Shown: positions 1-64,000 of the stretch, one piece after another
Position numbering within the stretch: the first letter of the stretch is position 1
How the letters are laid out: the number at the start of each line of letters is the position of its first letter
Virus record (IMG/VR): IMGVR_UViG_3300049460_000150
Coordinates: 15,113 to 79,112 of that record
DNA length: 64,000 nt
Origin: a virus
Reading direction: 5' to 3' (one strand)
The notes under the pieces: model-generated
What the model was told of the DNA's origin: nothing
Seen by the model: the letters and a program-made list of their open reading frames with translations, nothing else
The model's database searches: none
Program-made: the position numbers and the translations under genes

Positions 1-465
1 GCGCTTTACGTTGCGTCCGTCGATGATATCTCCTGACACAACATCCTGCCCTGTCAGGAAGCGATATTTAGTCTCCGAAGTACCCTGGAACATGATCGCT
101 TCAGGCTTCTCGAAGTATGCGTAAATGAGGCCCATGTCTGATAGGCCAGTGTCGCGCTTTACCTTGGAAACCGGATCGGTCACGACCACTCGGCGCTTCC
201 ATGCGTACTGGTGGGAGACGTAGGCGACCCGGTACGCCTCTGCCCAGGCAAAGTCTGGTGCAGTCTCCAGCAGGAGTATCTTACGGCCTCCAGGGTCAAC
301 TACAATCGCTCCTATGCTCGCAATTCCAGGCGACTTGACCATCAGCTTACGGTAGGGCATCTGGTCCTTGGTGGGCGCTTCCGCGAGCGGGCCGAGTAGC
401 GCCATGAAACGCGCTCCGTCCAGGCGGCGGAACACCTCGAACAGCCGGTTTGAGGTAGCGCGCAT
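1..465 (-). CDS. virion neck/head-closure type protein (partial, runs off window start)
   Basis: ATG at 465 immediately after the stop of the 467-1201 gene; frame open to position 1 (MRATSNRLFEVFRR...); position downstream of the head genes. Confidence 0.5.
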   Translation of the reverse strand, partial: MRATSNRLFEVFRRLDGARFMALLGPLAEAPTKDQMPYRKLMVKSPGIASIGAIVVDPGGRKILLLETAPDFAWAEAYRVAYVSHQYAWKRRVVVTDPVSKVKRDTGLSDMGLIYAYFEKPEAIMFQGTSETKYRFLTGQDVVSGDIIDGRNVKR

Positions 466-466
466 G

Positions 467-1201
467 TTAGGCTCCGGTGATGCGGTCAGCCTGCGAACTG
501 AGCGAGAACAGGTTGTGGCCGACAGCGACGGAAACCGTGCCACCGATAGCATCGGTTATTTGCTGCAAACGAGCAGCAAGTTGACCGCGCAAGTCACCCT
601 CAAGTTTTATGAAGTCCATGGCCGCACGTTCGAAGCCGGAATTGTCTGCCTTTTCCGACTTGAGCAAGCGGCTCTGCATCGACTGGCAAAGTGACACGGC
701 GGCTTGCAGCGCAATGGCGTTGTTCGCGGCCATGGCAATTACGTCGGTGCGGCGCAGCGCGGTATCGATGGCGGCACCATAGATCGCGGCCAGCTCCATG
801 TAGGCCGCGATAAGGTCGATATCGTCGTCCGGCAACTCGTCATGATCGGCACCTACAAGGGCGCGCACGGACTGCGGCCCTTCCGTCATGGGGATCATGT
901 GGTGCAGGCGATACGCTTTCGAGACCGAATACGGCTTCGAATTGTACATGAAATCTGCGCGCAAATAGCGCGACTCAAACAGCACGTTCGAGGGGATATC
1001 GCTGAGGGCCAGTGACATCACCACGGACATCTGGGTCGGCACGGCATCTACAGGCTGGGAGAAGTTGTACTTCTGGATGATGGACCCGCCATTATCCCAG
1101 GCTGTGAAACCGATGGTGTTGGCGTCCGGCACAACCGGCTGGCCGTCAACCATAAATTCCAGTATGACAGTTTGAGCCTGTCCGGCTAGACGCCATTCCA
1201 T
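467..1201 (-). CDS. putative head-tail adaptor/neck protein
   Basis: 244 aa, translationally coupled within the head operon, two genes after the major capsid gene; call is by synteny. Confidence 0.5.
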   Translation of the reverse strand: MEWRLAGQAQTVILEFMVDGQPVVPDANTIGFTAWDNGGSIIQKYNFSQPVDAVPTQMSVVMSLALSDIPSNVLFESRYLRADFMYNSKPYSVSKAYRLHHMIPMTEGPQSVRALVGADHDELPDDDIDLIAAYMELAAIYGAAIDTALRRTDVIAMAANNAIALQAAVSLCQSMQSRLLKSEKADNSGFERAAMDFIKLEGDLRGQLAARLQQITDAIGGTVSVAVGHNLFSLSSQADRITGA

Positions 1202-1662
1202 TATGCGCTCGCTTTCTGAGCTGCGGCAGCGGCGGCGATTTCAGCGAACTTTTTCTTCGATTCATCAGCAGCTTTATCAGCAGCCTCTTTGTCTGCCTGA
1301 GCCTGGGCTTCTTCAGCCGCTTTACGCTCGGCGTAACCAGCGGCGGCTTCGGCTTCCTGTTCGGTATTCAAACGGCGCTGTTCTTCGTCAAACATGGATG
1401 ACTCACGGTTGTGGACGAAACTGAGGAAAGAGCTGATAGCAAGATCGACGTTTTTGTCCGACTCTTTCCAGAACTTTTCGAACTCGGCATCGGTGGCGGA
1501 ATCCGGCAGCTCGCCGCCCAGTGGTTCGATGCAACGGCTCATTGCCAGGGTCTTGACGAATTCCGTGACGGTGACGACCGATGGGCGGAAGGCATCGATC
1601 ACCTCACCCAAGGTGGTGTTCAAACGGGTGGCGGAATCTTTGGTGATTACGAGGGCTTTCAT
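1201..1662 (-). CDS. hypothetical virion-associated protein with charged Ala-rich C-terminus
   Basis: 153 aa, AAGGA RBS, follows the capsid gene. Confidence 0.55.
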   Translation of the reverse strand: MKALVITKDSATRLNTTLGEVIDAFRPSVVTVTEFVKTLAMSRCIEPLGGELPDSATDAEFEKFWKESDKNVDLAISSFLSFVHNRESSMFDEEQRRLNTEQEAEAAAGYAERKAAEEAQAQADKEAADKAADESKKKFAEIAAAAAAQKASA

Positions 1663-1713
1663 TGGATTTCCTTGAAAAAGTTTGGGAGGGACGACTGGGA
1701 AATTATAGACGAA

Positions 1714-1739
1714 ATAAAAGCCCCTTGCGGGGCTTTTAT
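1714..1739. terminator. bidirectional intrinsic terminator after the major capsid gene
   Basis: ATAAAAGCCCC-TTGC-GGGGCTTTTAT perfect inverted repeat. Confidence 0.85.
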
Positions 1740-1760
1740 CAAGTGGTCAAGACCAACTGC

Positions 1761-2945
1761 TTAGGCGCTGAAGTCCAGGATTTCACGGGTGTCGCCGAAG
1801 GCCAGCTTGTAGCCGCTGTTTTCGGTCTTCACGTACGTGATCGACTGGTTGAGAATCGAGCGCTCGTTTTCCGAGATGGCGGAGCCGGCTTCGGTCAGTT
1901 CTTCCAGCGTGTCGGACTTCGAGTAGCCCAGCAGCTTGTTAGCTGGCATGGTGCTGGACAGGACGAAGTTGCAGTTGCCGCCCAGCATAGGCAGGTTCAC
2001 ATTGATACGCGGAGCGCCCTTCTCGGCCAGCGCGTCAGCTTCGGACTTTGCAGCCGACAGCGACGGGGTGAACATGAACAGCAGTTCCAGGTACATATCG
2101 ATGTTGCCGACCAGCGTGTCGATTGGCAGACCAGCCTTGGCGCGGGAGACCAGCCAGCGTGCCAGCGCTTTATACTGTCCGCTGATCGGATTCGCCGTAC
2201 CGGCTGGCACGATACCCTGGAATGAGGTGAATGCCTTGGTCCCGGCGGCAGCATTGACACCATCCCCGTTGACCAGCACGGAGGTCGCGGCGCGCACCTT
2301 CGAGATTTCCAGTTCGCGGCCAATACGCGCCGCAAACGGGGTCATGATGTCCAGCGAGACGCGGCGCTCGAATTCGTACGAGGTGCGGATACCGGAACCG
2401 TGCTTGTAAATCGCCACCGAAGTTTGGCTCGACTTGATCGTGCGAACTGGGATGTTACCCAGCTCGGAGATGGACGAGGTGCGACGGGCTTCGGCGTCGT
2501 CATCGATCACGGTCGAAATCAGCTCCGTACCGGCGATGGTGCGCGACTGCGCGATCATCGGTGCGACGGTCTCGATTTGGTCCTGACGATTGCGCCAGCG
2601 GACCATCTGGTCGATCACTTCCGGGAACATGGCACGGGTGCCAGGGAACTTTTGGAAGGTATCGGCAGCGGCTTGCAGCAGCACGCCTTGTTCCAGGTCG
2701 TCGCGGAACGGCAGTTGCAGTTCCATGAAGGCCGCTTCGAGGCCGTTCAGGCCAGCGTACTTTGCAGCCGTCGCGGAGGCAGCAGGGTTGATCGCCAGCA
2801 TCAGGTAGTTAGCCATCGACAGGCCGCTCTCCTTTGCCTGGGAAACCAGCTTTGCCGCTGCATCGCGGGAGACGCCTGGGTTCGTGTCGCGCAAACCGGC
2901 CAACACAACTTCAGGAGCGCGGCGTGGGATGTCAGTCAGATTCAT
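1761..2945 (-). CDS. major capsid protein (HK97-like, by size and synteny)
   Basis: 394 aa, after protease/scaffold and decoration genes, followed by a terminator; ELGNIP / KHGSGIRTSYE segments resemble HK97-fold capsid motifs. Confidence 0.8.
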   Translation of the reverse strand: MNLTDIPRRAPEVVLAGLRDTNPGVSRDAAAKLVSQAKESGLSMANYLMLAINPAASATAAKYAGLNGLEAAFMELQLPFRDDLEQGVLLQAAADTFQKFPGTRAMFPEVIDQMVRWRNRQDQIETVAPMIAQSRTIAGTELISTVIDDDAEARRTSSISELGNIPVRTIKSSQTSVAIYKHGSGIRTSYEFERRVSLDIMTPFAARIGRELEISKVRAATSVLVNGDGVNAAAGTKAFTSFQGIVPAGTANPISGQYKALARWLVSRAKAGLPIDTLVGNIDMYLELLFMFTPSLSAAKSEADALAEKGAPRINVNLPMLGGNCNFVLSSTMPANKLLGYSKSDTLEELTEAGSAISENERSILNQSITYVKTENSGYKLAFGDTREILDFSA

Positions 2946-2976
2946 GTAGTTCTCTCCAGTTGGAAGTTGTGGTGTA

Positions 2977-3375
2977 TTACAGGAAGATTACGTCAGCGCT
3001 CAGGTTGGGTGCGTCGATGGACACAACCAGCGTGCGATTCGCCGCCGCAGCCTTCTTAACGACGCCGGGGGTGGCCGAGCCGCAAACGCTATCGCCGATT
3101 GCCAGCGCGCCAGTGTACGTGACTTTGAAGCCGCCCTTGTGATCGACCGTGCCGATTTTGATGCCTTCGATCTTGCGGTCTTCGTACGAAGCCAGCATAC
3201 CGATAGGTTGCTCATCAACCGCCAGCAGTTTGACGGTGTTTGCAGCGGTCAGGTCTTGCGCGACCAGCTCACCAACGTCATCGAACGTAACGACGCCGGA
3301 AACGTTCCAGGTCCACGCCATATCTTGCGGGATGAGACCGCGCAGGGTGACGCCTGCACCAATGATACCAGCCAT
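2977..3375 (-). CDS. capsid decoration/cement protein
   Basis: 132 aa, Gly/Ala/Val-rich beta-type protein between the scaffold and capsid genes. Confidence 0.6.
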   Translation of the reverse strand: MAGIIGAGVTLRGLIPQDMAWTWNVSGVVTFDDVGELVAQDLTAANTVKLLAVDEQPIGMLASYEDRKIEGIKIGTVDHKGGFKVTYTGALAIGDSVCGSATPGVVKKAAAANRTLVVSIDAPNLSADVIFL

Positions 3376-3410
3376 GTGTTTCTCCTAAGTGATGTTTTCG
3401 GGGGTGGTTA

Positions 3411-4583
3411 TTAGGCCATTTTGTAGGCCGAAGCCTTGTGAACCGTGGCGGTCTTGTCGTCGCCGGTGCCAGCGTCAGTGCCTTGGGCCTTACCGCCGCC
3501 GAATGCTGCCGAGAGTTTATCACGGTTGACATCGATGGAGGCCGTCAGCTCGGCAAAAGTTGCGGTTTCCGGCAGCACGGCCACGCCTGCCGCCACGCTC
3601 AGGCGGTCGGCTTCTTTACGCACGTAGGCCAGTTGGGTTTTCATGGCGTCGGTGGCAGCGGCCAGATCGGTGACAGCCTTGGTCGCGTCAGCAGGCACAG
3701 CGGCCAGCTTGGCGGTCAGGTCGTTGACCTGGGTTTGCAATGCGGCTTTGGCCGTGGTCAGCTCGGCGTTGGCAGCGGTCAGGGTCGTCACCTGATGCAG
3801 CGCGACAGCTTTGTCTGCGGTCAGATTCGCGTTGAGCGTTACGAGTTCTTTGATTTCCATCTTTTGCTCCGGTTTCGTCGGTTGGGTCAGTGGGGATTGA
3901 GCGAATAATACAGTGGCTTCGGGACTAACGCCAGTGGCCGCTAGTTTCTCATACGCTTCGTTGCCCATCAAGGACTTCGTGCGCGAAAGAATCTTGGCAT
4001 TCTTGGCCGCGCCGAGCGAGACCAGCGAGGTCTCAAGCCAGCGGGCCATGCCGGACAGGATAACGTGCGTGCCGTCCTTGCCGATTTCGTGACCCTCGTT
4101 GCAGACGAGTCCATAGATGTTGTCAGAGGTCGCTTCCGCGCCCAAGTAATCGAAGCCGCAAACCGAGCAGTTGAGGTGCTGGGTTGTGAGGCCCACCGAG
4201 ACCTCTTCGATGGAGCCGGTGTCAACGCCAGAAACCAGAGGGGCTTGTGTGTTATCGATGAAGAACTGGGCGCGCAGCTCAGGAAGGCCCTGTTCATTGG
4301 TGATCTTTTCACCGTCGAAAACGCGACCCACAGGCAGCTCGTAACCTTGCTCATGCAGCGTGTGCAAAGGCACGAAGCCGCCGCCGTGTACAAAGTCAGC
4401 CATTTCCTGAAGCGTGGCTTCAGTGGTCGTGGCACCATTAAACAGGCCACGCTTATTGATAGGCAAAGTGTTCAGCGCTATGGTCTCGAACACGCTGACT
4501 TTTGAGGTGTCGAATTCGGCATCGCCGGTAGATTTAACAATGGCGGCGCGAATCGACGGGGTGATAGTGAGGGCTTTTGGCAT
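3411..4583 (-). CDS. prohead protease fused to coiled-coil scaffold
   Basis: LHTLH...LPVGR and EEVSVG...ETSLV protease-like motifs, CSVCG zinc motif, Ala-rich coiled-coil C-terminal half; lies between portal and capsid genes. Confidence 0.75.
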   Translation of the reverse strand: MPKALTITPSIRAAIVKSTGDAEFDTSKVSVFETIALNTLPINKRGLFNGATTTEATLQEMADFVHGGGFVPLHTLHEQGYELPVGRVFDGEKITNEQGLPELRAQFFIDNTQAPLVSGVDTGSIEEVSVGLTTQHLNCSVCGFDYLGAEATSDNIYGLVCNEGHEIGKDGTHVILSGMARWLETSLVSLGAAKNAKILSRTKSLMGNEAYEKLAATGVSPEATVLFAQSPLTQPTKPEQKMEIKELVTLNANLTADKAVALHQVTTLTAANAELTTAKAALQTQVNDLTAKLAAVPADATKAVTDLAAATDAMKTQLAYVRKEADRLSVAAGVAVLPETATFAELTASIDVNRDKLSAAFGGGKAQGTDAGTGDDKTATVHKASAYKMA

Positions 4584-4593
4584 GATGTTCGCA

Positions 4594-4622
4594 ATCTTAC
4601 TCTAAGGGTTTATAGGAGGCAA
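4594..4622 (-). promoter_or_regulatory. sigma70-like promoter for the scaffold/capsid genes
   Basis: minus strand TTGCCT-17 nt-TAAGAT, 10 nt upstream of ATG 4583. Confidence 0.5.
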
Positions 4623-4640
4623 AAGGTTTTATTTCAACCA

Positions 4641-6122
4641 CTACTTGACCTTGTTGGCCCCTGCATTGTTGTCACGGGCCGGTGCGCCCTTCTCCTTGGT
4701 CTTGGCGGCGCGCTCGGTGGGGCTGTTGCCCTGGTCCGTGGTGGAGCTGGAGGGCGCGGCACCCGTGGCTGGGTCCAGGAAGTTCGTACCGCTCAGGACC
4801 GGAGCGCCTGGAGGTGGCAAACGACCATACATTTCGAGGTGATATTCTTCGTCAGTGATGATGCCTAAACTGAGGTCGTTTTTCAGGCGCGTGGCCTTCA
4901 TGGATTTGTTAGGCTCCAGCTCCGTTTCAGGGCGCAGTTCCACGTCGTCAAAAGTGCATTCAACATAGCTCTCCGAACCTTGCAGGCGCAGGCCCAGTGT
5001 GAAAGCTTGGCTCAGGAGGTCGGCGATTGGCTTGTTGATGGCCTGGGCGTTGAGCGAGAAAACACGCGCTTCAACAGTCGCGGTATTCACGCCGGTCGTG
5101 CCACGGCCAATGATCGTCGCCATCGTGCGCAAACCAGCTTGGTTCTGCGCGTTCAAAGTGTTGATGATGGAGTCGATGTTCAAGGTCATGGCCGACTTCT
5201 CGTTCATGGTCTTGGCTTCCACCGCGTCGTAGTGGACGAAAGCTTGATCCGACTTGATCGAGTTAATCTTCGACGTTATACCAGCCAGAGCCGAGTCCAA
5301 GAACTGCCGCGTTTTCACGGGGTCGATCTTAACGTCTGGCGGTGCGCTTTTCATCACTACTTCTTCCAGCACTTTAACGTCCAGGCGCGGGAAGCCGGTG
5401 ATGTTCATGATGCGGTACAAATCGTTGATGACTTGTTGACGCGCCGCGATGGTATTAATCGCGCTGACAAACGGACTGTAGGTATAGACGTTTGTTGGGT
5501 CCTTGCGGAACCATGTGCAAAAGAACTGCGGGATGTCGAGCGAGATGATATCGCCGCTCAATGCGCGCTGCTGCGGAGTGAACTGGGCGGGGGCCTTCTC
5601 AAACCACTCGATCTTTCCCATGTCTACTTGCCGCAATTCCATCGGCAAAAACTCCTTGCTGATGACCAGCTCTGCGCCGATACCTCCGCGCAGCAAAATC
5701 ATGTAGCGCAGGTCCTCCGCGATAGCCTTCATCGACTTGACGTTTTTGTAGCCTTTGGAATAGTCGAAACGCTTGGTCAGAGCATTGACAAGTTGCGCCA
5801 TCATTTCCTGGCCTGGACGATCCACCTGTCCGTTGACATCCTTGACCAGATAACGGAAGGGGGTATCCGCCACGGTTAAGAAGGCGTTGACGGACGCGCT
5901 CATGTCCGGGTCCGTACGGAACAAATCCTGGAGCAGCGCACGGCTGTCCAGGCTTGTCCGGCTGGTGAAGATGTCGGTGAGGTGTTCCCGGTAGGCCGGG
6001 AGCGACAAGATGTTGTTGGTAGCCGAAGGGTTAAAGGTCGAGGTGGTTGCTACGCCTTTGTCGTTCCCCTTCTTGCCTGGGAGTAGGACCTTTAACCGAT
6101 TAACGAGTGAGTTGGTTGCCAT
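4641..6122 (-). CDS. portal protein
   Basis: 493 aa directly after the terminase large subunit; typical portal size and helical composition. Confidence 0.8.
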   Translation of the reverse strand: MATNSLVNRLKVLLPGKKGNDKGVATTSTFNPSATNNILSLPAYREHLTDIFTSRTSLDSRALLQDLFRTDPDMSASVNAFLTVADTPFRYLVKDVNGQVDRPGQEMMAQLVNALTKRFDYSKGYKNVKSMKAIAEDLRYMILLRGGIGAELVISKEFLPMELRQVDMGKIEWFEKAPAQFTPQQRALSGDIISLDIPQFFCTWFRKDPTNVYTYSPFVSAINTIAARQQVINDLYRIMNITGFPRLDVKVLEEVVMKSAPPDVKIDPVKTRQFLDSALAGITSKINSIKSDQAFVHYDAVEAKTMNEKSAMTLNIDSIINTLNAQNQAGLRTMATIIGRGTTGVNTATVEARVFSLNAQAINKPIADLLSQAFTLGLRLQGSESYVECTFDDVELRPETELEPNKSMKATRLKNDLSLGIITDEEYHLEMYGRLPPPGAPVLSGTNFLDPATGAAPSSSTTDQGNSPTERAAKTKEKGAPARDNNAGANKVK

Positions 6123-7879
6123 GTGGGGGATACCTTATTGGAGCTGGAAGAACCAGCGTGGATACCGATCAATTTCGAATCATTGTACCCGCCAAAGACG
6201 GCACCAGCAATTGCAATAGAGGTTTGCACCGCCGAATTCAGCCCCATGTCAAGCGCGATGTAGGCCACAGCCGTGAGCATGAAGCCCGCCGCGTGGAAGA
6301 TGTGGTCTTGCGAGTCGAGCTTGCGCCAGACGGCAGGCTGTTCCGGCTGTTCGTCGCGCACCATATTGCGCAAATGCGTGACGATATCGTTCTCCAATGT
6401 CCCGTATCCGCTGAAGGAAATGTATTGGCCGCGAATAGCCGCTGCAACCTTATCCAGAAGCATGGTTCTATTCGCCTGCAAATACAGCACTTTTCCGAGC
6501 GGGTCTTTGACGACATTAATCTCCTTGTCACCACGGTATTCGCAAGGCAGGATTCGACCGTGGGTTGCCTCACGAATTGCATCAGCCGTATTGCTCTCAG
6601 GATGTCGGTCGCAAAGACCGCCCATTACGTTGTAGGCGTTGCACAGCTCTTTGGCTCGATCCACGATGCGGCCAACAGGGCAGGTTTCGACCATGACCAC
6701 TTGCATGGCTTCGATGCTATAACCCTGGCCGACAGTGATCGTGCAAAAGTGGCCCATGTCGATGCCTACCCAGGTCGGCACATGCTTGTTGATCGTTGGT
6801 ATCTGCGCCATGCCGGTGATGCACGCCTTGATGGAGGCTTCTGAGATGCGCGCCGTGGAGCTATCTTCAGGCTCGCCCAGGATGGTGTTTTTGAAGCGGC
6901 GAATGGTCTGCCCCTTCTTCTTCATATCGACCAGCTCAAGGATCACGTCGCGTGGTGGGCGAGTGGACACGGAAAACGGGTTCACGCGACGGCCCCGTGC
7001 ATACTGGCGGCTTGGGTATTTGGCGACCCATGCGCGGTTCGATTCACGGCCCAGGTCCAGCGGGGCGCGGCAGCGCTCGCAGCAGACGTAAGAAGCCTCC
7101 AGATCGATCTTGAAATGTTCGATGGTGCTTTGGTCCAGTTCCGTCAGCGACTCCAGGCCCGATGGGAGGCCAGGGAGGTGGATGAACTTTTCTTCGAAAA
7201 GAGGGAACTGCCAGTGGTTGCAGGCGTCACACTTAATCAGGTACTCCATCTGGTCGCTGTTTTCGTACAGCGCATGGATGCCATATTGCGTGAAAGTCGG
7301 CGTACTAAAGTAGCGCTTGATCTTCCAGTCGGAATTCAGCAGACGCGAGCTGAAAAGGCCAGCGATGTCCATGTCGTGCAAATCGTACTCATCCAGGAAC
7401 ACGAAGTCGGCGTCGGTGGAGGTGGCATCGCCCTCCTTGGAACCCGTCATATATAAGAAGGACTGATTGATCTGCAAAAGCTGGATCGAACGCACCGGCT
7501 TGTTGCTGCTGGTGGTCTGCTTATTAAATATGTCAGTGTCCTCCACCATGGGCATCACGCGGGTCTGCACGTTCTTCTTGCGCATGTCGTCGTCTGGGTA
7601 GGCGTAGATGCCTTTGGTGTTGCGATGACGCGCCAGGAAGGCCAGGGCGGCGCGCTGGAAAATCTCCGACACACCCACCTGGGAAGGCTTGATCGTCGCC
7701 GAGTTGCGGTGGTCGTCGTCAACCAGGGCGCGCTGGAAGGGGTAGCGGTTGAACGAGAAGGGCTTGCCCTTCAAGGTCGTGTTTTTGCACAGCCATTCGC
7801 TGGTCAGCATGTCCGACGCTTCGATAGCAAAGCGGCTGACAAACAGGTTGTAGAGTTCTTGGGAGTATTGATTAGCCAT
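6092..7879 (-). CDS. terL: terminase large subunit (lambda GpA-like)
   Basis: FPFQ-like adenine motif (YPFQ), KPSQVGVSE Walker A variant, VFLDEYD Walker B, STPT coupling motif, CDAC...CERC zinc ribbon, VGIDMG nuclease motif, C-terminal DHIFHA; start taken as ATG 7879. Confidence 0.9.
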   Translation of the reverse strand: MANQYSQELYNLFVSRFAIEASDMLTSEWLCKNTTLKGKPFSFNRYPFQRALVDDDHRNSATIKPSQVGVSEIFQRAALAFLARHRNTKGIYAYPDDDMRKKNVQTRVMPMVEDTDIFNKQTTSSNKPVRSIQLLQINQSFLYMTGSKEGDATSTDADFVFLDEYDLHDMDIAGLFSSRLLNSDWKIKRYFSTPTFTQYGIHALYENSDQMEYLIKCDACNHWQFPLFEEKFIHLPGLPSGLESLTELDQSTIEHFKIDLEASYVCCERCRAPLDLGRESNRAWVAKYPSRQYARGRRVNPFSVSTRPPRDVILELVDMKKKGQTIRRFKNTILGEPEDSSTARISEASIKACITGMAQIPTINKHVPTWVGIDMGHFCTITVGQGYSIEAMQVVMVETCPVGRIVDRAKELCNAYNVMGGLCDRHPESNTADAIREATHGRILPCEYRGDKEINVVKDPLGKVLYLQANRTMLLDKVAAAIRGQYISFSGYGTLENDIVTHLRNMVRDEQPEQPAVWRKLDSQDHIFHAAGFMLTAVAYIALDMGLNSAVQTSIAIAGAVFGGYNDSKLIGIHAGSSSSNKVSPTWQPTHSLIG

Positions 7880-7940
7880 GGCGTCGATTATAGCAGCGAA
7901 AAATATCTCATAAATGAGAGGTTTGGGACGAAAAAGCATA

Positions 7941-7957
7941 GGATGATACTATCATCC
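7941..7957. promoter_or_regulatory. 17-bp palindromic operator GGATGATA-C-TATCATCC in the divergent terL/primase intergenic region
   Basis: perfect 8+1+8 inverted repeat; identical copy at 14592-14608. Confidence 0.7.
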
Positions 7958-7960
7958 ATA

Positions 7961-7989
7961 TTGCGCCTAGGGTGCCTGTAACGTACACT
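7961..7989 (+). promoter_or_regulatory. sigma70-like promoter for the 8020/primase operon
   Basis: TTGCGC-17 nt-TACACT. Confidence 0.5.
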
Positions 7990-8019
7990 CTTTTCTCCAA
8001 CTAAATAGGCGAGAAAAAC

Positions 8020-8550
8020 GTGTCCAATCCCAACGATTACCTCTACCCCGATGTGAGTGTCCAGAACCTCCGCTTTGTTGAGGTCATGCGCCGCCTGCAT
8101 AAAGAACACCCAGACTATTTCACGAACCAGCGCTGCCCGTACCCCAACGAGGTCGAACGCTACTTCCGCTCCTGGTTCGACACGTCCGTGCGCCCTGCTG
8201 GCCGCCCTGCTGGCCGCGATATGGGGGCCGACTACGGCGACTCCTACGACCCTCGCGCCGACGCCCTGCTGGGCGAGGACAAATGGGACGCTCTATATAG
8301 AGAGGTGGTCGAGCTGTACGCCTCCCTGAAAAACGCCAAACCATCGGCTGGCGACTCGTCCGAAAGCATGGCCTACTTCCGCACGGCAACGGGCCTGCTG
8401 GATAAGCTGGTCGGCCACCAGGAACGGTGCCTGGGCATCAAGCAGGTTGCCGAGTTCCACAAAGTAGTGCTGGACATCATGGAAGGCGTGCTTTCCGAAG
8501 ACCAGCGCAACAAGGTCATGTCCCTGCTTAAAGATTCCATCAAGAACTGA
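8020..8550 (+). CDS. hypothetical helical protein (candidate terminase small subunit or replication accessory factor)
   Basis: 176 aa, GTG start, divergent from terL and upstream of the primase gene; function unsupported. Confidence 0.6.
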   Translation: MSNPNDYLYPDVSVQNLRFVEVMRRLHKEHPDYFTNQRCPYPNEVERYFRSWFDTSVRPAGRPAGRDMGADYGDSYDPRADALLGEDKWDALYREVVELYASLKNAKPSAGDSSESMAYFRTATGLLDKLVGHQERCLGIKQVAEFHKVVLDIMEGVLSEDQRNKVMSLLKDSIKN

Positions 8551-8566
8551 TACTAGAAAGAGCCTT

Positions 8567-11008
8567 ATGTCTATCGAAACCCCTACCATCTTCGCCTCCA
8601 CCGCCCCTGCGTATTTCGCTGCTGGAATGTCCGTAATTCCACTGCACGTCCGCGAGAAGAAACCAGTGCCAAACGACTGGTCCATGTTCCACGATTTGTT
8701 GCCTGCCAAGGAGCTGCAAAACCAGTGGTTGGCTGGCAATCCAAACTCCAACATTGGTCTGGTCCTGGGCCGTCAGTCCGGCGTGACCATGATCGACATC
8801 GACACGGACGATGAAAAAATCTACTCCGCCATCATGGGTTGTCTGCCTCATTCGCCATGGCATCGTCGTGGTAAAAAAGGCATGATGATCGCCTTCAAAT
8901 TCAGCGGACATAAGACCTTCCGAATCAAGAATATGTCTGGTCAAACCATGGTCGAGTGTTTGTCGTCCAGGACCCAGTGCGTTTTACCCCCATCGATCCA
9001 CCCAGAAACGCAGCAGCCATACACGTCAAACTGCGAGCTGATAGATGTCGTCGGAAATCTGCACAATCTGCCCACCGATATCGAAGATATGTTACGCACG
9101 GCCATCAAGGCTGCGGGCGTGGACCTTTCTCACTCCGGCTGGAGCCGTGTTACTGACTACGTTTCGAGCGGGTCGCGGGACACGACGCTGACCGAGATGG
9201 CTGGCCTCTTCGCTTTCGCCGTTGTTCGTGGCGAAAGGACGCTGAAGGAAGCCATTGGTATGCTCCAGGCGTATTACAACGAGTATATCGAGACGGTTGC
9301 AGGCGACCAGATCGATGTTGAAAAGCACATTGAGAATCTGATTAAGTTCCTGCACCGCGACGTGCTGGATAAGGGCAAAGTCCTGCCCAAAGGGTGGGAC
9401 GAAGGGTACAGCGCCGAAGATTTGACAAAAATGGGCGTGACTCTGGGCGTGGACCAGACCGAGTGGGCCTTCGATGAAGTCCGCAACTATCTGAAGACCT
9501 GTTTTGAGACCTACGGCGCGGAAGGCAAGGAGCGCGGAGATGCGGTCGAGATCGTCTTGTCACGCATTGCCAAATCCAAGACCCTTTCCAAGATCGATGA
9601 AGACCGGCTGTTGCAGTATATCGTTGATGTCTCAGGTTTGGGCGTCAAGATCAGCACGTTGCGGGCGCGTCTGAAGGAGCTGCGCGCTGGAACTGTGCAG
9701 GGCAACGACCACAGCGAAATCGCCAGGGCTGTTCTGGCAGATTTGAGCCAGTACAATCTGGTGAGGTTCCACACCGGGAAGTTGATGAAGTGGGCAGGCT
9801 CCCACTGGGTCGAAATGGAGATGCACGCCATCAAGAGTTTGGTGTCGAACTCTTACGGTCACTTAGCCGCTTGCAAAAAGGCCAGCGACATCAACGGTAT
9901 CCTCCAAATTCTGATGTATATCGCCGAGCAGGGGATTCAGAAAAAAGTCGTCAAAGGAATTAACTTCGCCAACGGGTTTTTGACGCAGGAATTGAAGCTG
10001 ATTCCCCATGAGCCAGACTTCGGCATGACTTATACGATGCCATTCCGCTACGTTCCAGAGGAAGCTGGACGCTTCCCGATGTTCGACGCCTTCCTTGCGC
10101 GGAGTTGGGGCGCGGACAAGGACTATATTGACAAGGTTATGGCGCTCCAAGAGGCCATGGCGGTGACGTTGTTCGGTCTCGGCTCCATGTTTCAGCGTGC
10201 GATTCTGCTGCACGGTGCGCCGAAATCGGGCAAGACCCAGTTGTTGCGCATCATCGAGACCCTTGTACCAGCAGAAGCACGTACTTCGGTGCCGCCAAAC
10301 CACTGGGATGACAAGTACATGCCAGGGCAGATGGTCGGCAAGATTTTGAACATCTGCGGCGAGCTGTCCGACAAGAAGCTTATCGACGGCCAATCCTTCA
10401 AGGACATCGTTGACGGGAGTGAGCGCAGTGGTCAGCACAAATATGGTGCCATTTTCAGCTTCCGTCCTTTGCTGACTCACTGGTTCGCCTCGAACCACAT
10501 TCCGCGCACGGCGGATACGTCCAGCGGTTTCATTCGTCGGTGGCTGTTTTTGACGTTCCATTTCCCGGTACAAGATGGGGCCATTGTTGCAGACATTGGC
10601 GACATCATTGCAGCCCAGGAGCGCGAGGCCATTGTATCGTGGGCGGCGCAAGCAATGCCGCGTCTGTTGAAGAAGGGCGATTACACCACGCCGGACAGTC
10701 ACCGGATGCTAGTAAATGAGTTCGCAAATATGAACAACTCTGTCCGTTACTACATGCGTGAAAGTGGAAAGATTACTTTCGACCACGCGGGCCACGCGGC
10801 TAGTAAGCTTTTTGCCACAGAAATGTCGCTGTACAACTCCTACTGGGCTTTCTGTGCTGGCGCTGGTGGGCTGAAGCCGGTGGGCCAGCAACGTTTCCGG
10901 GCGATCATGCGTGAGCTGCAACCAGAGCTTGGCTTTAAGCTCGAAGTAGCCCAGACAACGCTGGGCGGAACCGAGGCAGTCTACCGTGGGATGTCTATAC
11001 ACGTATAG
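8567..11008 (+). CDS. bifunctional primase-polymerase fused to D5-like SF3 helicase
   Basis: N-terminal Prim-Pol motifs (NIGLVLG, IDIDTD, VLPPSIHP), PriCT-like GSRDTTL, D5_N INFANG, Walker A GAPKSGKT, FASNHIP, FIRRW. Confidence 0.9.
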   Translation: MSIETPTIFASTAPAYFAAGMSVIPLHVREKKPVPNDWSMFHDLLPAKELQNQWLAGNPNSNIGLVLGRQSGVTMIDIDTDDEKIYSAIMGCLPHSPWHRRGKKGMMIAFKFSGHKTFRIKNMSGQTMVECLSSRTQCVLPPSIHPETQQPYTSNCELIDVVGNLHNLPTDIEDMLRTAIKAAGVDLSHSGWSRVTDYVSSGSRDTTLTEMAGLFAFAVVRGERTLKEAIGMLQAYYNEYIETVAGDQIDVEKHIENLIKFLHRDVLDKGKVLPKGWDEGYSAEDLTKMGVTLGVDQTEWAFDEVRNYLKTCFETYGAEGKERGDAVEIVLSRIAKSKTLSKIDEDRLLQYIVDVSGLGVKISTLRARLKELRAGTVQGNDHSEIARAVLADLSQYNLVRFHTGKLMKWAGSHWVEMEMHAIKSLVSNSYGHLAACKKASDINGILQILMYIAEQGIQKKVVKGINFANGFLTQELKLIPHEPDFGMTYTMPFRYVPEEAGRFPMFDAFLARSWGADKDYIDKVMALQEAMAVTLFGLGSMFQRAILLHGAPKSGKTQLLRIIETLVPAEARTSVPPNHWDDKYMPGQMVGKILNICGELSDKKLIDGQSFKDIVDGSERSGQHKYGAIFSFRPLLTHWFASNHIPRTADTSSGFIRRWLFLTFHFPVQDGAIVADIGDIIAAQEREAIVSWAAQAMPRLLKKGDYTTPDSHRMLVNEFANMNNSVRYYMRESGKITFDHAGHAASKLFATEMSLYNSYWAFCAGAGGLKPVGQQRFRAIMRELQPELGFKLEVAQTTLGGTEAVYRGMSIHV

Positions 11009-11030
11009 AGGTCGGAAATGTTGCAGTTTT

Positions 11031-11052
11031 AGCCCGCTTTGGCGGGCTTTTT
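11031..11052 (+). terminator. intrinsic terminator
   Basis: AGCCCGC-TTTG-GCGGGCT followed by a T run. Confidence 0.8.
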
Positions 11053-11116
11053 CTTTGGGTAAAAGAAAGGTTACTTTCATGTACGAAAGGTTGAGCAATT
11101 TTCAATCAAAATACCC

Positions 11117-11144
11117 TTGACTTTGAGTGTGGATATGGTACATT
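11117..11144 (+). promoter_or_regulatory. sigma70-like promoter for the 11247 gene
   Basis: TTGACT-16 nt-TACATT with extended -10 TG. Confidence 0.6.
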
Positions 11145-11246
11145 GAAGGCTCACTCACTAGCAGAGTAATAGTAATGGTCAAAAACAGGCCACTTGTAGG
11201 GGGTCGTATCGCCACCCTTTAATCCACTTTTCCATAGGGGAAAATC

Positions 11247-12209
11247 ATGAGCACTTCTAGCATTCAACCAAGCCCACGCAAACCTTCCAAATCCACGAAG
11301 GCATCCGCGCTCCAAATTCCAGTTCCATCGACCCCAGCAAAAGGTCGTCGTAGTCAGGTATCACTCCCAGGCGAGGCACCGACCGGGGCAAAGCGTCCAA
11401 GCCCAGGCCAGCGCTCGCCCCGACTCAGTGGTATGCACGACCTGTCCTTCAACACATGCGTTAAAACGCTGTCTGGCATCACGATCTCGCGCCAGGGGCT
11501 TTTGCAACTGGAACTGGCCGTTGGTCTCGCCGTGTTCCTGGACTTCGGAGTTGCAGATCGTGCGGCCAAGACCATGCTGCAAGAAGTCTACTCAAAAGCG
11601 GGCTATGATTGTGCTGATTCGGCGGCCCCACACTATAAGACGGTCAATCGCCGGATTCAGGCCAGTGCGGCGCTGTTCGGCAAGATCAGCCTGGAGGTCC
11701 TAAACCACTGGGTAGACGGCAAGAAAGAGGGCAAGCTTTTGCAGGCCATCGCCCAGGAGATTGTGGAGTTTGGTTTCAAGTCCATGGACGACGTTCTGGA
11801 CCACGTTGGGCGCGCAAGCAATCGCGGGCCTGCCGTGGAGGGCCAGGAGGTTGGTGTCGCGGAGGCCGGTTCGGGCACTCGCGGCAGGAAGGCAAATACG
11901 GCCTTCGATATCCAGGTCGGAGACGACGTGGTTGTGCATCTGCCGCGCAAGCTGACGGAGGCAAATCTTGTCGAGCTGGCAACCAAAATCATGGCGCTGG
12001 CCCAGGTGATCCACGACCAGGAGGCTGCTGCTAAGGCCCAGGAGGCGGCAGACGCAGCAGCGGGTCTGATAGCACCGCTGGAGGCCCAGGACGGCGCTCA
12101 GGCGGTTCTGGGCGGTCCAGAGGGCGAGGCTCCCCCGGCAGGCGCGGGTGTTGGCCCGCAGGACGTTGCCGGTGACGTAGTGGTTGTCGGGGGCCGGAAA
12201 CGGCACTAA
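11247..12209 (+). CDS. unknown protein, paralogue A (shares a core domain with 12612-13436)
   Basis: 320 aa; core LELAV...AGY.C....YKTVNRR...F.KI...W...GF...DDVLD.VG is shared with the 12612 ORF; has its own promoter and terminator. Confidence 0.75.
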   Translation: MSTSSIQPSPRKPSKSTKASALQIPVPSTPAKGRRSQVSLPGEAPTGAKRPSPGQRSPRLSGMHDLSFNTCVKTLSGITISRQGLLQLELAVGLAVFLDFGVADRAAKTMLQEVYSKAGYDCADSAAPHYKTVNRRIQASAALFGKISLEVLNHWVDGKKEGKLLQAIAQEIVEFGFKSMDDVLDHVGRASNRGPAVEGQEVGVAEAGSGTRGRKANTAFDIQVGDDVVVHLPRKLTEANLVELATKIMALAQVIHDQEAAAKAQEAADAAAGLIAPLEAQDGAQAVLGGPEGEAPPAGAGVGPQDVAGDVVVVGGRKRH

Positions 12210-12237
12210 ACTGAAGACGCTTAGAGAGCGTTGGTTT

Positions 12238-12269
12238 GCCGGAGGGGTCTAGGCCCCTTCGGCTTTTTT
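12238..12269 (+). terminator. intrinsic terminator after paralogue A
   Basis: GCCGGAGGGGT-CTAG-GCCCCTTCGGC followed by T6. Confidence 0.75.
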
Positions 12270-12362
12270 ACGTTTATGGGCAGGAAAACTTGGGCGGAAT
12301 GTGCGGCAAGAAGGTGGGCAAGAAGGTGGACCTCTTTCTGGTAAGGGAGCGGCACCGTTTAA

Positions 12363-12406
12363 GGGGCCTGGAGAGGGGGCCTGGAGAGGGGGCCTGGAGA
12401 GGGGGC
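12363..12406 (+). repeat. 13-bp G-rich tandem repeat (GGGGGCCTGGAGA x3)
   Basis: seen directly; preceded by GCAAGAAGGTGG x2 near 12306-12329. Confidence 0.85.
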
Positions 12407-12611
12407 GGGATCAGGCCCGTTATATGGTGCAAAATGGTTGCAAAAATTTTTCAAAATTTTTTCCAAAACGTGAGACCTCTATACCCGACCCAAGCCCTCG
12501 CCACAAGCTCAAAAAAGCCCTATACTCTTAGTCATGCAGTCAGGTAAAGCAAGGTCCCGGAAACGGGACCACGCAAGGCCCCTGCTAACCCTATCAATCT
12601 GATATAAGGAA

Positions 12612-13436
12612 ATGACCATGAAAACCGCTGTCCAATCCACGCAAGGCCAAGGCACCACTACGTCCATCGACTATACCGTCCTGACGCTGGCAATCGCAAA
12701 CGCTGCACTGTCGCGCCGCGCCGCGCTGCACATGGAGCTGGCCGTATCGCTGATTCACTTCACGCAAGAAACGGGCGGCACTGACGCGACCGGCAAGGCC
12801 AACATGAAGGCCATCTACCATGGCGCGGGTTATCTGTGCATGGCTAAGAGTGACCGCGATTATAAAACGGTTAATCGTCGCTTGAATGCCATGGCTAAAG
12901 TGTTCGATAAAATCGGCTCCAGCACGGTCAACGAATGGATCGAGAACAAAGGCGATACAGATAGTATGCTCGCCTACGTGCAAACTGAATTGCTGGCGTA
13001 TGGCTTCGATACGTTGGATGATGTACTTGATTATGTTGGCGTAGAAACTAACAGAACCCGTGCGCCGCGCCAACCAGCCGCGCCGGTAGCAATCACGGTC
13101 CCGGAAACGGGACCAGCACCGGCAGCAGCAGCAGCGCCAGCGGTAGCAGTTCTGCCAACGTTCGACGCGGCACAAGTGCGCGCTGAAATGATGGCTAACA
13201 TGTCACCCGATGCGATCCGTGAATTCTGCGCGCAAATGCTGGCCGATGTCGCTGCACTGGAGCAAGCACAGATTGACGCTGAAACGGCAGCAGCAGCAGC
13301 GCCAGCAGCAGCAGCAGCAGCAGCAGCACCGGCAGCAGTCGTGCCGATGAATAGCAAGGCACGCAAACAGGCAAAGAAACAGGCGCATATCGCGGCGCAG
13401 CAGCAGCAGCAGCAGCAGCAGCGCGCAGCAGCATAA
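12612..13436 (+). CDS. unknown protein, paralogue B, with poly-Ala/poly-Gln tail
   Basis: 274 aa, AAGGA RBS; same core as 11247; 18-bp element upstream, inside and downstream. Confidence 0.8.
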   Translation: MTMKTAVQSTQGQGTTTSIDYTVLTLAIANAALSRRAALHMELAVSLIHFTQETGGTDATGKANMKAIYHGAGYLCMAKSDRDYKTVNRRLNAMAKVFDKIGSSTVNEWIENKGDTDSMLAYVQTELLAYGFDTLDDVLDYVGVETNRTRAPRQPAAPVAITVPETGPAPAAAAAPAVAVLPTFDAAQVRAEMMANMSPDAIREFCAQMLADVAALEQAQIDAETAAAAAPAAAAAAAAPAAVVPMNSKARKQAKKQAHIAAQQQQQQQQRAAA

Positions 13437-13517
13437 TGTGGCACGGTAGCGGTCCCGGAAACGGGACCGCATCGCAAGTAAATAACGGTCCCGTTAACGG
13501 GACAGGCACCGGAGGAA

Positions 13518-13640
13518 ATGTACATGCAATGGATCGTGTCTGAATTGGCCGTTTGGCCGCTGTCGCATTTTGTCGGGCTGGCGCTGGATGTCGCCGTGAT
13601 CGTTTGGCTGTGGAAGTCCACGCCTATCCGTTTGAAATAA
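13518..13640 (+). CDS. 40-aa hydrophobic membrane peptide (below the ORF-track cutoff)
   Basis: GGAGGA RBS; MYMQWIVSELAVWPLSHFVGLALDVAVIVWLWKSTPIRLK; bracketed by 18-bp elements. Confidence 0.7.
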   Translation: MYMQWIVSELAVWPLSHFVGLALDVAVIVWLWKSTPIRLK

Positions 13641-13674
13641 CGGTCCCGTTTCCTGGACCTTCACCGGAGGATTT

Positions 13675-13920
13675 ATGTCTGAATTCAACATGGCCGCATG
13701 GCTGAAAAAGCGTTTGGCTGATCCATCGCTTTCGACCACGGAGTATTTACATCACGAGCGTGCTTTGCAGGACATCGAATTTCGCCAGCGTGTGCTGGAC
13801 GCGGAGTATGCCCACAAGGAACGTATGCTGGCGCTGGAGGCCGAACAGGCTGATTTCCAGCGCCGCATCGGCGCGGCACATGCCAAATTGGACGCGCTCG
13901 GCGCTCCGCGTTTTTCGTGA
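13675..13920 (+). CDS. small coiled-coil hypothetical protein
   Basis: GGAGGA RBS, 81 aa, bracketed by 18-bp elements. Confidence 0.75.
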   Translation: MSEFNMAAWLKKRLADPSLSTTEYLHHERALQDIEFRQRVLDAEYAHKERMLALEAEQADFQRRIGAAHAKLDALGAPRFS

Positions 13921-13968
13921 ACAAAACGGTCCCGTTTCCGGGACCGGCACCGTTGAAAGGGTTTCCAA

Positions 13969-14349
13969 ATGGCTGGCATGAGCGACAATCCCCTCGTGGG
14001 GGACTACACCAAGGGCATTTCCAAGGGTCGGCAATACTTCGTGGAGTTGCGCACGAGGTTCTTCCTTGAGAAAGCTGACCTGAAACACGTCACTTTGGAC
14101 CTCCAAATGGGGCTGTTCAAGGAGGCAAAGGCGTTCACTGACGCTTTCGTGAAGCTGAATCACCTAGACCGTTTTGGGCCGGTGCCGGTCCCGAAAACGG
14201 GACCGAAAAGCGTTGCTTTGCGTTCAACTCCATTGGCGCAGAAGCAACGAGTTATCCACAGGCCGACTTCGACAATTGCGAAAAACGCAAGCCTGAAAGT
14301 TTCTGCGTTGCAAGACATTAGGTTGCTTTACATGCAACTTTGTGGATAA
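13969..14349 (+). CDS. hypothetical protein (3' end overlaps DnaA boxes)
   Basis: 126 aa after an 18-bp element; stop codon lies within the DnaA box at 14341. Confidence 0.5.
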   Translation: MAGMSDNPLVGDYTKGISKGRQYFVELRTRFFLEKADLKHVTLDLQMGLFKEAKAFTDAFVKLNHLDRFGPVPVPKTGPKSVALRSTPLAQKQRVIHRPTSTIAKNASLKVSALQDIRLLYMQLCG

Positions 14350-14472
14350 CTCGCGTTTTTCTGTGGATAGTTTTTCTGGCCCTGTGAATAACTTATTTTT
14401 GCCTAAAAAATAGGCAGAAAACAGCGTTTTTTGTGGATAAGTCGGTGGATAACGCTAAAAAGCTGTGGATAA
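14252..14472. promoter_or_regulatory. cluster of seven DnaA boxes
   Basis: TTATCCACA 14252(+); TGTGGATAA 14341, 14432, 14464; TGTGGATAG 14362; TGTGAATAA 14383; GGTGGATAA 14444 (all six on the minus strand). Confidence 0.85.
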
Positions 14473-14476
14473 ACCG

Positions 14477-15086
14477 GCTTGATAGTCTCATCCACTTTCG
14501 GGGCGAGCGCCTGAAATTTCGGGTTTTCTGTAACGAATGATGGGCCGAATGGTCTAGACCATTTGTGGTCATTTTGACAGGATTTTTGGGAGGATGATAC
14601 TATCATCCCCCCATTTGCTTGCACATCGGACGAGAAAATGCAAGCGCTAAATCTGCCTAAAAATGAGGCAAATCGTTGTGCAGCGCAATATTTTGGCCTT
14701 TGGATGATAGTCTCATCCCCTTTTGGGGGCCAGGACAGGCACCGGGCGATGGCGAGGTCCCGGAAACGGGACCGGAGCGGCGGGTAGGAACCACAGGGAG
14801 GGGATGCAGACGTGATGGCGATGAAATGGGCTTGGCTTTGCGCTCGATTTTGCGCTCGCTTTTGCGCTCGCTTTTGCGCTCGCTTTTGCGCTCGATTTCC
14901 GATCACTTTTGCCTTCGCTTTTGCGCTTGGTTTGTGGTAAGGGGACGGCACCGGCTTTTCCTTTCCTTTCGTTATCTTCTCTCTTTTTCTAATTACTCTT
15001 TAGGGTTGAAGGGGGGATGATAGTATAAAAGGGTAAAGAGAAAAGAGTTACTTTTAAGAAATAAAGAGAGGATGAGACTATCATCT
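14477..15086. repeat. 17-bp palindrome family GGATGAKA-S-TMTCATCC (iteron/operator-like)
   Basis: 14477-14493, 14592-14608, 14702-14718, 15070-15086, plus a half-site at 15015; sister copy at 7941. Confidence 0.8.
14836..14930 (+). repeat. 12-bp tandem repeat TTTTGCGCTCG(C/A) x5 plus degenerate copies
   Basis: seen directly. Confidence 0.9.
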
Positions 15087-15208
15087 AAAAAATTCTGGAC
15101 CCCTGCCGGTCCCGGTCCCGTCGCCAACTAATGCCCAATTTTTAGGCAGTGTTTTCGGTGCCTTTTCCGACCCCAAAAAGTTGCCGAAAAGTGCATAAAA
15201 TGCCCCTC

Positions 15209-15245
15209 AAATTTGCCTAAAATTTGCCTAAAACTTGCCTAAAAA
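15209..15245 (+). repeat. 11-bp tandem repeat AAATTTGCCTA x3
   Basis: seen directly; one-helical-turn period. Confidence 0.8.
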
Positions 15246-15701
15246 TTGAGCATTTCTCGTGCTGCCGATCCACATCCTGATCCACATCCACATCCAAAAT
15301 CTGCACCAATTTTCGTTAAGGGGAACATCCATGCGCAACGTCATTCCGACCCAAAAGCGGTCATCACTTTTAGCCTCCCTCACCCGCCCAATTTCCATAC
15401 CCGCCTGGGTGCCCATTTTCATCACCCTCACCAACATGGTTTCCATCACCATTTTGGTCATCGCCAACCGAGACATCTTCGCAGCATGGTTCCACGGCTA
15501 AATGCAAGGGGTAAAGCTGCCGCCCTCCCACTGCCCGGTCCCGTTTCCGGGACCCGCCACAACCCTGGCCCCAGCATGGACCCCCAAAGCGATCAGAATC
15601 GCCCACAGGGCGTTTTTGGCTTATAATGAGTACCGTTCCACCACTGGCTCCATAATCGCCACCTGAGCGGTTTTAGAGCCTTCTAACAAAGGAGTGACAA
15701 A

Positions 15702-16049
15702 ATGACATCCCACCACACTACCCCGGCCCCGGCCCCGGCCCCGGCCCGGGACGAGACCGTTTCCAACCCCCGCGCCCACCACCTCGGCCATCGCCTTTAC
15801 CTCTCCCCTTTGGCGGCGATTAAATCCATACTCCCGGCCACCACTTTTTACGCGCCCAATTTCGCCTCCAAATGCCAAGACACGCTCATGGAAATGACCG
15901 AACCATTCGATGGTGACGATTTGTTCGTCGCCCTCAACCTCCTGGCCCTCTCGGAAGGCATCCTGCTTTATCGCTTTTACGAGCCGCAAATTACCACCCT
16001 CAATCACGCCGTCACCATCATCAAATACTACGCAATAAGGAAGCCTTAA
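15702..16049 (+). CDS. hypothetical early protein
   Basis: GGAGTGACAAAATG start signal; first gene after the control region. Confidence 0.65.
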   Translation: MTSHHTTPAPAPAPARDETVSNPRAHHLGHRLYLSPLAAIKSILPATTFYAPNFASKCQDTLMEMTEPFDGDDLFVALNLLALSEGILLYRFYEPQITTLNHAVTIIKYYAIRKP

Positions 16050-16051
16050 AA

Positions 16052-16609
16052 ATGGCTATTTCAAGCCCAAAACCACCAAAGCCGCCGAAGCCAGCACCCA
16101 AAGTCAAGCCCACTGGCCGTAAGACCTCCTGGCCCACTAAAATTGACGCACCACCGGAGGCTCTTGCACTGTACGAAATGATCTCGTCCCTGCAACACAG
16201 CACGGCGTTCAAGACTTGCCACCCATATCAAGGTGCCACCAGCAAAAATACGGGCATTCCGATGTTCAAGTTTGAAGGGCGAGTCCATGCGATGCCTTAC
16301 ATCATCTGTTCCTTCATGGGAATCGAGTACGGCACCCGTAACTGCAAAACCTACGGCTGCATGAACCCTTTCCACTATTCGCCTCCACCGCGAATTTCGG
16401 GGGCGCAAATGGCCCATATTGACCTGCCAATGCCAACGCTGGCACCGGACTATCACGACCTCCTGGAATACTACGTCGAGGAAGTGGGAATACAGCCCAA
16501 TTACACCGCACTTCGCGCTGCAATTCCCACTGACGACATCAGTGACGCCGCCTTGCGGGCGGCAGTGCAAGCTTGGCCCGGTCCCGGTCCCGGAAACGAG
16601 ACCCTTTAA
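16052..16609 (+). CDS. protein with degenerate His-Me/HNH finger domain
   Basis: CHPYQG...G.P...H...CKTYGCMNPFH pattern. Confidence 0.55.
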   Translation: MAISSPKPPKPPKPAPKVKPTGRKTSWPTKIDAPPEALALYEMISSLQHSTAFKTCHPYQGATSKNTGIPMFKFEGRVHAMPYIICSFMGIEYGTRNCKTYGCMNPFHYSPPPRISGAQMAHIDLPMPTLAPDYHDLLEYYVEEVGIQPNYTALRAAIPTDDISDAALRAAVQAWPGPGPGNETL

Positions 16610-16631
16610 GTCCCCCACCCCAGGAGTAATC

Positions 16632-16976
16632 ATGAACGTCCTCACCTTTAGCACCATCGGGCTGCAAAATCCGAACGTCACCACCACCAATTACACCGCC
16701 ATCCAACACGCTGGCGTCGTCTTCACCCTCATCAACGGGGAAACGCACGTTTCCGTGGCCCAGCCGGACCAGAAACCGGACGGCTTTGCCGTGTATGGTC
16801 GCAGCCCAGAGGGTATGGCTGAGTGGATCGCTGATTTCGATAGCGAATTGCACTCGATGCTCTTTGCATCCACTCTGTCCTACGTCATGGGCGTGCCAAT
16901 CGAGGATAAAGTCTTCAACGTGGACGCCATTTCTGCGGCAATCTTCACCCTCAACAATCAAGGGCAACCGAACTAG
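16632..16976 (+). CDS. hypothetical early protein
   Basis: AGGAG RBS before ATG 16632. Confidence 0.65.
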   Translation: MNVLTFSTIGLQNPNVTTTNYTAIQHAGVVFTLINGETHVSVAQPDQKPDGFAVYGRSPEGMAEWIADFDSELHSMLFASTLSYVMGVPIEDKVFNVDAISAAIFTLNNQGQPN

Positions 16977-17034
16977 CCATGGGCTAAAGCCGTTTCCCCC
17001 TAATCTTCTAACCCTTTTCCTATAGGAATACTCA

Positions 17035-17322
17035 ATGAGTCTCGGTCAACGTAAAATGCGCGCCAAAGCTGATGCCTTGGCACCCTCTGTTCTGATCTGC
17101 GGCCACCGTGGCATGGAGTGGATCGTCATCACGGGTGGCGGTTTCAGCACCCATTTCTACTACGGCAAAGAGGGACCCAACGGTCCCGTTTCCGAGACCA
17201 ATACCGGCCTCTTGGCAAGCGTCTCGGACGACTTCAAACCATGGGCCAAGAAACTGCTCAAGGATTACAACAATTTGAGGACTCAAAATGAGAACAAAGT
17301 TCCAGTTAAGCGCCGAGCCTAA
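17035..17322 (+). CDS. hypothetical early protein
   Basis: AGGA RBS; contains an 18-bp element. Confidence 0.6.
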   Translation: MSLGQRKMRAKADALAPSVLICGHRGMEWIVITGGGFSTHFYYGKEGPNGPVSETNTGLLASVSDDFKPWAKKLLKDYNNLRTQNENKVPVKRRA

Positions 17323-17548
17323 CGAAGTGCATCTGATCCGCAACGCGAACTTTAAAAAGATTGCGGTGCTGATCCCATGCAATAAGGACGATGAGGTTCG
17401 TGAGCTGGTGTCCATGATCGAAAAAGGACCCTTTCCTGGCTTCCAAAACGTCACAAACTGCACAACCGCTGGCCCCAGTGTTCACCTCAGTTTTGCCAGC
17501 GCCGATGATGCTCGTGCTTTCTTCAACTTTATCTGGAGTACCCAATAA
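17288..17548 (+). CDS. hypothetical early protein
   Basis: GAGGA RBS; coupled to the next gene. Confidence 0.6.
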   Translation: MRTKFQLSAEPNEVHLIRNANFKKIAVLIPCNKDDEVRELVSMIEKGPFPGFQNVTNCTTAGPSVHLSFASADDARAFFNFIWSTQ

Positions 17549-17946
17549 TGGAACTCTATTACAAACCTGACGCCTCCTTTGTTGGCGTCGGCGCGACCAT
17601 CAAGACCCAATCCTGGGGCCTCGTTTACATCACCCAGATAGAATACCCAAAGGTTACGATCCGTTTCCAAACCGGACGCACCTTGACCAGCGATGCCGGG
17701 ACCTTTGGTTGCGAGTGGCGTAGGACGCAAGAGGAAATAGACGCGGCTGTCGCCGAAGCCCGTACTAATCGCCAGCCAACAATCTGGGCCGTTGCCGTGC
17801 CACTTTTGGTTGAGGGTCAAGACATCCATGAAGTGCGCCAAATCCTGGCCGAGTTGTTCGCAGGACTCCAGCACAGCAATGTGGTATCCATCAACACGGA
17901 AGTGTCGGGCATCAGTACCGGCGTTTATCGGGGAGACTTGGAATGA
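17548..17946 (+). CDS. hypothetical early protein
   Basis: GGAG RBS; TAATG coupling. Confidence 0.65.
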   Translation: MELYYKPDASFVGVGATIKTQSWGLVYITQIEYPKVTIRFQTGRTLTSDAGTFGCEWRRTQEEIDAAVAEARTNRQPTIWAVAVPLLVEGQDIHEVRQILAELFAGLQHSNVVSINTEVSGISTGVYRGDLE

Positions 17947-18173
17947 AAATCTTTGCCAATCTGTTCGGCTCTCGTGAACCACACGAAGCCATGGGGCGCA
18001 TGATCGAAGAAACGCTCGATGAATCACGAGCGCAACTGTTCCAGACCCGTCTGGAAAAGGAGCGCGTACTTAGCGATGAATCGAAGCTCATGCGCCGCAT
18101 CGAACGCCTCGAAAAAGAGGAAAAAGAACACGCCGAAAAGCGTGAAGCCCAAAGGGCCTCAACCCTGCTGTAA
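17943..18173 (+). CDS. small coiled-coil protein
   Basis: ATGA overlap; charged helix. Confidence 0.6.
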   Translation: MKIFANLFGSREPHEAMGRMIEETLDESRAQLFQTRLEKERVLSDESKLMRRIERLEKEEKEHAEKREAQRASTLL

Positions 18174-18224
18174 AGGGTCCCGGAAACGGGACCATAACAC
18201 CACCTTATCCAAAGGATAATAGCC

Positions 18225-18677
18225 ATGAACACCCTCTCCCAAGAGAACATCAAGAAAACCTACTTCGGTGTCGTCACAGATATCAGCGAGATTTTCGAGC
18301 GCTTCCTGTACTGCCACGATGCCACCTTTCACCCAGACCGTGGAAGCCTCACGCCGCGCCCTGAAGGCTTCTATTTCTGCCCCGGTCGCGGCACGACTGT
18401 CGAAACGTGGCTGAATTGGGGAAAGCCGCGCCCTAAATCGGGCAATCTGTCGGTCAAACCGACCTACAAAGTCGCCACCGCTGTCTTGAAGCGATCCATG
18501 GAGGGCAAAATCGGCGGTTTTCAGATCATACCCTGGGAACACGCTGGTCACGCCCTCATCATTGGCAGTGACAGCACGGGAATTGCCTCTGTTTGGCTGG
18601 CGTTTATCCCGCTGGACAAACTCCCGACGATCAATCAGGACAACACGCCCATCTGGGACGGCAAAGCCGATGTCTAA
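18225..18677 (+). CDS. hypothetical early protein
   Basis: AAGGA RBS after an 18-bp element. Confidence 0.65.
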   Translation: MNTLSQENIKKTYFGVVTDISEIFERFLYCHDATFHPDRGSLTPRPEGFYFCPGRGTTVETWLNWGKPRPKSGNLSVKPTYKVATAVLKRSMEGKIGGFQIIPWEHAGHALIIGSDSTGIASVWLAFIPLDKLPTINQDNTPIWDGKADV

Positions 18678-19107
18678 ACCGACTCCTGATAACCCCTCGC
18701 GCCGTGCCATGGCCCGCGTCCCGAATCCCCTGCCAATTCCCACCAATTGCCCGCACTGCGGCGCTCTGGTCTTTTGTGTAGGCAACCAAACGATCTATGG
18801 TAGGCCGTTTGGTGACTGGCCGTACGCCTACCAATGTGCACGCCCCTCCTGTGGGGCCTATGTCGGCCTGCATCCGTTCACAAACTACCCACTTGGCACG
18901 CTGGCGGATGAGCAAACTCGTCGCGCTCGAAGTCTCGCCAAGGATTACTTCAACCCACTGTGGAAAAACCGGGTCATGACCCGCACCGAAGCCTATGCCT
19001 GGCTTGCGACCGTCATGAATCTCCCACCTGAGCTGTGCCATTTCGGCCTGTTCAACGTGGACCAGTGCAGCGCCGCAGTTAAACACATCATGGAGCGTAC
19101 AAAATGA
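18670..19107 (+). CDS. zinc-finger protein (DUF3268-like)
   Basis: CPHCG...C...CGAYVGLHP...PLGTLAD...R.EAY.WLA..M.L....CHFG.F....C pattern typical of this phage family. Confidence 0.7.
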   Translation: MSKPTPDNPSRRAMARVPNPLPIPTNCPHCGALVFCVGNQTIYGRPFGDWPYAYQCARPSCGAYVGLHPFTNYPLGTLADEQTRRARSLAKDYFNPLWKNRVMTRTEAYAWLATVMNLPPELCHFGLFNVDQCSAAVKHIMERTK

Positions 19108-19640
19108 CTCAAAATTTCGACACAAAAGAGAACCGCGCCAAGCAGTTTAAGCGCGGCCTCCGCGATGCCAAGACTGCCCAAGTCCCGTTTGGTCAATCCA
19201 ACGAGCTGGGAACCGTCGCCACGAATCTGGATCGCGCCTACCGCAAGGGCTGGATTGCGGGGCGCAATGAAGATACCCACCTCACGCCGCCTATCCCGAA
19301 CATCAAAACATCGGGCCGTTTGCACTGGCTGAAATACTTCCACGAGTTGACGCCCAAAGAGCGGGCCGAACTCGATTACATCACCGATGACACCAACTCC
19401 TTCCTGCGCCACCAAGGTCATGTGTACGACCTGGGTGAGTTTTCGCGCATCATCCCGCCCGAAGAAATCGGCACGCGCCATCTGCATCCTATGTGCCTGC
19501 ACGACTGGCACGGCGACTACGACAACTGGGACGCCTACCTGGGCGATTCGGCTTTTAGCATGGTCCTCATCCGTTATGAGCGTGACAGCAGCGGCGACAT
19601 CAACGCCGAACGGGCCGTGATCGGACACGCATCATGGTAA
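19104..19640 (+). CDS. hypothetical early protein
   Basis: coupled ORF, 178 aa. Confidence 0.65.
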   Translation: MTQNFDTKENRAKQFKRGLRDAKTAQVPFGQSNELGTVATNLDRAYRKGWIAGRNEDTHLTPPIPNIKTSGRLHWLKYFHELTPKERAELDYITDDTNSFLRHQGHVYDLGEFSRIIPPEEIGTRHLHPMCLHDWHGDYDNWDAYLGDSAFSMVLIRYERDSSGDINAERAVIGHASW

Positions 19641-19903
19641 CGTACTTTGTTGAGGTGACGGACACCTACGGCGGCGAGGCAAACTACTGCTGGGCGCACC
19701 ACTTCAAAGTGGAAGCAAAAACCGAGCGCGGCGCTGTCCGTAAAGTGCGCCGTGAAATGGAGCTTGGTTCTTCTCGCTGCGTGATGGATGCTGGCGACAT
19801 GCAACGCTGGGACATTAAAGGCGCTGCCATTTGCATGTTCGTGGAGTGGTACGACGAGACCCGTCACGGACTCGATAAATACGCTAAACAGCGTGACCTG
19901 TAA
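19634..19903 (+). CDS. hypothetical early protein
   Basis: EVTDTYGGEANYCW motif; stop abuts an 18-bp element. Confidence 0.65.
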   Translation: MVTYFVEVTDTYGGEANYCWAHHFKVEAKTERGAVRKVRREMELGSSRCVMDAGDMQRWDIKGAAICMFVEWYDETRHGLDKYAKQRDL

Positions 19904-19946
19904 CGGTCCCGTTTCCGGGACCTTTCCACTTCAAAGGAGTAACACC

Positions 19947-20135
19947 ATGAAATCACAGAATGGTTACGTGTTTTTCTACGGCAGCAAGCGCGTCGAACTG
20001 TACGCCGACAGCCTGTATGCGGCAAAGGTGGCGGCAATTGCGCATTTCAAAGCGCCGAAGTCGAAGCAACACATGGTCCACGGCGCACTCGCTGAAAAAG
20101 CGGGAAGCGCCGTGATCCACACGCCAACGGAATAG
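19947..20135 (+). CDS. 62-aa hypothetical protein bracketed by 18-bp elements
   Basis: AAGGAG RBS; elements at 19905 and 20134. Confidence 0.7.
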   Translation: MKSQNGYVFFYGSKRVELYADSLYAAKVAAIAHFKAPKSKQHMVHGALAEKAGSAVIHTPTE

Positions 20136-20185
20136 TCCCGTTTCCGGGACCTCACCTCACCACAACCTTTAAACGGAGTGACAAA

Positions 20186-20479
20186 ATGAACATAGATAAA
20201 ATCATGAAAGCCTGGACGAATGAACTTCAGGAAGCCGCAGTTATGGAAGGCTGGGATTTGTTTACTGCCACCGATGGAAGTCCTGTTCAAGTGCAGCGCT
20301 TCGATGACGCTGAGGAATTGCCATTCGGTGCGCACCATTTAACGTGCGATGCTGAGGCAATGATGATCGTCAGGACCGGCACCGGGCCACATCATGCCGT
20401 TGCACGCAAAATACTGCACGACCATTTCCCCGCCGAGTGGGCCATTATGAACGCCGCTATATTCAGTCCAAAGGAGTGA
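20186..20479 (+). CDS. hypothetical early protein
   Basis: GGAGTGACAAAATG start signal. Confidence 0.7.
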   Translation: MNIDKIMKAWTNELQEAAVMEGWDLFTATDGSPVQVQRFDDAEELPFGAHHLTCDAEAMMIVRTGTGPHHAVARKILHDHFPAEWAIMNAAIFSPKE

Positions 20480-20483
20480 CAAA

Positions 20484-20795
20484 ATGAACGAGAAATTGAT
20501 AGCGATACTGCGTGCCATTTGCGAAGACACGGATGGTGCCTGCGCCGCCTACAGCCACAGCAAATCTGCCTACGTCCACATCGTAACGGAGGACAACATC
20601 AACGAGGCCAAGGAACTCCTGGCCGAGATCGACCAGACTTACGAGGTCGTCAAGTGCTTTTCCGGCGACACGCCGCAGGAAGTCACGCACACCGGCCTGA
20701 CCAAAGATGAGGCCAAGGACATCGTAGGCGGAGACGACACCAGCGGCACCCTCCCCACGGGTGAGAAGTGGATGCTCATCTTCCGTGCGGAGTAA
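20484..20795 (+). CDS. hypothetical acidic early protein
   Basis: GGAGTGACAAAATG start signal. Confidence 0.7.
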   Translation: MNEKLIAILRAICEDTDGACAAYSHSKSAYVHIVTEDNINEAKELLAEIDQTYEVVKCFSGDTPQEVTHTGLTKDEAKDIVGGDDTSGTLPTGEKWMLIFRAE

Positions 20796-20797
20796 CC

Positions 20798-21061
20798 ATG
20801 GCCTCCGAACGCTTCATTGAGACCACTTACTACTTCCACAAAGAGGTAGTCAAGATCACTCGCGCCGCCCACCCTGAAAATGCTTTGCCAAACGCGGTGC
20901 GGCACCTGCTGCAAAACGACTACGGTGCCACCGTGGTCGAGGTCACGGACCTCCAATACGGCGAACTGCTGGCCGTGGCAACGTACAAGATCGGCGAGAA
21001 ATTGCAGATCATTTTCGAAAAGAACCCGCACCGTCCTGTGTGCATAAAGTGGGAGATTTGA
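20798..21061 (+). CDS. hypothetical early protein
   Basis: GGAG RBS. Confidence 0.6.
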   Translation: MASERFIETTYYFHKEVVKITRAAHPENALPNAVRHLLQNDYGATVVEVTDLQYGELLAVATYKIGEKLQIIFEKNPHRPVCIKWEI

Positions 21062-21062
21062 C

Positions 21063-21320
21063 ATGGCAACTTACGAAGAACTGGACTCTCGCGTCAAGGT
21101 GGAATTTGTCGCCGCCGCACTGGCTGAAAAAGAGCCTGAAATGCTGGCTAAAGTCTTTACTGTTTGCGCCCGCCATTTTCATCATGGCAGGGACATCAGC
21201 GTGTTCTGTTCCGAGCGCAAGAAAGATGGCTGGCTGGAATGGCTGGTGAAAGTGGATGGCCGTATCACCATCGGCGTGATCCAGCGCACCGTCGGTGCTG
21301 AATTCGAACTGCATTCCTAA
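21063..21320 (+). CDS. hypothetical early protein
   Basis: GGAG RBS; followed by an 18-bp element. Confidence 0.65.
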   Translation: MATYEELDSRVKVEFVAAALAEKEPEMLAKVFTVCARHFHHGRDISVFCSERKKDGWLEWLVKVDGRITIGVIQRTVGAEFELHS

Positions 21321-21377
21321 CCCACGGTCCCGGTCCCGTTTTCGGGACCACACGCACACATTTTTTCGGAGAATAAT

Positions 21378-21887
21378 ATGAACCAAGTCCACATCATGCG
21401 TACCACCCTCGTCAACGAAGTAATGCGCCTCGCAAGCCTGTTCGCCACGGCCCGTGTCCGTCACCACGTTGTCAACGCGGGCCTCAACGGCAATTCCGCC
21501 GAGACCAAAGAGGGCGTTCAAAAGCGTGTTATCAAGGCTGAAAACGAGCTGCGCGGCTATGCCAATGGTTTGGCTCTCCTTTCGGAGAACAATGAGGTCG
21601 CCAAAGCCCTCATGCGCAAGCAGGAACTCATCGCCGACATCGGCTTTGAAGTCGGCCACTGGTGGGAGCGCACCACCAACAGCGGTTGCAGCAAGATCAT
21701 GGAACATTGCGACGGCTCGCGCGGCCTGATGCAACTGGTTGTGGAATGGGCCGGTGAATTCGACACGTTCTGGGAAGCGTTGGACGAGGACGACGACCGC
21801 CGCGAAAACTACATCGAAGAAATCGTTAATTTCACGGCGAAAAAGATCGCCGCGTTGGCCCTGGACGCCGGGGTCGATTCTAAATAA
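21378..21887 (+). CDS. hypothetical protein bracketed by 18-bp elements
   Basis: GGAG RBS; elements at 21332 and 21896. Confidence 0.7.
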   Translation: MNQVHIMRTTLVNEVMRLASLFATARVRHHVVNAGLNGNSAETKEGVQKRVIKAENELRGYANGLALLSENNEVAKALMRKQELIADIGFEVGHWWERTTNSGCSKIMEHCDGSRGLMQLVVEWAGEFDTFWEALDEDDDRRENYIEEIVNFTAKKIAALALDAGVDSK

Positions 21888-21935
21888 CACATAAGGGTCC
21901 CGTTTCCGGGACCTTTCCATATCAGGGAGAACGTC

Positions 21936-22151
21936 ATGAAATACCTACTCATTGCCCTACTGGCTGGTTGCGCACAACAACAGCCTATGCTTTACAACCC
22001 CTACAAGACGCCTGCAATGGCGCAGCAAGACAACCTGGAATGCCGCTATGAAGCGATGAAGGTTGAGGCCACGGTACAGAACGCGGCAATGGGCGTTTTC
22101 GCTCGCCAAGACGCCATGCGTATGTGCCTTCAAGTAAGGGGATACAAATGA
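21936..22151 (+). CDS. small lipoprotein
   Basis: MKYLLIALLAGC signal with LAGC lipobox; two further Cys. Confidence 0.7.
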   Translation: MKYLLIALLAGCAQQQPMLYNPYKTPAMAQQDNLECRYEAMKVEATVQNAAMGVFARQDAMRMCLQVRGYK

Positions 22152-22474
22152 GCGTCAAGACCGTAACAACCTCCGACCTCGAAGCTCGCATCCAAGAGCT
22201 GGAGGCCAAGGTCATGGATGACGACGAGCTGGAAGAGTTTCAAGCTCTCACCGATCTCCGCCACGACCTCGACTACTGCTGGCGTCAACCAGCAACGCTA
22301 ATCCGCGAGGCTGATTTCGTGGAATACGCCATGGAATTCCTGTACGAAGTCGGCGACCTCAAGAAAGGCGGCGTGGCCGACTCCTGCATCGACCAAGACG
22401 AGGCAGCGCGCATTGTCGAACAGGACTACCGTTTGTGCGTCCACGACGGTGAAGATTATCTCGTGAGGGCCTAA
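22148..22474 (+). CDS. acidic protein, ArdA-like antirestriction candidate
   Basis: D/E-rich; DFVEYAMEF...IDQDEAARIVEQDY resembles the ArdA C-terminal pattern. Confidence 0.45.
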   Translation: MSVKTVTTSDLEARIQELEAKVMDDDELEEFQALTDLRHDLDYCWRQPATLIREADFVEYAMEFLYEVGDLKKGGVADSCIDQDEAARIVEQDYRLCVHDGEDYLVRA

Positions 22475-22476
22475 CC

Positions 22477-22866
22477 ATGGCACGCATCTCAAACAGCCTG
22501 TCTCCGGCGCGTAAAGGGGACAAGATCGTTATCGAAGTCGGAAGCGAGCGCTATTGGGGCAACACCATCGCGCTTGCCAAGGCCGACATGAAGGAGCGCA
22601 ACCGGGGCGTGGTCACGGCCCCATCTTTCAAGGTCTGGTCTTCCGGCACAAGCGCCCCGCCTATTCTGCTGCAAGAGAACGGGCAAAAGCAGCCGACATC
22701 GGCGCTGCCGCTGTCGGTGGTCTGTCCGCTGTGCAAAGCGGGCCTCGCCCGACCCTGTATCAATGACAAGGGTGTCGTACTGCTGGACAAGCCACATAAA
22801 ACACGCATTCTGCTGGCGCGTAAAATGCTGCTGGCACCATCGAAAAAACGGAGCAAGAAAAAATGA
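22477..22866 (+). CDS. basic zinc-finger protein
   Basis: CPLCKA...PC...H..R motif, Lys-rich tail. Confidence 0.55.
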   Translation: MARISNSLSPARKGDKIVIEVGSERYWGNTIALAKADMKERNRGVVTAPSFKVWSSGTSAPPILLQENGQKQPTSALPLSVVCPLCKAGLARPCINDKGVVLLDKPHKTRILLARKMLLAPSKKRSKKK

Positions 22867-23552
22867 AAACCTCTCTCTACATCTGCGAGAAAGTCCACCG
22901 CGACTATCGCCCCATCGGCCCGTATTACCCACCCGTTACAGAGGTGGAGGACTACGAAAACACCGTCAGCATCCGCGCTGCCATGAAGGGCGCGGGACCG
23001 TACAAGACATGCACCTATCAAGGCCCTCTGTCAGCCTGGAAGGGCAAGACAGCGCTCACCGTCCCGCTGGTCGCGGTGCAATTCGATGACCAGGGCCAGT
23101 ACATGGCCTACGGCTGGCACCTGTTCAATGCCAACGACTGGAAGGTCCCGGAAACGAGACCTCTTTTCCAGGCGTTTGCCAGCGCCGTCGTGGCGCTTGC
23201 CAACTGCATCAAGAACGGCAATCAAGAATGGTATCGCATTTGGAACGATTGCCTCGACGGCTGGTGCAAGAACTACATGCCGAGCGGTTCTGGCTTCGAC
23301 AACGGCACGCAAATCGACCTGGAAGCGTCAGGCGAACACAAGCTGGTCTTCAACGTACACTACCACCACATGGACGAGCATGGTTGCTACGACGGCTGGA
23401 CCGAGCATCAGGTGATCGTGACGCCAAGCCTTTTGTTCGGCTTTACGCTGCGCATCACCGGCCCGAACCGCAACGAGATCAAGGACTTCATCTCGGACAC
23501 CTTCCATATCGCACTTTCCCAACAGGTGAATCCACACGAGTACAAGCCATGA
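22863..23552 (+). CDS. hypothetical protein (possibly a two-domain fusion joined at an 18-bp element)
   Basis: 229 aa; element at 23144 encodes VPETRP. Confidence 0.65.
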   Translation: MKTSLYICEKVHRDYRPIGPYYPPVTEVEDYENTVSIRAAMKGAGPYKTCTYQGPLSAWKGKTALTVPLVAVQFDDQGQYMAYGWHLFNANDWKVPETRPLFQAFASAVVALANCIKNGNQEWYRIWNDCLDGWCKNYMPSGSGFDNGTQIDLEASGEHKLVFNVHYHHMDEHGCYDGWTEHQVIVTPSLLFGFTLRITGPNRNEIKDFISDTFHIALSQQVNPHEYKP

Positions 23553-23920
23553 ACCAGCAACGTTTCCCATCGGTGGTGAAACTGATGGAAGTCTTCAACG
23601 ACGAAGCCACGGCACTCATGGCGCGAAAGGTGATGGAAATGTCGCGGGGCGAACTGCTGCGCACTGATGCAGGACGTTTCCGTGCCAACGAGTGCCTTAA
23701 TCCCCCGCCGCTGAATGATCTCCGTATGTACGTTATGAACAGCCTTGACCCTGGCCTGTTCGGTATCGAAACTGAGGAAATCAAGAGCGAGTATTTCGAC
23801 TACCTCAATGCCGGGGATGCGTATAACCCGACGGTCATCCTGTGGCGCGGAAAGTTTCGCGTCCAGGATGTGGCAACTTTCCGCGAACGAAATGAAAGGC
23901 TGGTGCGCAATGAAAACTAG
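23549..23920 (+). CDS. hypothetical early protein
   Basis: ATGA coupling; YLNAGDAY motif. Confidence 0.65.
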   Translation: MNQQRFPSVVKLMEVFNDEATALMARKVMEMSRGELLRTDAGRFRANECLNPPPLNDLRMYVMNSLDPGLFGIETEEIKSEYFDYLNAGDAYNPTVILWRGKFRVQDVATFRERNERLVRNEN

Positions 23921-24272
23921 CCACCAAAGCGGCAAGGCTATGCTTAGTGTAGAGAGGGATGGTGACGATCTGTACGCCAGCGCTTTCGCCCTCACTGGTT
24001 TGCATACAGAAGCCGCGCATTGTTGGTTTGGTGATGCCGTCTCTGATCTAGCCGTTTTCCACGACTGGATTCCGGCACAGTGCTTTCGTATGAAGGAGGG
24101 GGACAAGATGATCTTCAAGGTCAACTTTGAACAGACCTACTACCAAGGGGATGGTTACACCAGTGACGACGATGAACTTTTGGTGTTCACCAAGGCGGTG
24201 AAGTTGTATCACAAGCGCGGGGCCAAAGCGTCCCGTAAATCGCTCAAGAAATATTACAGGAGTGCGCAATGA
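23910..24272 (+). CDS. hypothetical early protein
   Basis: coupled ORF. Confidence 0.55.
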   Translation: MKTSHQSGKAMLSVERDGDDLYASAFALTGLHTEAAHCWFGDAVSDLAVFHDWIPAQCFRMKEGDKMIFKVNFEQTYYQGDGYTSDDDELLVFTKAVKLYHKRGAKASRKSLKKYYRSAQ

Positions 24273-24724
24273 ATCCTAAATACCAAAGGGGGCCTGACGG
24301 CAACTGCATCCCCGGCGATGCCGTCACGTATGCAGCGTATGGTCCCATCCCCGAAGCTTACGCTTTCCAAAACGAGGTGGGCGGCGTCGAAGTTCCCGCC
24401 ATCGTCCACCACTGGGGCTGGTCCACGACCTTTGGCCGCTGGGGCGCTGTGGTCACGTTCAAGAGCGGATGGCATGGCTTTACGTGGCCTTTCATCCGCC
24501 TGGGCGAATTCCCTTTCCAGACTGTGGAAGTGGAACCATTCCCAGGCTTAACCTTGACCATTTACGGTCGCGTCAAGGCCGTCACCCAGCCGGAGAAACT
24601 TCAGCAGGGTTACTACGTCGCCAAAGGCGGCATACCGATCCCTCGCTCGGAGCTGTACCGCGACGAGCGCGATGCCATCGAAAAAATCCTGCATGAAAGG
24701 TATCCCGAACATGCCAACCTTTAG
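24269..24724 (+). CDS. hypothetical early protein
   Basis: AGGAG RBS, ATGA coupling. Confidence 0.6.
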   Translation: MNPKYQRGPDGNCIPGDAVTYAAYGPIPEAYAFQNEVGGVEVPAIVHHWGWSTTFGRWGAVVTFKSGWHGFTWPFIRLGEFPFQTVEVEPFPGLTLTIYGRVKAVTQPEKLQQGYYVAKGGIPIPRSELYRDERDAIEKILHERYPEHANL

Positions 24725-24920
24725 CACAGGCAGATCGCCACCGCTCGTATCGCATGTCTTTGGACAGCCAAGGCAGCGCTACATCCAATGCCCTCATTGC
24801 TGTGAGCAAGTCTTTCTTCCAGCGGGGGCGTTTCGCGGCCAACAATTTACGCACACCGATGGGAAATGCGGCGGCGTTTTTGAGGTCTACTGGAACGCTA
24901 AAATTTGCGTTCGAACCTGA
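24711..24920 (+). CDS. small zinc-ribbon protein
   Basis: CPHC...H...CGG. Confidence 0.5.
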   Translation: MPTFSTGRSPPLVSHVFGQPRQRYIQCPHCCEQVFLPAGAFRGQQFTHTDGKCGGVFEVYWNAKICVRT

Positions 24921-24931
24921 AAGGAAACGCC

Positions 24932-25117
24932 ATGGACATCATCCGCCATTACGGAATGACCCGCGAAGAGTTTGCCAGCAAGCTTGGCAAGCATCCGTCC
25001 TGCTTTGAAAATTTCTTACGGCCTTTGTGCAATAACGGCAGCTATCACGCTTACACCACGCGGGATAAAGCGCTTGTCAATTGCCCAGAATGCCTAAAAC
25101 GTTTGAAGGGGAAGTGA
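24932..25117 (+). CDS. small Cys-motif protein
   Basis: AAGGA RBS; PLC...VNCPECL. Confidence 0.55.
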   Translation: MDIIRHYGMTREEFASKLGKHPSCFENFLRPLCNNGSYHAYTTRDKALVNCPECLKRLKGK

Positions 25118-25118
25118 A

Positions 25119-25439
25119 ATGAAAGCAGTCGTAGAATTTGGCCGACCACAATCGGCCCTCCCCGCTGGCGCACCGTGCGGCGTTTCAGGCCATCAGACTT
25201 GCGAATCACTGGCGGCGGCTAACCACCTCGCCCTGCATTTGCGCCATGTGCTGGGGAATCGGCAGCATGAGTACCACGGCCCCGATGACTTTCTCGTGTC
25301 GCGGGATAACCCGCGCATTGTGTGGTGGGCCAATGACCATTCCTGCTGGGTGGCAGTGACGATTTTCAAGCCTAATTACGAACCTGGACCTTACGCGGCC
25401 CAGGCCGACAAATTTGCCAAAATAGCGAAGGAGCTGTAA
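25119..25439 (+). CDS. hypothetical early protein
   Basis: coupled ORF. Confidence 0.55.
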   Translation: MKAVVEFGRPQSALPAGAPCGVSGHQTCESLAAANHLALHLRHVLGNRQHEYHGPDDFLVSRDNPRIVWWANDHSCWVAVTIFKPNYEPGPYAAQADKFAKIAKEL

Positions 25440-26023
25440 TGCGCAACGTACCAACACCAATCCAGTATCAGGCGCTCATTGATTATGCCGCCGCTAACGG
25501 TTTCTACTGGAAGCACAAACTCAGCACGGCGTGGATGAACGGCACCGACACGCCTTTGCTGCGCCAAATACGCAACGAATTCGGACCCGGCTGGCTCACG
25601 AAATTCAAGCTGCGCACCTACCGCCTGGAACAGATTTCGGAAGTGGCGAAACACTACATCCTTGCCGCCATCTGGGCCGACGCGCCGGAAGGCACGCAAC
25701 CTCGCGCCTCGCAAGAGACCCAGGAGGAAGCCTTTCGCCAGTGCGCAAAGTTCATCATGGAATGCGGCCCTCTGTTCGACGCTGCCATGGCGCGTTTCGA
25801 ACGTGGCTACGGCACGCATCCAGACGCGGGCAGTGCAGAGGCCGCTTTCGGCCACGACTTCTGGCTGACGCGGCAAGGCCATGGGGTTGGCTTCTGGGAC
25901 CGCAAGGAACTGGGCAAGGAACTGGGACAAGCTTTGACCGACGCGGCCCATGCAAGGCGCGAGGCCAATTACGAGTTCTACCGTGGCTGGTTCTACTTGA
26001 GGGCTGATTATGAAGCCCGGTGA
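25439..26023 (+). CDS. hypothetical early protein
   Basis: AAGGAG RBS; GHDFWLTRQGHGVGFWDR motif. Confidence 0.7.
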   Translation: MRNVPTPIQYQALIDYAAANGFYWKHKLSTAWMNGTDTPLLRQIRNEFGPGWLTKFKLRTYRLEQISEVAKHYILAAIWADAPEGTQPRASQETQEEAFRQCAKFIMECGPLFDAAMARFERGYGTHPDAGSAEAAFGHDFWLTRQGHGVGFWDRKELGKELGQALTDAAHARREANYEFYRGWFYLRADYEAR

Positions 26024-26201
26024 TACCATCACGTTCCGCCATTACGGCGTCGAAAAGACTGAGACCATCGGGCGCATCAGTCCTGATGGCACAATCGTCT
26101 ACACGACGATGTGCCGCTGGCTGCACAAGGAAAGCATTTTGTCCGTCAACAACGTTCCCGTTTCCGGGACCTCAACCAAGGAGAAGAAAGATGAAATTTG
26201 A
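26010..26201 (+). CDS. small hypothetical protein
   Basis: GAGG RBS; contains an 18-bp element. Confidence 0.55.
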   Translation: MKPGDTITFRHYGVEKTETIGRISPDGTIVYTTMCRWLHKESILSVNNVPVSGTSTKEKKDEI

Positions 26202-26709
26202 TCCAAAATATCCGGCGCGCACCAAGGGCGGCGAGACTGTCGCTTTCCTTACCACGGAATCGCGTGATCCAAAGTTCCCGTACATCGGCTACGTCGGCGA
26301 TGAGGACACGCTGACCAAATGGGACAAGGATGGCGCACCACAATATGGGTCCACCTACGACAACGGCTCGCTGGAAAACATCCCGTTTGAAGGCGTGGTT
26401 TACATCGCCATTTACTCTGACGGGAAACGCACCGGGACCTACACGCACTTGATCCCACGAGGCATCCCAAACGTAAGCGAAATGCACCTCCCGTTGGTGT
26501 CCGTCCTCCGCCTACCCTATTCGGTCATGCCTGGAGTGCAGGACCATATCACAACCCTGCTGGCGGAAGCGGAGGCGCTGAAAGAGGAAATGGCCGCGCT
26601 GCCAACACTTGGCGGCATCGTTGACGAATTCGCGGACATCAAACCGCCGAAACCACCCGAAGGTCCGTCGCCGATCCATGACCCGTGGGGTCTCGGAAAA
26701 ATGCCGTGA
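26191..26709 (+). CDS. hypothetical early protein
   Basis: AAGGAG upstream of ATG 26191. Confidence 0.6.
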   Translation: MKFDPKYPARTKGGETVAFLTTESRDPKFPYIGYVGDEDTLTKWDKDGAPQYGSTYDNGSLENIPFEGVVYIAIYSDGKRTGTYTHLIPRGIPNVSEMHLPLVSVLRLPYSVMPGVQDHITTLLAEAEALKEEMAALPTLGGIVDEFADIKPPKPPEGPSPIHDPWGLGKMP

Positions 26710-26810
26710 AAAAGTTGAGCATGGACGCCCTCACGAACTGGGGCGATCCCGCCGTGCGCAAACAGTTCGTTCCACCTCCACCACCTCCCAAACCTCCGAA
26801 GGAGTATCAA

Positions 26811-27632
26811 ATGTCCCAGCTCGCCGAACAGCAAGAAGTTGTTCAACAACTCAACCAGATCATCCGCATTTTCAAGAACTCTAAGGGCGCGATTCGCCCG
26901 CACTTCATGATGACCGGCCCCAGCGGTTCCGGTAAGTCCTTCCTGACCGAAGAACTGGCCGATGAACACGATCTGGCCTTCCTGGAAATCAACGCGGCCC
27001 AGCTCACCAAGGAAGGCACGGCTGGCAACAGCCTGTCCAAAGCGCTGACGCCACTGACCGGCAAGAGCGCCCAGTTGACGCTGTGCTTTGTCGATGAATT
27101 CGACAAGCTGTTCATCAGCGGTAACACGAACTCCCAGCTCGCCCACGAGACCACCAACGGCGTGCAAAACGAGTTCCTGAAAGTGCTGGAATCGAAGACC
27201 ACCTCGGTGTATGGCGAGTACGGAAAATACCATGACGTGAACGTGAACAACGTGTTGTTCGTGTTCGCCGGGGCCTTCAACGGCGAAGAAGACTTGACGA
27301 TCGATCGCCTCCGCGACTTCGGCATCAAGACCGAATTCCTGGGCCGCGTCGGTCTGGTCTACAACCTGAAAAAGCTGTCGCTGGAATCGATGCGCGCTGC
27401 GCTCGAAAACAGCCCTTTGCTCGCCCGCTACCTGGGCTTGTTCCAGAAGGCGCAGAAGGCCGATGTAGTGGCCGCGCTGATGCCTTACATCGCCAAGCAC
27501 TTCGACAAGAACACGCTGGGCATCCGCATCATCAACACGCTGCTGCACCAGTATTTCATCAACGGCGGCAAGCTGCCGGTGCTGGCAACGGAGAACCTGG
27601 CCTTCCAGACTTCCATGGAACTGGCCTCGTAG
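26811..27632 (+). CDS. ClpX-like AAA+ ATPase (minimal, no ZBD, no IGF loop)
   Basis: GPSGSGKS Walker A, FVDEFDKL Walker B, GVQNEFLKVLE, LFVFAGAF, FGIKTEFLGRV, LGIRII; AAGGAG RBS before ATG 26811. Confidence 0.8.
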   Translation: MSQLAEQQEVVQQLNQIIRIFKNSKGAIRPHFMMTGPSGSGKSFLTEELADEHDLAFLEINAAQLTKEGTAGNSLSKALTPLTGKSAQLTLCFVDEFDKLFISGNTNSQLAHETTNGVQNEFLKVLESKTTSVYGEYGKYHDVNVNNVLFVFAGAFNGEEDLTIDRLRDFGIKTEFLGRVGLVYNLKKLSLESMRAALENSPLLARYLGLFQKAQKADVVAALMPYIAKHFDKNTLGIRIINTLLHQYFINGGKLPVLATENLAFQTSMELAS

Positions 27633-27671
27633 GGTCCCGGAAACGGGACCCTCTAATATAAGGGGAATTTT

Positions 27672-27884
27672 ATGAAGACCACACAAGACGGATTCCACAC
27701 GATGCGCGGCCACGTCGCGGATGGTTGTGAGATTGCGATGGCTAACGGCGACACGCTGACGCTCAAGGCCGTCATCAACGGCTGGCAACTGGTCGATCAA
27801 ACCGGGCGCAATTTCGGCCTCGCCACCAACTCGGCGCACGTCATCGCGTGCCTGGTATTTGCCCATCCTTCGGAGGACATCTAA
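27672..27884 (+). CDS. small hypothetical protein
   Basis: RBS after an 18-bp element. Confidence 0.6.
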   Translation: MKTTQDGFHTMRGHVADGCEIAMANGDTLTLKAVINGWQLVDQTGRNFGLATNSAHVIACLVFAHPSEDI

Positions 27885-28180
27885 TGCTCACCACACCACG
27901 CAATCGCCTGCTGACGCATGGGCGCAGCTCCAAGACGTACATGGCCTGCATGGACACGCTGTACGAAACCGCCGACGCCGAACTCAATTCGGACGAGACC
28001 GTTCACGATGAGTTCCACCGGCTGCGGGCGAAGTACAGGACTTTTACTAAATCGTTTATACGGTTTATACGGCCAAAGGTTTTGGCTATCAACAGCCGCG
28101 ACAAGCTGGGCATTTTCGAGGAACAAGTCACGACTGTTTGCGAGCAAATTTACAAGGACTGGGAGAGGGTCACACCATGA
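27884..28180 (+). CDS. hypothetical protein
   Basis: GGAGG RBS, TAATG coupling. Confidence 0.6.
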   Translation: MLTTPRNRLLTHGRSSKTYMACMDTLYETADAELNSDETVHDEFHRLRAKYRTFTKSFIRFIRPKVLAINSRDKLGIFEEQVTTVCEQIYKDWERVTP

Positions 28181-28686
28181 AGCCAGCTAAGACCAAGCGC
28201 GACGAGTTTTTCAAGGACCTGTCGGCGCAAAAGCGCGTGGATAACGGGACGATCCGCGCCCTCAAAATCTACTTCAACAATCGCCAGCACTCACCCAATA
28301 AGGAGCGCTACGAGCGCTTGAACCTGCTGCCCACGCTCGGCCCATATCGCCTGGAGATGCAGTGCGAGGCCGACTACATGCACCTGTTGACCAAAGCGTG
28401 TTACATCAACCCAGACTCCAAACATGAGGTATGGCGCAACACGGAATTCACGCGCTTCTTCGGCACCCAGCAACGCAACATCATGAACGACCGCCACAGC
28501 CTGTATCTGGTGGACTTCCAAGACGAGCAAACGGACGGCAGCGCCAAGTGGGAACGGCGCAACCATCCAGACTGCGAAGCAGGCTTCTTTGTTCCCATTT
28601 ATGAGATGCGTGACAGCAGTGGCAATTCGTTCCAATTTATCATCCGCTCGTGGCAGCAGGGCGGCGACCGTATCACCATCGTTTAA
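28177..28686 (+). CDS. hypothetical protein
   Basis: ATGA coupling. Confidence 0.6.
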   Translation: MKPAKTKRDEFFKDLSAQKRVDNGTIRALKIYFNNRQHSPNKERYERLNLLPTLGPYRLEMQCEADYMHLLTKACYINPDSKHEVWRNTEFTRFFGTQQRNIMNDRHSLYLVDFQDEQTDGSAKWERRNHPDCEAGFFVPIYEMRDSSGNSFQFIIRSWQQGGDRITIV

Positions 28687-28698
28687 GGAGCCTCAAAA

Positions 28699-29013
28699 AT
28701 GAAAGCCAAAATGTTTGCATACCTGACGCAACAGGACATGCACATCCTGTCGGCGGAAGACCTCAAGGACGTTGAGAAGGTTTCCAAGCGCGTCTACCTG
28801 TCATCGCACGACATGAGCGCCCAGGGTTGGGTGTTGGTCGGCCACGTTGAAGCCGACATCGAAATCCTGCCGCCTAACGCTGTGGTCGAAAACGCTGTGG
28901 TTGCGTTCCGCGCCAAGGCCACGGAAATCCGCGCCAAAGCGACGGCGGAATGCACCCAGCTCGAAGGGCTGGTCAACCAACTGCTTGCCATCGAAAATGG
29001 GGTGCAACCGTGA
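28699..29013 (+). CDS. hypothetical protein
   Basis: AAGGAG RBS. Confidence 0.65.
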   Translation: MKAKMFAYLTQQDMHILSAEDLKDVEKVSKRVYLSSHDMSAQGWVLVGHVEADIEILPPNAVVENAVVAFRAKATEIRAKATAECTQLEGLVNQLLAIENGVQP

Positions 29014-29234
29014 AACAGATCGGCGAACCTAAAACCACCACGGCCCGCAACGGTTTGGGCCACGACGCAACCAGCACGCGGACGAACTACGTGATCGAAA
29101 AAAGCGATGTCGGCATGACGCGGGAAAACTACCGTGGCAAAGGGCATTCGCAATACACGTTCGAAGGCTCGGACGTGGGCAAGGAAATCGCAGTCTACAC
29201 GGACGGCACCGGCTGGACGTGCTGGGTATTTTAA
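29010..29234 (+). CDS. small hypothetical protein
   Basis: GTGA coupling; stop abuts an 18-bp element. Confidence 0.55.
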   Translation: MKQIGEPKTTTARNGLGHDATSTRTNYVIEKSDVGMTRENYRGKGHSQYTFEGSDVGKEIAVYTDGTGWTCWVF

Positions 29235-29271
29235 GGTCCCGTTTTCGGGACCTCTAACAACGGAGTGACAA

Positions 29272-29463
29272 ATGAAAATCAAGATTGAAATTGTGACCAA
29301 AGGCGCGGCCTTTGGCGATGACGAATTCGACGCGGCTACTGAGGTGATCCGCGTCATACAAAAGGATGTGGTCCGGCTGATCGACGGTGGGCTATCGAAC
29401 CTGGACCACCGCCTGCTGGACCTCAACGGCAACACCTGTGGCTTCATCAAGGTGACGAAATGA
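29272..29463 (+). CDS. small hypothetical protein
   Basis: GGAGTGACAAATG start signal; DLNGNTCG motif. Confidence 0.7.
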   Translation: MKIKIEIVTKGAAFGDDEFDAATEVIRVIQKDVVRLIDGGLSNLDHRLLDLNGNTCGFIKVTK

Positions 29464-29714
29464 GCGCCATCCGCACCTTCCTGTGGCGGCACGCTCAAGA
29501 CTCCAAATCCCTTGACCGCACCGTATGGATATGGGAGATGAAGGAAGACGGCCCACGCCCAATCGTAATGGACTATCTCTTTCGCTACCAGGACCCGCTG
29601 CGTAAGGTAAAGGAAATCCTCGCCAGCCACGGTGTCTTGGCCCCACCTGTCAACAAGCCAAGCGGGGCCAGTGTTTTCGAACCCAATCCTAACGTAAGGA
29701 TTTTCGAATTATGA
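29460..29714 (+). CDS. hypothetical protein
   Basis: ATGA coupling. Confidence 0.55.
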   Translation: MSAIRTFLWRHAQDSKSLDRTVWIWEMKEDGPRPIVMDYLFRYQDPLRKVKEILASHGVLAPPVNKPSGASVFEPNPNVRIFEL

Positions 29715-29956
29715 CTACTAAATTTGAGATCATCGACCGCAGCCTGGGCCGCGTCTATTTTCTGATGGATGACGGCGTATGGATTCAATGCTATTTGCAT
29801 GAAAATACGCTGTGGGAAAAACGCTTCACTGTCGTGGAGCAACCGTGCCGTGCGGAGTGCGTGCTTTCGCACTTCGACACGTTGGAAGAAGCCCAGCCGG
29901 TGTACGACGCCGCCGTGGCCCGCACCAAGGCCCTTATTTTGGAGGCACTAAAATGA
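29711..29956 (+). CDS. hypothetical protein
   Basis: ATGA coupling. Confidence 0.55.
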   Translation: MTTKFEIIDRSLGRVYFLMDDGVWIQCYLHENTLWEKRFTVVEQPCRAECVLSHFDTLEEAQPVYDAAVARTKALILEALK

Positions 29957-30414
29957 AGATCAAGAACCAAGTAAAGACCGTCAAAGAGACGAACAGCGCC
30001 AAGAACATTTCGTGCTATCTCGTGGTCAATAAAAAGGGCGCGGAAGTTGCAACGATCCACTGCTACCACAGCGCCACCATCCACGGCTTTGTGGTGCGAG
30101 TCGATGTCTACCAGCCGATAAAGGATGGTTTCGCGCAATACCGTGGCCGTTCCATCGCCAACGCCTTGCACGGCGGCGAGATCGCCGGAGTCAAGCTGTA
30201 TGACGGAAGCGAGACCGACGCCGATTCCGAAAAGATGCTCGCGGAATACCGTGCTGGCAACAAGACGATGCAAGCCTATATTGTGCAGCAAGCCGTGTCC
30301 CAAGGGATGTGCTTCACCAACACTGACGGCGACAATCTCTTCACGGGCCTGTATTACATGGAGGGCCTGGAGCGTCTGCATTCCTTTGGTTACATCGTCC
30401 ATCGTGTGCTGTAA
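29953..30414 (+). CDS. hypothetical protein
   Basis: GGAGG RBS. Confidence 0.65.
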   Translation: MKIKNQVKTVKETNSAKNISCYLVVNKKGAEVATIHCYHSATIHGFVVRVDVYQPIKDGFAQYRGRSIANALHGGEIAGVKLYDGSETDADSEKMLAEYRAGNKTMQAYIVQQAVSQGMCFTNTDGDNLFTGLYYMEGLERLHSFGYIVHRVL

Positions 30415-30444
30415 AATGTAGGTTCCAACAACAAGGGAGCTTGC

Positions 30445-30663
30445 ATGAGAATCGAAGACGCCTACGCGGCCAACGGCGAAGCCATTTGGCACTATTTCAA
30501 AGACCCAAAGGCCCGCCCTTGCCCGCGTGGGATCAAGGTACAACTTCTAACCCGTGGCTTCACCACGGTTACGGGGGAATACACGAACGAGGTGGACTAC
30601 CACGCTTGGGCACCTGTCATTAAGAGGGACAAGGCCCTGGAAGAACGTTTAGGAATTTCGTGA
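30445..30663 (+). CDS. small hypothetical protein
   Basis: GGGAG RBS; CPRGIKVQLL motif. Confidence 0.6.
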   Translation: MRIEDAYAANGEAIWHYFKDPKARPCPRGIKVQLLTRGFTTVTGEYTNEVDYHAWAPVIKRDKALEERLGIS

Positions 30664-30857
30664 TGAGTCATGAACATAAAAAGGCGTGCGAACGCATCGC
30701 TACGTTGTGTTCGAAGTCTACCCAGCCGACCAAGCGCATCGAACAGATTTTCGATGTCGCTTTGGAAGCGCTGGGTATGACGGCGAATCAACGCGAATTT
30801 GAAATACGCACCATGCGGCAAACTGCGCTGCAACGCAAGCGCAACCGAGCATCATAA
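30660..30857 (+). CDS. small hypothetical protein
   Basis: coupled ORF followed by a terminator. Confidence 0.55.
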   Translation: MMSHEHKKACERIATLCSKSTQPTKRIEQIFDVALEALGMTANQREFEIRTMRQTALQRKRNRAS

Positions 30858-30861
30858 CCAC

Positions 30862-30880
30862 GCCCCGAAAGGGGCTTTTT
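30862..30880 (+). terminator. intrinsic terminator
   Basis: GCCCC-GAAA-GGGGC-TTTTT. Confidence 0.75.
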
Positions 30881-30893
30881 AACGGAGTGACAA

Positions 30894-31403
30894 ATGGGCG
30901 AAGAAAGCGACCGGATGATCCAGCGGATTCTGGATGAAGACCCTCGCTTTGGTGGTAAGTCAAAAGCCGAGAAGAAACAGGCTCGCGCCGAATGGCTACT
31001 TCGGAGGAAGGAAGCCGCGATGAAAGCCCAACTTCCCATTGTCTCGGTCCTGACCAAAGGAGAACCGATCACGACCGAGAAGCTTTCGGCGCAACACCTC
31101 TCATGGCAGGACCCGCCGCGCACGTTGGAGAACATGCCTGACGCTTTGAAGGCCGAACTGGCAGCGGAAAAACATGAGCATCGGCGGGCCATCAAAATCC
31201 TGCAATGGCTGCAAGACATCACGCAGACAGAAGCCATCAATCAATACAACGCCTACAACCGCAAGCGGCGCGGGGAGGAAGCGGAGGCGGAACGTCACCG
31301 CGAATGCCGCGAAAAGATAGAGCAACTTATGGCCGCTGAAACGCTGGAGGATTTGAAGCCTCTCCTTTCTGAAATCATCATCTTACTTTGGAGTCCAAAA
31401 TGA
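30894..31403 (+). CDS. hypothetical helical protein
   Basis: GGAGTGACAAATG start signal. Confidence 0.65.
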   Translation: MGEESDRMIQRILDEDPRFGGKSKAEKKQARAEWLLRRKEAAMKAQLPIVSVLTKGEPITTEKLSAQHLSWQDPPRTLENMPDALKAELAAEKHEHRRAIKILQWLQDITQTEAINQYNAYNRKRRGEEAEAERHRECREKIEQLMAAETLEDLKPLLSEIIILLWSPK

Positions 31404-32368
31404 CCCGCACTACTACCCGCACCACCACGACCGCATCCGTCCCAGCCATCGCTTTGGAAAAAAGTGCCATGCGCGGCCTGGACATCACGCTTACCTTGAA
31501 CCACGTCACGCAGCAGGACGAAAGCGATATGTTCTTCAAGGTCGAAGGCGACCACATCATCGTCGCCTATCTGGTCCAGGACGAGGACTGCGAGGACCCC
31601 ATGGGCAACCATGCCAACGGCGCGATTTTCACGTCGCATCGCCATGCCACTTCCGAGAACCATGTGGGCTTCCAAAACGCGCTGGGTTTGAACTCCGACT
31701 GGCAACCAGATTTTGAGCTGGTGGACGAGGGAAAAGTCTATGCATTGGTGCGCGCCGACATCGAAAGCTGGGCGACCAAAGACATTGGCAAGTTCTCGGA
31801 CCTGCTGGACGCCGTGGTCGAAGATCACGAGGAAGGTAAGCCTGACACTGACCAACTGGCTTGGGTTTTCGACCGCCTGGATGACCTGGATGGTATCGAA
31901 TCTTCCAGCTACGATTTCGACATGGACGCCTACCGTATGGCGGCATGGTCCGAGGGTCGCTTAAACGGGACCATTGGTAACAAGTACGCCGTGTCCCTCG
32001 ACGTGTACGAACACGGAGGCATTTCCTACAGCTTGTCGGGCCAGGGCACGCAGTGCCAATTCGACACGGCACGCGGAGGCGCGATCTGGGTGCCTGATGA
32101 GTCTTGCGTGGAGAACTTCGAGGACAAGAATCTGACCTACGAAGAGAACATGAAGAAGGCGCGTGAATACGCTAAAACCATCGTGGAAGAGTACACCCGC
32201 TGGTGCAACGGTGAATGCTACGGCGCGGTCGTGGAGCGTCACACACTCGAAGGTGAGTTTGTGGAAGAACTCGATTCGTGCTGGGGCTACATCGGCGCTG
32301 ATTACGCCAAAGAGCAGTGCAAAGAACAGTTCGACAACCAAGGAGAAGAAGATGCAACTCAAGGCTAG
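31400..32368 (+). CDS. highly acidic hypothetical protein
   Basis: D/E-rich throughout; YEHGGISYS, W..GECY, DSCWGY motifs. Confidence 0.7.
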   Translation: MTRTTTRTTTTASVPAIALEKSAMRGLDITLTLNHVTQQDESDMFFKVEGDHIIVAYLVQDEDCEDPMGNHANGAIFTSHRHATSENHVGFQNALGLNSDWQPDFELVDEGKVYALVRADIESWATKDIGKFSDLLDAVVEDHEEGKPDTDQLAWVFDRLDDLDGIESSSYDFDMDAYRMAAWSEGRLNGTIGNKYAVSLDVYEHGGISYSLSGQGTQCQFDTARGGAIWVPDESCVENFEDKNLTYEENMKKAREYAKTIVEEYTRWCNGECYGAVVERHTLEGEFVEELDSCWGYIGADYAKEQCKEQFDNQGEEDATQG

Positions 32369-32726
32369 TATCACCCGCGAGCTGTCGGTGGATTTTATCG
32401 ACGGCATTTTCGTTACCGCTTTCGAGGGCGGAATCAACTACTGGTGCGACCATGCAGTCTCGCAGTACGAGGGGGAGCATGTTGTCAGCACTAAGCTCCA
32501 CTATAAAGAGGACGAAGACGAGCCAAAAACGACGGAGGTTTCCGTTGATACCGCTGCCGTCGTTGACGCCCTCACCAAGATCATCGAAGGCATCTACCAG
32601 TGCCGCGTTGATTTGCGCGAGGCAATTACTCGTGCAGTGTTCGACCTGGACGCCGGAAACATCGACGCAGATTGCGCCGATGTTGTTGTCCAGTATGCAG
32701 CGTTTAAAGAACTTGTCTACGGCTGA
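32352..32726 (+). CDS. acidic hypothetical protein
   Basis: AGGAG RBS; EGGINYW...IDADCADVVVQ. Confidence 0.65.
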   Translation: MQLKASITRELSVDFIDGIFVTAFEGGINYWCDHAVSQYEGEHVVSTKLHYKEDEDEPKTTEVSVDTAAVVDALTKIIEGIYQCRVDLREAITRAVFDLDAGNIDADCADVVVQYAAFKELVYG

Positions 32727-32776
32727 CAAATTCGGAGTATAATCACAACCTTTCCATCCATCTACTGAGGAAAATC

Positions 32777-32998
32777 ATGAACACCAATCTCACCAAAGTT
32801 GTATCCAGTCAAATCGCCGCTGTCGGCCACGCCAACAACATCCTGACCGTCCAGTTTAACAACGGTGCCACCTACGAATACGCGAACGTCGATGATGGCC
32901 TGTATGCCAAGCTGATGGAAGCGGAATCGATCGGTTCCTACTTCAGCCGTGAAATCAAGGCCAAGCAGACCGTATTCCCGTTCACCAAAGTCGCCTAA
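32777..32998 (+). CDS. KTSC-domain protein
   Basis: V.SS.I..VG...L.V.F.NG..Y.Y..V....Y..L..A.S.G.YF...IK signature. Confidence 0.85.
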   Translation: MNTNLTKVVSSQIAAVGHANNILTVQFNNGATYEYANVDDGLYAKLMEAESIGSYFSREIKAKQTVFPFTKVA

Positions 32999-33011
32999 AT
33001 CTCAACCCAAT

Positions 33012-33036
33012 AAGGGGGCCACTTCCGGCCCCTTTT
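33012..33036 (+). terminator. intrinsic terminator
   Basis: GGGGCC-ACTTCC-GGCCCC-TTTT. Confidence 0.65.
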
Positions 33037-33052
33037 CCACAAGGAGTTTTTG

Positions 33053-33556
33053 ATGCAAATCTTGACCAATCCTTCGGCGCAAGTCGCCATGATGAACACG
33101 GTGTTCGGCAACCCTGCTGGCGTCATCAGCGCGCCCGACTGGACCGCCATCGACCGCCAGATGAACATTATCGAGAGCGAATTCCATGAACTGAAACTGG
33201 CGGTGGCCGCTCGCCGAATCCACGGCGTTGGCGGCATCCGCGACGGCATCGCAGATTTGAACGTGACCAACCTGGGCATGGCCCACGTCCTGGGCGTCGA
33301 TTCCGATGCTGACATGCTGGAAGTTTTCAAGTCCAATATGTCCAAGCTCATCACCAACGAAGACGAGCTGGCCGCGTCCATCGACAAGTACGGCCAATGG
33401 GGCGTCGAAGTCTACGCCGAAGGCGAGTACCCGCGCATGTGCATCAAATCGGTCAAGGACCAGACCGGCAGCAACGGCGAGTTCTACAAGAAGGGCAAGT
33501 TCCTGAAAGGCATCAACTTCAAGGAACCAAAACTGGAGGCGGATCATGTCGAATAA
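33053..33556 (+). CDS. MazG-like nucleoside triphosphate pyrophosphohydrolase
   Basis: IESEFHEL...DGIADL...EV..SNMSK...GK.LKG..F.EP signature. Confidence 0.75.
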   Translation: MQILTNPSAQVAMMNTVFGNPAGVISAPDWTAIDRQMNIIESEFHELKLAVAARRIHGVGGIRDGIADLNVTNLGMAHVLGVDSDADMLEVFKSNMSKLITNEDELAASIDKYGQWGVEVYAEGEYPRMCIKSVKDQTGSNGEFYKKGKFLKGINFKEPKLEADHVE

Positions 33557-33776
33557 AGGCTTTGTTCCGACCAGGGTTGAGAAGGGTGCCTTCTTGGTGG
33601 CGCTTGGCACCGTCATGGCTCGGCAAGACCTCCTGGCCGATGCCGCGTTGGATGGCAACTCTGACGACGACCTCGTGGACATCATGATGGAGAACGGCCT
33701 GGACGCCACTGTGGCCGGTCGCTTCCTGTCGATGGACCATGGTGCCTTGACGGAGGCGATTGATGGTTCGTTCTAG
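33546..33776 (+). CDS. small acidic hypothetical protein
   Basis: GGAGG RBS. Confidence 0.55.
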   Translation: MSNKGFVPTRVEKGAFLVALGTVMARQDLLADAALDGNSDDDLVDIMMENGLDATVAGRFLSMDHGALTEAIDGSF

Positions 33777-34362
33777 CAAAATTTACATCGGCCTTGGGGG
33801 CCGCGCAGGGCATGGGAAAACCACCCTGGCCCGCGACCTCCAAAACTACTTCCGTTGCGCTGGCATGACTTGCGACATAACCTCGTTCGCCACCATCCCT
33901 AAAAAGATGCTGGCAACGATGGGCCTTAGCAACGACGAGTTGTACGGTGCGGATAAGGAAAAACCCAGCGCGCTTATCTCCGGCCACACGCCGCGATTTG
34001 CGATGCAAAGTCTGGCGACGGAATGGGGCCGTCACATGCTCTACGATGAAATCTGGGTTGATGCGTGGCAGCGTGACGCACAAGCCCGCCGGGTGGATGT
34101 TGTGATTGTGGACGACATCCGCCACGGTCCAGAGATTGACAGGTTGCAGGAGATGGGCGCGAAAATTTACGAGGTCTACCGACCTTCGAAAATGCCTCAA
34201 AGCGCGTGGGGATGGTGCAAGCATTATTGGCATCAGCTTTCCGCGCATTCTTCCGAGCGTTTGAACTTCAGAAAGCACGGTATCCAGCGCATAATCGTCT
34301 GCGAGGGCGAGTCGGACAAGACCCTCTACGAAGCACTGGAAATTATTTTCGAAGTGCAATAA
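33763..34362 (+). CDS. deoxynucleoside monophosphate kinase
   Basis: IGLGGRAGHGKTT P-loop, SFA...K, TPRFAMQSLATEWGR, IVDDIR, HSSE. Confidence 0.85.
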   Translation: MVRSSKIYIGLGGRAGHGKTTLARDLQNYFRCAGMTCDITSFATIPKKMLATMGLSNDELYGADKEKPSALISGHTPRFAMQSLATEWGRHMLYDEIWVDAWQRDAQARRVDVVIVDDIRHGPEIDRLQEMGAKIYEVYRPSKMPQSAWGWCKHYWHQLSAHSSERLNFRKHGIQRIIVCEGESDKTLYEALEIIFEVQ

Positions 34363-34425
34363 AATAGCGGTCCTGGGAGGGCTACCCCGCCCTCCCTCGT
34401 GACCAAGTGCTAAGGCATATCCTCT

Positions 34426-34812
34426 ATGGATAATACGCAACGCGATTTTCTAATTGCCGTTCAATTCATGGACGGCACGCCCGTCCCGAAATTAGCACAA
34501 GACCACAGCCTTTCTGTACCCGCGATTAACCGCATCCTAGCAGCACAAAATGTCGATAGGTCACAGCGTCGAAGAGTCATCATAGAAGACAAGGTAGTTG
34601 ATGACCACCACGACAAGATAGGAAAGCGGCTTTATCACTACCGCGCATTCGTCGCGTACGAAGAAAGGCTTGCGGCCTCCAAGACACTGGGCTGGTCAGC
34701 GAAAAAACTGGCGATGATTGAGCAGGGGCATACTGTCTTGTCTCTAATCGATTTGAGGACCATCGCCAGCTATATGAAACAGTCCCTTAGCCAATTACTC
34801 GAAGACCTATGA
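34426..34812 (+). CDS. helix-turn-helix DNA-binding protein (two HTH-like segments)
   Basis: LAQDHSLSVPAINRIL and XRE-like ASKTLGWSAKKLAMIEQG. Confidence 0.6.
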   Translation: MDNTQRDFLIAVQFMDGTPVPKLAQDHSLSVPAINRILAAQNVDRSQRRRVIIEDKVVDDHHDKIGKRLYHYRAFVAYEERLAASKTLGWSAKKLAMIEQGHTVLSLIDLRTIASYMKQSLSQLLEDL

Positions 34813-34976
34813 TTATTAACCGACTTCAACAGCACTGGACCATGTGCCGCTTGATTAATAGCGAGTTTGCTTCGCAAAGACAGAACGCCAAGTTATACTT
34901 CCAGGCACAAGCCGGTCTTGCCCGCACCGCCTTAGCGCGCAAAGCCGTGACCTACGCACAAAGAAGGATTGCATAA
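34809..34976 (+). CDS. 55-aa basic hypothetical protein (below the ORF-track cutoff)
   Basis: ATGA and TAATG coupling on both sides. Confidence 0.5.
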   Translation: MIINRLQQHWTMCRLINSEFASQRQNAKLYFQAQAGLARTALARKAVTYAQRRIA

Positions 34977-35668
34977 TGAGCGATGAACTGATCCCAGTCA
35001 CCCACTATGGTCTGCACACTACGCCGGACGGCGTGGCCTATTTGCACCAGGGGCGTAAGGCGAGCAACTTCATTTCCATGAGGCAGCTTTCGCCGTACGA
35101 GGTCACGACCAAGCGCAAGCGCCTGTGTCCGCACCTGATTAACCCCGCCTCCACGGTGCCAGACCGCGCCCACTGGGAGCTGTTCTTGCGCTTGTTTGAC
35201 GACCCGCTGGTGCAGGCACTCATGCCCATCCCAAAGGACCGCAACAGTCTGGTCCCTTACATCAACGACCCGAACGGGGAATTGATGATGGATTTGGTCA
35301 TGCTTTCCCGCATGGGAAGCCCAGTGTTTCCTGTCGTGATGCCGATCAACAAATTGCCGAAGGCAACCATCCTGGAAGAACTGTCGTTGACCAACGTACT
35401 CCCGCTGGTCTTGACCGGCGTGGAAACTGCCGATCAAAGACTGGTCAATGAGCTGGCCGTGGAGTCCCGCACTCTGCCGCGCAAACTTGTGTTTGCCGGT
35501 AACGAGTTTGTGGTGATCCGCAACCCGCTGATCCGCATCGCCACGGAGCTGTGGCATTTCGACCGGGTGGAGCTGCAAAGCTTGAACATGGAAACCATCG
35601 GTGCCGCCATCATCCGGCGCTACGCTCGCGGTGAGCGCATCGATACAGAATTTGTGCGTGACAAATGA
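34976..35668 (+). CDS. hypothetical protein
   Basis: 230 aa, AAGGA RBS. Confidence 0.65.
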   Translation: MSDELIPVTHYGLHTTPDGVAYLHQGRKASNFISMRQLSPYEVTTKRKRLCPHLINPASTVPDRAHWELFLRLFDDPLVQALMPIPKDRNSLVPYINDPNGELMMDLVMLSRMGSPVFPVVMPINKLPKATILEELSLTNVLPLVLTGVETADQRLVNELAVESRTLPRKLVFAGNEFVVIRNPLIRIATELWHFDRVELQSLNMETIGAAIIRRYARGERIDTEFVRDK

Positions 35669-35687
35669 TTCCCATAAATGAGAGGAA

Positions 35688-35993
35688 ATGATGAAGACAA
35701 TTGAGATGAAAATGTTGCAGGACGCGAAGGCCAGCAACGGTGGCGGCGTGCGTGATCGCAAGTACGGCCTGGACGTGGTGAATACTTTGCTGCGCAAAGG
35801 ATACATCGCGGCCAAGAAAGGCCACGGCTTTAACCTGGACGGCTCGCGCCTGATGGTTATCACGGCGGCGGGCCGTGAGTTCCTGGACCGCGAACGCAAC
35901 GTACCTGAGCTGATCGAGGAAGAGGGCCAGCGGGTTGGCTTTGCCGCCTCGACCATCCACCTGGACGGCGGCGAAGCCCCACCCTGGGAGTAA
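35688..35993 (+). CDS. hypothetical winged-helix-like protein
   Basis: LLRKGYI...ITAAGREFL pattern. Confidence 0.55.
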   Translation: MMKTIEMKMLQDAKASNGGGVRDRKYGLDVVNTLLRKGYIAAKKGHGFNLDGSRLMVITAAGREFLDRERNVPELIEEEGQRVGFAASTIHLDGGEAPPWE

Positions 35994-35997
35994 AACC

Positions 35998-36267
35998 ATG
36001 ACACTTCGATGGTTTGACGTTCACTCCCCAGTTTCACGGTATGGCGTAGGAAAAATCGAAGTGTCAGACGACACAATAACCAAGACCAGCCCAGCTTATC
36101 GCTGGGCTTTGTCTAGGCACTTCGAAACTACGCGCCGCGTCTGGGAACGTGACGGCTTCGAACTGGTGGAGCGTTTCGAGTGCAACTGCAAGGGCTTTAA
36201 CAAGCCCGCTCGCAAGCATCCTCCCATCCCAAACGATTCAGAACTTTATCATAGGATATCTCCATGA
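35998..36267 (+). CDS. hypothetical protein
   Basis: GGGAG RBS. Confidence 0.5.
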   Translation: MTLRWFDVHSPVSRYGVGKIEVSDDTITKTSPAYRWALSRHFETTRRVWERDGFELVERFECNCKGFNKPARKHPPIPNDSELYHRISP

Positions 36268-37688
36268 CATGGACCGCCCGCGAGGACCAAGTGCAAGACC
36301 TCGCACACTTCATCAACAATCCGCGTGACTTGATGCTGCATGATCCAGGCGTCGGCAAGACCATTGTTGCGGCCTTGTATTCGTACTACGCCTGGGCGCA
36401 CAAGAAGTCCCGTATTAGCTGGGTTCAACCCATCTCGCTCGTTAACAAGAACCGCGAAGAGATTTTGAAGTTTACGAACTTTGACGAAAAAGATGTGGTC
36501 TGCGTGCAAGGCACTGTCGTCAAGCGCGAGAATATAATGAAGTCAGACGCCAAGGTCTTTTTGTTCGGTGGTGATGGCTACGCCGCCGAGTGGGAAAAGC
36601 TACACAGCTTTCACCCGGACCTCGGCGTCAATATCTGCGATGAGCCGCACCTGTATTTCAGCGGCCATAAGTCGAAGCGCACCCAGTCCTGGTATCGCTC
36701 CAGTCGTACCATGTGGTCTGTCATCCCCATGACTGGCACAATCGTGAAGGGTAAACTTGACTCGATCTACCCTTTCCTTCATGCGTCGTTCCCAGACTAT
36801 TACGGGACCTATGAGAACTTCATGGCGATGCACGCCGAAACAGACGAGTATGGCAAGCTGATCTACTGGAAGAACCACGACCGGCTGCGCACGATCTTGG
36901 AGCGGCATAGCATCTGCCGTTCCTTCGAGTCGATCTACGGCGAAGACGCCACGCTCATTATCACCGAGACCGTGGAGATGGAGAAGGTGCAGCGCGAGAA
37001 GTACGAGGAACTGGAGGCTTTCGCGCTGGTGGAGCTGGAGGATTCCTTCATCGAAGCTGGCACTCCAGGCATCAAGGCTATTCGCGCCAGACAGATCATG
37101 TCCTGCCCCGAACACCTGGGCGTGGTTCCAATCGGCACCGTCACCGGCAAAGATGAACGCCTGCTGTTGCATATTCAGGAGGCCATCGCGTCGAACGAAC
37201 GGCTCACGATTTTCGCCGCACTGGTGCCGGAGCAAGAGCGCATCGTTGCCATGCTCAAGAAGCTGGGCAAGACGGTGGGGCTTATTAACGGGAACACGCC
37301 GTTGAAACATCGCCAGACCTTCGATGAAGAGTTCCGCGCTGGCCGTCTGCAATTCGTGGTGGGTTCTCCCGCGTGCATGTCGGTGGGCTTTAACTGGGGC
37401 TTTCTGCGCAAGGTCGTGTTCACATCGCTTGACTACATGGACGACAACTTTGTCCAGGCGTACAAGCGAGGCGTGCGCGGCGTGCGCGAACACCCGCTGC
37501 TGGTCTACGTCCTTGAGTATAAAAACTCGATTGACCAGCGCATTTTCAGGATCGTGGAAGGCAAGTCGAAAGACGCGCAAAAGATCACTCCGCACAAGCG
37601 GATACTCAACTTCAAAGGCCACGCCATCCGTGACCTGGAAGAGAAGGCCCGAATGGGCAACTTAACTATGGAAGGATTTATATCGTGA
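36264..37688 (+). CDS. SF2 (SNF2-like) helicase
   Basis: HDPGVGKT, ICDEPH, MTGT, SVGFN, QAYKRGVR motifs. Confidence 0.85.
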   Translation: MTWTAREDQVQDLAHFINNPRDLMLHDPGVGKTIVAALYSYYAWAHKKSRISWVQPISLVNKNREEILKFTNFDEKDVVCVQGTVVKRENIMKSDAKVFLFGGDGYAAEWEKLHSFHPDLGVNICDEPHLYFSGHKSKRTQSWYRSSRTMWSVIPMTGTIVKGKLDSIYPFLHASFPDYYGTYENFMAMHAETDEYGKLIYWKNHDRLRTILERHSICRSFESIYGEDATLIITETVEMEKVQREKYEELEAFALVELEDSFIEAGTPGIKAIRARQIMSCPEHLGVVPIGTVTGKDERLLLHIQEAIASNERLTIFAALVPEQERIVAMLKKLGKTVGLINGNTPLKHRQTFDEEFRAGRLQFVVGSPACMSVGFNWGFLRKVVFTSLDYMDDNFVQAYKRGVRGVREHPLLVYVLEYKNSIDQRIFRIVEGKSKDAQKITPHKRILNFKGHAIRDLEEKARMGNLTMEGFIS

Positions 37689-37882
37689 AAGTAATCACCA
37701 CACCCGATCATGTAGCCCTGGACCGCGAGCAGATATCGAAGATCATCAGGGAATCGGTGGGGAAAGCCACCGGGCGCGTGCCGAAGGTATGCTCGATCAA
37801 CTGGGACGACGGCTCGGCCACGGTGACGCTGGAGCCTGTGCCGACTCCGACCACAATACCAAACAGGCCCGACCCTGATTGA
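37685..37882 (+). CDS. small hypothetical protein
   Basis: GTGA coupling, AAGGA RBS. Confidence 0.5.
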   Translation: MKVITTPDHVALDREQISKIIRESVGKATGRVPKVCSINWDDGSATVTLEPVPTPTTIPNRPDPD

Positions 37883-37907
37883 CAGTCCGGCAGCGCGCCT
37901 ATATAGT
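37879..37907 (+). promoter_or_regulatory. sigma70-like promoter
   Basis: TTGACA-17 nt-TATAGT. Confidence 0.7.
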
Positions 37908-37940
37908 GGGTGTGTTGTCCCTATAAACCTGAAGGAGAAG

Positions 37941-38267
37941 TTGATGAATAAGTCCTCGTTTGTTCGCCTTGCTTTCGCACTGCTGTGCGGCCTGTCCCTC
38001 GGCGCTCCCGCCGTCGCGGTCGAAACCGCACCCGGTCCCACCTACCAAGCCCAGTCGGTCGTGGTCAAGCGCGATGTCGCCCAGGTGGTCGAGGCCGCTG
38101 CACAGGCTCCGGTCAAGGCCCAGCTCGCGGCCATGGCGGTGCGCTGGGACCTGATGAAGCCTTACCCCGTCCGCTACGCCGTGGCCCGCCAGCGCCCCGC
38201 CAGCGCGGTCAGCGAGCCGAAAAGCCACAGCGCGGAACAGCCGCGAGCGCCGCCGAAGTTGACCTAG
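37941..38267 (+). CDS. exported protein with signal peptide
   Basis: MNKSSFVRLAFALLCGLSLGAPAVA signal; own promoter and terminator. Confidence 0.65.
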   Translation: MMNKSSFVRLAFALLCGLSLGAPAVAVETAPGPTYQAQSVVVKRDVAQVVEAAAQAPVKAQLAAMAVRWDLMKPYPVRYAVARQRPASAVSEPKSHSAEQPRAPPKLT

Positions 38268-38288
38268 ACCATTCAGCATGTTATAAAT

Positions 38289-38314
38289 AAAGCCCCGATC
38301 TTCGGGGCTTTTTT
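38289..38314 (+). terminator. intrinsic terminator
   Basis: AAAGCCCCGA-TCT-TCGGGGCTTTTTT. Confidence 0.85.
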
Positions 38315-38329
38315 ATTGGAGAAAATAAA

Positions 38330-38935
38330 ATGAAAATGTCCGCAATCTATGACGGCCTTTTGAACGGCTCTCTTGTCCCTCGCTATCATTCTGGCGTCGG
38401 CATGATCCAGATGTATCTGAATGAGCAGTACCGCATCCACGTCTGGCACCCAGAACTACGCGCCAAGACGGAAGCGTTTGGCAACCGTCATTCGCACCGT
38501 TTCGACCTGACCTCAACGGTCCTGCTTGGCAACGTGTTCGATACCGCGCTGCGCCTGGAGCCTAACTTCTTCAACGGCAGGTTCGAAACCTTTGACGTTG
38601 TTCCAGCACACAAGGGTGTGATAACCAGACCGACTCCGAACGACGCCATGTTCGATCTGATCGTTACTGGCATTCGCCACTACCGCACCGGGGAAACTTA
38701 CGCGATAAAGAAGTTTGATTATCACGAGACAAAGACCGAAGGTTTGACCGTCACGTTGCTGCGCAAAGACAACCAGGAAGAGACTCATGCCAGGATCATC
38801 GGCTTCGCTGGTCAGCGCCCCATCCACGCCATGGCGAATCCGCCCGAACAAACGCTGCTGAATCAGCTCATGTTTTCCGCGCTTCGAAAGCTGTCGCCGG
38901 AAGCTGTGCAAACCATTGAACAACAAACGGAGTAA
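38330..38935 (+). CDS. cupin-like metal-binding protein
   Basis: HVWHP, HSHRFDLTSTVLLG and a later YHET motif. Confidence 0.5.
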   Translation: MKMSAIYDGLLNGSLVPRYHSGVGMIQMYLNEQYRIHVWHPELRAKTEAFGNRHSHRFDLTSTVLLGNVFDTALRLEPNFFNGRFETFDVVPAHKGVITRPTPNDAMFDLIVTGIRHYRTGETYAIKKFDYHETKTEGLTVTLLRKDNQEETHARIIGFAGQRPIHAMANPPEQTLLNQLMFSALRKLSPEAVQTIEQQTE

Positions 38936-38938
38936 GCC

Positions 38939-39250
38939 ATGCATCTGCAAACCTACAAGAGCGGCCACAAGGGGGTCCATGCTCTCAAAATCGAACTCGA
39001 TACCCGCCCACCTATTGTGCATCTGTGCATGGTACAAGTCGGCGATACTTTCTTGCGTGAAGGCGCGGTGTGTATGCGTGTCAAAGACGACTGCATAAAC
39101 GGGGCCGTAAAAGATGAAGTCCGCCACGAAGGAAAAATCGTCATCATCAACCTGCAAACTGGCAATGTATGGCCCGCTTCGGGCCAAGATGAAGTCTTCA
39201 TGATTGACGCGAAACTCGTCATCACCAAAGTCTACAAACAGGAGGTGTAG
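38939..39250 (+). CDS. hypothetical protein
   Basis: GGAG RBS. Confidence 0.6.
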   Translation: MHLQTYKSGHKGVHALKIELDTRPPIVHLCMVQVGDTFLREGAVCMRVKDDCINGAVKDEVRHEGKIVIINLQTGNVWPASGQDEVFMIDAKLVITKVYKQEV

Positions 39251-39254
39251 AACC

Positions 39255-40145
39255 ATGGCGAAACAAGAATACAAAGATGTGAACTTCAAAACGGAGACGT
39301 ACAAGCTCATTGTCCGCATCAACAAAATCATTGAAGACTACATGGAGCAGGGCTATACGGTGACCGTGCGGCAGTTGTACTACCGACTGGTGGCTAAAGC
39401 GGAGATCGAAAACACCGAGAAAAGCTACAAACGAATCACCGGCATTGTTAATGATGCGCGCATTGCTGGTTTGATCGATTGGGACGCCATCGAAGACCGC
39501 ACCCGTTCCTTCATCCGCCGCTCCCGCTGGGAGAACGGAAAACAAGTACTGGAGGGCTGCGCCTCCCAGTTCCACATGGATATGTGGAAAGGCCAGGAGG
39601 ATCGCGTCTTCTGTCTAGTGGAAAAGGAAGCGCTGGTGGGCGTGCTGGAGCGCGTGTGCAACACATTCGATATACCGCTCCTGGCCGCTCGCGGATATCC
39701 ATCGGGAACTGTGCTGCGGGAGTTTGCGCAATCTGACATCATCCCGCACGCGGAAGACGGCCAGAACATCATCATCCTGCACCTGGGAGACCATGACCCC
39801 TCCGGCCTGGACATGACCCGCGACCTCGAAGAACGTATCAAGATGTTCTCTGAACACTGGGACGGCGACGTGACGTTGAAGCGCATCGCCTTGAACATGG
39901 ACCAGATTGCAGAACAAAAACCGCCGCCGAACCCGGCCAAACAGACGGACGCCCGCTTCAAGGCTTACGCTGACCAGTTCGGTGACGAATCGTGGGAGCT
40001 GGACGCACTCTCTCCCTCGTACCTGAATGACCTCGTGAGAGATCATGTCGAACGCCACATCGACCATGAGTTGTGGCACCAGCGGCAAAATCAAATCAAC
40101 GCGATCAAGTATCGCCTCAAGAAAGTAGCCGCTGAATTTGCATAA
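39255..40145 (+). CDS. TopoVI-A/Spo11-like TOPRIM protein
   Basis: TVRQLYYRL (CAP-domain Tyr), LVEKEAL, RGYPS, LHLGDHDPSG, ELDAL. Confidence 0.7.
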   Translation: MAKQEYKDVNFKTETYKLIVRINKIIEDYMEQGYTVTVRQLYYRLVAKAEIENTEKSYKRITGIVNDARIAGLIDWDAIEDRTRSFIRRSRWENGKQVLEGCASQFHMDMWKGQEDRVFCLVEKEALVGVLERVCNTFDIPLLAARGYPSGTVLREFAQSDIIPHAEDGQNIIILHLGDHDPSGLDMTRDLEERIKMFSEHWDGDVTLKRIALNMDQIAEQKPPPNPAKQTDARFKAYADQFGDESWELDALSPSYLNDLVRDHVERHIDHELWHQRQNQINAIKYRLKKVAAEFA

Positions 40146-40151
40146 ATGTTG

Positions 40152-40180
40152 TTGCAATAGCGATTGTGCTTCTATACAAT
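40152..40180 (+). promoter_or_regulatory. sigma70-like promoter with overlapping inverted repeat
   Basis: TTGCAA-17 nt-TACAAT; AGCGATTGT/ACAATCGCT inverted repeat at 40159-40184. Confidence 0.65.
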
Positions 40181-40241
40181 CGCTTCATCGGTTGAACATC
40201 ACCGATCTAATGAACCTTAACCTGACGAAAAGAGAAATAAC

Positions 40242-40970
40242 ATGACTACTATCGATCCCGTAGCAGCAGCCATCGCCGCCGCACAGCAAACCGCCGCTGC
40301 AACCCCTGCTGTACAACACAGCCAAGTCACCGACGTTGCCGTAGCCGGTAACACCGCTGTCGGCGCTGTCGCTCCGAAAGGCGCTCCGCTGTCGATGGAA
40401 ACCCTGATGATGGGTTCCATGTCCGTGGATGGCTGGCTGAAGCCGAAGGAATACGGTCTGGCTGTCGGCGACAATCCGGCCCTGTTCACTTCCGCGAAAG
40501 TGTACCTGGACATGACCGATGGCTCTGGCTTCATCTCGAAGATGGCGATCAAGGGCGGCAACCCGGCGCAATACGCCTACACGACCGATCTGGTCACGGC
40601 GATGGGTGGCGGCACCTGGGAAGCGGCGCAGGCCCGTATCCGCGCCCTGGACCCGAAAGCCAGCCCGTACCGCGCCGTTGATCTGCCGTTCACCGTGGCC
40701 GTCGATATCGTGGCCGTCCCGATGGGCGCACCCGCTGGCACGCCAGGAATCGTTCTGGCGAAGGCAGGCCAAAAGCTGGGCTATACCACCAGCACGACCA
40801 ATTGGGCGAACTGGGAGGCGTTCTACCGCGAGGTAGTGCAGGCCGGTCTGGTCGGCAAGAAGGTCGAGCTGACTATCGGCTCGCAGCGCCGCCAGAACAA
40901 GAACAACAACGTATGGGGCGTAATGACCTTTGCGTTGGTGGGCGAAGTCGTGGCCGAAGAAACCGAATAA
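40242..40970 (+). CDS. putative single-stranded DNA-binding protein
   Basis: replication context, strongly biased codons, aromatic beta segments, acidic C-terminus (EVVAEETE); inferred only. Confidence 0.45.
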   Translation: MTTIDPVAAAIAAAQQTAAATPAVQHSQVTDVAVAGNTAVGAVAPKGAPLSMETLMMGSMSVDGWLKPKEYGLAVGDNPALFTSAKVYLDMTDGSGFISKMAIKGGNPAQYAYTTDLVTAMGGGTWEAAQARIRALDPKASPYRAVDLPFTVAVDIVAVPMGAPAGTPGIVLAKAGQKLGYTTSTTNWANWEAFYREVVQAGLVGKKVELTIGSQRRQNKNNNVWGVMTFALVGEVVAEETE

Positions 40971-40997
40971 AATCGGTAAGAAAGTGGCCGCAAACAC

Positions 40998-41026
40998 TTG
41001 CGGCTACTTTCGAAGTGCTTTATAAT
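40998..41026 (+). promoter_or_regulatory. sigma70-like promoter
   Basis: TTGCGG-17 nt-TATAAT; -35 lies in the hairpin AAAGTGGCCGCAA/TTGCGGCTACTTT. Confidence 0.65.
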
Positions 41027-41085
41027 CTGTTCCATCAACACGTAGTTCAAACAACTCTCTCTTACAATTTTTAAAGGAAATTATC

Positions 41086-41343
41086 ATGCTGCTGAAAGTC
41101 ACCGTAAACGGCCAGGAATTCTTCGTTGACGCACCTAACAAGGGCACCGCTAAAGCCTTCGGCAAAAAGCAACTGAAGGTCGAAGTGACCGAACTGTCGC
41201 TGGCCGACCTGCAAGCCCTGGACGTGTCCACCGTGGTCAAGGTCGAGATCGAAGAAAAGAAAGAAGGCGCTGCCGCTGAAGCAACCGAAGCCAACACCGC
41301 GCCGGCCGCTACCGAGCAAGCCGCCGAAGCCGTGAACTACTAA
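41086..41343 (+). CDS. small protein with acidic tail, likely highly expressed
   Basis: AAGGA RBS, own promoter and terminator. Confidence 0.7.
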   Translation: MLLKVTVNGQEFFVDAPNKGTAKAFGKKQLKVEVTELSLADLQALDVSTVVKVEIEEKKEGAAAEATEANTAPAATEQAAEAVNY

Positions 41344-41361
41344 TCCCGGCCAGCCGTAGAG

Positions 41362-41386
41362 AAAGCCCGCCACGAGCGGGCTTTTT
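41362..41386 (+). terminator. intrinsic terminator
   Basis: AAAGCCCGC-CACGA-GCGGGCTTTTT. Confidence 0.85.
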
Positions 41387-41461
41387 CACGGGCAGTTTTA
41401 ATAGCTATGTGGTCTAGACCAACCACGAACACATAGCTCTTATCAACTGATAACACGTATT

Positions 41462-41482
41462 AAGCCCCACTTCGGGGCTTTT
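41462..41482 (+). terminator. second intrinsic terminator
   Basis: AAGCCCC-ACTTC-GGGGCTTTT. Confidence 0.75.
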
Positions 41483-41499
41483 CTTCCAGGTGCAAACCT

Positions 41500-42282
41500 A
41501 TGTCCATAATCAACCTAGTTGACTGCAATAACATTGTGCGGGTCCGCTTCGAAAAAGATGGCTATGCTTTACGCAATCTTTTCGAATGGGCTTTCCGCGA
41601 TCCAGAACCACACATCTTTGTCTTCGACGGAAAGAACGCAAAGGCATCACGCCGCGCCATCTTCCCCGGCTACAAAGTCGGGCGCACTCCGGCACCGGAT
41701 AACTTCTATCGTCAGCTTGAGATTTTTCAAGAGCTTCTGACGTACACCAACAAGGTGCAAATGAAGGTGCCACTCTTCGAGGCGGATGATGCAATCGCCT
41801 CCATGGTTTTCAACAATCCTACGGCCAAGTTCCGCGTCCATTCCAACGACGGCGACTTTGCACGTCTCATAAATGAGAACGTTGAGATGACCACGCCAAC
41901 GCTGAAGGACATTCCGGCCCACGAAATTCGCCTCTACAAAACGCTCAAGGGCGACGGCGCGGATAAGATACCAGGCGTTCGCCTTTACGGTCAAAAGTCC
42001 TGGGAGGGAATGACCCAGGCGCACAAGGACAATTGGTACAAGCTCCTGGCCCATTTGGAAACGCTAGACCCAGCGAGCGAAACGGCCAGCATTGCCACTG
42101 GTGGCCTCAACCTCACCGATGGGCAGCAAGCATGGCTGCTGGAAAACTGGCGTCTGGTACGATCCTTCTGGCTCGTAGTAGACTTCCTCAAAGTGCCAGC
42201 CGAAACCATGGCACAACACACGGTCGTCGGCACGCCACGTTACGCGCTTGGCGACTCACTTTTGAAGGAGCTGCTTCTGTGA
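41500..42282 (+). CDS. 5'-3' exonuclease / flap endonuclease
   Basis: LVDCNN, FVFDG, RRAIFPGYK, EADDAI, SNDGDF, LKGDGADKIPGV. Confidence 0.9.
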   Translation: MSIINLVDCNNIVRVRFEKDGYALRNLFEWAFRDPEPHIFVFDGKNAKASRRAIFPGYKVGRTPAPDNFYRQLEIFQELLTYTNKVQMKVPLFEADDAIASMVFNNPTAKFRVHSNDGDFARLINENVEMTTPTLKDIPAHEIRLYKTLKGDGADKIPGVRLYGQKSWEGMTQAHKDNWYKLLAHLETLDPASETASIATGGLNLTDGQQAWLLENWRLVRSFWLVVDFLKVPAETMAQHTVVGTPRYALGDSLLKELLL

Positions 42283-42548
42283 GCGATTACGAACTCCCAA
42301 GCATTCAGGAAGTCGCGCAACACTTGCGCGACAAACGCAAGGCGTATCAGCAACGGTATGGGTACGCCCCCAACTACGTTGTTTTTCGTGAGCGCTGGAA
42401 GATGGTGGACTGCACGAGTCTGCTTAACGGAACCAACGGGGTCCAACCAGTGGGCGTTATGCGTCTGCGCGACTTGACCATGTTCGATGGTCTGACGGTG
42501 CTGTTTTCTGATAAAATTTCGGAGTCCTTTGTGGGGATACTCGAATGA
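42279..42548 (+). CDS. hypothetical protein
   Basis: AAGGAG RBS, GTGA and ATGA coupling. Confidence 0.55.
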   Translation: MSDYELPSIQEVAQHLRDKRKAYQQRYGYAPNYVVFRERWKMVDCTSLLNGTNGVQPVGVMRLRDLTMFDGLTVLFSDKISESFVGILE

Positions 42549-45157
42549 AACGACCTAAGCCCAATACCATCTTGGTCGATTCCCGTAACTGGGCGTCGAT
42601 CAAGGACCGTGTGAGAGCCGAGATATCTGCCGCTGGTCTGGCGGGCCTGGACATCGAGACCGAGGACAGCCGCCGCCACGAGGGTCTTAACCGTCTGATG
42701 CAAGTCGATGACGAAGGACACAAAAGCAGCACGAAAAAGCTGCTTTTCGATACCAATCGCACGACCATCACCGGCTTCTCTGTCTACGCCGATGATTCTG
42801 ATACGGCCTACTACATCAATCTGGCCCACGCGGACGTGGAAAACCGCGTGCCTTGGACCCTGGCCCGCGAGCTGTTGGATTGCAAGCGCCCAGAGGCTTC
42901 CTGGGTGTGCCACAACGCGCCCTTTGAATTGACGATGTTCCGCAAGTGTTTGGGCCTCAAGTTGGACAAGGTTATCTGCACCATGCAGCTCGCGGTAACG
43001 GCGTTCAACGACGACACCTACAGCCGCGAGGACTTCATCAAGCCGGGCCTGGGGGGTATTGAGCGCCTGATGCCTCAGATCATTCGCGCCTTCGCCACGT
43101 TCCAGGGCAACGGCTCGAACGACATGGACGACAAGCAATCCGACTTGTTCTTCAAAGTGGTAGCGAAAGAGTCGAAAGCCGAACACTCGTGGATCGGTTA
43201 CATGAAGACCATGACCTGGACGTTCGGCCTGAAGAAGCTTTCGAAGCGCTTCCTGGGCTACACCCAGACCACGTTTGAAGAGGTCTTGAACGGTCGGGCG
43301 CACATGGGCCAGTTGACCGGCGAGGAAGTGGCTGAATACGGCGCAGACGATGCCTGGGTTTGTATGCACCTCTTCCACGAGTTGCTGGCCTATCTTGCAC
43401 AGACGAATGCGAAGGCAATACCAACGTTCTTTAGCCAAGAGAATCCGATGATCCACGTCTACTCCGACGTGTGGGCTGACGGCGTTAGGATCGACATCAA
43501 ACAAGTGCTGGCCCGCCAGCTCGTTTCTCGCAAGCAGTATGCCCGCACGCTGGCAGAGCTGAAGGCTGAGGTGCGCAAGATGCTGCCGTTCCCGCAGGAC
43601 GTGCATGAAAAGCTGGTCAAGTACGACCCTAAAGGCTACGGCAAAGAAGGAACGGCGGAGCGGTATCGCCATCAGGTAGAAACCTGGGCAAAGATGGCCG
43701 ACGCACCCAATGCCTTCGAGCAGATTTACCAGACCAAGAACCCGCTGGGTAAACAGTGGGGCGCGGAGCTGAACCGTAAAGAGTCGAAGGGCTTGTCCAT
43801 CAACTACTACCAAGTCAAGCGCTGTATCCTGCTGGACTTGTGCCGTTGCAGCTTCCAGCTCAATGATGGGAAACCAGCATCGGATGCGGACGCCATCGAT
43901 ACGATGGAAGAACGGTGGAAGAAGAAGGGCGATGGCGGCGAGCGTGGCCCAGCGGCGTACGAGCCGGTGCTTAAAATCATTGAGCTTTATAAGAAGCTGG
44001 CGAAGATTGAACAGGTCAACAAACTGTTCATCAACTCGTACTTGAACTTGACCGATCCCGACACCGGCAAAGTCTACCCGACTTTGAACTCGCTGTTGAA
44101 CTCGCGCCGTATGGCGTTGGCGACACCGAACCTGTCGCAGCTCCCGAAGTACGACGAGAACGCTTTTGTTCGCTCGTTCTTCCTGGCCGACGAGGACGAC
44201 CATATCATCATCTCCGCCGACTGGGCCTCCATCGAGCTGGTGCTGATCGGCGACCGATCCGGCGACCCTGGCTTCGCTGCCGTTTTCGGCCAGCTCCCGT
44301 TCGGCGACTTGCACTCGGAAACGGCGGCTTTCTTGCAAGATTTGAGCGTGCTAGATTTCAAGCAGCGTCCTACCTACAAGGAAGAACGCCGCGACCTGGG
44401 CAAAGTGCCAAACTTCGGCTACTGGTATTCCGGCGCGCTGGGTCAAGCCGCGAAGGCCATGAACTGGGGCAGCGAGAAGATGTGGGAAGCCACGGACAAG
44501 TATCGTCAGCGTTTCCCAGTGGCGGAAGCGTGGCGTGTTGGCGTCATCCAGAAGACGCGGGAAACTGGCATTGTCCACTTGCCAGACGGTCACACGCGGA
44601 TTCGTTACGAATCCACGTACGATTGGGCGCAGCAGATGCGTGCCAAATGGGCGCGTCACGGCGATATAGCTCTGAAGTTCGGGGAACAGGTCATTAAGAA
44701 GATTCAGACCCGCTCCGGCAATCAGGCCGTCAACTCGGAGATTCAAGGCACTTGCGCCACGCTGGCGAAGCGTGCAATCTTGCGCATCCGCGAGAAGGTA
44801 GCACAGATGGATTTACGCGCTCGATTCATGTTCCCAGTACACGACGAATTGGTGTTCTCGGTTCACAAATACGACGCGCTGCCGTTCATCCGCATTCTGC
44901 GTCAAGCGATGTGCGAAGGCCACGAAGACATCGTTACGCGCCTGAAACTGGATTGCGCCGTGGCTGTTGGCTTCAACTACCTGGGATGGGATGCCGAGAC
45001 CAATCCAACGGGCCAGATCGAGCTGGACGAGTGCAGCAAGTTGCCGATCTTCGGCAAAGAGAAGTGGGGTACGAAACTGGACGAAAGCGACTACACAGCC
45101 GTGATCGATTATCTGTATGCAGTTAGAGCCAAGAAAGAGGAAGAGGTGACAGCATGA
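42545..45157 (+). CDS. polA: family A DNA polymerase with 3'-5' exonuclease
   Basis: LDIETE, HNAPFE, YGADDA (exonuclease); PNLSQLP, SADWASIEL, R...GKVPNFG..Y, NSEIQG, VHDELVF. Confidence 0.92.
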   Translation: MKRPKPNTILVDSRNWASIKDRVRAEISAAGLAGLDIETEDSRRHEGLNRLMQVDDEGHKSSTKKLLFDTNRTTITGFSVYADDSDTAYYINLAHADVENRVPWTLARELLDCKRPEASWVCHNAPFELTMFRKCLGLKLDKVICTMQLAVTAFNDDTYSREDFIKPGLGGIERLMPQIIRAFATFQGNGSNDMDDKQSDLFFKVVAKESKAEHSWIGYMKTMTWTFGLKKLSKRFLGYTQTTFEEVLNGRAHMGQLTGEEVAEYGADDAWVCMHLFHELLAYLAQTNAKAIPTFFSQENPMIHVYSDVWADGVRIDIKQVLARQLVSRKQYARTLAELKAEVRKMLPFPQDVHEKLVKYDPKGYGKEGTAERYRHQVETWAKMADAPNAFEQIYQTKNPLGKQWGAELNRKESKGLSINYYQVKRCILLDLCRCSFQLNDGKPASDADAIDTMEERWKKKGDGGERGPAAYEPVLKIIELYKKLAKIEQVNKLFINSYLNLTDPDTGKVYPTLNSLLNSRRMALATPNLSQLPKYDENAFVRSFFLADEDDHIIISADWASIELVLIGDRSGDPGFAAVFGQLPFGDLHSETAAFLQDLSVLDFKQRPTYKEERRDLGKVPNFGYWYSGALGQAAKAMNWGSEKMWEATDKYRQRFPVAEAWRVGVIQKTRETGIVHLPDGHTRIRYESTYDWAQQMRAKWARHGDIALKFGEQVIKKIQTRSGNQAVNSEIQGTCATLAKRAILRIREKVAQMDLRARFMFPVHDELVFSVHKYDALPFIRILRQAMCEGHEDIVTRLKLDCAVAVGFNYLGWDAETNPTGQIELDECSKLPIFGKEKWGTKLDESDYTAVIDYLYAVRAKKEEEVTA

Positions 45158-45831
45158 GAATTAGCAGCTTTCAAATAGCGGTTACGCTGTGGATGGACCG
45201 CTGCTTCGGCCCGCTGATTGCGGGCGATAAAGAGGAACGTGGGTTCCGTTTCCTGGAAGAGTCATTGGAGCTGGTCCAGTCCACAGGCTGTTCTAAGGAA
45301 GACGCGCACAAGCTGGTCGATTACGTCTACGGTCGCCCCGTGGGCGAGATCGCGCAAGAGGTCGGTGGCGTCTCTGTCACCTTAGCCGCGCTGTGCCAAG
45401 CTAACGGCGTTTCGTGGGAGGCGGCGGCGGTCGATGAATACCGCCGCATCAACACGCGGGAGGCGATGCTGAAGATTCAGCAAAAGCAACTGACAAAACC
45501 GCAGCGTAGCCCGCTGCCGGGTCACACGGTTCCGGTGCAAGCCTTTTACACGCACAATCTGTCGGATGACGACCTGGAGCGCGAGGCTGGTTTGAGCCGT
45601 AACTTCGAAGCGCCATACGACCCCTTCGACGACCGAACCGGCGCTCCGATCTCCCCCGTGGTAATGGAGGCGTTGAATGCGCGCCTGAAGCCACTAGAAC
45701 AGGCCAAGACGCTTGCGGTCTCGACCCCGAACGGTTGTGAATGCGAGCATCTGCGCCGCCTGTTCGAGCGGGAGCAACCAGAGTTCCATCCTGACGGCCT
45801 GACAGGCGAATGGAAGGCACCTCATGGCTAA
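45154..45831 (+). CDS. MazG-like pyrophosphohydrolase domain protein
   Basis: ERGFRFLEESLELVQS...GEIAQEVGGV. Confidence 0.55.
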   Translation: MRISSFQIAVTLWMDRCFGPLIAGDKEERGFRFLEESLELVQSTGCSKEDAHKLVDYVYGRPVGEIAQEVGGVSVTLAALCQANGVSWEAAAVDEYRRINTREAMLKIQQKQLTKPQRSPLPGHTVPVQAFYTHNLSDDDLEREAGLSRNFEAPYDPFDDRTGAPISPVVMEALNARLKPLEQAKTLAVSTPNGCECEHLRRLFEREQPEFHPDGLTGEWKAPHG

Positions 45832-46255
45832 GTCTGTTTGGATGAACGCCCAGGCGGATTTCGAATCTGTCTGGGTGGGCAAACAATGCTGGTGCTACGC
45901 TTTCGAAGATACCAGGGAGGCGATGGGCCTCTCTGGCTCGCGCCGTGTGTTCACGAAGGGTCGGCCCTCCGACTATCTCGTGACCGCTGGTGGCAAGACG
46001 TTCTTTGCCGAGGTGAAGTCAAGCCAAAACGAGGTATCGTTTAACCTCAACAACGTTGAAGAGTCGCAGTGGCAAGCAGCCATCCGCTCGGTGGCCGCTG
46101 GTGGCCTCTACTTCTTCTTCATTCGTTGCGAAGTCAACGGCCTGTGGTTCCAGGTGCCAGCAGTGATCTTGGTGGAACAACGCAAGACCAAGAAAAGTAT
46201 CAAATGGGTAGACCTTAAACCTTACTTCTGGAAGATGTCACATGAACATAAATAA
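45824..46255 (+). CDS. PD-(D/E)XK Holliday junction resolvase (RecU-like)
   Basis: PSDY...FFAEVKS...F....VEESQ. Confidence 0.7.
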   Translation: MAKSVWMNAQADFESVWVGKQCWCYAFEDTREAMGLSGSRRVFTKGRPSDYLVTAGGKTFFAEVKSSQNEVSFNLNNVEESQWQAAIRSVAAGGLYFFFIRCEVNGLWFQVPAVILVEQRKTKKSIKWVDLKPYFWKMSHEHK

Positions 46256-46898
46256 AGACGATTTCCCCGACGTGATGGTGGACATTGAAACCACCGGCAC
46301 CGACTCGGCCTCTTGCGCGATCATTCAGATCGCAGCGGTGCGTTTCAACCTCCAGGCGCGTACCGTGTCACCGGACTTCTTCGACCGCTGCCTGATGATT
46401 CCCACGACGCGCTTCTGGCAGGAAGGCGGGCGCGATTTCTGGGTCAAACGTAAGGAGCTGTTCCACAGCATCAGCGCCCGCATGGAAGACCCAGAAACGG
46501 TGATGCGCGCTCTGATCGAATGGTGCGGCGGTCAGCGCGTGCTGTGGGCCAAGCCAAGTCACTTCGAATTCCCGTTCCTGGAATCGTACTTCCGCCGCTA
46601 CGAACTGCAAACGCCGTTCTTCTACCGCAGCGTGAACGACCAGAACTCGTTCTTCCGTGGCCTGTATTACCCGGCCACGGTGCCTGACTTCGAGCGCTCC
46701 TTGCCCTTCGTCGGCGAACTGCACAATGGCCTGTACGATACCTTGCACCAATTGAAGGTGTTGTTCCACACGGTTGAGGACGCGATGGCGCAGCGTAACG
46801 CGGTCCTGGGCGCGGTGGGCGAGATCGTGGGCGAGATGAAACAGGTCCTCGACACGGTTGGCGACGGTCCCGACAACCCGGCCACTGGAGCAGCATAA
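46242..46898 (+). CDS. DEDDh 3'-5' exonuclease
   Basis: VMVDIETTG, IIQIAAV, HNGLYD. Confidence 0.85.
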   Translation: MNINKDDFPDVMVDIETTGTDSASCAIIQIAAVRFNLQARTVSPDFFDRCLMIPTTRFWQEGGRDFWVKRKELFHSISARMEDPETVMRALIEWCGGQRVLWAKPSHFEFPFLESYFRRYELQTPFFYRSVNDQNSFFRGLYYPATVPDFERSLPFVGELHNGLYDTLHQLKVLFHTVEDAMAQRNAVLGAVGEIVGEMKQVLDTVGDGPDNPATGAA

Positions 46899-47210
46899 AT
46901 GCAGATGGAATTGCACCGGAATTATCCGCAGGCTATTAAGAACGTTCTTGGCATCGTTGTCGGCATCAAATTGATGCCAAGTAGTCTGCCAAAAGAAGGG
47001 CCGATTTCCTTGCACGAAATCGGATATCCTGCCATACTGATGGCTTGCAATTTGTGGGAAGCCGAAGATGGCGACTCCAAGCACTGGGATTGGTACTATT
47101 GCCATGACCCAGAAATAAACGCCAAGATCGACAAGTTTGTGCGTGAACAAGCGCTCAACTTTCATCAGTGGTACTACCTCGATGTGTTTGACTTTCAAGA
47201 CGGAGAATAA
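46899..47210 (+). CDS. hypothetical protein
   Basis: GGAG RBS, adjacent start. Confidence 0.55.
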   Translation: MQMELHRNYPQAIKNVLGIVVGIKLMPSSLPKEGPISLHEIGYPAILMACNLWEAEDGDSKHWDWYYCHDPEINAKIDKFVREQALNFHQWYYLDVFDFQDGE

Positions 47211-47212
47211 AA

Positions 47213-47629
47213 ATGACTGCACGTACCAACGCAAAAACCAAAGGTGTTCCAACCCGCGATTCCGAGAAGCCAAGCCGTCACGCCCAAGCGAAGGCTACGG
47301 CCCGCAAGACCAACGGTGATGTTGGCTACACGGACGTTGCCGCCCAGCCGTTCGAGCTGGTCAAGCCTGTGCTGATGCCGCGCCAAGCACTGTTCATCAA
47401 CGCCCTGCCGGACAACATCGCCGACGATCTGATGGTGTCCTCCATGGCAGAACAGATGTACGGCAAGATGGGCTACAACCGCATGGAAGGCAAAGCGGGC
47501 TGGCACACCACGCAATGCTCCACCGAAGACCTGAAACTGATGCTGAAGAATCTGGTGGCAAAGCAGGACTGGATCGACGTGGCAATCGTGTCGAGTATGC
47601 TGCTGATCCGTGAACAACTGGCGATGTAA
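47213..47629 (+). CDS. hypothetical protein
   Basis: GGAG RBS; followed by a terminator. Confidence 0.65.
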   Translation: MTARTNAKTKGVPTRDSEKPSRHAQAKATARKTNGDVGYTDVAAQPFELVKPVLMPRQALFINALPDNIADDLMVSSMAEQMYGKMGYNRMEGKAGWHTTQCSTEDLKLMLKNLVAKQDWIDVAIVSSMLLIREQLAM

Positions 47630-47655
47630 AATCCAGACCAATCTGGCGTAGCAAC

Positions 47656-47678
47656 AGCCCCGCAGTGCGGGGCTTTTT
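47656..47678 (+). terminator. intrinsic terminator
   Basis: AGCCCCGC-AGT-GCGGGGCTTTTT. Confidence 0.8.
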
Positions 47679-47692
47679 CACAGGAGAAAATC

Positions 47693-48691
47693 ATGAATGT
47701 AATACCTTTCGAAATCGGCGATGTCCACCTGGGCCGCAAGTTCACCAATGGCGTGCCGTTGCACCGCAAGGGCGACCGCGAGCGCATGGTGATGGACGAC
47801 TTCAAGATGCGGCTTGCCACTTACGATGGCCCGCTGCTGGTCCAGACTGGCGACCTCTTCGACTCCTTCACCGTGGACGAGGCAATCGTTCTGGACGTGG
47901 CCCGCACCGTGCGCGCCGCCGCGACGGCGCACCCTGACAGCATCTACGTGTTCTATCGCGGCAATCACGACGCCAGCAAGGACACCAGCAAGGCCAGCTC
48001 CTTTGACGTGTTCAAAGAGCTGATGCAAGGGCTGGAAAACGTCAAGGTCTTGACCAACGTTGACGTTGTGATCTTTGAAGGTCAAGCTTTCGGGTTCATC
48101 CCCTGGCATCCATTCAAGTCAGCCGATGAGCTGGCCCAGAACCTTATCGACAACTGGGGAGGTTTCCAGTTCGAGGCCGTCTACGGCCACTGGGACGTGG
48201 AAGGTTACGGCAGCGCTGCGCATGACTTCAACATGGTGCCCACGAAGATACTTTCGGCCCGCACCAAAGTGGTCAAGACCGGCCACGTTCATAAACCAAC
48301 GGCTTTCGACCGCGACGGTGTGCGCGTGACCGTGATCGGTTCCATGCAGCCATACGCGCACGGCGAAGACCCAGCAACCACTTGGTACAAGACGACCTCG
48401 TATGCTGACTTCAACGCCTACGGCCCACTGGAAAAAGAATGGTGCCGCAACCTAAACCTGCGCATCGTGGTCAAAGACGGCGAGGTGCCGGAACCGATCA
48501 ACTGCCTGTCCTTCATCACGAAGAAGGCCACCGACAAGAACGACGATGAAGCCCCAGACCTGGATGTCCAGATCGCGGACTTTAACATGGACAATCTGTT
48601 CTCGCAAGCCATGGACGCACGCGGCGTGACCAGCCATGTGCAAGAACTCGTTTCCTCCAAATTCAAAGAGCTGCGCAACACTGGAGCATAA
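47693..48691 (+). CDS. SbcD/Mre11-like metallophosphoesterase nuclease
   Basis: GDVHLG, GDLFD, GNHD, GH, GHVH, GS motifs. Confidence 0.88.
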   Translation: MNVIPFEIGDVHLGRKFTNGVPLHRKGDRERMVMDDFKMRLATYDGPLLVQTGDLFDSFTVDEAIVLDVARTVRAAATAHPDSIYVFYRGNHDASKDTSKASSFDVFKELMQGLENVKVLTNVDVVIFEGQAFGFIPWHPFKSADELAQNLIDNWGGFQFEAVYGHWDVEGYGSAAHDFNMVPTKILSARTKVVKTGHVHKPTAFDRDGVRVTVIGSMQPYAHGEDPATTWYKTTSYADFNAYGPLEKEWCRNLNLRIVVKDGEVPEPINCLSFITKKATDKNDDEAPDLDVQIADFNMDNLFSQAMDARGVTSHVQELVSSKFKELRNTGA

Positions 48692-48692
48692 A

Positions 48693-50774
48693 ATGCTAAA
48701 AGACATCCGTATTCAAGGCACCTTCGGCCACCGTGATTCCTACTTCAACTTCGAAGAAGGTCTGACCTCCATCACGGGCCGTAACGGTCGTGGAAAATCC
48801 ATGATCCAGGAAATGGTGCAGTTCGCCTACTGGGGCATCGCGGCGCTGCGCGGCGTATCCTCTGACTATCCAGAGCTGAAAGTCGTGCTGCGTTCCTGGA
48901 TCAAAAACCAGCCGTACACCATTGAACGCACCATCACCAAGGCTGGGCTGTTCGCGGGCCATGGCGACGACAAGAAACAGATCGCCACCGGCACCAAGGC
49001 AGTCAACATCGCTGTCAAGGAACTGTTTGGCTATTCCATGGCCGTGTTCCAGGTGGCGAACGCCATCAATCAGAAGAAGGTTGACGAGTTCTGCGCGATG
49101 CTGCCAACCGCTCGCAAGAAACTGGTGGACGAAACCATTGGGCTGTCCGCGCTGGACGATCTGGGCAAATGGATCGGCGAAAACGAGCTGGGGGTTCGCT
49201 CGAAGATTCAGGCCCGCACGGAGCTGTTGCGTGAGCCTGTCAAGCCAACGGAGCCGGAAGGCTACGCCCCAACTGGCGAGATTGAAGCGAAACTGGTCCC
49301 GCTCCTGCGCTTGCAATCGTCACGCTTCGTGCTGGAAGCCCAGGCCAATCAGGTTCTCGTTGCACCTATGCTGGTCGAGCTGGACCCAGACGACGCGCTC
49401 CTGGACGAGCTGCGCGCCCAGGTGTTGCAGTACAACGCCCTCGTGGTCGAGGCGACGCTTTTGCAGAAGGACATCGACGCCATCGGGCCGGTGCCTGCCA
49501 TCGTTGAAGCCAAGCTCGAAGAAGACGATGCCAAGCTGGATGAGTACCGCGACAACGCCATGCAGCGCGCCAACCTGACCAGTCGCAAAACGGTCTTGGT
49601 CGCCCAGTGGCAGCGCATTCCTGAATCGGCTTACACTCTGGAACAGCTCAAAGAGATGGCCGAAACGTGGCGCAAGATTGAGAAGTTTAACGAGCGCGCC
49701 GGACTGCTTGCACGGGGCATCTCTTACCACTGCGAGAAGTGCGCGCACGACGGCAAGATGGTGGACCCTCGTGTTCACTCCGCCGAATTCGCTGGCATTC
49801 CAGAAGAGGTCCCGGCCTCTCCAGAGCTGACGCGGGCCAGCATTGAGAAGGCCCACTCTATTCTGGAAGCCCAGCCGCGCCGCGCCGAGCTGGACAAGGA
49901 GATTCGTGAGATCGAAGAAGCCTTCCTCAAGGTGCCAGACACGGCCCAGCGCGTTGGCATCATCGAAGCCAAGCGCCGCGACGTGGCAGCGCAGCAGTAT
50001 GCGTTGCAGAAGAAAGCACGGATGGACGAGCTGCTGGTAAAGCGCGCTGATCTGGGCAACCGTCTGGTGGCTTGCCCTAACAAGCAGCCATACGTGATTC
50101 GCATCGAAAGCCAGCGCCAGAGGTATGCTCTTTACCAGCAGGCGCTTTCCAACTACACGGAACAGGAAGCCAAGGTCGATGCGGCCAAGCTGGAGCTGAC
50201 AAAGTTCTCGCCAACGCTGGACGCCGATATTAGGGCCTTGCAATCTCTGCGCGAAGCGGGTCTCATTTTCGAGACCCACATGGTCCATTACGAGAAGGCT
50301 CACACCGAGTTCTTGACGCTGCAATTCGAGATCGGTATGTTCACCAATGAGCTGGAAGATTGGGGCAACGTCAAACTGGCCGTGACCGATCTGCGCGCCC
50401 GCATCAAAGGCTACCTGCTGCCATCGCTCAACAAAGTCGCCTCGTATCTGGTGAACGAATTCAGTGGTGGCGAGCTGGGCTGGATCGTCATCAACGACGA
50501 CTTCGAAGTCATCGTTGACGGCAAGCGGGTCGAGACCCTTTCGGGCGGGCAGAAAACCATCACCAACTTGGCTATCCGTATCGGTCTGGGACAAGTCTTG
50601 ACCAACGCCGTCTTCCCCGTCCTCATGATGGACGAGCCTGACGAATCGTGCGACGATGTGGTGGCTGGCCTGATCGAGAAAACGATGCAAGTGTTGAAGA
50701 CCAAGATGAAGCAAATCTTGGTCGTCACGCACAAGACCGGCGCGATGGCAGACAACCGCATCCACCTGGAATAA
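48693..50774 (+). CDS. SbcC/Rad50-like SMC ATPase
   Basis: GRNGRGKS, coiled coil with central CEKC hook, LSGGQ, MMDEPD, VVTH. Confidence 0.9.
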   Translation: MLKDIRIQGTFGHRDSYFNFEEGLTSITGRNGRGKSMIQEMVQFAYWGIAALRGVSSDYPELKVVLRSWIKNQPYTIERTITKAGLFAGHGDDKKQIATGTKAVNIAVKELFGYSMAVFQVANAINQKKVDEFCAMLPTARKKLVDETIGLSALDDLGKWIGENELGVRSKIQARTELLREPVKPTEPEGYAPTGEIEAKLVPLLRLQSSRFVLEAQANQVLVAPMLVELDPDDALLDELRAQVLQYNALVVEATLLQKDIDAIGPVPAIVEAKLEEDDAKLDEYRDNAMQRANLTSRKTVLVAQWQRIPESAYTLEQLKEMAETWRKIEKFNERAGLLARGISYHCEKCAHDGKMVDPRVHSAEFAGIPEEVPASPELTRASIEKAHSILEAQPRRAELDKEIREIEEAFLKVPDTAQRVGIIEAKRRDVAAQQYALQKKARMDELLVKRADLGNRLVACPNKQPYVIRIESQRQRYALYQQALSNYTEQEAKVDAAKLELTKFSPTLDADIRALQSLREAGLIFETHMVHYEKAHTEFLTLQFEIGMFTNELEDWGNVKLAVTDLRARIKGYLLPSLNKVASYLVNEFSGGELGWIVINDDFEVIVDGKRVETLSGGQKTITNLAIRIGLGQVLTNAVFPVLMMDEPDESCDDVVAGLIEKTMQVLKTKMKQILVVTHKTGAMADNRIHLE

Positions 50775-50775
50775 G

Positions 50776-51102
50776 ATGGCGTACATTTACAGGTGTAGTA
50801 GGTGCCGGACCAGGAACAGCTTTAAGCAACCTCTTGAGGACTACAGGAGGGCGAAGAAGTGTCGCGCCTGCGGCTACACCAAGTTCTATTGGGACAAGGA
50901 GCGGAACCGTAAGGCCGACTTCTGCACCTGTAATGGCTACCATTTTAACCATCGGCGCGGTAGCAAATTCTGCTGGGCCAACCCGCAGTATGAATGGAAC
51001 GTCAGAGTCTTACGTTACAAAGAGGACCCGTTACAGGTTAGCGCCGATATAGCTTTCGACGCGGAACCAGTTCTGGAAACGAGTGAAGAAGTCCCATTTT
51101 AA
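50776..51102 (+). CDS. Cys-rich zinc-binding protein
   Basis: CSRC...CRAC...CTCNGYHFNHRRGS..C. Confidence 0.65.
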   Translation: MAYIYRCSRCRTRNSFKQPLEDYRRAKKCRACGYTKFYWDKERNRKADFCTCNGYHFNHRRGSKFCWANPQYEWNVRVLRYKEDPLQVSADIAFDAEPVLETSEEVPF

Positions 51103-51112
51103 AGGAAGGATA

Positions 51113-51329
51113 ATGGCTAGTTATTACAGCAAGTTCCTCGCCAAGATCAAGGCGACGACAACAAGCGGCATGACCATTACGGTGGAATGCCCGTCTCCTA
51201 TCGCCATGTTGGACGAGGCTATTGGTATGGCTTTTAACCAGCATGGCGAAGCACACGTTCGCGCCATGTTTGAGAAAGCATTGGAGCGCCGTATTCAGTT
51301 CAAGAAAAACTATGAAAAGGAGAAACAAA

Positions 51330-51340
<11 letters not shown>
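51113..51340 (+). CDS. small hypothetical protein
   Basis: AAGGA RBS. Confidence 0.55.
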
Positions 51341-54146
<2,806 letters not shown>

Positions 54147-54306
54147 GTGGTCTAGTCCGTTTTAGTGTATTTTTAGGCAATTCGTCCAGGAGCCACTAGG
54201 AAGCCCGTGGTGGCCTCTGGACTTTTCTGGCACTCTGTATCGTCCTGTTTTACGAAACCAAGCCTGGGCGATTCTGAGAGCCTCATATTTCCACCTGGAG
54301 AATTAG

Positions 54307-55260
54307 ATGCAACCATACTACGATTTGATAACCGAAGTTTTGCGCAAAGGATCGCGCCAAAGTAATCGCACCGGGATCGATACGATTCGCCTGCCTTATG
54401 GCTCGATGATGCGCTACGATATGAACGACGGTTTCCCACTTGAAACCCGCCGCCGTATGACCTTCAAAGGCTGCAAGGGCGAGCTGGTCGGCTTCCTGCG
54501 CGCCGCCGAGAGCGCTGCCGACTTCCGCGCCCTCGGCTGTAACTTCTGGAACCAGAACGCCAACGAGAACAAGGCATGGCTGGCAAACCCGCTGCGCAAA
54601 GGCGAAGACGATCTCGGCAGAATTTATGGCGCGCAGTGGCGGCGCTGGCTGGGTGATACCGAGTTCCGCGTGGAGAGCCATTTGCCGGAGTCGGAACGAA
54701 GCCCCTTCCGCGTCGTGCAAAACGGCAAGGAGTTCGGCGTGTACATGGTTCCATTCGATCAGATTAAGGCAGCGCTGGAAACCATCCACACGAATCCAAC
54801 GGATCGCGGCATCATCATCAACGCATGGCGTCCAGATGAATTCCGTTCGATGGCGCTGCGTCCATGCCATGTGCTTTACCAGTTCACGGTGGATGTTCAA
54901 GCCCATGAGATCAGCCTGTGCATGTACCAGCGTTCCGCTGATATGTTCCTGGGCGTTCCGATGAACATCGCTTCCTCTGCGCTGCTGCTGAAAATCTTCG
55001 GCCACCTGACAGGCTACAAGCCGCGTTACTTTACCCACTTCATTGACGATGCCCACATCTACGTCAATCACCTGGATCAAGTCAACGAGCTGCTGGCGCG
55101 CACTTCGTTCGAGGCTCCGACCGTCCGTTTCAGCGAGCGCATCAAGCCATACGACGGCAAGTTCTTCAACCCTCATCTCATCGACGCGATTGGTCCAGAA
55201 GACATCATCCTGGAAAACTACCAGTCGCACGATGCGATCTCGGCCCCGATGGCGGTGTAA
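54307..55260 (+). CDS. thyA: thymidylate synthase
   Basis: NRTG, LGRIYGAQWR, MALRPCH, YQRSADMFLGVPMN, DAHIY.NH. Confidence 0.95.
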   Translation: MQPYYDLITEVLRKGSRQSNRTGIDTIRLPYGSMMRYDMNDGFPLETRRRMTFKGCKGELVGFLRAAESAADFRALGCNFWNQNANENKAWLANPLRKGEDDLGRIYGAQWRRWLGDTEFRVESHLPESERSPFRVVQNGKEFGVYMVPFDQIKAALETIHTNPTDRGIIINAWRPDEFRSMALRPCHVLYQFTVDVQAHEISLCMYQRSADMFLGVPMNIASSALLLKIFGHLTGYKPRYFTHFIDDAHIYVNHLDQVNELLARTSFEAPTVRFSERIKPYDGKFFNPHLIDAIGPEDIILENYQSHDAISAPMAV

Positions 55261-55261
55261 C

Positions 55262-55513
55262 ATGGACATCGTTCACTTGACCAACTGCAACCTCGTCATC
55301 GGCCCACCTTCGGATATGCAAGACGGCTCCTGTGCAAACCTTCCGGTTGAGGTCTATAAGGACGAGGCCGGAGCCGTCTGGTCTCGCTCCTTCTGGAAAC
55401 CATCCCCCGAAGACCTCGCCACGCTCAATGCTGGCGGCGTTATCGATCTGCACATTCGTGCATCAGGACGACAACACCCTGTTGTAGCGCTCGGCACCGC
55501 GCCGCTCGTATAG
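55262..55513 (+). CDS. small hypothetical protein
   Basis: C..LPV...S.WKPS.EDL..LN.GG motif; last gene of the plus-strand arm. Confidence 0.6.
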   Translation: MDIVHLTNCNLVIGPPSDMQDGSCANLPVEVYKDEAGAVWSRSFWKPSPEDLATLNAGGVIDLHIRASGRQHPVVALGTAPLV

Positions 55514-55540
55514 AAAAAGGCCCGCTTTCGCGGGCCTTCT
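55514..55540. terminator. terminator between the convergent arms
   Basis: AAAAAGGCCCGC-TTTC-GCGGGCCTT. Confidence 0.8.
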
Positions 55541-55576
55541 CCGTCCTACTCTCCCAACTCTTTCAAACGGTCTAGG

Positions 55577-56143
55577 TCACTTTGGACCGTCCAGAATCGC
55601 CTTAGCCGCGTCAGGCCATGTCTTCCGGTAGAACTCCTGGTAGCGGGTCACGACCCCCTGGCAGGCCCGCAGCCCATCCGCTACTTGGTCGGCGTCGTCG
55701 GCGAAACGAACAAGAAACTCGACATCCGCGTCTTGAAGTCCGACGCTCTGGGCTGCATTATCTCCGGCGACACCAGCGGTGGCTTTGGCACTGCCGACAC
55801 CGCTTGCGGGGCAGGTCCGTTTGGCAAAGCGGTCTTGCAACTGGAGGTTGTCGCTGCGATAAGCAGCAATGGTAGCATCAGCTTTTTTCTTGTCATTTTC
55901 ACGTTCCTCCAGGTGCTTCTTTTCAATGGCGTTTATGCTGGTCTCAAAGGCCGTTTTTGCCTCCAGTCCTGCCGTCCGCAGTTCCTCTATCTTGCGCTCC
56001 TGCGCCCTGGCAACGTTGAAGGCCGTGTTCTCTGCCACCAGACGTGCCGACCGTGCGCCTGAGTTATAGGCGATAAAACCCGTGCCGATACAGGTCGCGG
56101 TTGCCGCTACCACTAGCGCTGGCACGAAGTATTCCTTAATCAT
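55577..56143 (-). CDS. inner-membrane spanin (Rz-like)
   Basis: N-terminal TM segment, coiled coil, ...AD.....L.ACQ C-terminal motif; follows the endolysin. Confidence 0.8.
   Translation of the reverse strand: MIKEYFVPALVVAATATCIGTGFIAYNSGARSARLVAENTAFNVARAQERKIEELRTAGLEAKTAFETSINAIEKKHLEERENDKKKADATIAAYRSDNLQLQDRFAKRTCPASGVGSAKATAGVAGDNAAQSVGLQDADVEFLVRFADDADQVADGLRACQGVVTRYQEFYRKTWPDAAKAILDGPK
55681..55896 (-). CDS. embedded outer-membrane spanin (Rz1-like lipoprotein)
   Basis: alternate frame inside Rz: MTRKKLMLPLLLIAATTSSC followed by a Pro-rich mature part. Confidence 0.65.
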   Translation of the reverse strand: MTRKKLMLPLLLIAATTSSCKTALPNGPAPQAVSAVPKPPLVSPEIMQPRASDFKTRMSSFLFVSPTTPTK

Positions 56144-56655
56144 TTCGTCACCGCTTTGCGCATGTTGCCAGCTACACGCCGCGCCCAGCCACGACCGTCC
56201 TTATCCCACGTACTACATTTCGTAAAAAATTCCAGGCGTTCAGCCAGGAACAGCATGTTGAATGTCAACGGGTCCATCGCGTGCAATGCGCGAAGCGTAA
56301 CCGGGCCAATCTTTCCATCATCAGCAACACCAAGGGCGCGCTGCATAAACCGCGTCCCGTTTCCCATCCCGTGGTTCACATCGGCGTCGAACAACTGGAA
56401 GGCCACTTCGTAATCGAGCGAATCGCCGTCAAACTTCGACCAGAAATCGGCGCGGTAAATAGCACGCGCATCATCCAGCGTTAGGTTTGGAATGTCCAGG
56501 TTTGGATACGAGCCAGCGGAGAGGCCATACTTGGTGCCGACCAGATTGCCGACGCCGACATGGCCGCTGTCCCAATCCATGCGGTCTTCATTTTCCCTCT
56601 TGAAGCCGCCCTCATTGCCGATCAGCTCGGCAAAAGCTTTCTCGAAATTAGCCAT
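56140..56655 (-). CDS. endolysin, glycoside hydrolase family 108 with peptidoglycan-binding C-terminus
   Basis: NEGG catalytic motif, GTKYG, IYRADFW, FDADVNHG, DGKIGPVT, GWARR. Confidence 0.9.
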   Translation of the reverse strand: MANFEKAFAELIGNEGGFKRENEDRMDWDSGHVGVGNLVGTKYGLSAGSYPNLDIPNLTLDDARAIYRADFWSKFDGDSLDYEVAFQLFDADVNHGMGNGTRFMQRALGVADDGKIGPVTLRALHAMDPLTFNMLFLAERLEFFTKCSTWDKDGRGWARRVAGNMRKAVTK

Positions 56656-56929
56656 TGGTCAACCTGAAGAAACGACGCTCGAAAAACACGAAGATAGCCA
56701 CGCCAACAAAGCTGATCGTGGTCTGCACAGAGGTGACTGAAAAGCCGAAGAAGGGGCCAGCCAGGACGGCCATCGATCCCGTTATCATCAGAATCCAGGC
56801 GGCGCGCACTGGGAAGTAGGTCTTCTTTGTCATAGAGTTTGCCACCTGGAAAACACCACGGTAGACGATGACTAAAGCACTGGCGATATTGACCCACATT
56901 AGGGCCTCGTCCAGATCGCAGGAAAGCAT
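56648..56929 (-). CDS. holin-like membrane protein (3 predicted TM segments)
   Basis: 93 aa, hydrophobic, directly upstream of the endolysin. Confidence 0.65.
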   Translation of the reverse strand: MLSCDLDEALMWVNIASALVIVYRGVFQVANSMTKKTYFPVRAAWILMITGSMAVLAGPFFGFSVTSVQTTISFVGVAIFVFFERRFFRLTNG

Positions 56930-56931
56930 AG

Positions 56932-57300
56932 TTACTCCCCGATTTTCTTGTTGAGCTTGGCAAGCAGGAATGGCATTGCACTTTGACCGGCCAAACCAAT
57001 CCAAGCGGCTACCCCGATGCGGAGGGCATCTTCGCCCACCTTTGCAAGCCAGGGTAGATAGTTCAAAAGGCCGACCGTGCATATCGGAGCGAAGAACCCG
57101 GCAGTCAGGGAGGCAGCAGCCAGTGTGGCAGCGAGGCGGAGTTTCGAGGTGACTGGCATATAAGTGATATAGCACAGGCCACCGAAGAAACCCGCAAGCA
57201 GGGCTTCGTATTCTACCCCGAAAACTGAGCCTGTAATGGTCACGGTGCCTGCTGCGAGCGCGATGCCCGTCGTGGTTGAGCTGACTGGTTCAAGTGCCAT
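56932..57300 (-). CDS. holin/antiholin-like membrane protein
   Basis: 122 aa, about 3 hydrophobic segments, basic C-terminus. Confidence 0.65.
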   Translation of the reverse strand: MALEPVSSTTTGIALAAGTVTITGSVFGVEYEALLAGFFGGLCYITYMPVTSKLRLAATLAAASLTAGFFAPICTVGLLNYLPWLAKVGEDALRIGVAAWIGLAGQSAMPFLLAKLNKKIGE

Positions 57301-57358
57301 TTTATATGATCCTGGTGGGTTTTCAAGATTATACATTAGGTTCCCGTGCGGCAAATAG

Positions 57359-57378
57359 AAAAGCCCCAGAAGGGGCTT
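57359..57378 (-). terminator. intrinsic terminator ending the tail-fibre operon
   Basis: minus strand AAGCCCC-TTCT-GGGGCTTTT. Confidence 0.7.
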
Positions 57379-57401
57379 GATTTAGTTCAAAACGGTCTAG
57401 G

Positions 57402-57704
57402 TCAGTTTAGCTTGTCGGCCCGCTCGATACTTTTCTCACAGTGGTTTTTATCAAACCAGTCTAACCACTTGCACAGCTTACAGGCGGCGTCATTTCCCTC
57501 ACGCGCTTTGCGTCCGGCGCGGCTGCTCAAGGTCTCGTCAGGGTCGCCGTTGAAGGCGGCGTTGGCGAGCTGGTCGTAGGCGATGGCCGTGGCGTGTCCT
57601 GCATCACCACCAAAGATGACGGCCCAAAGGACGCGAACAATCCCCAATAGGTTAGAGACTTGGCCTAACATCAGAAAGCCAAGGAGCGCGATTCGTTTTT
57701 TCAT
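57402..57704 (-). CDS. small membrane-associated phage protein
   Basis: DQLANAAFNGDPDETLSSRAG...C..L...D..HC motif, hydrophobic N-terminus. Confidence 0.65.
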   Translation of the reverse strand: MKKRIALLGFLMLGQVSNLLGIVRVLWAVIFGGDAGHATAIAYDQLANAAFNGDPDETLSSRAGRKAREGNDAACKLCKWLDWFDKNHCEKSIERADKLN

Positions 57705-57707
57705 AGT

Positions 57708-58187
57708 TTAGCCAGTGTAGGAAACAGTCATGGTTGCGTTAATCCCCGTTACAGTAACCGAATGCCCCGCAGAGTCGGACACAACGCACTGCAAAGTGGC
57801 ATTGTACGTGGTATCGGTAGTCTGGCCGTAATTAGCTGTTACGGAACACGTTTGACTTGTGTTAAATGATAGCGCACATCCATTGGGGTTATATGTGAAT
57901 GACCAGCTATACGAATACGGGGCCGTGCCTCCGGCCACATTGACGTACGGGCCACATGAGATAGAACCAGCCGTGGAGTGTCCCTTACTTGCGAATGCGT
58001 TGACACCAGCAGCCGAGAACGAGCTTTTCCCGTAGAAGTCTGAAAAGGCAACCTGGGTGCCACTCCCTGCCTTCCCCGCCAGGGCGCGGATCGTGGCGTG
58101 ATCCAGGTAGATATAAGACCCACCAGAGAAGCCAGCCTCAACCTCGATTGAGTACATGTCTATCTGACCCGAACCTGGAAGGCTCAT
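57708..58187 (-). CDS. tail-fibre-associated Ig-like protein (gp38-like N-terminus)
   Basis: MSLPGSGQI...IRALAGK...FSDFYGKS N-terminus plus GGTAPYSYSW...V.DS.G Ig-like segment. Confidence 0.55.
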   Translation of the reverse strand: MSLPGSGQIDMYSIEVEAGFSGGSYIYLDHATIRALAGKAGSGTQVAFSDFYGKSSFSAAGVNAFASKGHSTAGSISCGPYVNVAGGTAPYSYSWSFTYNPNGCALSFNTSQTCSVTANYGQTTDTTYNATLQCVVSDSAGHSVTVTGINATMTVSYTG

Positions 58188-58843
58188 GGCAAGGCCCTCG
58201 CAATCGCATAAACCTGATCGATGATCTGCCCGTGAGCGGCATACGCTTCTTCCAGTGTCTCCGCATTTTTCACCCGGTACTTGAGCATACGCAAATCACC
58301 CAGGTCGGCAACGGCGGCACGGTATGTGTCGGCTTGGGAGATAATGAGGTCGGCACAGAGCTGGTACGAGATGCCGTTCTCATCGGCAAAAGTCGTGATC
58401 CATTTCGTGGGGTCTGTCGTGTAACCAGACGCCTTATACTCACGGGCCTTTTCCTCGCGCATCACGTATTCAATTTCGAAGCGTGTGTACTGTCCATAAA
58501 CAGAGGCCACGTTGGTGTCGATCTGAGCCATCAGATTGGCCTTTATCATGTCAAGGCTTGGAGGCGGCGGTGGGGGCGGCGCTACATAGATAGGGGTTTG
58601 GAACCTTAAAAGGCTGATACGCAGTTCTTCCTTCATGCCCATGTCTTCGGCGTAAGCCATCAGCATTTCGCTCAAGGTTTCTTCGTCAGGTTGCGGCGAC
58701 GGGTTTTCACCGGCCCGCCACTCCATATCACGGCTTTCAACGTGGCCGATGTCATCCCAGGCGTTGATAACAAAGCGCACAGCAACCATGAGGCCGTCTT
58801 CGTCCAGCTCCGGCATCGCGTTGGTTATAGAATATTGGTTCAT
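58184..58843 (-). CDS. tail fibre assembly-like protein
   Basis: follows the fibre gene; Pro run then helical EY..RE..A..Y domain. Confidence 0.55.
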   Translation of the reverse strand: MNQYSITNAMPELDEDGLMVAVRFVINAWDDIGHVESRDMEWRAGENPSPQPDEETLSEMLMAYAEDMGMKEELRISLLRFQTPIYVAPPPPPPPSLDMIKANLMAQIDTNVASVYGQYTRFEIEYVMREEKAREYKASGYTTDPTKWITTFADENGISYQLCADLIISQADTYRAAVADLGDLRMLKYRVKNAETLEEAYAAHGQIIDQVYAIARALP

Positions 58844-61800
58844 TACATTCCCACCTTTTCAATCAAAAGTTTAATCAGGGCGTCCTGCTTACGCAACTGG
58901 GCGCGCAGCTCAAGAACTTCTTTCGCAAGTTCGATGGTGGCTACGGAGGCAGCGGCACCGTAGTTCACAGTCAGATAACCATCTGCCGTTTCACATACAG
59001 CATTAGGTAGAATCTTCTGCACGTCTTGTGCAGACATACCAACTTGTGTCTCACCCGTATCGATGCGGTCGTAAACGCCATGCTTTACCCGCGCCCATTC
59101 CTGGAGGAAAGTCACAGACAAATCGCGCCAGTTTGTTTTCAGGCGCTCATCGGAGTAAGCCACGATGTTACCTGCGGCATAGAAATCGCCAGCACTCAAT
59201 CCAAATGAGAACCTGCTTGCGGCAGTAGACCAGCCGCCGATGCGGAGAAAGTTGTCTGGGTCGAGGCCAAAGTTGACGCCGTAAAGACCTTCGCGGAGGA
59301 ACGACATGCCCGCCGCGCCGCCGTCGGTCGAGTACATCAAACCCGAATAGTAGAGATTATTACCCGAATACGAGTTGTTACCTTTGTTGGCTTTGAAGGT
59401 CTGACGACCCTCCCACGTATTGGCCTGACTCAAGGCTGTACCGCTAAGGCCGTTTGCGCTGTAAACCGTAAGGCTATTTGCCGTGCCAGTAAGGCCAGCG
59501 CCAGAGCCGTTAAACTGCGTAGTAGAAAGCACGCCGCTGCCATCCAGCCACATCCGCGCAGTCATCGTGCTGGCACCAGAGCCGAAACCCCACGTCCATA
59601 CGCCTGACTGCGCCCACGCCATAAAAGTGGAAGTACCGTCGATCATTTTGTAACCGCCGCCGAATGAACCACTCGTGGTTATGGCTGCGTTACTGCTACT
59701 TGGCCCGCCGTTAGCATTAACCTGAGCGGGGCCAGTCTGCGTCGTAGCACCAGAATCGGCCATGCCCCAGATGATGGCGTTTTGAGCGTCATTCACAACT
59801 TCTAGTGAGCCAGCTCGGACACGGACTGTCTTGCTAGGCGTGGTGGCCCCGTTACCCAGCATGTAAACCTGCGCACCATTCCCTGCCGTATTCCGCACGT
59901 TAAAGTTGAAACCGCCCGCCACGGTCACGTCGCTAGTCAAAGTGCCGGTTATGGTGTCGCCGACCTTACTAACTTTCAACGCCGCAATGGCATCAGCGTA
60001 TGCTGTAGTAGCAACGGCAGTGCTGTTGTTGCCCGGCGTTTGGGTCGCTACATTAACAGGGCCGTTATGATTAACGACCATAGCGCCGTTACCCATCGTG
60101 ACAGCACCGCTAGTGTCACTGACATAAAAAGGGCGTAGCGCGTTATAACTGCCATCGGCATCGTTGTTCGCTGTCAGCATCAGGTACAGAGCCGAGCCGT
60201 CATTGAGCCAGAAGGAGCCGATCCCGTTGGCCGAGGTGCTTGTTTTCAGTCGGTAACTACTTCCCCCCGTCGAGGTATAAGACGGTGCTGTGGCAACACC
60301 CGTGAACGTGGGGCTTGCGACAGGAGCGCGTGCTGTGCTGTCCACGGCGTTGATCGTGATATTTGTGGAGCCGTCAAACGTCGTACCATTGATCGTACGT
60401 CCGGTCGCCAGTTTCGTGGCTGTGGCAGCGTTGCCCGTCACGTTGCCAGAGGCGTCGATATTGAAGGCCACGATTTTAGCCAAAACTCCACTGGCGGCGA
60501 CACCATTCCAGACGTTAACCTGGGTGATAGCTCCGGTAGCGCCACGATAGTTCAAGTTCAACTGCCCGCCAGCGAAGCCGTTAGCCAACGTCATTTCGTT
60601 GGTGTTATCAACGTTCTTGTAGCCGGTCAAATTACCAGCGAAGTTTGGACCAGTAACCGTACCAGTAAAGGTCGGATTGGCGATGTTGGCTTTCAGCGCG
60701 TCGGCAGCGGCTTGCGCGGTCGAAACCGGCTTGTTGATATCGCTCGTGTTATCTACGTTTGCGAGACCAACATCGGCCTTCAAACCGGAGGTGGCGACAG
60801 CAGCCAGACCGAGGTTGGTTACAGCGTTCGCTTTCTGGCCTGCCGTCAGACCTTGTGTAGACACATCCACGCGCAAACGATTGCCGAGTGCGGTGGCATT
60901 TGTCGCAGCAAAGTTTGCGTCGTTACCGATGGCGTTTGAGAACTCACTAAGCGTGTCCAGCAGGGCCGACGAGCCGTTGACGATATCCGCCTTAACTTGC
61001 GCTGCTGCCGCGTCCGCGTAGGCGGTTGTAGCAACCGTGGTGCTGTTGTCCAGAGGGGCCTGGGTGGTGACGGTGACGCGCCCACCATGGGCGACGGCCA
61101 AAGCACCGCCGCCCAAGGATACGTCACCCGTGGCGAGCGTGACGGTAATAGGGCGGAGGGCATTTTGTGCGCCGTCAGCATCCCCGTTGTTGGTCATCAT
61201 CACGTAGAAAGAGCCGCCATCTCGGCGGAGGATGGTGCCTATGCCACCAGTCCCGGTGGTGGGCTTCATGCGCAGGCCATTGAAGGCCGTGGAGACATAA
61301 GATGGACCAGTCTCGGTTCCGGTGAAGGTAGGATTGCTCTTGTCCAGCTTCAAATCCAGCGCGGTCTGTTGAGGCCCAGAAACCGGCTTGGCGGCGTCGG
61401 CGGTATTGTCTGCGTTTGCGAGGCCAACATCAGCCTTCAAACCAGAGGTGGCGACAGCCGCCAACACTGGCTTGTTTTGGATGTAGCCTTTTTGGGTGTT
61501 ATCGGTCTCAGTCCAGTTCGACTGGATTTGACCAGTCGTGGCCTGCTGGGCGCTGGCGGCGGCAGCGGCGGCAGAATCAGCAGCTTCATTAGCCTTCGTC
61601 GTGGCCGTGCTGGCGCTGGCGGCAGCGTTGGTTTCTGACGTGGCCGCGTTCGTTGCCTTCGTGGTCGCAGTCGTAGCGCTGGCTGCGGCGGCGGTCTTGG
61701 AGTCATCAGCGGCGGTGGCGCTGGTAGCGGCGGCTGCGGCGCTGGCGGCGGCGGCGGTCTTGGAGCCATCAGCGGCAGTCGCGGAACCGGCAGCATCCGA

Positions 61801-62742
61801 GGCTTTTGTCGTGGCGGTTGCAGCGCTGGCGGCAGCGTTGGTTTCGGACGTGGCAGCGTTCGCGGCTTTCGTCGTGGCCGTGGTGGCAGAACCAGCGGCG
61901 GCAACGGCGCTGGTATTGGCAGCGGTGGCCGACACACCAGCAGCGGTGGACGAAGCCAGGGCGTCGGCGGCGTATTTCTTAGCGCCGAAACCTTGACCGG
62001 CCACAACTTCCGAAGTGGTCTTGGTGGCCCAGTCTTGGGCCAGGGTGGCGGAGGTGCCAGCGGTGGCGGCGCTTGTAGCGGCGGCGGTGGCGCTCGCGGC
62101 GGCGGCGTTCTTGGAGGCCAGGGCGTTGGTCTCGGAGGTCAGGGCGGCGGCGGCGCTCGCGGCGGTGGCGGTCTTGGAGGTGTCGGCAGCGGCGGCGCTC
62201 GCGGCGGCGGCGGTCTTGGAGGTGTCGGCAGCGGCGGCGCTCGCGGCGGCGGCGGTCTTGGAGGTGTCGGCAGCGGCGGCGCTCCCTGCGGCGGCGGTCT
62301 TCGAAGCCAGGGCGGCGGTCGCGGAACCATCAGCGGCGGCGGCGCTCCCTGCGGCGGCGGTCTTGGAGCCGTCAGCGGAGGTGGCGCTGACGGCGGCAGC
62401 AGCCTCCGACGCGGCAGCGGCGGCGGCTTTCGCGGTGGCGGTAGCGGCGGCGGCAGCTATGGAGTTTGCCGAAGACGCAGCGGCAGTTGCGCTCCCTGCG
62501 GCGGCGGTAGCGCTCCCGGCAGCGGCGGCGACGGCAGCGTTGATGGTATCATTTGCGGCCACGACATCCACGAGGTCTTGACGGCGTAGCATTTCTTCGC
62601 CGCCCATCTTGATCCCGTCGTGGACACGCAAGCCACGCTTTTGCATGTCAATCGTGACCTCGCCAGAGTGGCCTTTGTAGACATCGTTTTGAGCGGTGTT
62701 ACCGCGCTTGAACGGCACCTTGATAGTACGTTGATCCGCCAT
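58843..62742 (-). CDS. long tail fibre with Mtd_N-like N-terminus and C-terminal intramolecular chaperone (peptidase S74-like)
   Basis: KRG.TA....Y.G..GE...D......VHDG N-terminus, Ala/Thr/Ser repeats, YSDERLK cleavage motif, G.SAQDVQ...P.AV, VNYG, C-terminal coiled coil. Confidence 0.88.
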   Translation of the reverse strand: MADQRTIKVPFKRGNTAQNDVYKGHSGEVTIDMQKRGLRVHDGIKMGGEEMLRRQDLVDVVAANDTINAAVAAAAGSATAAAGSATAAASSANSIAAAAATATAKAAAAAASEAAAAVSATSADGSKTAAAGSAAAADGSATAALASKTAAAGSAAAADTSKTAAAASAAAADTSKTAAAASAAAADTSKTATAASAAAALTSETNALASKNAAAASATAAATSAATAGTSATLAQDWATKTTSEVVAGQGFGAKKYAADALASSTAAGVSATAANTSAVAAAGSATTATTKAANAATSETNAAASAATATTKASDAAGSATAADGSKTAAAASAAAAATSATAADDSKTAAAASATTATTKATNAATSETNAAASASTATTKANEAADSAAAAAASAQQATTGQIQSNWTETDNTQKGYIQNKPVLAAVATSGLKADVGLANADNTADAAKPVSGPQQTALDLKLDKSNPTFTGTETGPSYVSTAFNGLRMKPTTGTGGIGTILRRDGGSFYVMMTNNGDADGAQNALRPITVTLATGDVSLGGGALAVAHGGRVTVTTQAPLDNSTTVATTAYADAAAAQVKADIVNGSSALLDTLSEFSNAIGNDANFAATNATALGNRLRVDVSTQGLTAGQKANAVTNLGLAAVATSGLKADVGLANVDNTSDINKPVSTAQAAADALKANIANPTFTGTVTGPNFAGNLTGYKNVDNTNEMTLANGFAGGQLNLNYRGATGAITQVNVWNGVAASGVLAKIVAFNIDASGNVTGNAATATKLATGRTINGTTFDGSTNITINAVDSTARAPVASPTFTGVATAPSYTSTGGSSYRLKTSTSANGIGSFWLNDGSALYLMLTANNDADGSYNALRPFYVSDTSGAVTMGNGAMVVNHNGPVNVATQTPGNNSTAVATTAYADAIAALKVSKVGDTITGTLTSDVTVAGGFNFNVRNTAGNGAQVYMLGNGATTPSKTVRVRAGSLEVVNDAQNAIIWGMADSGATTQTGPAQVNANGGPSSSNAAITTSGSFGGGYKMIDGTSTFMAWAQSGVWTWGFGSGASTMTARMWLDGSGVLSTTQFNGSGAGLTGTANSLTVYSANGLSGTALSQANTWEGRQTFKANKGNNSYSGNNLYYSGLMYSTDGGAAGMSFLREGLYGVNFGLDPDNFLRIGGWSTAASRFSFGLSAGDFYAAGNIVAYSDERLKTNWRDLSVTFLQEWARVKHGVYDRIDTGETQVGMSAQDVQKILPNAVCETADGYLTVNYGAAASVATIELAKEVLELRAQLRKQDALIKLLIEKVGM
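62143..62370 (-). repeat. 42-bp in-frame tandem repeats (AAAASAAAADTSKT) in the tail fibre
   Basis: near-identical units visible in both DNA and protein. Confidence 0.8.
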
Positions 62743-62752
62743 GTTATTTTCC

Positions 62753-63163
62753 TTAAATTAAGTCCAGCGCTTTCTGCGCTTGTCGAGTTGCTGATACCAC
62801 GAGCGAAATTGACGCTAATGAATCAAGACGATTCTTGGCCTCCAAACGCACAGATTCGATGTTAGGCCCTATCACAAAATTCCAGTAGTCGCCCAGGTTC
62901 TTGATGAGCGTGGCGGTCGCCTCTGGCGTGGACCCTGTTCGTGTGGCTTCTTGCGTCACCCAGGGATGCAATTCTGGCGGCGGCGTACCGTCCCAGCCGA
63001 GGAACGATTTGGCGTCAGCATACTTGGCGGAATAAGTCGCCTCCTGCCCAGGCGCAACGGTGAGGTAGCGGGCGCGGGCTTTCCCGGCGCTCGCGTCGAT
63101 CTGTTCCTTGCCCCATACTACTGCGGCGGCAAGGCTGCTAAAATTGTGTGCCTCAAGTCGCAT
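62753..63163 (-). CDS. tail-associated protein
   Basis: IDASAG.AR.RY.T..PGQ.ATY..K motif; tail region. Confidence 0.6.
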   Translation of the reverse strand: MRLEAHNFSSLAAAVVWGKEQIDASAGKARARYLTVAPGQEATYSAKYADAKSFLGWDGTPPPELHPWVTQEATRTGSTPEATATLIKNLGDYWNFVIGPNIESVRLEAKNRLDSLASISLVVSATRQAQKALDLI

Positions 63164-63674
63164 TTATTTTTCTCGTTTCAGTGATGTATGGAAAGCTCTC
63201 AAACTCAACCTTGTATTCCCCTTGGAGAGACATCACCAAGGTAACGTCGCCTGTCTCCGTAACACCGTGCATCAGCACGGGGCCTGTCAGCGTCACAGAA
63301 GTGGGAGTTGGCAAACCATTGATAACAAGCTCGGTTTCGCCATCAGCCACAACAGTAAGATCACCAGCGGGGAGTCCCATGACAGGACGCTCGACAGCCT
63401 CCCCGTCCACGACGTAATACTTTCTCCCGTCGAACATGCCATCAATCAAAGGCCCTTGCTGCTTATGAAGTTCCAGCTCAAAAGCATTGCAAGTCCCTGA
63501 CGACAAAATCCAGCCACGGCTAGAGTCATATTTCGTGTAACTAAGGAGAGGGACAGGGACTACTCCATCTCCCCCGCCTTCGTCTAGTCCAGGAAACGAG
63601 ACCTCATCCACATTTTCAAGCAGATGCTTATTGGGGAAAATCTCCCCGTCGGTTGGTTCGTAGTTGTTGTCCAT
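63153..63674 (-). CDS. tail-associated protein
   Basis: 173 aa coupled ORF in the tail operon. Confidence 0.55.
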   Translation of the reverse strand: MDNNYEPTDGEIFPNKHLLENVDEVSFPGLDEGGGDGVVPVPLLSYTKYDSSRGWILSSGTCNAFELELHKQQGPLIDGMFDGRKYYVVDGEAVERPVMGLPAGDLTVVADGETELVINGLPTPTSVTLTGPVLMHGVTETGDVTLVMSLQGEYKVEFESFPYITETRKINAT

Positions 63675-63675
63675 T

Positions 63676-64000
63676 TTATCGTTTCGATGCCAGCAAAGTC
63701 ATGGACCAGTAGCCCAAGCTCCAAACTTGATTAATTGATTCGTTTTGAAAGCGTATATTAAAAGTGTAAGTACCAGGGCCTAAATACACCCGCGCTGTCC
63801 CGGTGTGTGAGGTCCTACGTTCTGCGAATCCTGACCGCGACAGATGCGCGAAATTATTGCCGTTATAATCAAGATAAACGCCCGTGTTGGCCCCATCCAT
63901 AACGTCCGCATCCCAGTTAATAAGAAACACGAAATTCGTGGCGACATTCTCTGGGATATTAACGATAATGCTCCCCACCACAGGCGCGTAAGCACCGAAC
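63676..64000 (-). CDS. C-terminus of a tail/host-specificity protein (partial)
   Basis: frame open to the window end; beta-rich C-terminal domain. Confidence 0.5.
   Translation of the reverse strand, partial: FGAYAPVVGSIIVNIPENVATNFVFLINWDADVMDGANTGVYLDYNGNNFAHLSRSGFAERRTSHTGTARVYLGPGTYTFNIRFQNESINQVWSLGYWSMTLLASKR

Follow-up and report, generated by a model that had tools for sequence, protein, structure and literature searches.

The window analysed here, a stretch of 64,000 nucleotides, corresponds to bases 15113-79112 of a 79,112-bp virus genome (IMG/VR record IMGVR_UViG_3300049460_000150). A leftward structural operon, opening with the large terminase gene terL, diverges from an operon that carries ORF 8020 and a primase-helicase, and a gene-free region further right holds the features at 14252-15086 (Table 1). 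Both intergenic regions carry a 17-bp palindrome. The site set consists of two exact copies, three variants and one half-site, with 8-1-8 dyad symmetry. The first-pass annotation had reported an identical 17-mer at 7941 and 14592, variants at 14477, 14702 and 15070, and a half-site at 15015. The 17-mer is exact in both places, the other four sites were all found again, and the distances of 115 and 110 bp given between the starts of the first three right-hand copies are correct.

Table 1. Genes, palindromic sites and associated sequence features at the two linked regions of the window.
Feature	Position	Strand	Remarks
Large terminase terL	6092-7879	-	First gene of leftward structural operon; PHROG 675, E 2.6e-111
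Second palindrome TCTCATAAATGAGA	7906-7919		Between 17-mer and terL; covers -35 position of terL TATAAT
Exact 17-bp palindrome GGATGATACTATCATCC (8-1-8)	7941-7957		terL / ORF 8020 divergent intergenic region
Weak promoter-like TTGCGC-N17-TACACT	7961-7989	+	ORF 8020 / primase operon; TACACT at 7984
ORF 8020 (ORFx, PHROG 30421)	8020-8550	+	Candidate binding protein; family-wide partner of primase
Primase-helicase, Prim-Pol + D5_N + SF3-helicase	8567-11008	+	Winged-helix-like C-terminal tail
P0017-family protein	11433-12209	+	Candidate binding protein; paralogue at 12612-13436
DnaA-box-like 9-mer cluster	14252-14472		Four perfect TTATCCACA plus near-matches; specific to window's lineage
Variant copy GCTTGATAGTCTCATCC	14477-14493		3 mismatches; 4 nt past last DnaA box
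Sigma-70-like promoter TTGACA-N18-TACTAT with TG extension (TTGACA-N18-TGnTACTAT)	14574-14603	+	10/12 consensus
Exact copy of GGATGATACTATCATCC	14592-14608		Within 27-bp imperfect palindrome 14587-14613
Variant copy GGATGATAGTCTCATCC	14702-14718		1-2 mismatches
Half-site GGGGGGATGATAGTAT	15011-15026 (half-site at 15015)		Perfect inverted copy of 14597-14612
AT- and purine-rich core with AAAGGGTAA box	15027-15069		26% GC vs 56% genome
Variant copy GGATGAGACTATCATCT, rightmost site	15070-15086		2-3 mismatches

The palindrome is confined to these two regions. Nine strand-counted matches were obtained against 0.02 expected by chance (shuffles), no further copy was found in the whole 79,112-bp genome, and nine of its 12 GGATGAKA half-sites, the one at 15015 included, fall in the two gene-free regions. 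Within the right region the copies lie 55-115 bp apart with irregular spacing, and a 24-nt direct repeat is common to the 14702 copy and 14480-14503. The hairpin energies of the sites amount to only -0.4 to -8.2 kcal/mol, and three variant halves carry an identical T-to-G change that is uncompensated on the opposite arm, which argues that the half-site sequence rather than a hairpin is under selection. An intrinsic terminator or a structured RNA or DNA hairpin was rejected as an explanation on these grounds, and an Rfam search returned nothing credible.

The 7941 copy does lie between the divergent terL and replication genes, with terL on the minus strand and ORF 8020 and the primase-helicase beyond, and it ends 3 nt ahead of the TTGCGC (7961) that had been proposed as the -35 of the replication promoter. 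This promoter-like site agrees with seven of 12 consensus positions, has a poor -35 and is not listed by a consensus promoter scan. From the palindrome centre (7949) it is 35 nt to TACACT and 71 nt to the ORF 8020 start. The next -10 follows the palindrome centre by 35 nt in the window, by 36 nt in the closest relative, L189 (TGnTATAGT), and by 34 nt in the cultured phage Lumi (TACAAT), the promoter calls in relatives being consensus guesses. On the terL side, a TATAAT at 7892-7887 stands 7 nt ahead of the ATG. The second palindrome is kept in L189 (9108), and its other copies in the window (28593, 35670 and 41865) are located inside or adjoining coding sequence.

In the right region, a promoter-like site that reads rightwards towards the early genes, and is among the few best sites in 79 kb, shares its -10 with the 14592 copy. 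A perfect TTGACA is placed 18 nt ahead of the TGnTACTAT inside the palindrome, and we estimate the chance of a perfect -35 at usable spacing for any copy at ~0.7%. Copies other than 14592 have no convincing -35. Since the core reads TGnTAnTAT on both strands, the palindromes might need no dedicated protein and could be overlapping divergent extended -10 elements (TGATACTAT, TGATAGTAT), that is, bidirectional promoters for the host RNA polymerase. The perfect -35 ahead of the 14592 copy agrees with this, as does the motif of the cultured phage JWF, which includes TATAAA and TATGAT. We nevertheless consider such promoters very unlikely, because the conservation exceeds an 11-bp -10 pair (ATGATA-S-TATCAT in L189; GGATG...CATCC in the window), most copies lack a -35, and no -10-like hexamer is present in the motifs of Lumi, Seuss and the lineages L218, L223 and L185.

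Co-conservation of the two locations in related phages had been suggested as a check, and palindrome-type motifs do occur at both, with a lineage-specific sequence. In L189 (primase 65%, terL 58% and ORFx only 38% identical), the core ATGATA(C/G)TATCAT is present once ahead of the ORFx-primase operon, at 9182 as the counterpart of the 7941 copy, and in three copies within the gene-free region homologous to that of the window. One of these three (15105) is overlain by a TTGCTC-N16-TACTAT promoter-like site, and another (15412) is homologous to the 15070 copy, with which it shares flanks made up of an A/T run, a leftward terminator-like hairpin and AACTAAT. Lumi, Seuss and JWF/2-1 have motifs of their own at these two locations, most of them palindromic; in JWF the right half and flank of the 14477 copy are kept (GTCTCATCC followed by GCGCCTGAAATTTYGGGT). 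At least seven IMG/VR lineages, L185, L209, L218, L222, L223 and L175 among them, carry their own motifs at both places, the placement in L152 and L169 resting on a looser count, and the motifs listed have no other occurrence within their ±10-kb loci. A shuffle test over 45 lineages detected a significant shared motif in only about one quarter, a test that misses short or degenerate motifs such as that of JWF; EAb13 is so AT-rich that no clear shared motif stands out. Megablast of window positions 7000-16000 against the phage collection gave no match, and a search with the conserved TGCCTAAAAANGAGGCAAAT pattern gave only one unrelated coding match. Across lineages, the upstream copy mostly lies 47-82 nt from the ORFx start and 40-450 nt from terL, with only ~18 nt to the ORFx start in Seuss. 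Its placement relative to the start of the ORF 8020 operon in most lineages fits autoregulation by an operon product.

As the two-place link is family-wide and the motif sequence lineage-specific, a phage-encoded factor is indicated rather than a host box. Binding by a host transcription factor, with motifs differing because hosts differ, would suit the observations that motif classes track broad host groups (one motif is common to JWF and 2-1, both Achromobacter phages) and that no phage regulator was found. This possibility, which the first-pass annotation had raised against its own proposal, was checked by scanning 185,579 species genomes for the exact palindrome: at least 120 match stretches were found, spread over all phyla and nearly all on separate contigs, where chance alone predicts ~139, and among the matches listed no taxon was clearly enriched, in a low-powered scan limited to exact matches. 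Viral contigs yielded 17 unrelated single matches, with no proteins in common with this phage. The palindrome is not known to resemble the consensus boxes of LexA, Fur or CtrA. That many lineages would each have recruited another host factor to these two places is also unlikely, and we consider a host regulator box highly improbable.

The right-hand sites can be compared with terminal-repeat ends in cultured relatives, Lumi and Seuss, in which the module homologous to the right region contains the read-mapped distal end of a long direct terminal repeat; in both phages a motif copy lies close to that end, beside an AT-rich core. The Lumi motif begins 7 nt outside the repeat boundary placed by PhageTerm at 80497 (PMC9959647). 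A second copy is found 28 nt further on and a degenerate one inside the repeat. In Seuss the motif lies 4 nt outside the PAUSE-derived boundary at 83391 (PMC4591317). An inverted copy is positioned 78 nt inside the repeat of Seuss, across a 25%-GC core. The window (15015-15086) and L189 show the same layout of site, AT-rich core and site, the 43-bp core of the window being flanked by the 15015 and 15070 sites. An AAAGGGT(A/G)A box is kept in L189 (15357) and in Lumi, whose PhageTerm boundary falls inside it, and by analogy the distal terminal-repeat boundary of the window is predicted to lie within the 15027-15069 core. A second AGGGTRA box for the other repeat boundary was not found, and the 127-bp "repeat" of the virus record is an assembly overlap.

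Such proximity could indicate a packaging signal, in which the palindromes would be recognition sites of a small terminase in this SPO1-like family with long terminal repeats; the 15015/15070 pair would position the distal-repeat cut, the 7941 copy would provide feedback on the terL and ORF 8020 promoters, and ORF 8020 itself would be the candidate small terminase. The 4-7 nt that separate motif and repeat end in Lumi and Seuss are explained more directly by a packaging role than by operators. Moreover, no small terminase is annotated in this phage family, and ORF 8020 adjoins terL and encodes a helical protein of ~170 aa with weak helix-turn-helix (HTH) leads. There is a resemblance to SPP1 pac (pacL/pacR, small terminase G1P) and lambda cosB, where sites flank the cleavage across an A-rich bendable segment. 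Unlike those systems, the present family packages long exact terminal repeats with an SPO1-like terL and no known small terminase, its main cluster lies several kb from terL, and there is an additional site at the primase promoter. A packaging role is further opposed by the JWF and 2-1 records, whose motif copies lie >270 bp from the repeat boundary, by the presence of the motif at only one of the two repeat boundaries, by the spacing of the upstream copy, which follows ORFx and not terL, and by three window copies that stand 300-530 bp from the predicted end, one of them overlapping a promoter -10. We regard a packaging signal as unlikely. A more far-reaching form of it, with lineage-specific palindromes as terminase sites that set the distal repeat end and ORF 8020, always encoded beside terL and transcribed together with the primase, as a new kind of small terminase with feedback on the replication operon, appears slightly less probable; if true, a single DNA code would govern both how genome ends form and how the replication genes are expressed.

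The first-pass annotation had called the right-hand region origin-like. This label is poorly supported: relatives do not conserve the DnaA boxes (none at ≤1 mismatch in the L189 gene-free region, none by eye in Lumi and JWF), the cumulative GC skew has its maximum and not its minimum here, and the homologous module coincides with a repeat end in Lumi and Seuss. By convention, a cumulative GC skew peak marks the terminus and not the origin. Host-factor boxes conserved as at an origin were accordingly not found, the DnaA boxes being specific to the window. An initiator could still be envisaged, the primase-helicase or a partner binding the palindromes both at an origin in 14350-15100 and at its own promoter (7941), with head-to-head SF3 helicase rings assembled beside the AT-rich core, in the manner of Rep autoregulation or P4 ori/crr. 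The sites do lie on both sides of the primase operon, with the upstream copy tied to the operon start in most lineages; they adjoin an AT-rich segment in the window, a layout repeated in L189 and Seuss; DnaA boxes and 11-bp TTGCCTAAAAN repeats occur near the window palindromes; and the SF3/D5-type helicase has a winged-helix-like C-terminal tail. P4 (alpha primase-helicase) and iteron plasmids with Rep resemble the window in that sites flank the gene for a P4-family primase-helicase, lineage-specific sites lie next to an AT-rich stretch, and the promoter of the operon itself has one site. However, their sites are short direct or dispersed iterons, whereas those described here are irregularly spaced 8-1-8 palindromes, not phased direct iterons, and L189 keeps the palindromes while its gene-free region has neither a DnaA box (≤1 mismatch) nor an exact TGCCTAAAA. 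In contrast to P4 alpha, the primase-helicase would here be no more than a candidate binder, and its conserved C-terminal helix, the putative recognition segment, does not follow the motif class. Together with the GC skew peak, this makes initiator sites improbable in our judgement.

The candidate binding proteins named by the first-pass annotation (ORF 8020, the primase-helicase and the HTH-annotated ORF 34426) did not gain support. ORF 8020 has no Pfam match and an all-helical model (pLDDT 59). Its nearest named atlas clusters are HTH families (HTH_23/HTH_28-type) at only 0.86-0.87, a fold search returned its own family only and a PDB profile search only spurious coiled-coil-like matches. 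Fifteen homologues, 52-81% identical, were found, mostly in Logan, and profile searches of viral, metagenome and genome contigs gave no match; neither did a single-protein search of viral contigs with the primase. For ORF 34426 there is only a weak HTH_31 match (E 0.039). The conserved ORF 8020 helix (MAYFRTAT) and the primase C-terminal segment show no co-variation with motif class, both staying constant across motifs. The P0017-family protein has an N-terminal domain modelled with pLDDT above 90 that has no clear structural neighbour (best Z 5.7), and its L189 homologue keeps a YKTVNRR segment. Among the 68 plus-strand ORFs no HTH or RHH Pfam family was detected at E≤0.001, and the best 25 of 41 matched PHROG families include no transcriptional regulator.

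Taken together, we tentatively favour the explanation that the palindromes are operator sites of one phage-encoded, sequence-specific dimeric protein, while holding it with less than even confidence. The sites, their confinement to two regions and their conserved placement with lineage-specific sequence are observed, while binding, dimer stoichiometry, which protein binds, and whether it represses or activates are inferred. One protein would tie the ORF 8020/primase promoter (7941) to the region of the early promoter and terminal-repeat end (14477-15086). At 14592 the bound protein would sit over the -10 of the predicted strong rightward promoter and silence it; at 7941, ~47 nt ahead of the predicted operon start (7996), it would tune the operon and perhaps terL. 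The 15015 and 15070 pair brackets the AT-rich core where the repeats of relatives end, and the same protein may mark that end. Of the earlier proposal that a phage factor couples the two regions in a replication/packaging switch, the link between the regions is supported, being conserved across the family, whereas the origin label and the named candidates are not, and the switch is conjecture. Several observations sit uneasily with operators: no regulator was found, the Lumi homologue of the promoter at 14574 (TTGACAGG...) does not have the Lumi motif at its -10, the -35 of the ORF 8020 site is poor, and the upstream geometry differs in Seuss.

The proposed operators resemble those of lambda OL/OR (CI, Cro): the 17-bp sites are symmetrical around a central base pair, several copies that are not all identical are divided between two control regions separated by kilobases, and a predicted -10 is overlapped by at least one of them. 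In contrast to lambda, no CI/Cro-like HTH gene and no sign of lysogeny genes were found here, the copies are 55-115 bp apart instead of in tight triplets, and one cluster coincides with the terminal-repeat end in relatives. In phi29, which is lytic, the small phage protein p4 binds inverted repeats located between divergent promoters and thereby switches temporal classes; the 7941 copy likewise lies between divergent operons, but the p4 sites are in one region, while here the site is found again at a distance of 6.6 kb, and the spacing of the upstream copy follows the replication operon and not the late operon.

Phages of Achromobacter and Acinetobacter with relevance to therapy (JWF, 2-1, the TCUP2199/EAb13 group) belong to the phage family concerned, which counts at least 192 IMG/VR contigs and for which no regulator, small terminase, origin or packaging signal has been described. 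In metagenomic assemblies, in which long repeats collapse, the pattern offers a practical means of predicting the repeat ends. A short DNA code that differs between lineages and occupies two conserved positions represents a direct experimental handle on the binding protein, and identifying the binder would show how early transcription and replication-gene expression are timed and where the terminal repeat is cut.

The 17-mer palindrome GGATGATACTATCATCC was found exactly at the two places noted in the first-pass annotation, with its variants and half-site (see the table); exact copies and variants give nine strand-counted matches with up to three mismatches where 0.02 were expected. No copy occurs in the remaining 15 kb of the 79,112-bp IMG/VR record outside the window (bases 15113-79112), and the 127-bp "terminal repeat" of that record is an assembly overlap. 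Nine of the twelve GGATGAKA half-sites genome-wide fall in two gene-free regions, including the one at 15015, which together with its G-run forms a perfect inverted copy of 14597-14612. The variant halves share one T-to-G change (GGATGAGA), uncompensated on the opposite arm; the palindrome hairpins are weak (-0.4 to -8.2 kcal/mol) and an Rfam search returned no credible match. Together these observations point to selection on double-stranded half-sites rather than on a hairpin, as would fit a dimeric DNA-binding protein.

Coordinates of features in the window and in related phages
Feature	Genome	Position	Strand	Remark
terL (large terminase)	window	6092-7879	minus	heads leftward structural genes
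-10 of terL	window	within 7879-7892		TATAAT
-10 of terL	Lumi (L022)	within 5816-5844		TAGAAT
ORF 8020	window		plus	PHROG 30421
Prim-Pol/D5_N/SF3 primase-helicase	window		plus	rightward with ORF 8020
17-mer, exact	window	7941-7957; 14592-14608		
17-mer, variants	window	14477; 14702; 15070		
Half-site	window	15015		
Core copies	L189	9182; 15070, 15105, 15412		before ORFx; gene-free region
AAAGGGTAA	window	15028		
DnaA-box cluster	window	14252-14472		
TGCCTAAAAA(N)GAGGCA-type palindromes and three tandem 11-bp TTGCCTAAAAN repeats	window	14399-14416; 14653-14673; 15132-15148; 15209-15252		
Second palindrome, TC(T/C)CATAAATG(A/G)GA	window	7906; 28593; 35670; 41865		
Terminator-like hairpin	window	15097-15112	minus	GC-rich, T-run
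Terminator-like hairpin	L189	15455-15470	minus	GC-rich, T-run
Tandem array	window	14837-14933		GCTTTTGCGCTC
Tandem array	L189	15550-15640		GGTCCCGCTACT
Tandem array	JWF (L025)	79540-79590		CCGCTC
Repeat boundaries	Lumi (L022/L023)	2292-2300; 80493-80501		inside AGGGTGA
Hairpin CCTGGTTGCCAGG	JWF (L024)	~6330-6350; ~1370-1385		terL leader; gp002 5' region

A primase profile search identified 192 related IMG/VR contigs. In all 80 loci kept, terL (minus) diverges from the primase (plus), and in most of them ORFx, the family-wide name for ORF 8020 and its homologues, is detectable between the two. The cultured relatives, Xylophilus phage Lumi, Achromobacter phages JWF and 2-1 and Caulobacter phage Seuss, are ~80-kb siphoviruses, all with long direct terminal repeats (1,466 bp in JWF; 1,542 bp in 2-1; 2,298 bp in Lumi by PhageTerm, PMC9959647; 1,748 bp in Seuss by PAUSE, PMC4591317). 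All four carry the repeat downstream of the primase. For Lumi, JWF and 2-1, its distal end is located within or next to a long stretch devoid of genes that precedes the early genes and has its counterpart in the window at 14350-15700; the corresponding gap in Seuss is only ~135 bp. In the window, L189 and JWF the gene-free region contains a tandem array of 6-12-bp repeats that differs from phage to phage.

The closest relative, L189 (identity 65% for primase, 58% for terL and 38% for ORFx), keeps the core ATGATA(C/G)TATCAT with changed outer bases, in one copy before ORFx and three that lie 2.3-3.4 kb beyond the primase, in its gene-free region. At the same two places Lumi carries its own motif GAAGTATTTAACAGTTC (three copies in 82.8 kb), Seuss AATTCGTATATGGAATT, and JWF and 2-1 the common motif TTTATCNTATAAA. 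Six IMG/VR lineages (L185, L209, L218, L222, L223, L175) each have their own palindrome, confined to these places within ±10 kb; L152 and L169 show a like pattern by a looser count, and a crude shuffle test for a shared motif reached z of at least 3 at roughly 12 of the 45 distinct loci. The link is real and broader than the first-pass annotation could see, and the combination of conserved position and lineage-specific motif argues for a phage-encoded recognition protein co-evolving with its sites. Seven relatives (L152, L169, L173, L174, L212, L216, L220) are recorded in IMG among isolate genomes, each as a contig of its own (~56-82 kb), a hint that part of the family may be maintained in culture as episomes or in a carrier state. 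The 68 plus-strand ORFs scanned matched 12 Pfam families, none of them an integrase, ParA or ParB family.

The proximal upstream copy lies 47-82 nt from the ORFx start in most lineages (18 nt in Seuss), while its distance to terL varies from 40 to 450 nt. From its centre to a -10-like hexamer there are 35 nt in the window (TACACT), 36 nt in L189 (TGnTATAGT) and 34 nt in Lumi (TACAAT), and by these distances the upstream site belongs to the ORFx-primase operon, not to terL. The promoter proposed there is present but weak, with 7 of 12 consensus positions matched. At 14592 the palindrome itself provides the TGnTACTAT of a promoter whose perfect TTGACA stands 18 nt upstream; this promoter is among the handful of best-matching consensus sites genome-wide, and L189 has a like promoter-over-palindrome arrangement. 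That the palindromes are bare bidirectional promoters is quite improbable in our estimate. The likeliest reading, though short of even odds, is that they serve as operators of a phage-encoded dimeric protein.

The -10 of terL lies 7 nt before the ATG in the window, a perfect match, and 8 nt before it in Lumi; neither gene has a Shine-Dalgarno sequence, which suggests a leaderless terL mRNA in some family members. The JWF terL leader, by comparison, is 26 nt long and contains a hairpin. The hairpin CCTGGTTGCCAGG, found in JWF both in the terL leader and in the 5' region of the repeat-encoded gp002 and degenerate in 2-1, may be an RNA-level control element. The second palindrome family has 12 strand-counted matches against 2.9 expected (up to three mismatches). 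Its 7906 copy covers the terL -35 position and is kept in L189; the other three are in or adjoining coding sequence.

At the distal end, the rightmost module runs from half-site through AAAGGGTAA and a purine-rich core (26% GC) to the full site; L189 shares it, and it can be recognised in Lumi and Seuss. No second AAAGGGTAA-type copy was found near 11-14 kb of the window. The repeat ends mapped from reads are 7 nt (Lumi) and 4 nt (Seuss) away from a motif copy; the JWF and 2-1 records have no copy close to the repeat end. Recognition of the palindromes by terminase, or as repeat ends, is on this evidence conceivable, if rather unlikely. Both PhageTerm-derived boundaries of the Lumi repeat fall inside the heptamer AGGGTGA, a candidate cleavage motif. 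In the window and in L189 a leftward terminator-like hairpin lies a short way to the right of the last palindrome, although the genes beyond it appear to run rightwards.

The region had also been called origin-like. Its DnaA-box cluster is real, but L189 has none, no DnaA boxes were seen by eye in the Lumi and JWF regions, and the cumulative GC skew peaks here instead of reaching its minimum; the palindromes thus seem not to depend on a DnaA-type origin, and we consider it improbable that they are initiator or origin sites. The operator, terminase and initiator readings are mutually compatible. Among the TGCCTAAAAA(N)GAGGCA-type palindromes, the 20-mer at 14654 and the one directly ahead of the first early gene are kept in Lumi (80898 and 80126) and absent from L189.

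For a host regulator box, 185,579 species genomes were scanned for exact matches, a low-power test; only chance-level stretches came up, nearly all on separate contigs among the matches listed. Exact matches in viral contigs were unrelated, and this explanation is very improbable. The phage-encoded factor proposed earlier is favoured by the lineage-specific motifs at conserved places. Among its candidates, ORF 8020 has no Pfam match, a poor structure model and weak HTH-type atlas leads; neither its conserved helix nor the primase C-terminal segment changes in step with the motif. ORF 34426 weakly matches HTH_31, and JWF, 2-1 and Lumi encode homologues of it. The 68 plus-strand ORFs matched no HTH or RHH family at E up to 0.001, and none of the best 25 of 41 matched PHROG families is a transcriptional regulator. 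The tandem paralogues at 11433-12209 and 12612-13436 (35% identical over 133 aa) have an L189 homologue with an invariant YKTVNRR segment, and Lumi_003 faintly matches their C-terminal part only; their N-terminal helical domain is confidently modelled (pLDDT above 90), with no clear neighbour among solved structures. The called start of the first is ~11433, not 11247. Taken across the lineages, the palindromes appear to form a family-wide, lineage-specific code common to the primase-operon promoter and the distal control/repeat-end region.

Follow-up and report, generated by a model that had tools for sequence, protein, structure and literature searches.

A lineage-specific palindrome array confined to one arm of a siphovirus genome: candidate dispersed operators for a dimeric DNA-binding protein

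What does a phage do with 20 copies of one 18-bp palindrome, all of them in a single arm of its genome? The question was raised by the window, a 64,000-nucleotide stretch covering bases 15113–79112 of a 79,112-bp virus record (IMGVR_UViG_3300049460_000150), in which a first-pass annotation had counted 20 copies of GGTCCCG-N4-CGGGACC within 16.7 kb and none elsewhere. Our scan of the full 79,112-bp genome gave the same picture, with 13 exact and 7 one-mismatch matches at window positions 12553–29252 and none in the rest of the genome, including the 15 kb outside the window. Shuffled sequence is expected to yield 0.00 exact and 0.34 one-mismatch matches, and the probability that all 20 sites would land by chance in 16.7 of 79.1 kb is ~1e-13. 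The annotation had allowed that the motif might be spread evenly over the genome; instead, every site falls within this interval, and the palindrome array, restricted to one arm, is confirmed as a real feature. A poor, two-mismatch match to the palindrome is also present at 31955.

The site is a perfect dyad around an A/T-rich centre, which on the + strand reads GAAA in 8 copies, AAAA in 1, TTTC in 8, TTTT in 2 and TTAA in 1. This recount reproduces the 9/10/1 tally of the annotation. The centre lies equally often either way, as expected for an uncontacted spacer. Against such a role, its sequence varies much less than a spacer free of constraint could. None of the 7 imperfect copies contains a compensating or wobble change.

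The sites, numbered 1–20 along the window, are given without strand. Site 1 (12553–12570; exact, GAAA) lies downstream of a predicted promoter (12498–12526) and 47 nt upstream of the start of gene X (12612–13436, + strand). Site 2 (13097–13114; exact, GAAA) is within gene X, where it encodes VPETG in a disordered Pro/Ala linker, and site 3 (13451–13468; exact, GAAA) follows 14 nt past the gene X stop codon. Sites 4 (13487–13504; one mismatch, TTAA), 6 (13928–13945; exact, TTTC) and 7 (14187–14204; exact, AAAA) have the flank GGCACCGG in common; the next start codon is 13 nt downstream of site 4, site 6 is intergenic, and site 7, within the weak ORF 13969–14349, is the site-plus-flank unit of the other two in inverted copy. 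Site 5 (13642–13659; one mismatch, TTTC) sits 1 nt past a stop codon and 15 nt before the next start. Sites 8 (14756–14773; exact, GAAA) and 9 (15537–15554; exact, TTTC) fall in a non-coding hub within the array (14340–15700, no strand assigned) that holds DnaA boxes, a second palindrome family, TTGCCTAAAA repeats, a 12-bp tandem repeat and the best sigma-70-like promoter (14574–14603). Synteny makes it likely that the hub is the neighbourhood of the terminal-repeat boundary.

Further along the arm, site 10 (16586–16603; one mismatch, CGAGACC; GAAA) occupies the last codons of ORF 16052–16609, and site 11 (17182–17199; one mismatch, CGAGACC; TTTC) is within ORF 17035–17322. Sites 12 (18176–18193; exact, GAAA) and 13 (19905–19922; exact, TTTC) begin 2 and 1 nt past stop codons, with the next starts 31 and 24 nt on, and site 14 (20134–20151; one mismatch, TTTC) overlaps a stop codon. 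Sites 15 (21332–21349; exact, TTTT) and 16 (21896–21913; exact, TTTC) are intergenic. Site 17 (23144–23161; one mismatch, CGAGACC; GAAA), within ORF 22863–23552, marks the exact onset of homology to the shorter orthologues of that ORF in relatives. Site 18 (26154–26171; one mismatch, TTTC) is 19 nt before a start codon at 26191, site 19 (27633–27650; exact, GAAA) abuts the stop codon of an AAA ATPase gene, and site 20 (29235–29252; exact, TTTT) abuts a stop codon with the next start 19 nt on. Tandem half-sites adjoin two copies, one at 16580 (a two-mismatch match just before site 10) and one at 21326 (just before site 15).

By our gene calls, coding sequence makes up 84% of the region, yet 13 of the 20 sites are intergenic (P ~1e-6), one of them touching a stop codon. 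A further 2–3 ORF-internal sites are 30–90 nt upstream of the next start codon, and those at 13097, 14187 and 23144 are well inside ORFs. On the single long transcribed strand, a start codon follows 15–16 of the sites at a distance of no more than 50 nt, and most sites occupy the short gap that separates a stop codon from the ribosome-binding site after it. Neither a promoter motif nor a conserved -35/-10 was found beside the sites, and the listed and scanned flanks contain no T-tract after a site on the transcribed strand. The annotation's statement that a U-tract is lacking was therefore correct; T-tracts are found instead at canonical hairpin-plus-T-tract terminators at 11031 and 12238, and a terminator scan flags the palindromes in reverse-strand reads only.

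The phage belongs to the siphovirus group of Achromobacter phage JWF, Xylophilus phage Lumi and Caulobacter phage Seuss. Eight complete genomes of this group carry eight different palindromes, with arms of 6–9 bp and centres of 1–4 bp, each present in 3–20 copies that are found only about 3–20 kb downstream of the primase gene. To the GGTCCCG-N4-CGGGACC of this phage (20 copies) correspond GGTTCAA-N-TTGAACC in G001 (8), GTGCAG-NN-CTGCAC in G002 (7), GTGCGAC-N-GTCGCAC in G003 (10), GGTTCAAA-A-TTTGAACC in G005 (3), TTACTAG-N-CTAGTAA in Lumi (6), GTTCGT-N-ACGAAC in JWF (10) and TTTACCT-S-AGGTAAA in Seuss (5, at +3.3 to +19.3 kb). When the other seven genomes (this phage, G001, G002, G003, G005, Lumi and JWF) were rotated to the primase start for comparison, their palindromes were confined to +2.8 to +20.7 kb, and the remaining ~60 kb was without a copy. 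A terminal repeat has been mapped in Lumi, JWF and Seuss, and the palindrome-bearing arm begins within it; judged by its synteny to Lumi and JWF, our phage has its arm start in the terminal repeat at one physical genome end. That synteny makes the annotation's term "early-gene region" a reasonable deduction, although not an observation.

Three close phages, with primases 81–85% identical, have three unrelated palindromes. A site is found just upstream of gene X in our phage, JWF, G001, G002 and G003, each time in the lineage's own sequence. Since each lineage uses its own sequence at equivalent positions, the copies of a genome appear to have all changed in concert, as would be expected for cis sites that track one trans factor. 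Between close relatives the arms do not change, while centres and flanks drift. Orthologous site pairs of close relatives have arms that are identical at 96/96 positions, against 76% identity in the flanks and 50% in the 2-bp centre, and in a second group of orthologous sites the arms are 97% identical versus 79% for the flanks. No decayed sites were seen in the alignable sequence of relatives, and in one lineage the centre varies freely while the arms stay invariant. At the level of sequence comparison, this shows purifying selection on the palindrome arms.

We consider it about an even call that the array consists of dispersed operators for a co-evolving dimeric DNA-binding protein, for which we can name candidates. 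The 18-bp element would be the double-stranded DNA recognition site of a sequence-specific, symmetric-dimer protein, most likely phage-encoded, which would have co-evolved with a lineage-specific half-site; such pairs would resemble the immunity specificities of other phages. From the patterns above we infer that DNA is the recognised form, that a protein binds it, which proteins might do so and how transcription would be affected. The annotation had favoured a dsDNA site bound by a dimer over an RNA terminator, and the relatives strengthen this preference: symmetry is kept while the sequence changes, arms are conserved while centres drift, centres of only 1–2 bp occur, and the predicted RNA hairpins are weak (-1.5 to -8 kcal/mol). 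Short centres, a freely varying centre and weak hairpins are more easily reconciled with a dimer on B-DNA than with a hairpin; given centres of 1–2 bp and folding energies down to a mere -1.5 kcal/mol, an RNA hairpin is unlikely to be what has been conserved. The annotation's suggestion of protein coating, on the other hand, gained no specific support. Because there are no promoter motifs at the sites, a classical operator role is excluded and a roadblock must be assumed. Acting as a roadblock or by occluding the DNA locally, the protein would probably turn transcription down or off along the entire arm, whether to shut off early genes during lytic growth or to maintain repression in a carrier or prophage state. 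A difficulty for this reading is that half-site spacing is not the same in all lineages (centres range from 1 to 4 bp), which is not readily expected of a single homologous dimer of rigid build.

Two of the proteins named by the annotation remain candidates for the binder. One is the product of gene X, the first gene after site 1, with a helical N-domain, a disordered linker and long C-terminal helices; by position gene X is the orthologue of JWF gp002, and among conserved genes it diverges fastest. No recognisable DNA-binding fold was found in its product. The third protein that had been named, encoded at 11247–12209 (+ strand) and followed by a canonical terminator, is a paralogue of gene X (35% identity over 133 aa). 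The other candidate is a conserved two-HTH protein (34426–34812, + strand) with an XRE-like C-terminal domain, whose Foldseek neighbours are XRE-type repressors. Co-occurrence is what links it to the sites: it is present in all palindrome-bearing genomes but one, G005, where it was not detected. A conserved Arc-like protein does not co-vary with the palindromes.

The leading alternative, which we think unlikely, is an intercistronic RNA hairpin formed by the transcribed palindrome. It could block 3'–5' exonucleases and stabilise upstream cistrons, mark a processing site, attenuate transcription, or be the target through which a phage RNA-binding protein controls how the gene directly downstream is translated. 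The GC-rich arms of our phage do give every transcribed copy a strong hairpin of -12 to -14 kcal/mol, with 7 GC-rich pairs and a tetraloop of GAAA or UUUC, and under the operator reading this stable structure may add mRNA-level effects as a by-product. The intergenic location of most sites, just upstream of start codons on one transcribed strand, suits the hairpin as well. In Seuss the right arm of the palindrome contains a Shine-Dalgarno sequence, and the anti-SD-like ACCU pairs with the AGGU of the ribosome-binding site, while sites of JWF and Lumi are 2–5 nt from the ribosome-binding site; RNA-level translational control would explain these positions too. However, 20 identical sequences are not needed for structure alone, and pairing in our phage has nowhere been maintained by compensatory or wobble changes. 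The loop, which is what RNA-binding proteins usually read, is inverted in half of the copies and in one lineage varies freely between invariant arms, and in the relatives the centres are 1–2 bp and the hairpins -1.5 to -6 kcal/mol. The sites also differ from the phage's real terminators in having no T-tract, and Rfam has no match to the element.

A selfish or duplicative palindromic element, significant chiefly for recombination, is decidedly unlikely. Here the repeats would have spread by insertion or duplication in either orientation, by analogy to PeSL, REP or MITE elements, and would then provide microhomology junctions for the gain, loss or swap of small cassettes. The arm is indeed hyperplastic, with small, fast-turnover genes; of its ~45 ORFs, hardly any is matched by a homologue in relatives whose primases are 53–63% identical. 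Six ORF-internal copies are read through in frame, and in addition to the two tandem half-sites, seven site pairs have 6–10 extra flanking bases in common (~0.5 expected), with one unit inverted. The shared flanks of a few sites show local duplication, by which these copies have spread. The annotation had proposed a recombination site that delimits cassettes, to be sought in the breakpoints of relatives, and this part of its reading drew limited support: of 101 homology breakpoints between relatives (from non-independent pairs), 11 are no more than 30 bp from a site, with 4.7 expected, but this roughly twofold excess is confounded, both sites and breakpoints being intergenic, and ~90% of breakpoints are elsewhere. 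A mobile element also fails to explain lineage-specific sequence at equivalent positions or the stable retention of orthologous sites with arms under purifying selection. Its 14–18 bp would be very short for a mobile unit, and Pfam scans of all predicted proteins identified no transposase, RAYT/HUH enzyme, integrase or homing endonuclease.

It is very doubtful that the sites serve a host protein (a regulator, nucleoid protein or defence factor) that they would read, recruit or titrate in the first-entering DNA, each lineage being matched to its own host. Host-factor sites do occur in this phage, in the form of the DnaA boxes of the hub, and phages of different hosts differ in palindrome. Yet in a scan with the exact TTTC/GAAA form of one genome from each of 185,579 bacterial species, the 18-mer gave 72 scattered hits with at most 2 per contig; it is not the common host REP element that the annotation had considered. 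The 72 hits were also considered as possible repeats of a CRISPR array that the site might mimic (Racr): they show no array-like spacing, and the sole double hit among them is not an array. The Seuss palindrome has a single one-mismatch copy in each of two Caulobacter genomes, the three unrelated palindromes in close phages also speak against a host factor, and we know of no regulator site that matches the half-sites. It would likewise be a long shot that the palindromes and a candidate phage protein form a co-evolving "address system" combining block silencing of the first-entering arm with capture of new single-gene cassettes at the sites in either orientation; if true, a lytic or carrier-state phage family would possess a platform for acquiring genes much as integrons do, in which gene X and its paralogue, with a new protein fold, would supply the site-specific factor.

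In general terms, an array with a lineage-specific word is a familiar kind of feature, though one that has so far not been described in this family of phages. Like intrinsic (Rho-independent) terminators and REP elements, the sites are GC-rich hairpins just past stop codons; a stem-loop is present, but the T-run after the stem on the transcribed strand is absent, both orientations occur and one identical sequence is used, and they are not intrinsic terminators. A REP element with its RAYT is also rejected, as no Y1/HUH transposase Pfam family is present and the 18-mer does not exceed 2 copies per contig in the 185,579 genomes. Lambda-type nut boxB consists of one or two oriented GNRA-like hairpins by boxA, unlike 20 copies of which half are UUUC-looped. 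PeSL elements of T4-type phages are reportedly longer stem-loops joined to an early promoter that mark cassette junctions and excised circles. Our repeats similarly punctuate a hyperplastic early region of small ORFans, some duplicated with their flanks; they are 14–18 bp, with a weak breakpoint excess, and the lack of a conserved -35/-10 beside them sets them apart from PeSLs. SPBRE of Bacillus phage SPbeta, which is bound by the master repressor MrpR/YopR with its recombinase-like fold, is likewise a palindrome repeated at scattered positions in the early portion of a large phage genome, but it belongs to a different phage group and has a different sequence, and no protein of recombinase-like fold was found in our phage.

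In form the array matches a dispersed palindromic operator of the phiC31 type, with a conserved inverted repeat of ~14–18 bp and many intergenic copies in the early region. In Streptomyces phage phiC31, CIRs are said to be bound by the products of repressor gene c, and several adjoin early promoters. Mycobacteriophage Cluster A stoperators (L5, Bxb1, TipsytheTRex) are 13–14 bp, asymmetric and monomer-bound, follow the direction of transcription and occur in both arms of the genome (PMC9283540); they are reported to be promoterless and to stop elongation, with a consensus that differs by sub-lineage together with the repressor (PMC9283540, PMC6550527). Our array, too, repeats one short site many times in narrow intergenic gaps with no promoter motif. 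It differs in being symmetric, orientation-free and limited to one arm, and the perfect dyad with its 9:10:1 centres sets it apart from stoperators. With the CIRs it has in common that an inverted repeat of ~17 bp, perfect or nearly so, recurs in many strongly conserved copies between genes of the early region, and that one copy precedes a candidate regulator gene. Unlike the CIRs, for which the repressor is known, our sites have no adjacent promoter and a binder at the candidate stage; the array starts in a terminal repeat, and its sequence has been switched wholesale over eight lineages.

A pattern scan for GGTCCCG-N4-CGGGACC recovered 13 exact and 7 one-mismatch matches, all within positions 12553-29252 of the window, against 0.00 and 0.34 expected in shuffled sequence. 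The confinement to this interval reported in the first-pass annotation extends to the whole genome: the window spans bases 15113-79112 of a 79,112-bp viral record, which is rated complete, and the remaining 15 kb contain no copy of the 18-bp element. The two ends of the record share a 127-bp identity, which is an assembly overlap and not a biological terminal repeat. According to our gene calls, for which a basic caller learned codon bias from the long ORFs, 8020-55513 forms a single rightward arm, and 13 of the 20 sites are intergenic in an array region that is 84% coding (P about 1e-6). Fifteen or 16 of the sites end 13-49 nt upstream of a start codon. On the + strand their centers read GAAA (8 sites), AAAA (1), TTTC (8), TTTT (2) and TTAA (1), and no T-tract follows any of the 20 sites, unlike the textbook T-tract terminators present at 11031 and 12238. 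Both the absence of a U-tract and the 9:10:1 division of centers by orientation, as first noted, were reproduced in our analysis.

A common host REP element had also been considered at the outset. With one genome searched for each of 185,579 species, the exact 18-mer gave 72 scattered matches in bacteria, at most 2 per contig, and none of these bacteria carries it as a repeat, which speaks against that idea. In IMG/VR the exact 18-mer occurs in 4 contigs unrelated to this phage, and in metagenome contigs it was found as at least 120 singletons, none of them related to it. Megablast of the array region against 50,697 phage records returned no match, nor did Rfam contain one for the element. For a match to a CRISPR repeat, the 72 genomic matches of the 18-mer, scanned in its exact TTTC/GAAA form, show no array-like spacing, and the sole double match is not an array.

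Comparisons of polymerase and primase sequences group the phage with Xylophilus phage Lumi, Achromobacter phage JWF, Caulobacter phage Seuss and IMG/VR genomes of ~80 kb, with primase identities of 63% (Lumi), 53% (JWF) and 44% (Seuss). The rightward arm encodes a PrimPol/D5-type primase-helicase (8567-11008), a SNF2 helicase, a family A polymerase, SbcCD-like nucleases and an NAD ligase, and the structural genes lie on the opposite strand. In the Lumi and JWF records, genes directly downstream of the primase are present at both record ends. The Lumi paper reports a 2,298-bp direct terminal repeat, mapped with PhageTerm, and does not mention repeats of the element type; in Seuss a 1,748-bp repeat is annotated. 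Synteny with Lumi and JWF places sites 1-7, numbered from the left, within the probable terminal repeat and the other sites in the following 15 kb. The description of the array as an early-gene region thus appears well founded, given this synteny with the terminal-repeat arm of the relatives. The arm has ~45 small ORFs, and for almost none of them was a homologue found in the relatives. Relatives of the AAA+ ATPase at 26811-27632 (PHROG 5534), 55-69% identical to it, are encoded in 39 viral contigs of 70-90 kb that are unrelated in other respects, and the gene is apparently mobile among phages; no repeated palindrome is present at these 39 loci.

Complete genomes of the relatives were rotated to place the primase start at position 1 and scanned for over-represented perfect inverted repeats. 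Every genome examined down to Seuss has an over-represented palindrome, and it is different in each of the 8 genomes, including our own with its 20 copies: GGTTCAA-N-TTGAACC in G001 (8 copies), GTGCAG-NN-CTGCAC in G002 (7), (A)GTGCGAC-N-GTCGCAC(T) in G003 (10), GGTTCAAA-A-TTTGAACC in G005 (3), (G)GTTCGT-N-ACGAAC(C) in JWF (10), TTACTAG-N-CTAGTAA in Lumi (6) and TTTACCT-S-AGGTAAA in Seuss (5). In all 8 genomes the copies occur only from about +2.8 to +20.7 kb from the primase start, and the other ~60 kb of each contain none. As in our phage, most palindromes of the relatives lie between a stop codon and the following ribosome-binding site, and the first copy immediately precedes the gene with which the terminal repeat opens. 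The related phages G001, G002 and G003 have primases that are 81-85% identical and three unrelated palindromes; the palindrome therefore evolves more rapidly than the backbone of the genome, and in all copies together. Acinetobacter phage TCUP2199, with a primase 36-39% identical, has no repeated perfect palindrome, and the pattern may therefore end at such a distance.

We favor the view, to which we give an even chance of being correct, that the element is an operator for a symmetric dimer on duplex DNA, because the centers are short, the hairpins of the relatives are weak, the arms are under selection and compensatory changes are lacking. The center is 1-2 bp long in 6 of 8 lineages. In the GTGCAG-NN-CTGCAC lineage, the 2 central bases vary freely between copies and between orthologous copies in three close relatives, and at orthologous sites the arms are identical at 96 of 96 positions and the flanks are 76% identical; the corresponding values for the GGTTCAA lineage are 97% for arms versus 79% for flanks. 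No site loss was seen in alignable sequence of the relatives. None of the 7 imperfect copies in our phage carries a compensatory or wobble change, and 3 of them have one common C-A mismatch. The A/T-rich center of our element, in its 9:10:1 mixture of orientations, fits an uncontacted spacer.

Recognition at the RNA level could draw on the proximity of the sites to the ribosome-binding site in all genomes, on the Shine-Dalgarno sequence included in the right arm of the Seuss palindrome, and on the hairpin of our own phage, which is certain to form in mRNA. Predicted hairpin energies are -12 to -14 kcal/mol in our phage, -1.5 kcal/mol in Lumi and -4.7 to -8.2 in the other relatives. A dimer operator predicts that all copies have one primary sequence, that the arms are under selection and that the center is free, but these features are predicted neither by a hairpin that acts through its stability nor by an RNA-binding protein that reads the loop, and we regard an RNA-level function as rather doubtful. 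Of the possibilities raised in the first-pass annotation, the dsDNA site bound by a dimer is thus the one to which conserved arms, free centers and weak hairpins in relatives point.

That annotation had also proposed a recombination site delimiting single-gene cassettes. Breakpoints, taken where blocks of homology end in comparisons of relatives with like and unlike palindrome types, in pairs that are non-independent, fall ≤30 bp from a site in 11 of 101 cases, against 4.7 expected. The excess is modest; besides the non-independence of the pairs, sites and mosaic joints both favor intergenic gaps. No transposase, RAYT, integrase or homing nuclease was found among the predicted proteins. A recombination element is decidedly unlikely in our judgment, and we take any recombination there to be incidental and not the function of the sites. 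Seven pairs of sites in our phage have 6-10 extra flanking bases in common, against about 0.5 expected. The common unit GGTCCCG..CGGGACC-GGCACCG(G) is found once in inverted orientation, and a tandem extra half-site lies beside two copies. Duplications of a unit somewhat larger than the site therefore do create new sites, which explains some copies within ORFs, such as those at 13097, inside the disordered linker of gene X (12612-13436, +; the first gene after site 1), and at 23144, exactly at the start of the conserved domain of ORF 22863-23552. The latter ORF looks like a fusion, in which element 17 encodes the peptide joining a unique 95-residue N-terminal part to the conserved domain; this C-terminal domain is a free-standing early protein of ~130-160 aa in all relatives.

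Binding of a host factor is very improbable, since the sites are scarce in bacterial genomes and three close relatives carry three different palindromes; when the Seuss palindrome was searched in Caulobacter as a host-regulon test, one near-match per genome was found. A lone 1-mismatch copy, TTTCCCTTAGGTAAA, lies in an AT-rich intergenic gap of one Caulobacter genome (G006, contig 48; L407:1001-1015). The same 15-mer is also present once in a second Caulobacter genome, and this copy could be a host operator or chance.

For the dimer operator, gene X and a protein encoded at 34426-34812 (+) are candidate binders. A paralogue of gene X lies directly upstream (11247-12209, +; 35% identity, E 8e-26). 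Both belong to a helical protein family with the motif YKTVNRR, and the two genes are separated by a strong terminator, a tandem repeat of 3 units at 12363-12400 and a stretch that resembles a promoter. By position, gene X is the orthologue of JWF gp002, though a remote one (hhalign 83%, E 8.5e-6), and it is the most divergent conserved gene, with 35-45% identity between palindrome types versus 80-85% for the primase. Its AlphaFold model (pLDDT 81) predicts a helical domain, followed by the disordered linker and then by long helices at the C-terminus; a Foldseek search of the PDB and a VIA wide search found nothing over helical background (best Z 5.5). Eighteen closer homologues (47-75% identity) occur only in metagenome assemblies, and a profile search gave no match in viral or JGI metagenome contigs. 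The 34426 protein is encoded in every palindrome-bearing genome except G005, in which a search for a homologue found none. It models as two helix-turn-helix domains; the nearest folds to the C-terminal one are XRE-type repressors (DdrO, 434 repressor, C-proteins), with high probabilities and E-values >0.2, and the first residues of the putative recognition helix differ between lineages. The differing half-site spacing between lineages is hard to reconcile with any single rigid dimer binder.

An Arc-like ribbon-helix-helix gene (Pfam Arc, E 7e-4) lies directly outside the window at genome positions 13552-13794 (+), antisense within the late structural module. Its conservation extends to all relatives, with counterparts at the equivalent place in JWF (gp017), G001, G002, G003, G004, G005 and Lumi, where it is unannotated. 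We rejected it as a site binder: its DNA-facing strand residues (A, S/T, R) are near-invariant across unrelated palindromes, and a protein in which these are nearly the same whatever the palindrome is a poor candidate.

A non-coding hub of 1.35 kb (about 14340-15700) splits the array; it contains the region's best sigma-70-like promoter (14574-14603) together with a DnaA-box cluster, a tandem repeat of 12 bp and TTGCCTAAAA repeats. At least 6 DnaA boxes (TGTGGATAA / TTATCCACA and near variants) lie at 14249-14480, beside the probable terminal-repeat boundary, and the cluster could be an origin or a DnaA-titrating region. The injection-stop region of phage T5 contains DnaA boxes, and by analogy the cluster could be its counterpart. 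The 12-bp tandem repeat, which resembles TTTTGCGCTCGC and has about 7 units, and several of the TTGCCTAAAA repeats are found at 14836-14925 and 15200-15250. A second palindrome family, GGATGAKACTMTCATCC, gave 9 strand-matches versus 0.02 expected. Four copies are in the hub (14477-14493, 14592-14608, 14702-14718 and 15070-15086), one of them overlapping the -10 of the best predicted promoter, and an exact copy at 7941-7957 lies where the terminase gene and the primase operon diverge, in the 80 bp that separate them. GGATGAKACTMTCATCC is probably a classical promoter operator, and the Arc-like protein may serve this family. The association of GGATGAKACTMTCATCC with promoters, which the 18-bp element lacks, supports separate roles.

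An operator function of the sites would mean that phages of the JWF/Lumi/Seuss group exert an undescribed block-wise control of the first-entering, host-takeover arm. The family would then comprise at least 8 natural specificity variants of one site-protein pair, and with 3 of these in cultivable phages, heteroimmunity and the evolution of DNA-recognition specificity would become directly testable. The palindromes also delimit the early arm and its transcription or translation units in uncultured relatives, and they provide a cheap fingerprint for lineage typing. The set of phages would serve equally well for studying cassette junctions or RNA operators, should the sites prove to be one of these.

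As far as we found, the palindrome array is undescribed for the JWF/Lumi/Seuss group. PeSL elements have a promoter, terminators have a T-tract, and REPs have a RAYT and host copies, whereas our element is without any of these. Cluster A mycobacteriophage stoperators are closest in presumed promoter-less action, but they are asymmetric and oriented, and our element is neither. In architecture, phiC31 with its conserved inverted repeats and SPbeta with its SPBRE come closest, and we file the array with a known kind, the dispersed phage operator arrays.

Follow-up and report, generated by a model that had tools for sequence, protein, structure and literature searches.

A genome-specific palindrome at the early gene junctions of a siphophage: most likely a candidate regulator-binding site

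Introduction

Why should three consecutive small genes, unrelated to one another, each be preceded by the same junction sequence? The question is raised by genes g36, g37 and g38 of a JWF/Lumi-like siphophage (W), whose complete genome of 79,112 bp contains the 64,000-nucleotide stretch analysed here (the window). An earlier note on this DNA likened the arrangement to an array of cassettes assembled through successive insertions at a junction. Comparison of the sequences leads us to a different answer: the shared junction sequence is most likely a genome-specific candidate for a regulator-binding site, and not an integron-like array for gene capture.

Results

The junctions themselves are composed as the earlier note had it. 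A stop codon or AAC, a palindrome, CACCG and a ribosome-binding site are common to the three strings AAATAACGGTCCCGTTAACGGGACAGGCACCGGAGGAAATG (ending with the ATG at 13518), AAATAACGGTCCCGTTTCCTGGACCTTCACCGGAGGATTTATG (ending with the ATG at 13675) and AAAACGGTCCCGTTTCCGGGACCGGCACCG (at 13923–13952, followed by the ATG at 13969). The units and the genes behind them are these:

13480–13520, + strand: junction unit 1; AAATAAC, palindrome at 13487–13504 (one mismatch, centre TTAA), GGCACCGGAGGA (ribosome-binding site), ATG of g36
13518–13640, + strand: g36, a hydrophobic ORF of 40 aa
13635–13677, + strand: junction unit 2; AAATAAC, palindrome at 13642–13659 (one mismatch, centre TTTC), TTCACCGGAGGA, ATG of g37
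13675–13920, + strand: g37, 81 aa, with conserved homologues in uncultured relatives
13923–13971, + strand: junction unit 3; AAAAC, palindrome at 13928–13945 (perfect, centre TTTC), GGCACCG, weak ribosome-binding site, ATG of g38
13969–14349, + strand: g38, 126 aa, a conserved family with the N-terminus MAGMxDNPLVGDYTKGISKG

The three genes are, as claimed, without mutual relation. An exact 16-bp direct repeat, AAATAACGGTCCCGTT, stands at 13480 and 13635 and thus flanks g36; junctions 1 and 2 also both carry CACCGGAGGA downstream, while junction 3 has AAC, the palindrome and GGCACCG in common with them. The same extension recurs at a copy of the palindrome inside the neighbouring gene g35 (13097, AGCACCGG) and, inverted, at 14187, where CCGGTGCC is followed by the palindrome: five local copies have flanks in common, one of them inverted. 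Such flanks, and a direct repeat on either side of g36, are what duplicated or recombining junctions would be expected to leave.

These junctions are three of about 20 equivalent sites over 17 kb. The element is an 18-bp dyad, its 7-bp arms (GGTCCCG and CGGGACC) enclosing an A/T-rich centre of 4 bp. The pattern GGTCCCG-N4-CGGGACC has 22 matches in the window at up to two mismatches, against 0.34 expected, and shuffles never gave more than two; allowing at most one mismatch, the whole genome yields 20 copies, and none of a control pattern. All 20 of these good copies lie in a single early block of small genes, a copy with two mismatches lies beyond it at 31955, and outside 12553–31955 the 79,112-bp genome is without any. 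The block, g35 and the copies other than those of the three junctions are listed below; strand is given for the gene only.

12553–29252: early small-gene block with all 20 good copies
12553–12570: perfect copy, centre GAAA, 41–47 nt upstream of the g35 start
12612–13436, + strand: g35, 274 aa, palindromes on both sides; candidate binding protein
13097–13114: perfect copy inside g35, encoding VPETGP, with the AGCACCGG extension
13451–13468: perfect copy (GAAA), 14 nt past the g35 stop, first of a tandem pair with 36-bp spacing
14187–14204: perfect copy (AAAA) in the variable linker of g38, inverted extension CCGGTGCC upstream
14756–14773: perfect copy (GAAA) within a 1.35-kb non-coding, origin-like region
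15537–15554: perfect copy (TTTC), intergenic
16586–16603: copy with a CGAGACC arm and an upstream GGTCCC half-site, at the 3′ end of g43, 28 nt before the g44 ATG
17182–17199: copy with a CGAGACC arm, inside g45
18176–18193: perfect copy, 2 nt past a stop, 31 nt before the g49 ATG
19905–19922: perfect copy, 1 nt past a stop, 24 nt before the g53 ATG
20134–20151: copy with one mismatch over the g53 stop codon, 34 nt before the g54 ATG
21332–21349: perfect copy (TTTT) with an upstream GGTCCC half-site, 28 nt before the g58 ATG
21896–21913: perfect copy, 22 nt before the g59 ATG, downstream flank like that of the 19905 copy
23144–23161: copy with a CGAGACC arm, inside g62
26154–26171: copy with one mismatch at the 3′ end of g69, 19 nt before the g70 ATG
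27633–27650: perfect copy immediately past the g71 TAG stop, 21 nt before the g72 ATG
29235–29252: perfect copy (TTTT) immediately past a TAA stop, 19 nt before the g77 ATG

The block is hypervariable – hardly any of its genes recurs among 80 relatives – and its small proteins are nearly all ORFans for which no annotation is possible. Its genes all lie on the + strand, and gene junctions without a palindrome are all overlaps of the ATGA type. Thirteen of 21 copies are intergenic, in gaps of 34–57 nt or in longer non-coding gaps, and three further copies overlap the 3′ end of the upstream ORF while still standing 19–34 nt before the next ATG, giving 13 to 16 copies at gene junctions. The commonest placement is stop codon, palindrome and then the next Shine-Dalgarno sequence, bordering groups of translationally coupled, overlapping genes; junction copies fall 0–14 nt after the stop and 15–34 nt before the next ATG. 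Five copies, among them the perfect ones at 13097 and 14187, are well inside coding sequence.

The centre is GAAA in eight copies and TTTC in eight, TTTT in two, and AAAA and TTAA in one each: GAAA and TTTC are about equal although the genes all lie on the + strand, and function is therefore orientation-independent. Variant copies break arm pairs without compensation, the mismatches on the + strand being C.A, C.U or A.C and never G.U. As RNA, perfect copies form stable hairpins (-13 to -21 kcal/mol), which still form when 120 nt of mRNA context are included.

Standard expression signals do not account for the element. Twelve sigma-70 promoter-like sites were found against 9.9 expected, none tied to palindrome copies (one, at 12498–12526, lies just upstream of the 12553 palindrome), and a role as promoter spacer was rejected: the flanks are without -35 and -10 hexamers. 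Nor is it an intrinsic terminator, no copy having a T tail on the + strand, unlike the true terminators at 11031 and 12238; the T-rich tails on the minus strand differ from copy to copy. Hairpin promoters of the N4 type were discarded too, an ORF of 1861 aa being the tape measure protein and no phage RNA polymerase being found. Rfam returned no match for the palindrome. The exact motif is never multi-copy in IMG/VR genomes or in GTDB (185,579 species genomes scanned), where single matches are at chance level and none is related to W; among the matches listed for JGI metagenome contigs it is likewise single-copy, at chance level and unrelated to W.

Where, then, would the machinery of a cassette array reside? 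The earlier note had seen no recombinase, and the complete genome bears this out: it has no match to Phage_integrase (PF00589), for which a control was found in 14 of 14 genomes, to serine recombinases (Resolvase), or to RecT or ERF. Pfam families for HUH/Y1 and other transposases, recombinases, ParA, ParB and HTH proteins are absent from the 89 phage proteins. The phage does encode SbcCD-like, RecU-like and FEN nucleases.

Nor do g37 and g38 look like recent inserts. A look-alike of g38 occupies the same position in JWF, and homologues of g37 and g38 lie on contigs that share length and source with the primases of the 66% and 82% relatives (primase homologues at 75–85% identity exist). Megablast of the region and tblastn of g38 against phage records gave no match, as did IMG/VR scans with single proteins and with a g38 profile. 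By their conservation g37 and g38 look like real backbone genes rather than recent arrivals.

At least ten related lineages share the layout, each with a different palindrome. A gene of 230–300 aa just downstream of the primase has the palindrome of its lineage before its start and after its stop in W, L043, the L007 clade, L026, L051, L066/L040, L021, L054, Lumi and JWF; the bracketing copies lie 15–56 nt before the ATG, often as tandem pairs 27–39 bp apart. In the relatives, two whole genomes among them, palindromes occur only in the block that follows the primase; 30 of 76 copies stand at most 45 nt upstream of a Shine-Dalgarno sequence with its start codon, where about 14% of random positions would fall. 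The bracketed proteins have a helical N-domain, a low-complexity linker, a C-terminal helix (S..D/A..R.F.AQ..LADV) and, in several, a terminal -AA. In L026 it is L026's palindrome that comes after the homologue of g53.

Four genomes of the L007 clade were compared at orthologous sites: identity is 97.6% in the arms, 86% in the centre and 78–86% in the flanks, and imperfect half-sites (GGTGCAA opposite TTGAACC) persist with no compensatory change. Judged from these comparisons, it is the sequence of the arms, not their pairing, that selection keeps. Spacer length differs by 1 nt in L051 and in the L007 clade; in L026, L066 and L021 the palindrome runs inward as far as one central base. The L007 clade also has a replacement hot spot, with four alleles, that stops within 2 nt of a palindrome; most indel breakpoints there lie away from palindromes.

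In W the bracketed gene is g35, just downstream of the primase and adjoined by a DnaA-box cluster; the origin-like region has its own, separate family of 17-bp palindromes. The protein has a helical N-domain, a poly-A/Q linker and a C-terminal helix, and ends in -AAA. It has no sequence match in Pfam, PHROG or PDB, and a protein atlas was uninformative; Foldseek found nothing in PDB and only uncharacterised phage proteins in BFVD. A fold search with VIA-align reached a best Z of 5.4, within the noise for helical proteins, and recognised no DNA-binding fold; the small dimeric repressor RptR (9r2z) stood at or near the top for both AlphaFold N-domain models, at weak Z scores of 4.9 and 5.2. The g35 family was rejected as a universal binder. 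Among the 80 relatives it occurs in W and L043 only, six other IMG/VR phages carry it where dispersed palindromes are absent, and hhalign detected no N-domain homology between g35 and the L007/L026 family. Since it is missing from most palindrome-bearing relatives, the binder would have to be fast-diverging or a non-homologous positional analogue.

Discussion

A critical issue is what reads the palindrome. The reading we prefer, at about even probability, is that the copies are operator-like sites of a fast-evolving phage DNA-binding protein, doubling as short homologies for module exchange. A symmetric, probably dimeric, phage-encoded protein – the g35-type protein being the likeliest candidate – would read the palindrome as double-stranded DNA, autoregulate, and damp or time transcription of the early block, in the manner of operators or roadblocks scattered along a transcription unit such as the stoperators of phage L5. 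The conserved inverted repeats of phiC31 and the OB sites of KorB are likewise operators scattered through a transcription unit. If protein and site co-evolve, each lineage would come to have its own palindrome sequence; copies inside coding sequence fit such a reading, DNA sites tolerating that placement. As a by-product, repeated units of 18–40 bp (stop, palindrome, ribosome-binding site) would offer short homologies on which general recombination could duplicate junctions and swap or delete modules, which would account for the repeat on both sides of g36 and for the flanks that the three junctions have in common.

A more specific version can be put forward only tentatively, and we regard it as possible but unlikely in its entirety: that in the widespread ~80-kb proteobacterial siphophages related to JWF, Lumi and Seuss there is a fast-evolving, lineage-specific pair of regulator and site, the regulator a labile, Ala-Ala-tailed, primase-adjacent protein of ~270 aa with an unclassified helical DNA-binding domain, the site a palindrome copied to every module boundary of the early block, which together would provide both an immunity-like specificity and a substrate for gene swapping. 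One 18-bp element would then couple regulation and gene flux.

What this offers is a testable idea in place of a phage integron: a single short palindrome that organises the early, ORFan-rich region throughout a phage group, in a separate version for each lineage, with the gene for its candidate binder clearly marked beside it. Were binding to be shown, it would provide an easy way into the early-gene control of these phages, might explain immunity or exclusion among relatives, and would give a concrete mechanism for the gain and loss of small accessory genes at standard junctions – a matter only partly answered for the stem-loops of T4-type phages and likewise a question for the Cluster O repeats, both discussed below.

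The tight placement between stop codon and Shine-Dalgarno sequence would also suit an element of RNA, as would the stable hairpins, and the 1-nt variation of spacer in L051 and the L007 clade counts against the operator: a rigid dimer would tolerate it poorly, a hairpin well. An intercistronic hairpin might act by its structure – as a barrier to 3′ exonucleases, as a 5′ stabiliser after processing, or as an attenuator lacking a U tract, like the stem-loop half of the promoter-early stem-loops (PeSLs) of T4-type phages – or an RNA-binding protein of the phage might bind it and so adjust how the following gene is translated, with uniformity within the genome coming from spread by junction duplication and not from sequence-specific selection. 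PeSL stem-loops terminate in the same genomic context (PMC2839356), the stop-to-start positions of the copies hold beyond chance in the relatives, and the stem is identical in both orientations, so that mixed orientation would be tolerated. Yet the variants are non-compensatory and never G.U on the + strand; the imperfect half-sites of the L007 clade would weaken a hairpin while their arms are conserved nevertheless; palindromes reduced to a single central base are unusable by one; perfect copies sit within coding sequence; and there is neither a T tail nor an Rfam family. A loop of GAAA or UUUC in about equal numbers means that there is no loop-specific recognition. We consider action at the RNA level unlikely, though it carries appreciable weight. 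That the palindromes might have no regulatory role at all, being scars of recombination or a selfish repeat spread by recombination at the copies or as a tiny mobile element, a reading that corresponds to the repeated insertion proposed in the earlier note, seems to us improbable. The 16-bp direct repeat, the five local copies with common flanks, the GGTCCC half-sites beside two copies, the hypervariable block with its four-allele hot spot ending at a palindrome and the nucleases encoded by the phage are all in keeping with it, and in Cluster O phages indels occur between repeats (PMC4351075), as with PeSLs. But the purifying selection on the arms at orthologous sites is strong, which is unexpected for scars; the bracket around one gene is conserved in ten lineages, pointing to function; indels in the L007 clade mostly have their breakpoints away from palindromes; conservation of g37 and g38 speaks against recent insertion; searches turned up no family of transposases, HUH proteins or recombinases; and elsewhere, in the genomes scanned and among the metagenome matches listed, the exact motif is never multi-copy.

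Two further readings carry less weight still. As maintenance sites of a plasmid-like prophage they would serve as a parS-like centromere or as sites of a replication initiator, bound by the g35-type protein beside the origin-like region. The bracketed gene adjoins the DnaA-box cluster, and several bracketed proteins end in -AA; such ends occur on some labile replication and partition proteins. The genome is without an integrase, relatives are found as stand-alone contigs of ~80 kb in isolate genome assemblies (IMG isolate-type identifiers), and JWF is reported to be temperate (PMC9959647). Twenty copies between stop and ribosome-binding site over 17 kb are nonetheless unlike known centromeres or origins, ParA and ParB families were not found, and the separate 17-bp family already marks the origin-like region; we hold this to be highly improbable. 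An integron-like cassette array, with attC-type sites served by a dedicated recombinase, we put close to negligible. It draws on the unrelated small genes that each follow a conserved inverted repeat. Part of the earlier note's reading stands: the palindromes do mark module boundaries in a hypervariable ORFan block, local copies have common flanks and a direct repeat encloses g36, and the L007-clade hot spot ends at a palindrome. What lacks support, in a genome free of tyrosine and serine recombinases, is a dedicated insertion system. Nor do the cassettes bring their sites with them, since every junction has the same genome-specific sequence and a shared gene, g53, carries the palindrome of the phage in which it resides; g37 and g38 have the look of conserved backbone genes, five copies are well inside genes, and orientation is mixed. 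The lack of a recombinase, RecT or ERF, the conservation of g37 and g38 and the association of g53 with another phage's palindrome therefore leave an integron-like array unsupported.

The operator-like reading can be set against several known systems. Integron attC arrays resemble the locus in having small promoterless genes separated by inverted-repeat sites, but here there is no integrase, and the sites are identical, genome-specific and of mixed orientation. REP elements mobilised by RAYT transposases are also short extragenic palindromes, in both orientations and specific to one genome; the phage, however, has no HUH/Y1 transposase, and the motif is multi-copy in none of 185,579 species genomes. 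In the Streptomyces phage phiC31 (conserved inverted repeats) and in plasmid RK2 (the OB sites of KorB) the palindromic operator of an autoregulated repressor is repeated intergenically. The likeness lies in one palindromic, operator-type site repeated many times in the intergenic regions of an element; their binders are known DNA-binding proteins with demonstrated binding, whereas here the binder is a candidate with no HTH or ParB family detected.

The stoperators of Cluster A mycobacteriophages, the sites of L5 gp71, number in the tens (PMC9283540, PMC6550527); these repressor-type sites occupy short gaps between genes within transcription units, differ in sequence by sub-lineage and co-evolve with their binder. 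Stoperators are 13-bp, asymmetric, monomer-bound and oriented with transcription, unlike the symmetric sites here, which show no preferred orientation and stay within the early block. PeSLs (Arbiol et al. 2010, PMC2839356) share with our junctions the composite of stop codon, stem-loop, Shine-Dalgarno and start codon in hyperplastic ORFan regions, and recombination between their copies shuffles small genes; possible counterparts here are the direct repeat around g36 and the one L007-clade hot spot at a palindrome, with other breakpoints elsewhere. PeSLs differ in that they contain a strong sigma-70 promoter, act as terminators and have G/C stems that vary, where W shows neither promoter consensus nor T tail and its one palindrome hardly changes from copy to copy.

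Among published elements the nearest is the 17-bp dyad repeat TGTTCGG-N3-CCGAACA of Cluster O mycobacteriophages (Cresawn et al. 2015, PMC4351075). The present lineage is proteobacterial and JWF/Lumi-like, with another sequence, a 4-bp centre and copies confined to one 17-kb early block; the different palindromes of relatives and the bracketed gene for a candidate binder are undescribed for Cluster O. In other respects the two are alike: 7-bp inverted arms that are nearly invariant, around a short, asymmetric A/T-rich centre found in both orientations; thirty-odd copies per siphophage genome there and about 20 here, many in the short gaps between genes of a single long operon and some in genes; and a motif missing from the host and from other phage genomes. 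There, recombination between copies is linked to indels, as may be the case here, and in both a dimeric binder is suspected.

A palindrome family confined to one block

The palindrome at the junctions, an 18-bp element with the core GGTCCCG-N4-CGGGACC, recurs far beyond chance: allowing at most two mismatches there are 22 matches against 0.34 expected. The 20 copies with at most one mismatch, from a search of the complete genome, all fall within window positions 12553-29252, and the other 62 kb hold none. Their centres read GAAA and TTTC (8 each), TTTT (2), AAAA (1) and TTAA (1); since the first two are equally frequent, the palindromes are of mixed orientation, although transcription is one-directional.

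Judged against codon-usage gene calls made in this analysis, 13 of 21 copies are intergenic, mostly in gaps of 34-57 nt with a few in longer non-coding gaps; those in the short gaps start 0-14 nt past the upstream stop and end 15-34 nt ahead of the next ATG. Three others reach back into the 3′ end of the preceding ORF, with the distance to the next start unchanged, and five are truly intragenic (13097, 14187, 17182, 23144 and, with two mismatches, 31955). The remaining junctions in the block are all overlaps of 1-14 nt of the ATGA type; it is thus the palindromes that set one translationally coupled gene group apart from the next.

A right-arm variant, CGAGACC, is common to three copies (16586, 17182, 23144) and always lies on the + strand irrespective of centre orientation, pairing C.A on the + strand and G.T on the – strand. 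Directly upstream of two copies is an extra GGTCCC half-site (16580-16585, 21326-21331; GGTCCCGGTCCCG), a slippage-like half-site duplication. The near-identical translation-initiation region GGAGTGACAAAATG precedes at least four early genes (15691, 20175, 20473, 30884) and is also found at junctions without a palindrome.

Punctuation or cassettes

The genes in question are:
12612-13436, + strand: g35, a palindrome-bracketed gene of 274 aa, candidate binding protein
13518, + strand: ATG of g36, after junction 1
13675, + strand: ATG of g37, after junction 2
13969, + strand: ATG of g38, after junction 3

An earlier note read 13449-14204 as three mini-gene cassettes, resembling an array built by repeated insertion at a shared junction. 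The junction strings are present exactly as it quoted them, leading into these ATGs, and the conserved unit is indeed longer than the palindrome: all three have AAC, the palindrome and a CACCG-type extension in common, which at junction 3 is the GGCACCG of junctions 1 and 2. Junctions 1 and 2 also share an exact 16-bp direct repeat (AAATAACGGTCCCGTT, at 13480 and 13635) and CACCGGAGGA, which contains the Shine-Dalgarno sequence; GGCACCGG alone is found 10 times where 3.5 are expected, a mild enrichment. Because the one-sided extension recurs at the copy within g35 (13097) and, inverted, beside the 14187 copy, the five copies at 13.1-14.2 kb form a local subfamily.

The integron-like array itself is unsupported, since the palindrome does not travel with genes and g37 and g38 look like backbone genes. 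The block is hypervariable – almost none of the genes between primase and dNMP kinase recurs in Xylophilus phage Lumi or in 80 IMG/VR relatives – and where g53 (19947-20135) has a homologue (55% identical), in the related locus L026, it is followed by L026's own palindrome, which argues that the palindrome is not gene-borne. Conserved homologues of g37 and g38 were found, on contigs that we infer to be those bearing the primases of two relatives (66% and 82%), and Achromobacter phage JWF has a g38-like ORF at the equivalent position; hence the assignment of both to the backbone. g36 alone, flanked by the 16-bp direct repeat, has the look of a junction duplication.

That no recombinase is visible holds for the complete genome: searches for tyrosine/serine recombinases and single-strand annealing proteins gave no match to Phage_integrase, Resolvase, RecT or ERF, all controls being positive, and a Pfam scan of 89 further proteins gave no transposase, HUH enzyme, ParB or HTH repressor. 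In the L007 clade of related phage loci, one locus has four alleles (188-558 nt) with the right edge at most 2 nt from a palindrome; other indels are situated elsewhere. Taken with the direct repeat around g36 and the flanks common to the junctions, this locus supports a secondary role in which the palindrome would offer short homology for module exchange; the data do not support a dedicated insertion machine. Regulatory punctuation, with recombination a side effect, is the best reading of the palindrome.

A layout kept, a sequence replaced

The motif is present in several copies in no other IMG/VR record, in none of 185,579 species genomes and in none of the metagenome-contig matches listed. 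Relatives carry repeated palindromes of their own (Table), which lie 3′ of the primase and are very rare in the 10 kb on its 5′ side; in two whole relative genomes they are again restricted to the early block. Among relatives, copies are enriched just 5′ of start codons: 30 of 76 are at most 45 nt upstream of a Shine-Dalgarno sequence plus start codon, against ~14% for random positions. The layout of dispersed palindromes 3′ of the primase is general, each lineage having its own sequence.

Table. Repeated palindromes of related phage loci and isolates
L026: AAAGTGCGAC-N-GTCGCACTTT
L051: GTGCAG-N2-3-CTGCAC
L066 / L040: CTACTGCCAA-N-TTGGCAGTAG
L007 clade: GGTTCA-N3-4-TGAACC
L021: AATTGCGCAC-N-GTGCGCAATT
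L054: TCTCCAAA-N-TTTGGAGA
L059: TGTTAGA-N-TCTAACA
L043 (nearest relative, 65% primase): GTCCC-N5-GGGAC
Lumi: TTACTAG-N-CTAGTAA
JWF: GTTCGTTACGAAC

JWF keeps the layout seen in the window: the order at 14273-15539 is palindrome GGTTCGTTACGAACC, a 233-aa ORF ending -VTA, a terminator, palindrome AAGTTCGTTACGAACTT and the g38-like ORF (MSQDPLIG...).

Duplex site or RNA hairpin

Two simple identities were ruled out: a sigma-70 promoter (12 promoter-like sites against 9.9 expected) and an intrinsic terminator on the + strand, canonical terminators instead following the primase and g32. Rfam gave no match for the palindrome.

A further question is whether the element acts as DNA or as RNA. Perfect copies would form stable hairpins (-13 to -21 kcal/mol), copies in L051 and in L007 differ by 1 nt in spacer length, and placement between stop codon and Shine-Dalgarno sequence would fit a role in RNA. 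Against this, at nine orthologous sites in four L007-clade genomes the arms show 97.6% pairwise identity, the centre 86% and the 15-nt flanks 78-86%; the clade keeps imperfect half-sites (GGTGCAA opposite TTGAACC) without compensation, and each of the seven arm variants in the window disrupts a base pair on the mRNA strand, none being compensated. In several lineages, moreover, the palindrome reaches a single central base, unusable for a hairpin. Arm conservation, uncompensated variants and single-base centres favour recognition in duplex DNA by a symmetric protein. Setting these against the spacer, stability and placement, we give an operator-like element – a candidate duplex-DNA site for such a protein – roughly an even chance, and regard action as RNA as rather unlikely.

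The bracketed gene

In ten lineages an ORF of 230-300 aa lies 0.6-2.6 kb 3′ of the primase with the lineage's own palindrome 15-56 nt ahead of its ATG, in one to three upstream copies (often a tandem pair 27-39 bp apart), and another after its stop codon. For g35 the sites are 12553 (upstream), 13097 (internal) and the tandem pair 13451/13487 (downstream), one half of which is the junction 1 palindrome. The proteins are mostly dissimilar by BLAST and share an architecture: helical N-domain, low-complexity linker and C-terminal helix (SPDAIREFCAQMLADV in g35, SDADRQFFAQTILADV in L007). Their C-terminus is nearly always Ala-Ala (L007, L021, L026, L043, L051, L054 and L066, almost all), an ending seen in only 2 of the 132 proteins predicted for this phage.

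For the g35 N-domain family, of 173 cluster representatives, the model is confident (pLDDT 92) and all-helical, with no Pfam, PDB-sequence or clear fold match; the N-domain model of the L026-type protein is also confident and helical. The small dimeric repressor RptR ranks 1-2 for both models (Z 4.9 and 5.2), both values under the noise level of helical proteins; the predicted resemblance is no more than a lead.

The Ala-Ala end is like an ssrA-type ClpXP tag; the phage has a ClpX-like AAA+ protein (26811-27632, phrog_5534), and g32-type paralogues (11247-12209) end in -H. Long GCA/CAG triplet runs in g35 (13120-13430) code for poly-Ala and poly-Gln, and in the L026 analogue the palindrome adjoins a similar CAG run.

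Known systems

Among published elements the closest parallel is the Cluster O mycobacteriophage repeat of 17 bp, which has invariant 7-bp arms, a TTT/AAA centre in either orientation and 34 copies, many intergenic, with indels between copies (PMC4351075). Recombination between copies is published for these repeats (PMC4351075) and for PeSLs (PMC2839356); the latter resemble the palindrome in junction position and shuffling but need a promoter, absent here. Stoperators are alike in dispersal and lineage specificity but asymmetric. Papers on Lumi and TCUP2199 make no mention of such repeats. Palindromic dispersed phage repeats are already known; what appears undescribed is lineage-by-lineage replacement of the palindrome together with the bracketed AA-tailed gene.

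The phage and its genome

The window comprises bases 15113-79112 of a complete 79,112-bp IMG/VR virus record. The 'direct terminal repeat' of the record, a mere 127 bp (G000:C1 1-127 and 78986-79112, at the genome ends), is likely an assembly overlap. Between ~8 kb and ~55 kb the genes lie on the + strand. The phage encodes a large terminase, Prim-Pol/D5-type primase-helicase, family A DNA polymerase, SNF2 helicase, SbcCD-like nucleases, NAD ligase, tape measure protein and tail fibres; its nearest isolates are Lumi (primase 62% identical), Achromobacter phages JWF and 2-1 and Caulobacter phage Seuss. Lumi's true terminal repeat (2298 bp) spans the bracketed gene and the palindromes just 3′ of the primase, so the palindrome region here may sit in or near a physical genome end.

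At least five DnaA boxes (TTATCCACA / TGTGGATAA) cluster at 14249-14472 directly after g38, whose 3′ end runs into them, marking a probable replication origin. A further palindrome family, GGATGATA-N-TATCATCC, has a member at 7941, in the promoter region between the divergent terminase and primase, and several more at 14477-14720 in the origin-like region; it is kept in the 65% relative L043 (15104, GCGATGATACTATCATCGC), where the 18-bp element has changed. A 79-aa protein (53907-54146) with a C4 zinc-finger motif (CEVC...CTSC) resembles TraR/DksA-type factors and is possibly the Pfam Phage_zn_bind_8 match.

Follow-up and report, generated by a model that had tools for sequence, protein, structure and literature searches.

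Why should a phage that encodes its own replisome carry a dense cluster of binding sites for DnaA, the bacterial initiator, and what might such a cluster do? The locus lies in a complete, circularly assembled viral genome of 79,112 bp, of which bases 15113-79112 make up the 64-kb stretch analysed here (the window, to whose numbering positions refer unless another record is named). The phage is lytic-type, and its kin Xylophilus phage Lumi, Achromobacter phage JWF and Caulobacter phage Seuss are siphophages with direct terminal repeats (DTRs) of 1.5-2.3 kb; its primase is 62% identical to that of Lumi, 53-54% to those of Achromobacter phages 2-1 and JWF, and 44% to that of Seuss. Judging from these nearest named phages, the host is probably a betaproteobacterium. 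JWF-like elements with the same gene order also occur within large contigs of Burkholderia genome assemblies, one of them in a 290-kb contig of Burkholderia paludis MSh1 (L102), and in isolate-derived UViGs (L012, L029, L033, L034, L072). The initial annotation had credited the phage with its own replisome, and the gene content bears this out, with a 5'-3' exonuclease in addition:

8567-11008, plus strand: P4-type primase/SF3 helicase, candidate initiator of the phage itself
41500-42282: 5'-3' exonuclease
42545-45157: PolA
51902-53914: NAD-dependent ligase

Further genes encode an SNF2 helicase, an SbcCD-like pair and a thymidylate synthase, and the terminase and portal genes are on the minus strand. 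No homologue of DnaA, of the DnaA C-terminal domain or of DnaB was found in the phage, so that only host DnaA can read the boxes; nearly all bacteria have DnaA, and a phage cannot easily dispense with the copy of its host. Searches of the phage for a tyrosine integrase and ParB found neither, which leaves a plasmid-prophage maintenance origin unsupported.

The array consists of seven boxes that span 14252-14472:

14252-14260, plus strand: DnaA box 1, perfect, the sole plus-strand box, in the 3' tail of the ORF at 13969-14349
14341-14349, minus strand: DnaA box 2, perfect; the stop codon of the same ORF makes up its last three bases
14362-14370, minus strand: DnaA box 3, one mismatch (position 1), 21 bp after box 2
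14383-14391, minus strand: DnaA box 4, fits the TTATNCACA consensus, 21 bp after box 3
14432-14440, minus strand: DnaA box 5, perfect
14444-14452, minus strand: DnaA box 6, one mismatch (position 9), 12 bp after box 5 with a 3-bp gap
14464-14472, minus strand: DnaA box 7, perfect

A scan of the 64-kb window for TTATNCACA returned five exact matches within the array (14252 on the plus strand; 14341, 14383, 14432 and 14464 on the minus strand) and a single further one outside it, at 21039; shuffled windows held 0.86 on average, and none of 100 shuffles reached six. At the window-wide rate, 0.003 exact boxes are expected in 221 bp, and the Poisson probability of five or more is about 2e-15. Four of the five are perfect-consensus boxes and one is a TTATTCACA variant, while the boxes starting at 14362 and 14444 (both minus strand) each carry one mismatch. 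This is the seven-box composition that had been claimed, and the exact 21-bp steps claimed for the starts 14341, 14362 and 14383 are likewise present. From box 2 to box 7 the steps are 21/21/49/12/20 bp, the last two being those of boxes 5-7; boxes 2-7 all lie on the minus strand, and box 1 faces them. The inverted pair described for the first two boxes is real, with arms of 13 bp rather than the 12 bp first given (14248-14260 and 14341-14353, 100% complementary), and these arms form a long closing stem in the RNA of 14205-14360, which folds better than its shuffles (z = -3.3). The stem is followed by a U-run, and the stretch may serve in addition as a structured 3' end of the upstream operon. 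Separately, a sigma-70-like promoter at 11117-11144 (16-nt spacer) precedes the gene at 11247 and holds a one-mismatch DnaA box (11128-11136, minus strand) inside its spacer; DnaA might repress this promoter, and the match could equally be due to chance, the expectation being about 8.6 one-mismatch sites per window.

The boxes stand at the left end of a non-coding stretch of about 1 kb (14350-15330), which separates the last ORF of the primase-side operon from the early genes, the first small one of which begins at 15331. The stretch holds the following elements:

14399-14416: AT-rich phage-specific palindrome between the two box triplets, with copies at 14653, 15132 and 15235
14480-15083: five copies or half-copies of an operator-like 17-bp palindrome (~14480, 14592, 14702, 15011, 15067)
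14509-14565, plus strand: two terminator-like hairpins after the boxes and before the promoter, which would close the upstream operon
14574-14603, plus strand: rightward sigma-70-like promoter, 10 of 12 matches, its -10 inside the 17-bp palindrome at 14592-14608
14837-14927, plus strand: iteron-like 12-bp tandem repeat, 7.7 copies
14971-15070: AT-rich pyrimidine/purine block, the least stable 100-mer in the whole 64-kb window
15176-15248, plus strand: iteron-like 11-bp tandem repeat, 6.7 copies
15266-15286, plus strand: pair of weak box-like sites with 2 and 1 mismatches, spaced 12 bp, where the region ends on the right; orientation opposite to that of boxes 2-7

With their promoter, palindromes, tandem repeats and least stable DNA, the surroundings look like an origin or early-control region. 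Boxes, iteron-like tandem repeats and AT-rich segment share one non-coding region, as they do in an iteron origin with auxiliary DnaA boxes. The AT-rich block sits between the 12-bp and 11-bp repeats, and in position and style it is homologous to the block that ends the Lumi terminal repeat; a motif like the palindrome at 14399-14416 also occurs in the non-coding region of Lumi. The 17-bp palindrome is identical at 14592-14608 and at 7941-7957, in the promoter region of the primase operon, and is probably the operator of a phage regulator. Pfam and PHROG searches of the small genes around the array region gave no match, and Rfam and tRNA scans of that region gave nothing credible. A different palindrome of 18 bp (7-bp GC-rich arms, 4-bp centre) has some 13-20 copies in the early region between 12553 and 29252 and is rare elsewhere in the window; copies at 13927, 14186, 14755 and 15536 surround the array, and the copies often lie just past stop codons.

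Is the array a property of the phage family? We compared the region with 102 related loci (1.65 Mb in all, from IMG/VR and GTDB) with primase identities of 26-66%, the viral ones found by an alignment-based primase scan; the relatives that the GTDB scan returned were at most 55% identical and gave no host assignment. Closer primases (P0002-P0012) are 75-85% identical. At the DNA level, 13.5-16.5 kb had no match among 50,697 phage records, and blastn of 11-17.5 kb against all related loci gave one 69-bp coding match only, so that conservation was judged at the level of motifs alone. None of the 102 loci has a box cluster, the count never exceeding two boxes per 300 bp. Box matches are scattered and number 0-2 in the complete records of Lumi, JWF, 2-1 and Seuss, whose homologous non-coding gaps have no site at one mismatch or fewer; the homologous gap of L049, a locus at 65% identity, has two isolated one-mismatch sites. 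A metagenome scan for boxes combined with the phage palindrome gave six matches, all unrelated.

What the relatives do share is the region itself. L049 has the AT-rich block, 12-bp tandem repeats and three palindromes of the 17-bp type (15070, 15107 and 15412 of that locus), and Lumi has the AT-rich block and the small palindrome, in both cases without boxes. The boxes are therefore an add-on to a conserved functional region, and by these motif comparisons they are a lineage-specific addition to the control region of the family. Since every relative examined shares the region without the boxes, DnaA is not needed for the core origin or packaging of the family, and the benefit of the array may be small or other in kind, such as a sink or a pause during entry.

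The same relatives place the region at a probable genome end. The records of the four characterised ones (Lumi, JWF, 2-1 and Seuss) are linear, with identical DTRs at the two ends that measure 2298, 1466, 1542 and 1748 bp in the four genomes, the Lumi repeat having been determined by PhageTerm (PMC9959647). In these phages the repeat starts shortly downstream of the primase gene, just past a conserved AT-rich motif, holds a few small genes, and has its other end inside the large non-coding gap before the early genes or at the margin of that gap. The motif is present here as well:

12437-12464, plus strand: AT-rich outer-boundary motif, found in JWF, 2-1, Seuss and Lumi just before the DTR start

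It recurs at 14114 in L022, 13039 in L046 and 12881 in L030, and could serve this phage family as a packaging element or as a recognition site for the terminase. From its position we predict that the repeat starts near 12.47 kb; it is predicted to end within 14350-15330 and, by homology, to be roughly 2-2.6 kb long, with 3-4 small genes followed by the boxes. Two paralogous ORFs with no assigned family (11247-12209 and 12612-13436) flank the predicted start; both match one L049 ORF (38% identity) and have no Pfam or PHROG match. The Lumi and Seuss repeats end directly after the AT-rich block, by analogy with which the end would fall at about 15.07-15.10 kb, with the boxes inside the repeat and present in two copies per virion DNA; the JWF and 2-1 repeats end 60-100 bp past the last gene, and by their analogy the end would fall within the box cluster.

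Phased arrays of this kind are not confined to the present phage. At least 79 IMG/VR contigs (loci L109-L187) carry three boxes in 21-bp register, against a chance expectation estimated at far below one; many of them continue to 5-15 boxes in steps of 21 or 11-12 bp (range 3-15), and a second box pattern matched more than 120 IMG/VR contigs. Gaps free of ORFs of 90 aa or more hold 61 of the 79 arrays, and the neighbours sampled are phage genes (phi29-type capsid, terminases, SU10-type portal, PrimPol-helicase, PolA); Gokushovirus-like sequences are also among the matches. Array loci such as L135 (9580-9735), L129, L146, L154 and L172 come from low- and high-GC hosts. In a T7-like contig related to Ralstonia phage DU_RP_I (L143), five boxes at 4930-5210 occupy an end junction of about 1 kb between the terminase gene and the early genes and are followed by six 11-bp tandem repeats. 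Lactococcus phage LW81 (L309, ~5064-6111) has seven boxes, four phased and three about 290 bp away, and arrays of the Lactococcus 949 group lie in a 1-kb non-coding gap between leftward and rightward gene blocks. A tblastn comparison of all ORFs of the present phage with 197 array-bearing loci found no relatives, so the arrays of the other phages are independent of this lineage. Recurrence in unrelated viral contigs points to repeated selection rather than accident and suggests that phased arrays are an under-described class of phage cis-element; T5 was the only described case of phage DnaA boxes found in a literature search.

What, then, does the array do? Consensus boxes in a dense cluster are the feature by which oriC is known, and the initial annotation had proposed a host-DnaA-dependent origin as one of two options; on this reading host DnaA alone would open the phage DNA and start first-round replication. 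The least stable DNA of the window does lie in the same non-coding region, and the cumulative G-C curve of the entire genome reaches a single global maximum at position 30,000 of the genome (window ~14,888), which puts the skew turning point within 500 bp of the boxes; the turn is not explained by gene orientation, because genes on both sides are on the plus strand. Under the usual rule, however, the cumulative minimum marks an origin and the maximum a terminus or physical end, so the sign of the skew, named in the annotation as a check, speaks against an origin. No AT-rich unwinding element adjoins the boxes on the side set by their orientation, the 80 bp between the facing boxes being 45% GC, and no DnaA-trio run of three or more occurs in 14100-15400. 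The AT-rich block is about 500 bp away and may be a terminase cutting site rather than an unwinding element, since its counterpart in Lumi marks the end of the terminal repeat. The phage moreover has its own SF3 helicase-primase and neither a DnaB nor a loader for DnaA to recruit, and the boxes occur in no related locus examined, conservation having been a further point of the annotation. We consider a self-sufficient oriC-like origin the least probable of the readings weighed here. A captured host oriC, or an assembly chimera with one, which the annotation had named as a possible refutation, is also unlikely: the phage palindrome lies between boxes 4 and 5, so that native motifs are interleaved with the boxes, and the 21-bp two-box pair was absent from 200 of 201 sampled Burkholderiales genomes. 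The single match (G065:C117) is an unrelated 1.6-kb contig with two boxes. With the design not found in the Burkholderiales sample, the array is no copy of a host chromosome feature. That the cluster has no DnaA function, and consists of sites for phage proteins, an RNA or DNA structure, a recombination relic or an assembly chimera, would agree with the folding of 14205-14360 and with the lack of conservation among relatives, yet one hairpin cannot explain four exact 9-mers plus three near copies, phages of unrelated hosts carry an array of the same 9-mer, and the record is a complete, circularly assembled genome whose own motifs are interleaved with the boxes. We regard such an absence of function as very improbable.

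Two further explanations accept DnaA binding and differ in its purpose. In the datA-like sink that was the other option of the initial annotation, replicating phage genomes would titrate host DnaA with seven boxes each, or 14 if the boxes are in both repeat copies, and so block host rounds or release DnaA-repressed genes. The array has the several high-affinity boxes of such a sink (four perfect and three near-consensus), and the perfect ones are of the type to which DnaA binds in either nucleotide form, like the strong sites of titration loci such as datA and the B. subtilis clusters. A sink would also fit the lack of an adjoining unwinding element and an optional, lineage-specific distribution like that of an accessory element for host manipulation. 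On the other side, the IHF consensus WATCAANNNNTTR has no match in 14000-15400, and the AT-rich palindrome fills the gap between the boxes where such a site would lie; an IHF site is essential for datA-type hydrolysis of DnaA-ATP, though not for simple titration. Halting host initiations offers little obvious gain within one lytic cycle, and a sink needs no precise placement at a promoter or terminal repeat, yet that placement is repeated in other phages, so that we hold this role to be decidedly unlikely. The alternative that keeps the placement central is a T5-type role in DNA entry, in which an array in the terminal repeat would meet membrane-associated DnaA as the DNA enters, and the incoming end would be paused, anchored or shielded while the genes of the terminal repeat and the early promoters act first. 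T5-like phages have about eight DnaA boxes, of unproven function, in the injection-stop region of their long terminal repeat (bioRxiv 10.1101/866236). The relatives' long repeats end in the region homologous to ours, the predicted layout of 3-4 small genes and then boxes resembles the first-step-transfer segment of T5, the pair at 14432/14444 has the 3-bp gap typical of T5 pairs, and the boxes of the T7-like contig are in an end junction. Against this, the T5 model is itself a proposal, the relatives without boxes mean that an entry role is no family trait, and same-strand phasing at 21 bp differs from the paired boxes inside inverted repeats of T5. An entry role thus appears possible but doubtful.

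Taken together, the sequence comparisons indicate that the array is a genuine high-affinity docking array for host DnaA, selected and optional, added on to the control region. For a cluster so far beyond chance and made of the strongest class of box, capture of host DnaA is the natural reading, and the oriC-like origin proposed in the initial annotation fails the tests run; contexts that lay beyond that annotation are the predicted long terminal repeat, the early promoters just downstream and the precedent in T5-like phages. The boxes with their phasing and rarity, the anatomy around them and their absence from the relatives examined are shown directly; that DnaA occupies them, that they lie inside the terminal repeat and what binding brings about are inferred. 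The explanation that we favour, tentatively and at somewhat less than even confidence, is that the docking complex helps the first events at the terminal-repeat and early-control locus. Host DnaA, in its ATP or ADP form, would fill the four perfect boxes and spread cooperatively from them to the three near-consensus boxes, the spacing of 21 bp, or two helical turns, placing boxes 2-4 on the same face of the helix. The nucleoprotein complex so formed would have the rightward early promoter 100-230 bp downstream of it and the iteron and AT-rich block at a distance of about 500 bp. From there it could act by either of two routes. It might stimulate early transcription through the AT-rich block, as DnaA stimulates transcription at lambda pR/ori-lambda, or it might aid the opening of the DNA and the loading of the phage SF3 helicase-primase, much as Rep proteins have the help of DnaA at iteron plasmids and P1 oriR. 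On either route the array would be an auxiliary site for a host factor, and neither a self-sufficient oriC-type origin nor a captured host oriC.

A broader proposal, which we think unlikely, is that phased arrays form a module of end biology, recurrent and horizontally acquired by phages with terminal repeats (T5-like, T7-like and JWF/Lumi-like), in which oligomerising host DnaA would coat both copies of the repeat and so join the genome ends to each other or to the membrane. If so, end-joining by DnaA would speed end protection, circularisation, concatemer formation or repeat duplication, and a bacterial initiator would serve the end biology of phages independently of origin firing. Under the favoured explanation of a docking complex that assists early events, too, an element that captures DnaA gives simple, testable access to the question of how a lytic phage equipped with a replisome still exploits host initiation. 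The relatives that share the control region without boxes are a natural control, and the effect of the 220-bp cassette should be separable by its exchange or removal. As a class, the phage arrays may matter for the entry of DNA, the protection of its ends, early transcription or the start of replication.

The array can be set beside several known systems. With E. coli datA and the box clusters of B. subtilis it shares strong boxes away from an origin that are able to hold many DnaA molecules, and it differs from datA in having no IHF consensus between its boxes, in its site at a phage promoter and terminal-repeat junction, and in a copy number that rises with phage replication. The likeness to E. 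coli oriC lies in perfect R1/R4-type 9-mers and a helically phased same-strand array with one opposite box; here, however, there is no flanking unwinding element, no trios and no IHF site, the skew has the opposite sign, the boxes are 21 rather than 11 bp apart and nearly all of high affinity, and the phage has no DnaB and no loader. At the iteron origins P1 oriR, F oriS, RK2 oriV and that of pSC101, DnaA assists an initiator encoded by the element itself. Like these, the phage region combines boxes, iterons of about one turn and an AT-rich segment within about 1 kb, whereas it has no neighbouring gene for a Rep-type initiator (the end of the primase-helicase gene is 3.2 kb upstream), some 400-500 bp separate the boxes from the putative iterons and AT-rich block, and the region holds a probable genome end.

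The closest described parallel in a phage is the injection-stop region of T5, which is non-coding and repeat-rich and where boxes were noted by Heusterspreute in 1987, as cited by Davison (bioRxiv 10.1101/866236). Both have 7-8 consensus or near-consensus boxes in a long untranslated region rich in repeats and palindromes, in a lytic phage with its own replication genes, and in both the function of the array is only proposed; the T5 boxes lie in a long DTR that carries a few small early genes, and the array here is predicted to lie in or beside such a DTR. The T5 boxes form pairs with 3-bp gaps in two inverted-repeat units and are kept in 25 of 25 relatives compared (bioRxiv 10.1101/866236), whereas here a single pair (14432/14444) has such a gap, the rest being mostly 20-21 bp apart on one strand, no relative examined has boxes, and the two phage families are unrelated. 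The 21-bp arrays of other phages, finally, belong to unrelated lineages and hosts, vary from 3 to 15 boxes and in the T7-like contig are oriented oppositely with respect to the early genes, and they share with the present array the register of three boxes at 21 bp, often neighbours at 11-12 bp, and, in most cases, a position in ORF-free gaps at the junctions of modules or genome ends, with phage genes on either side.
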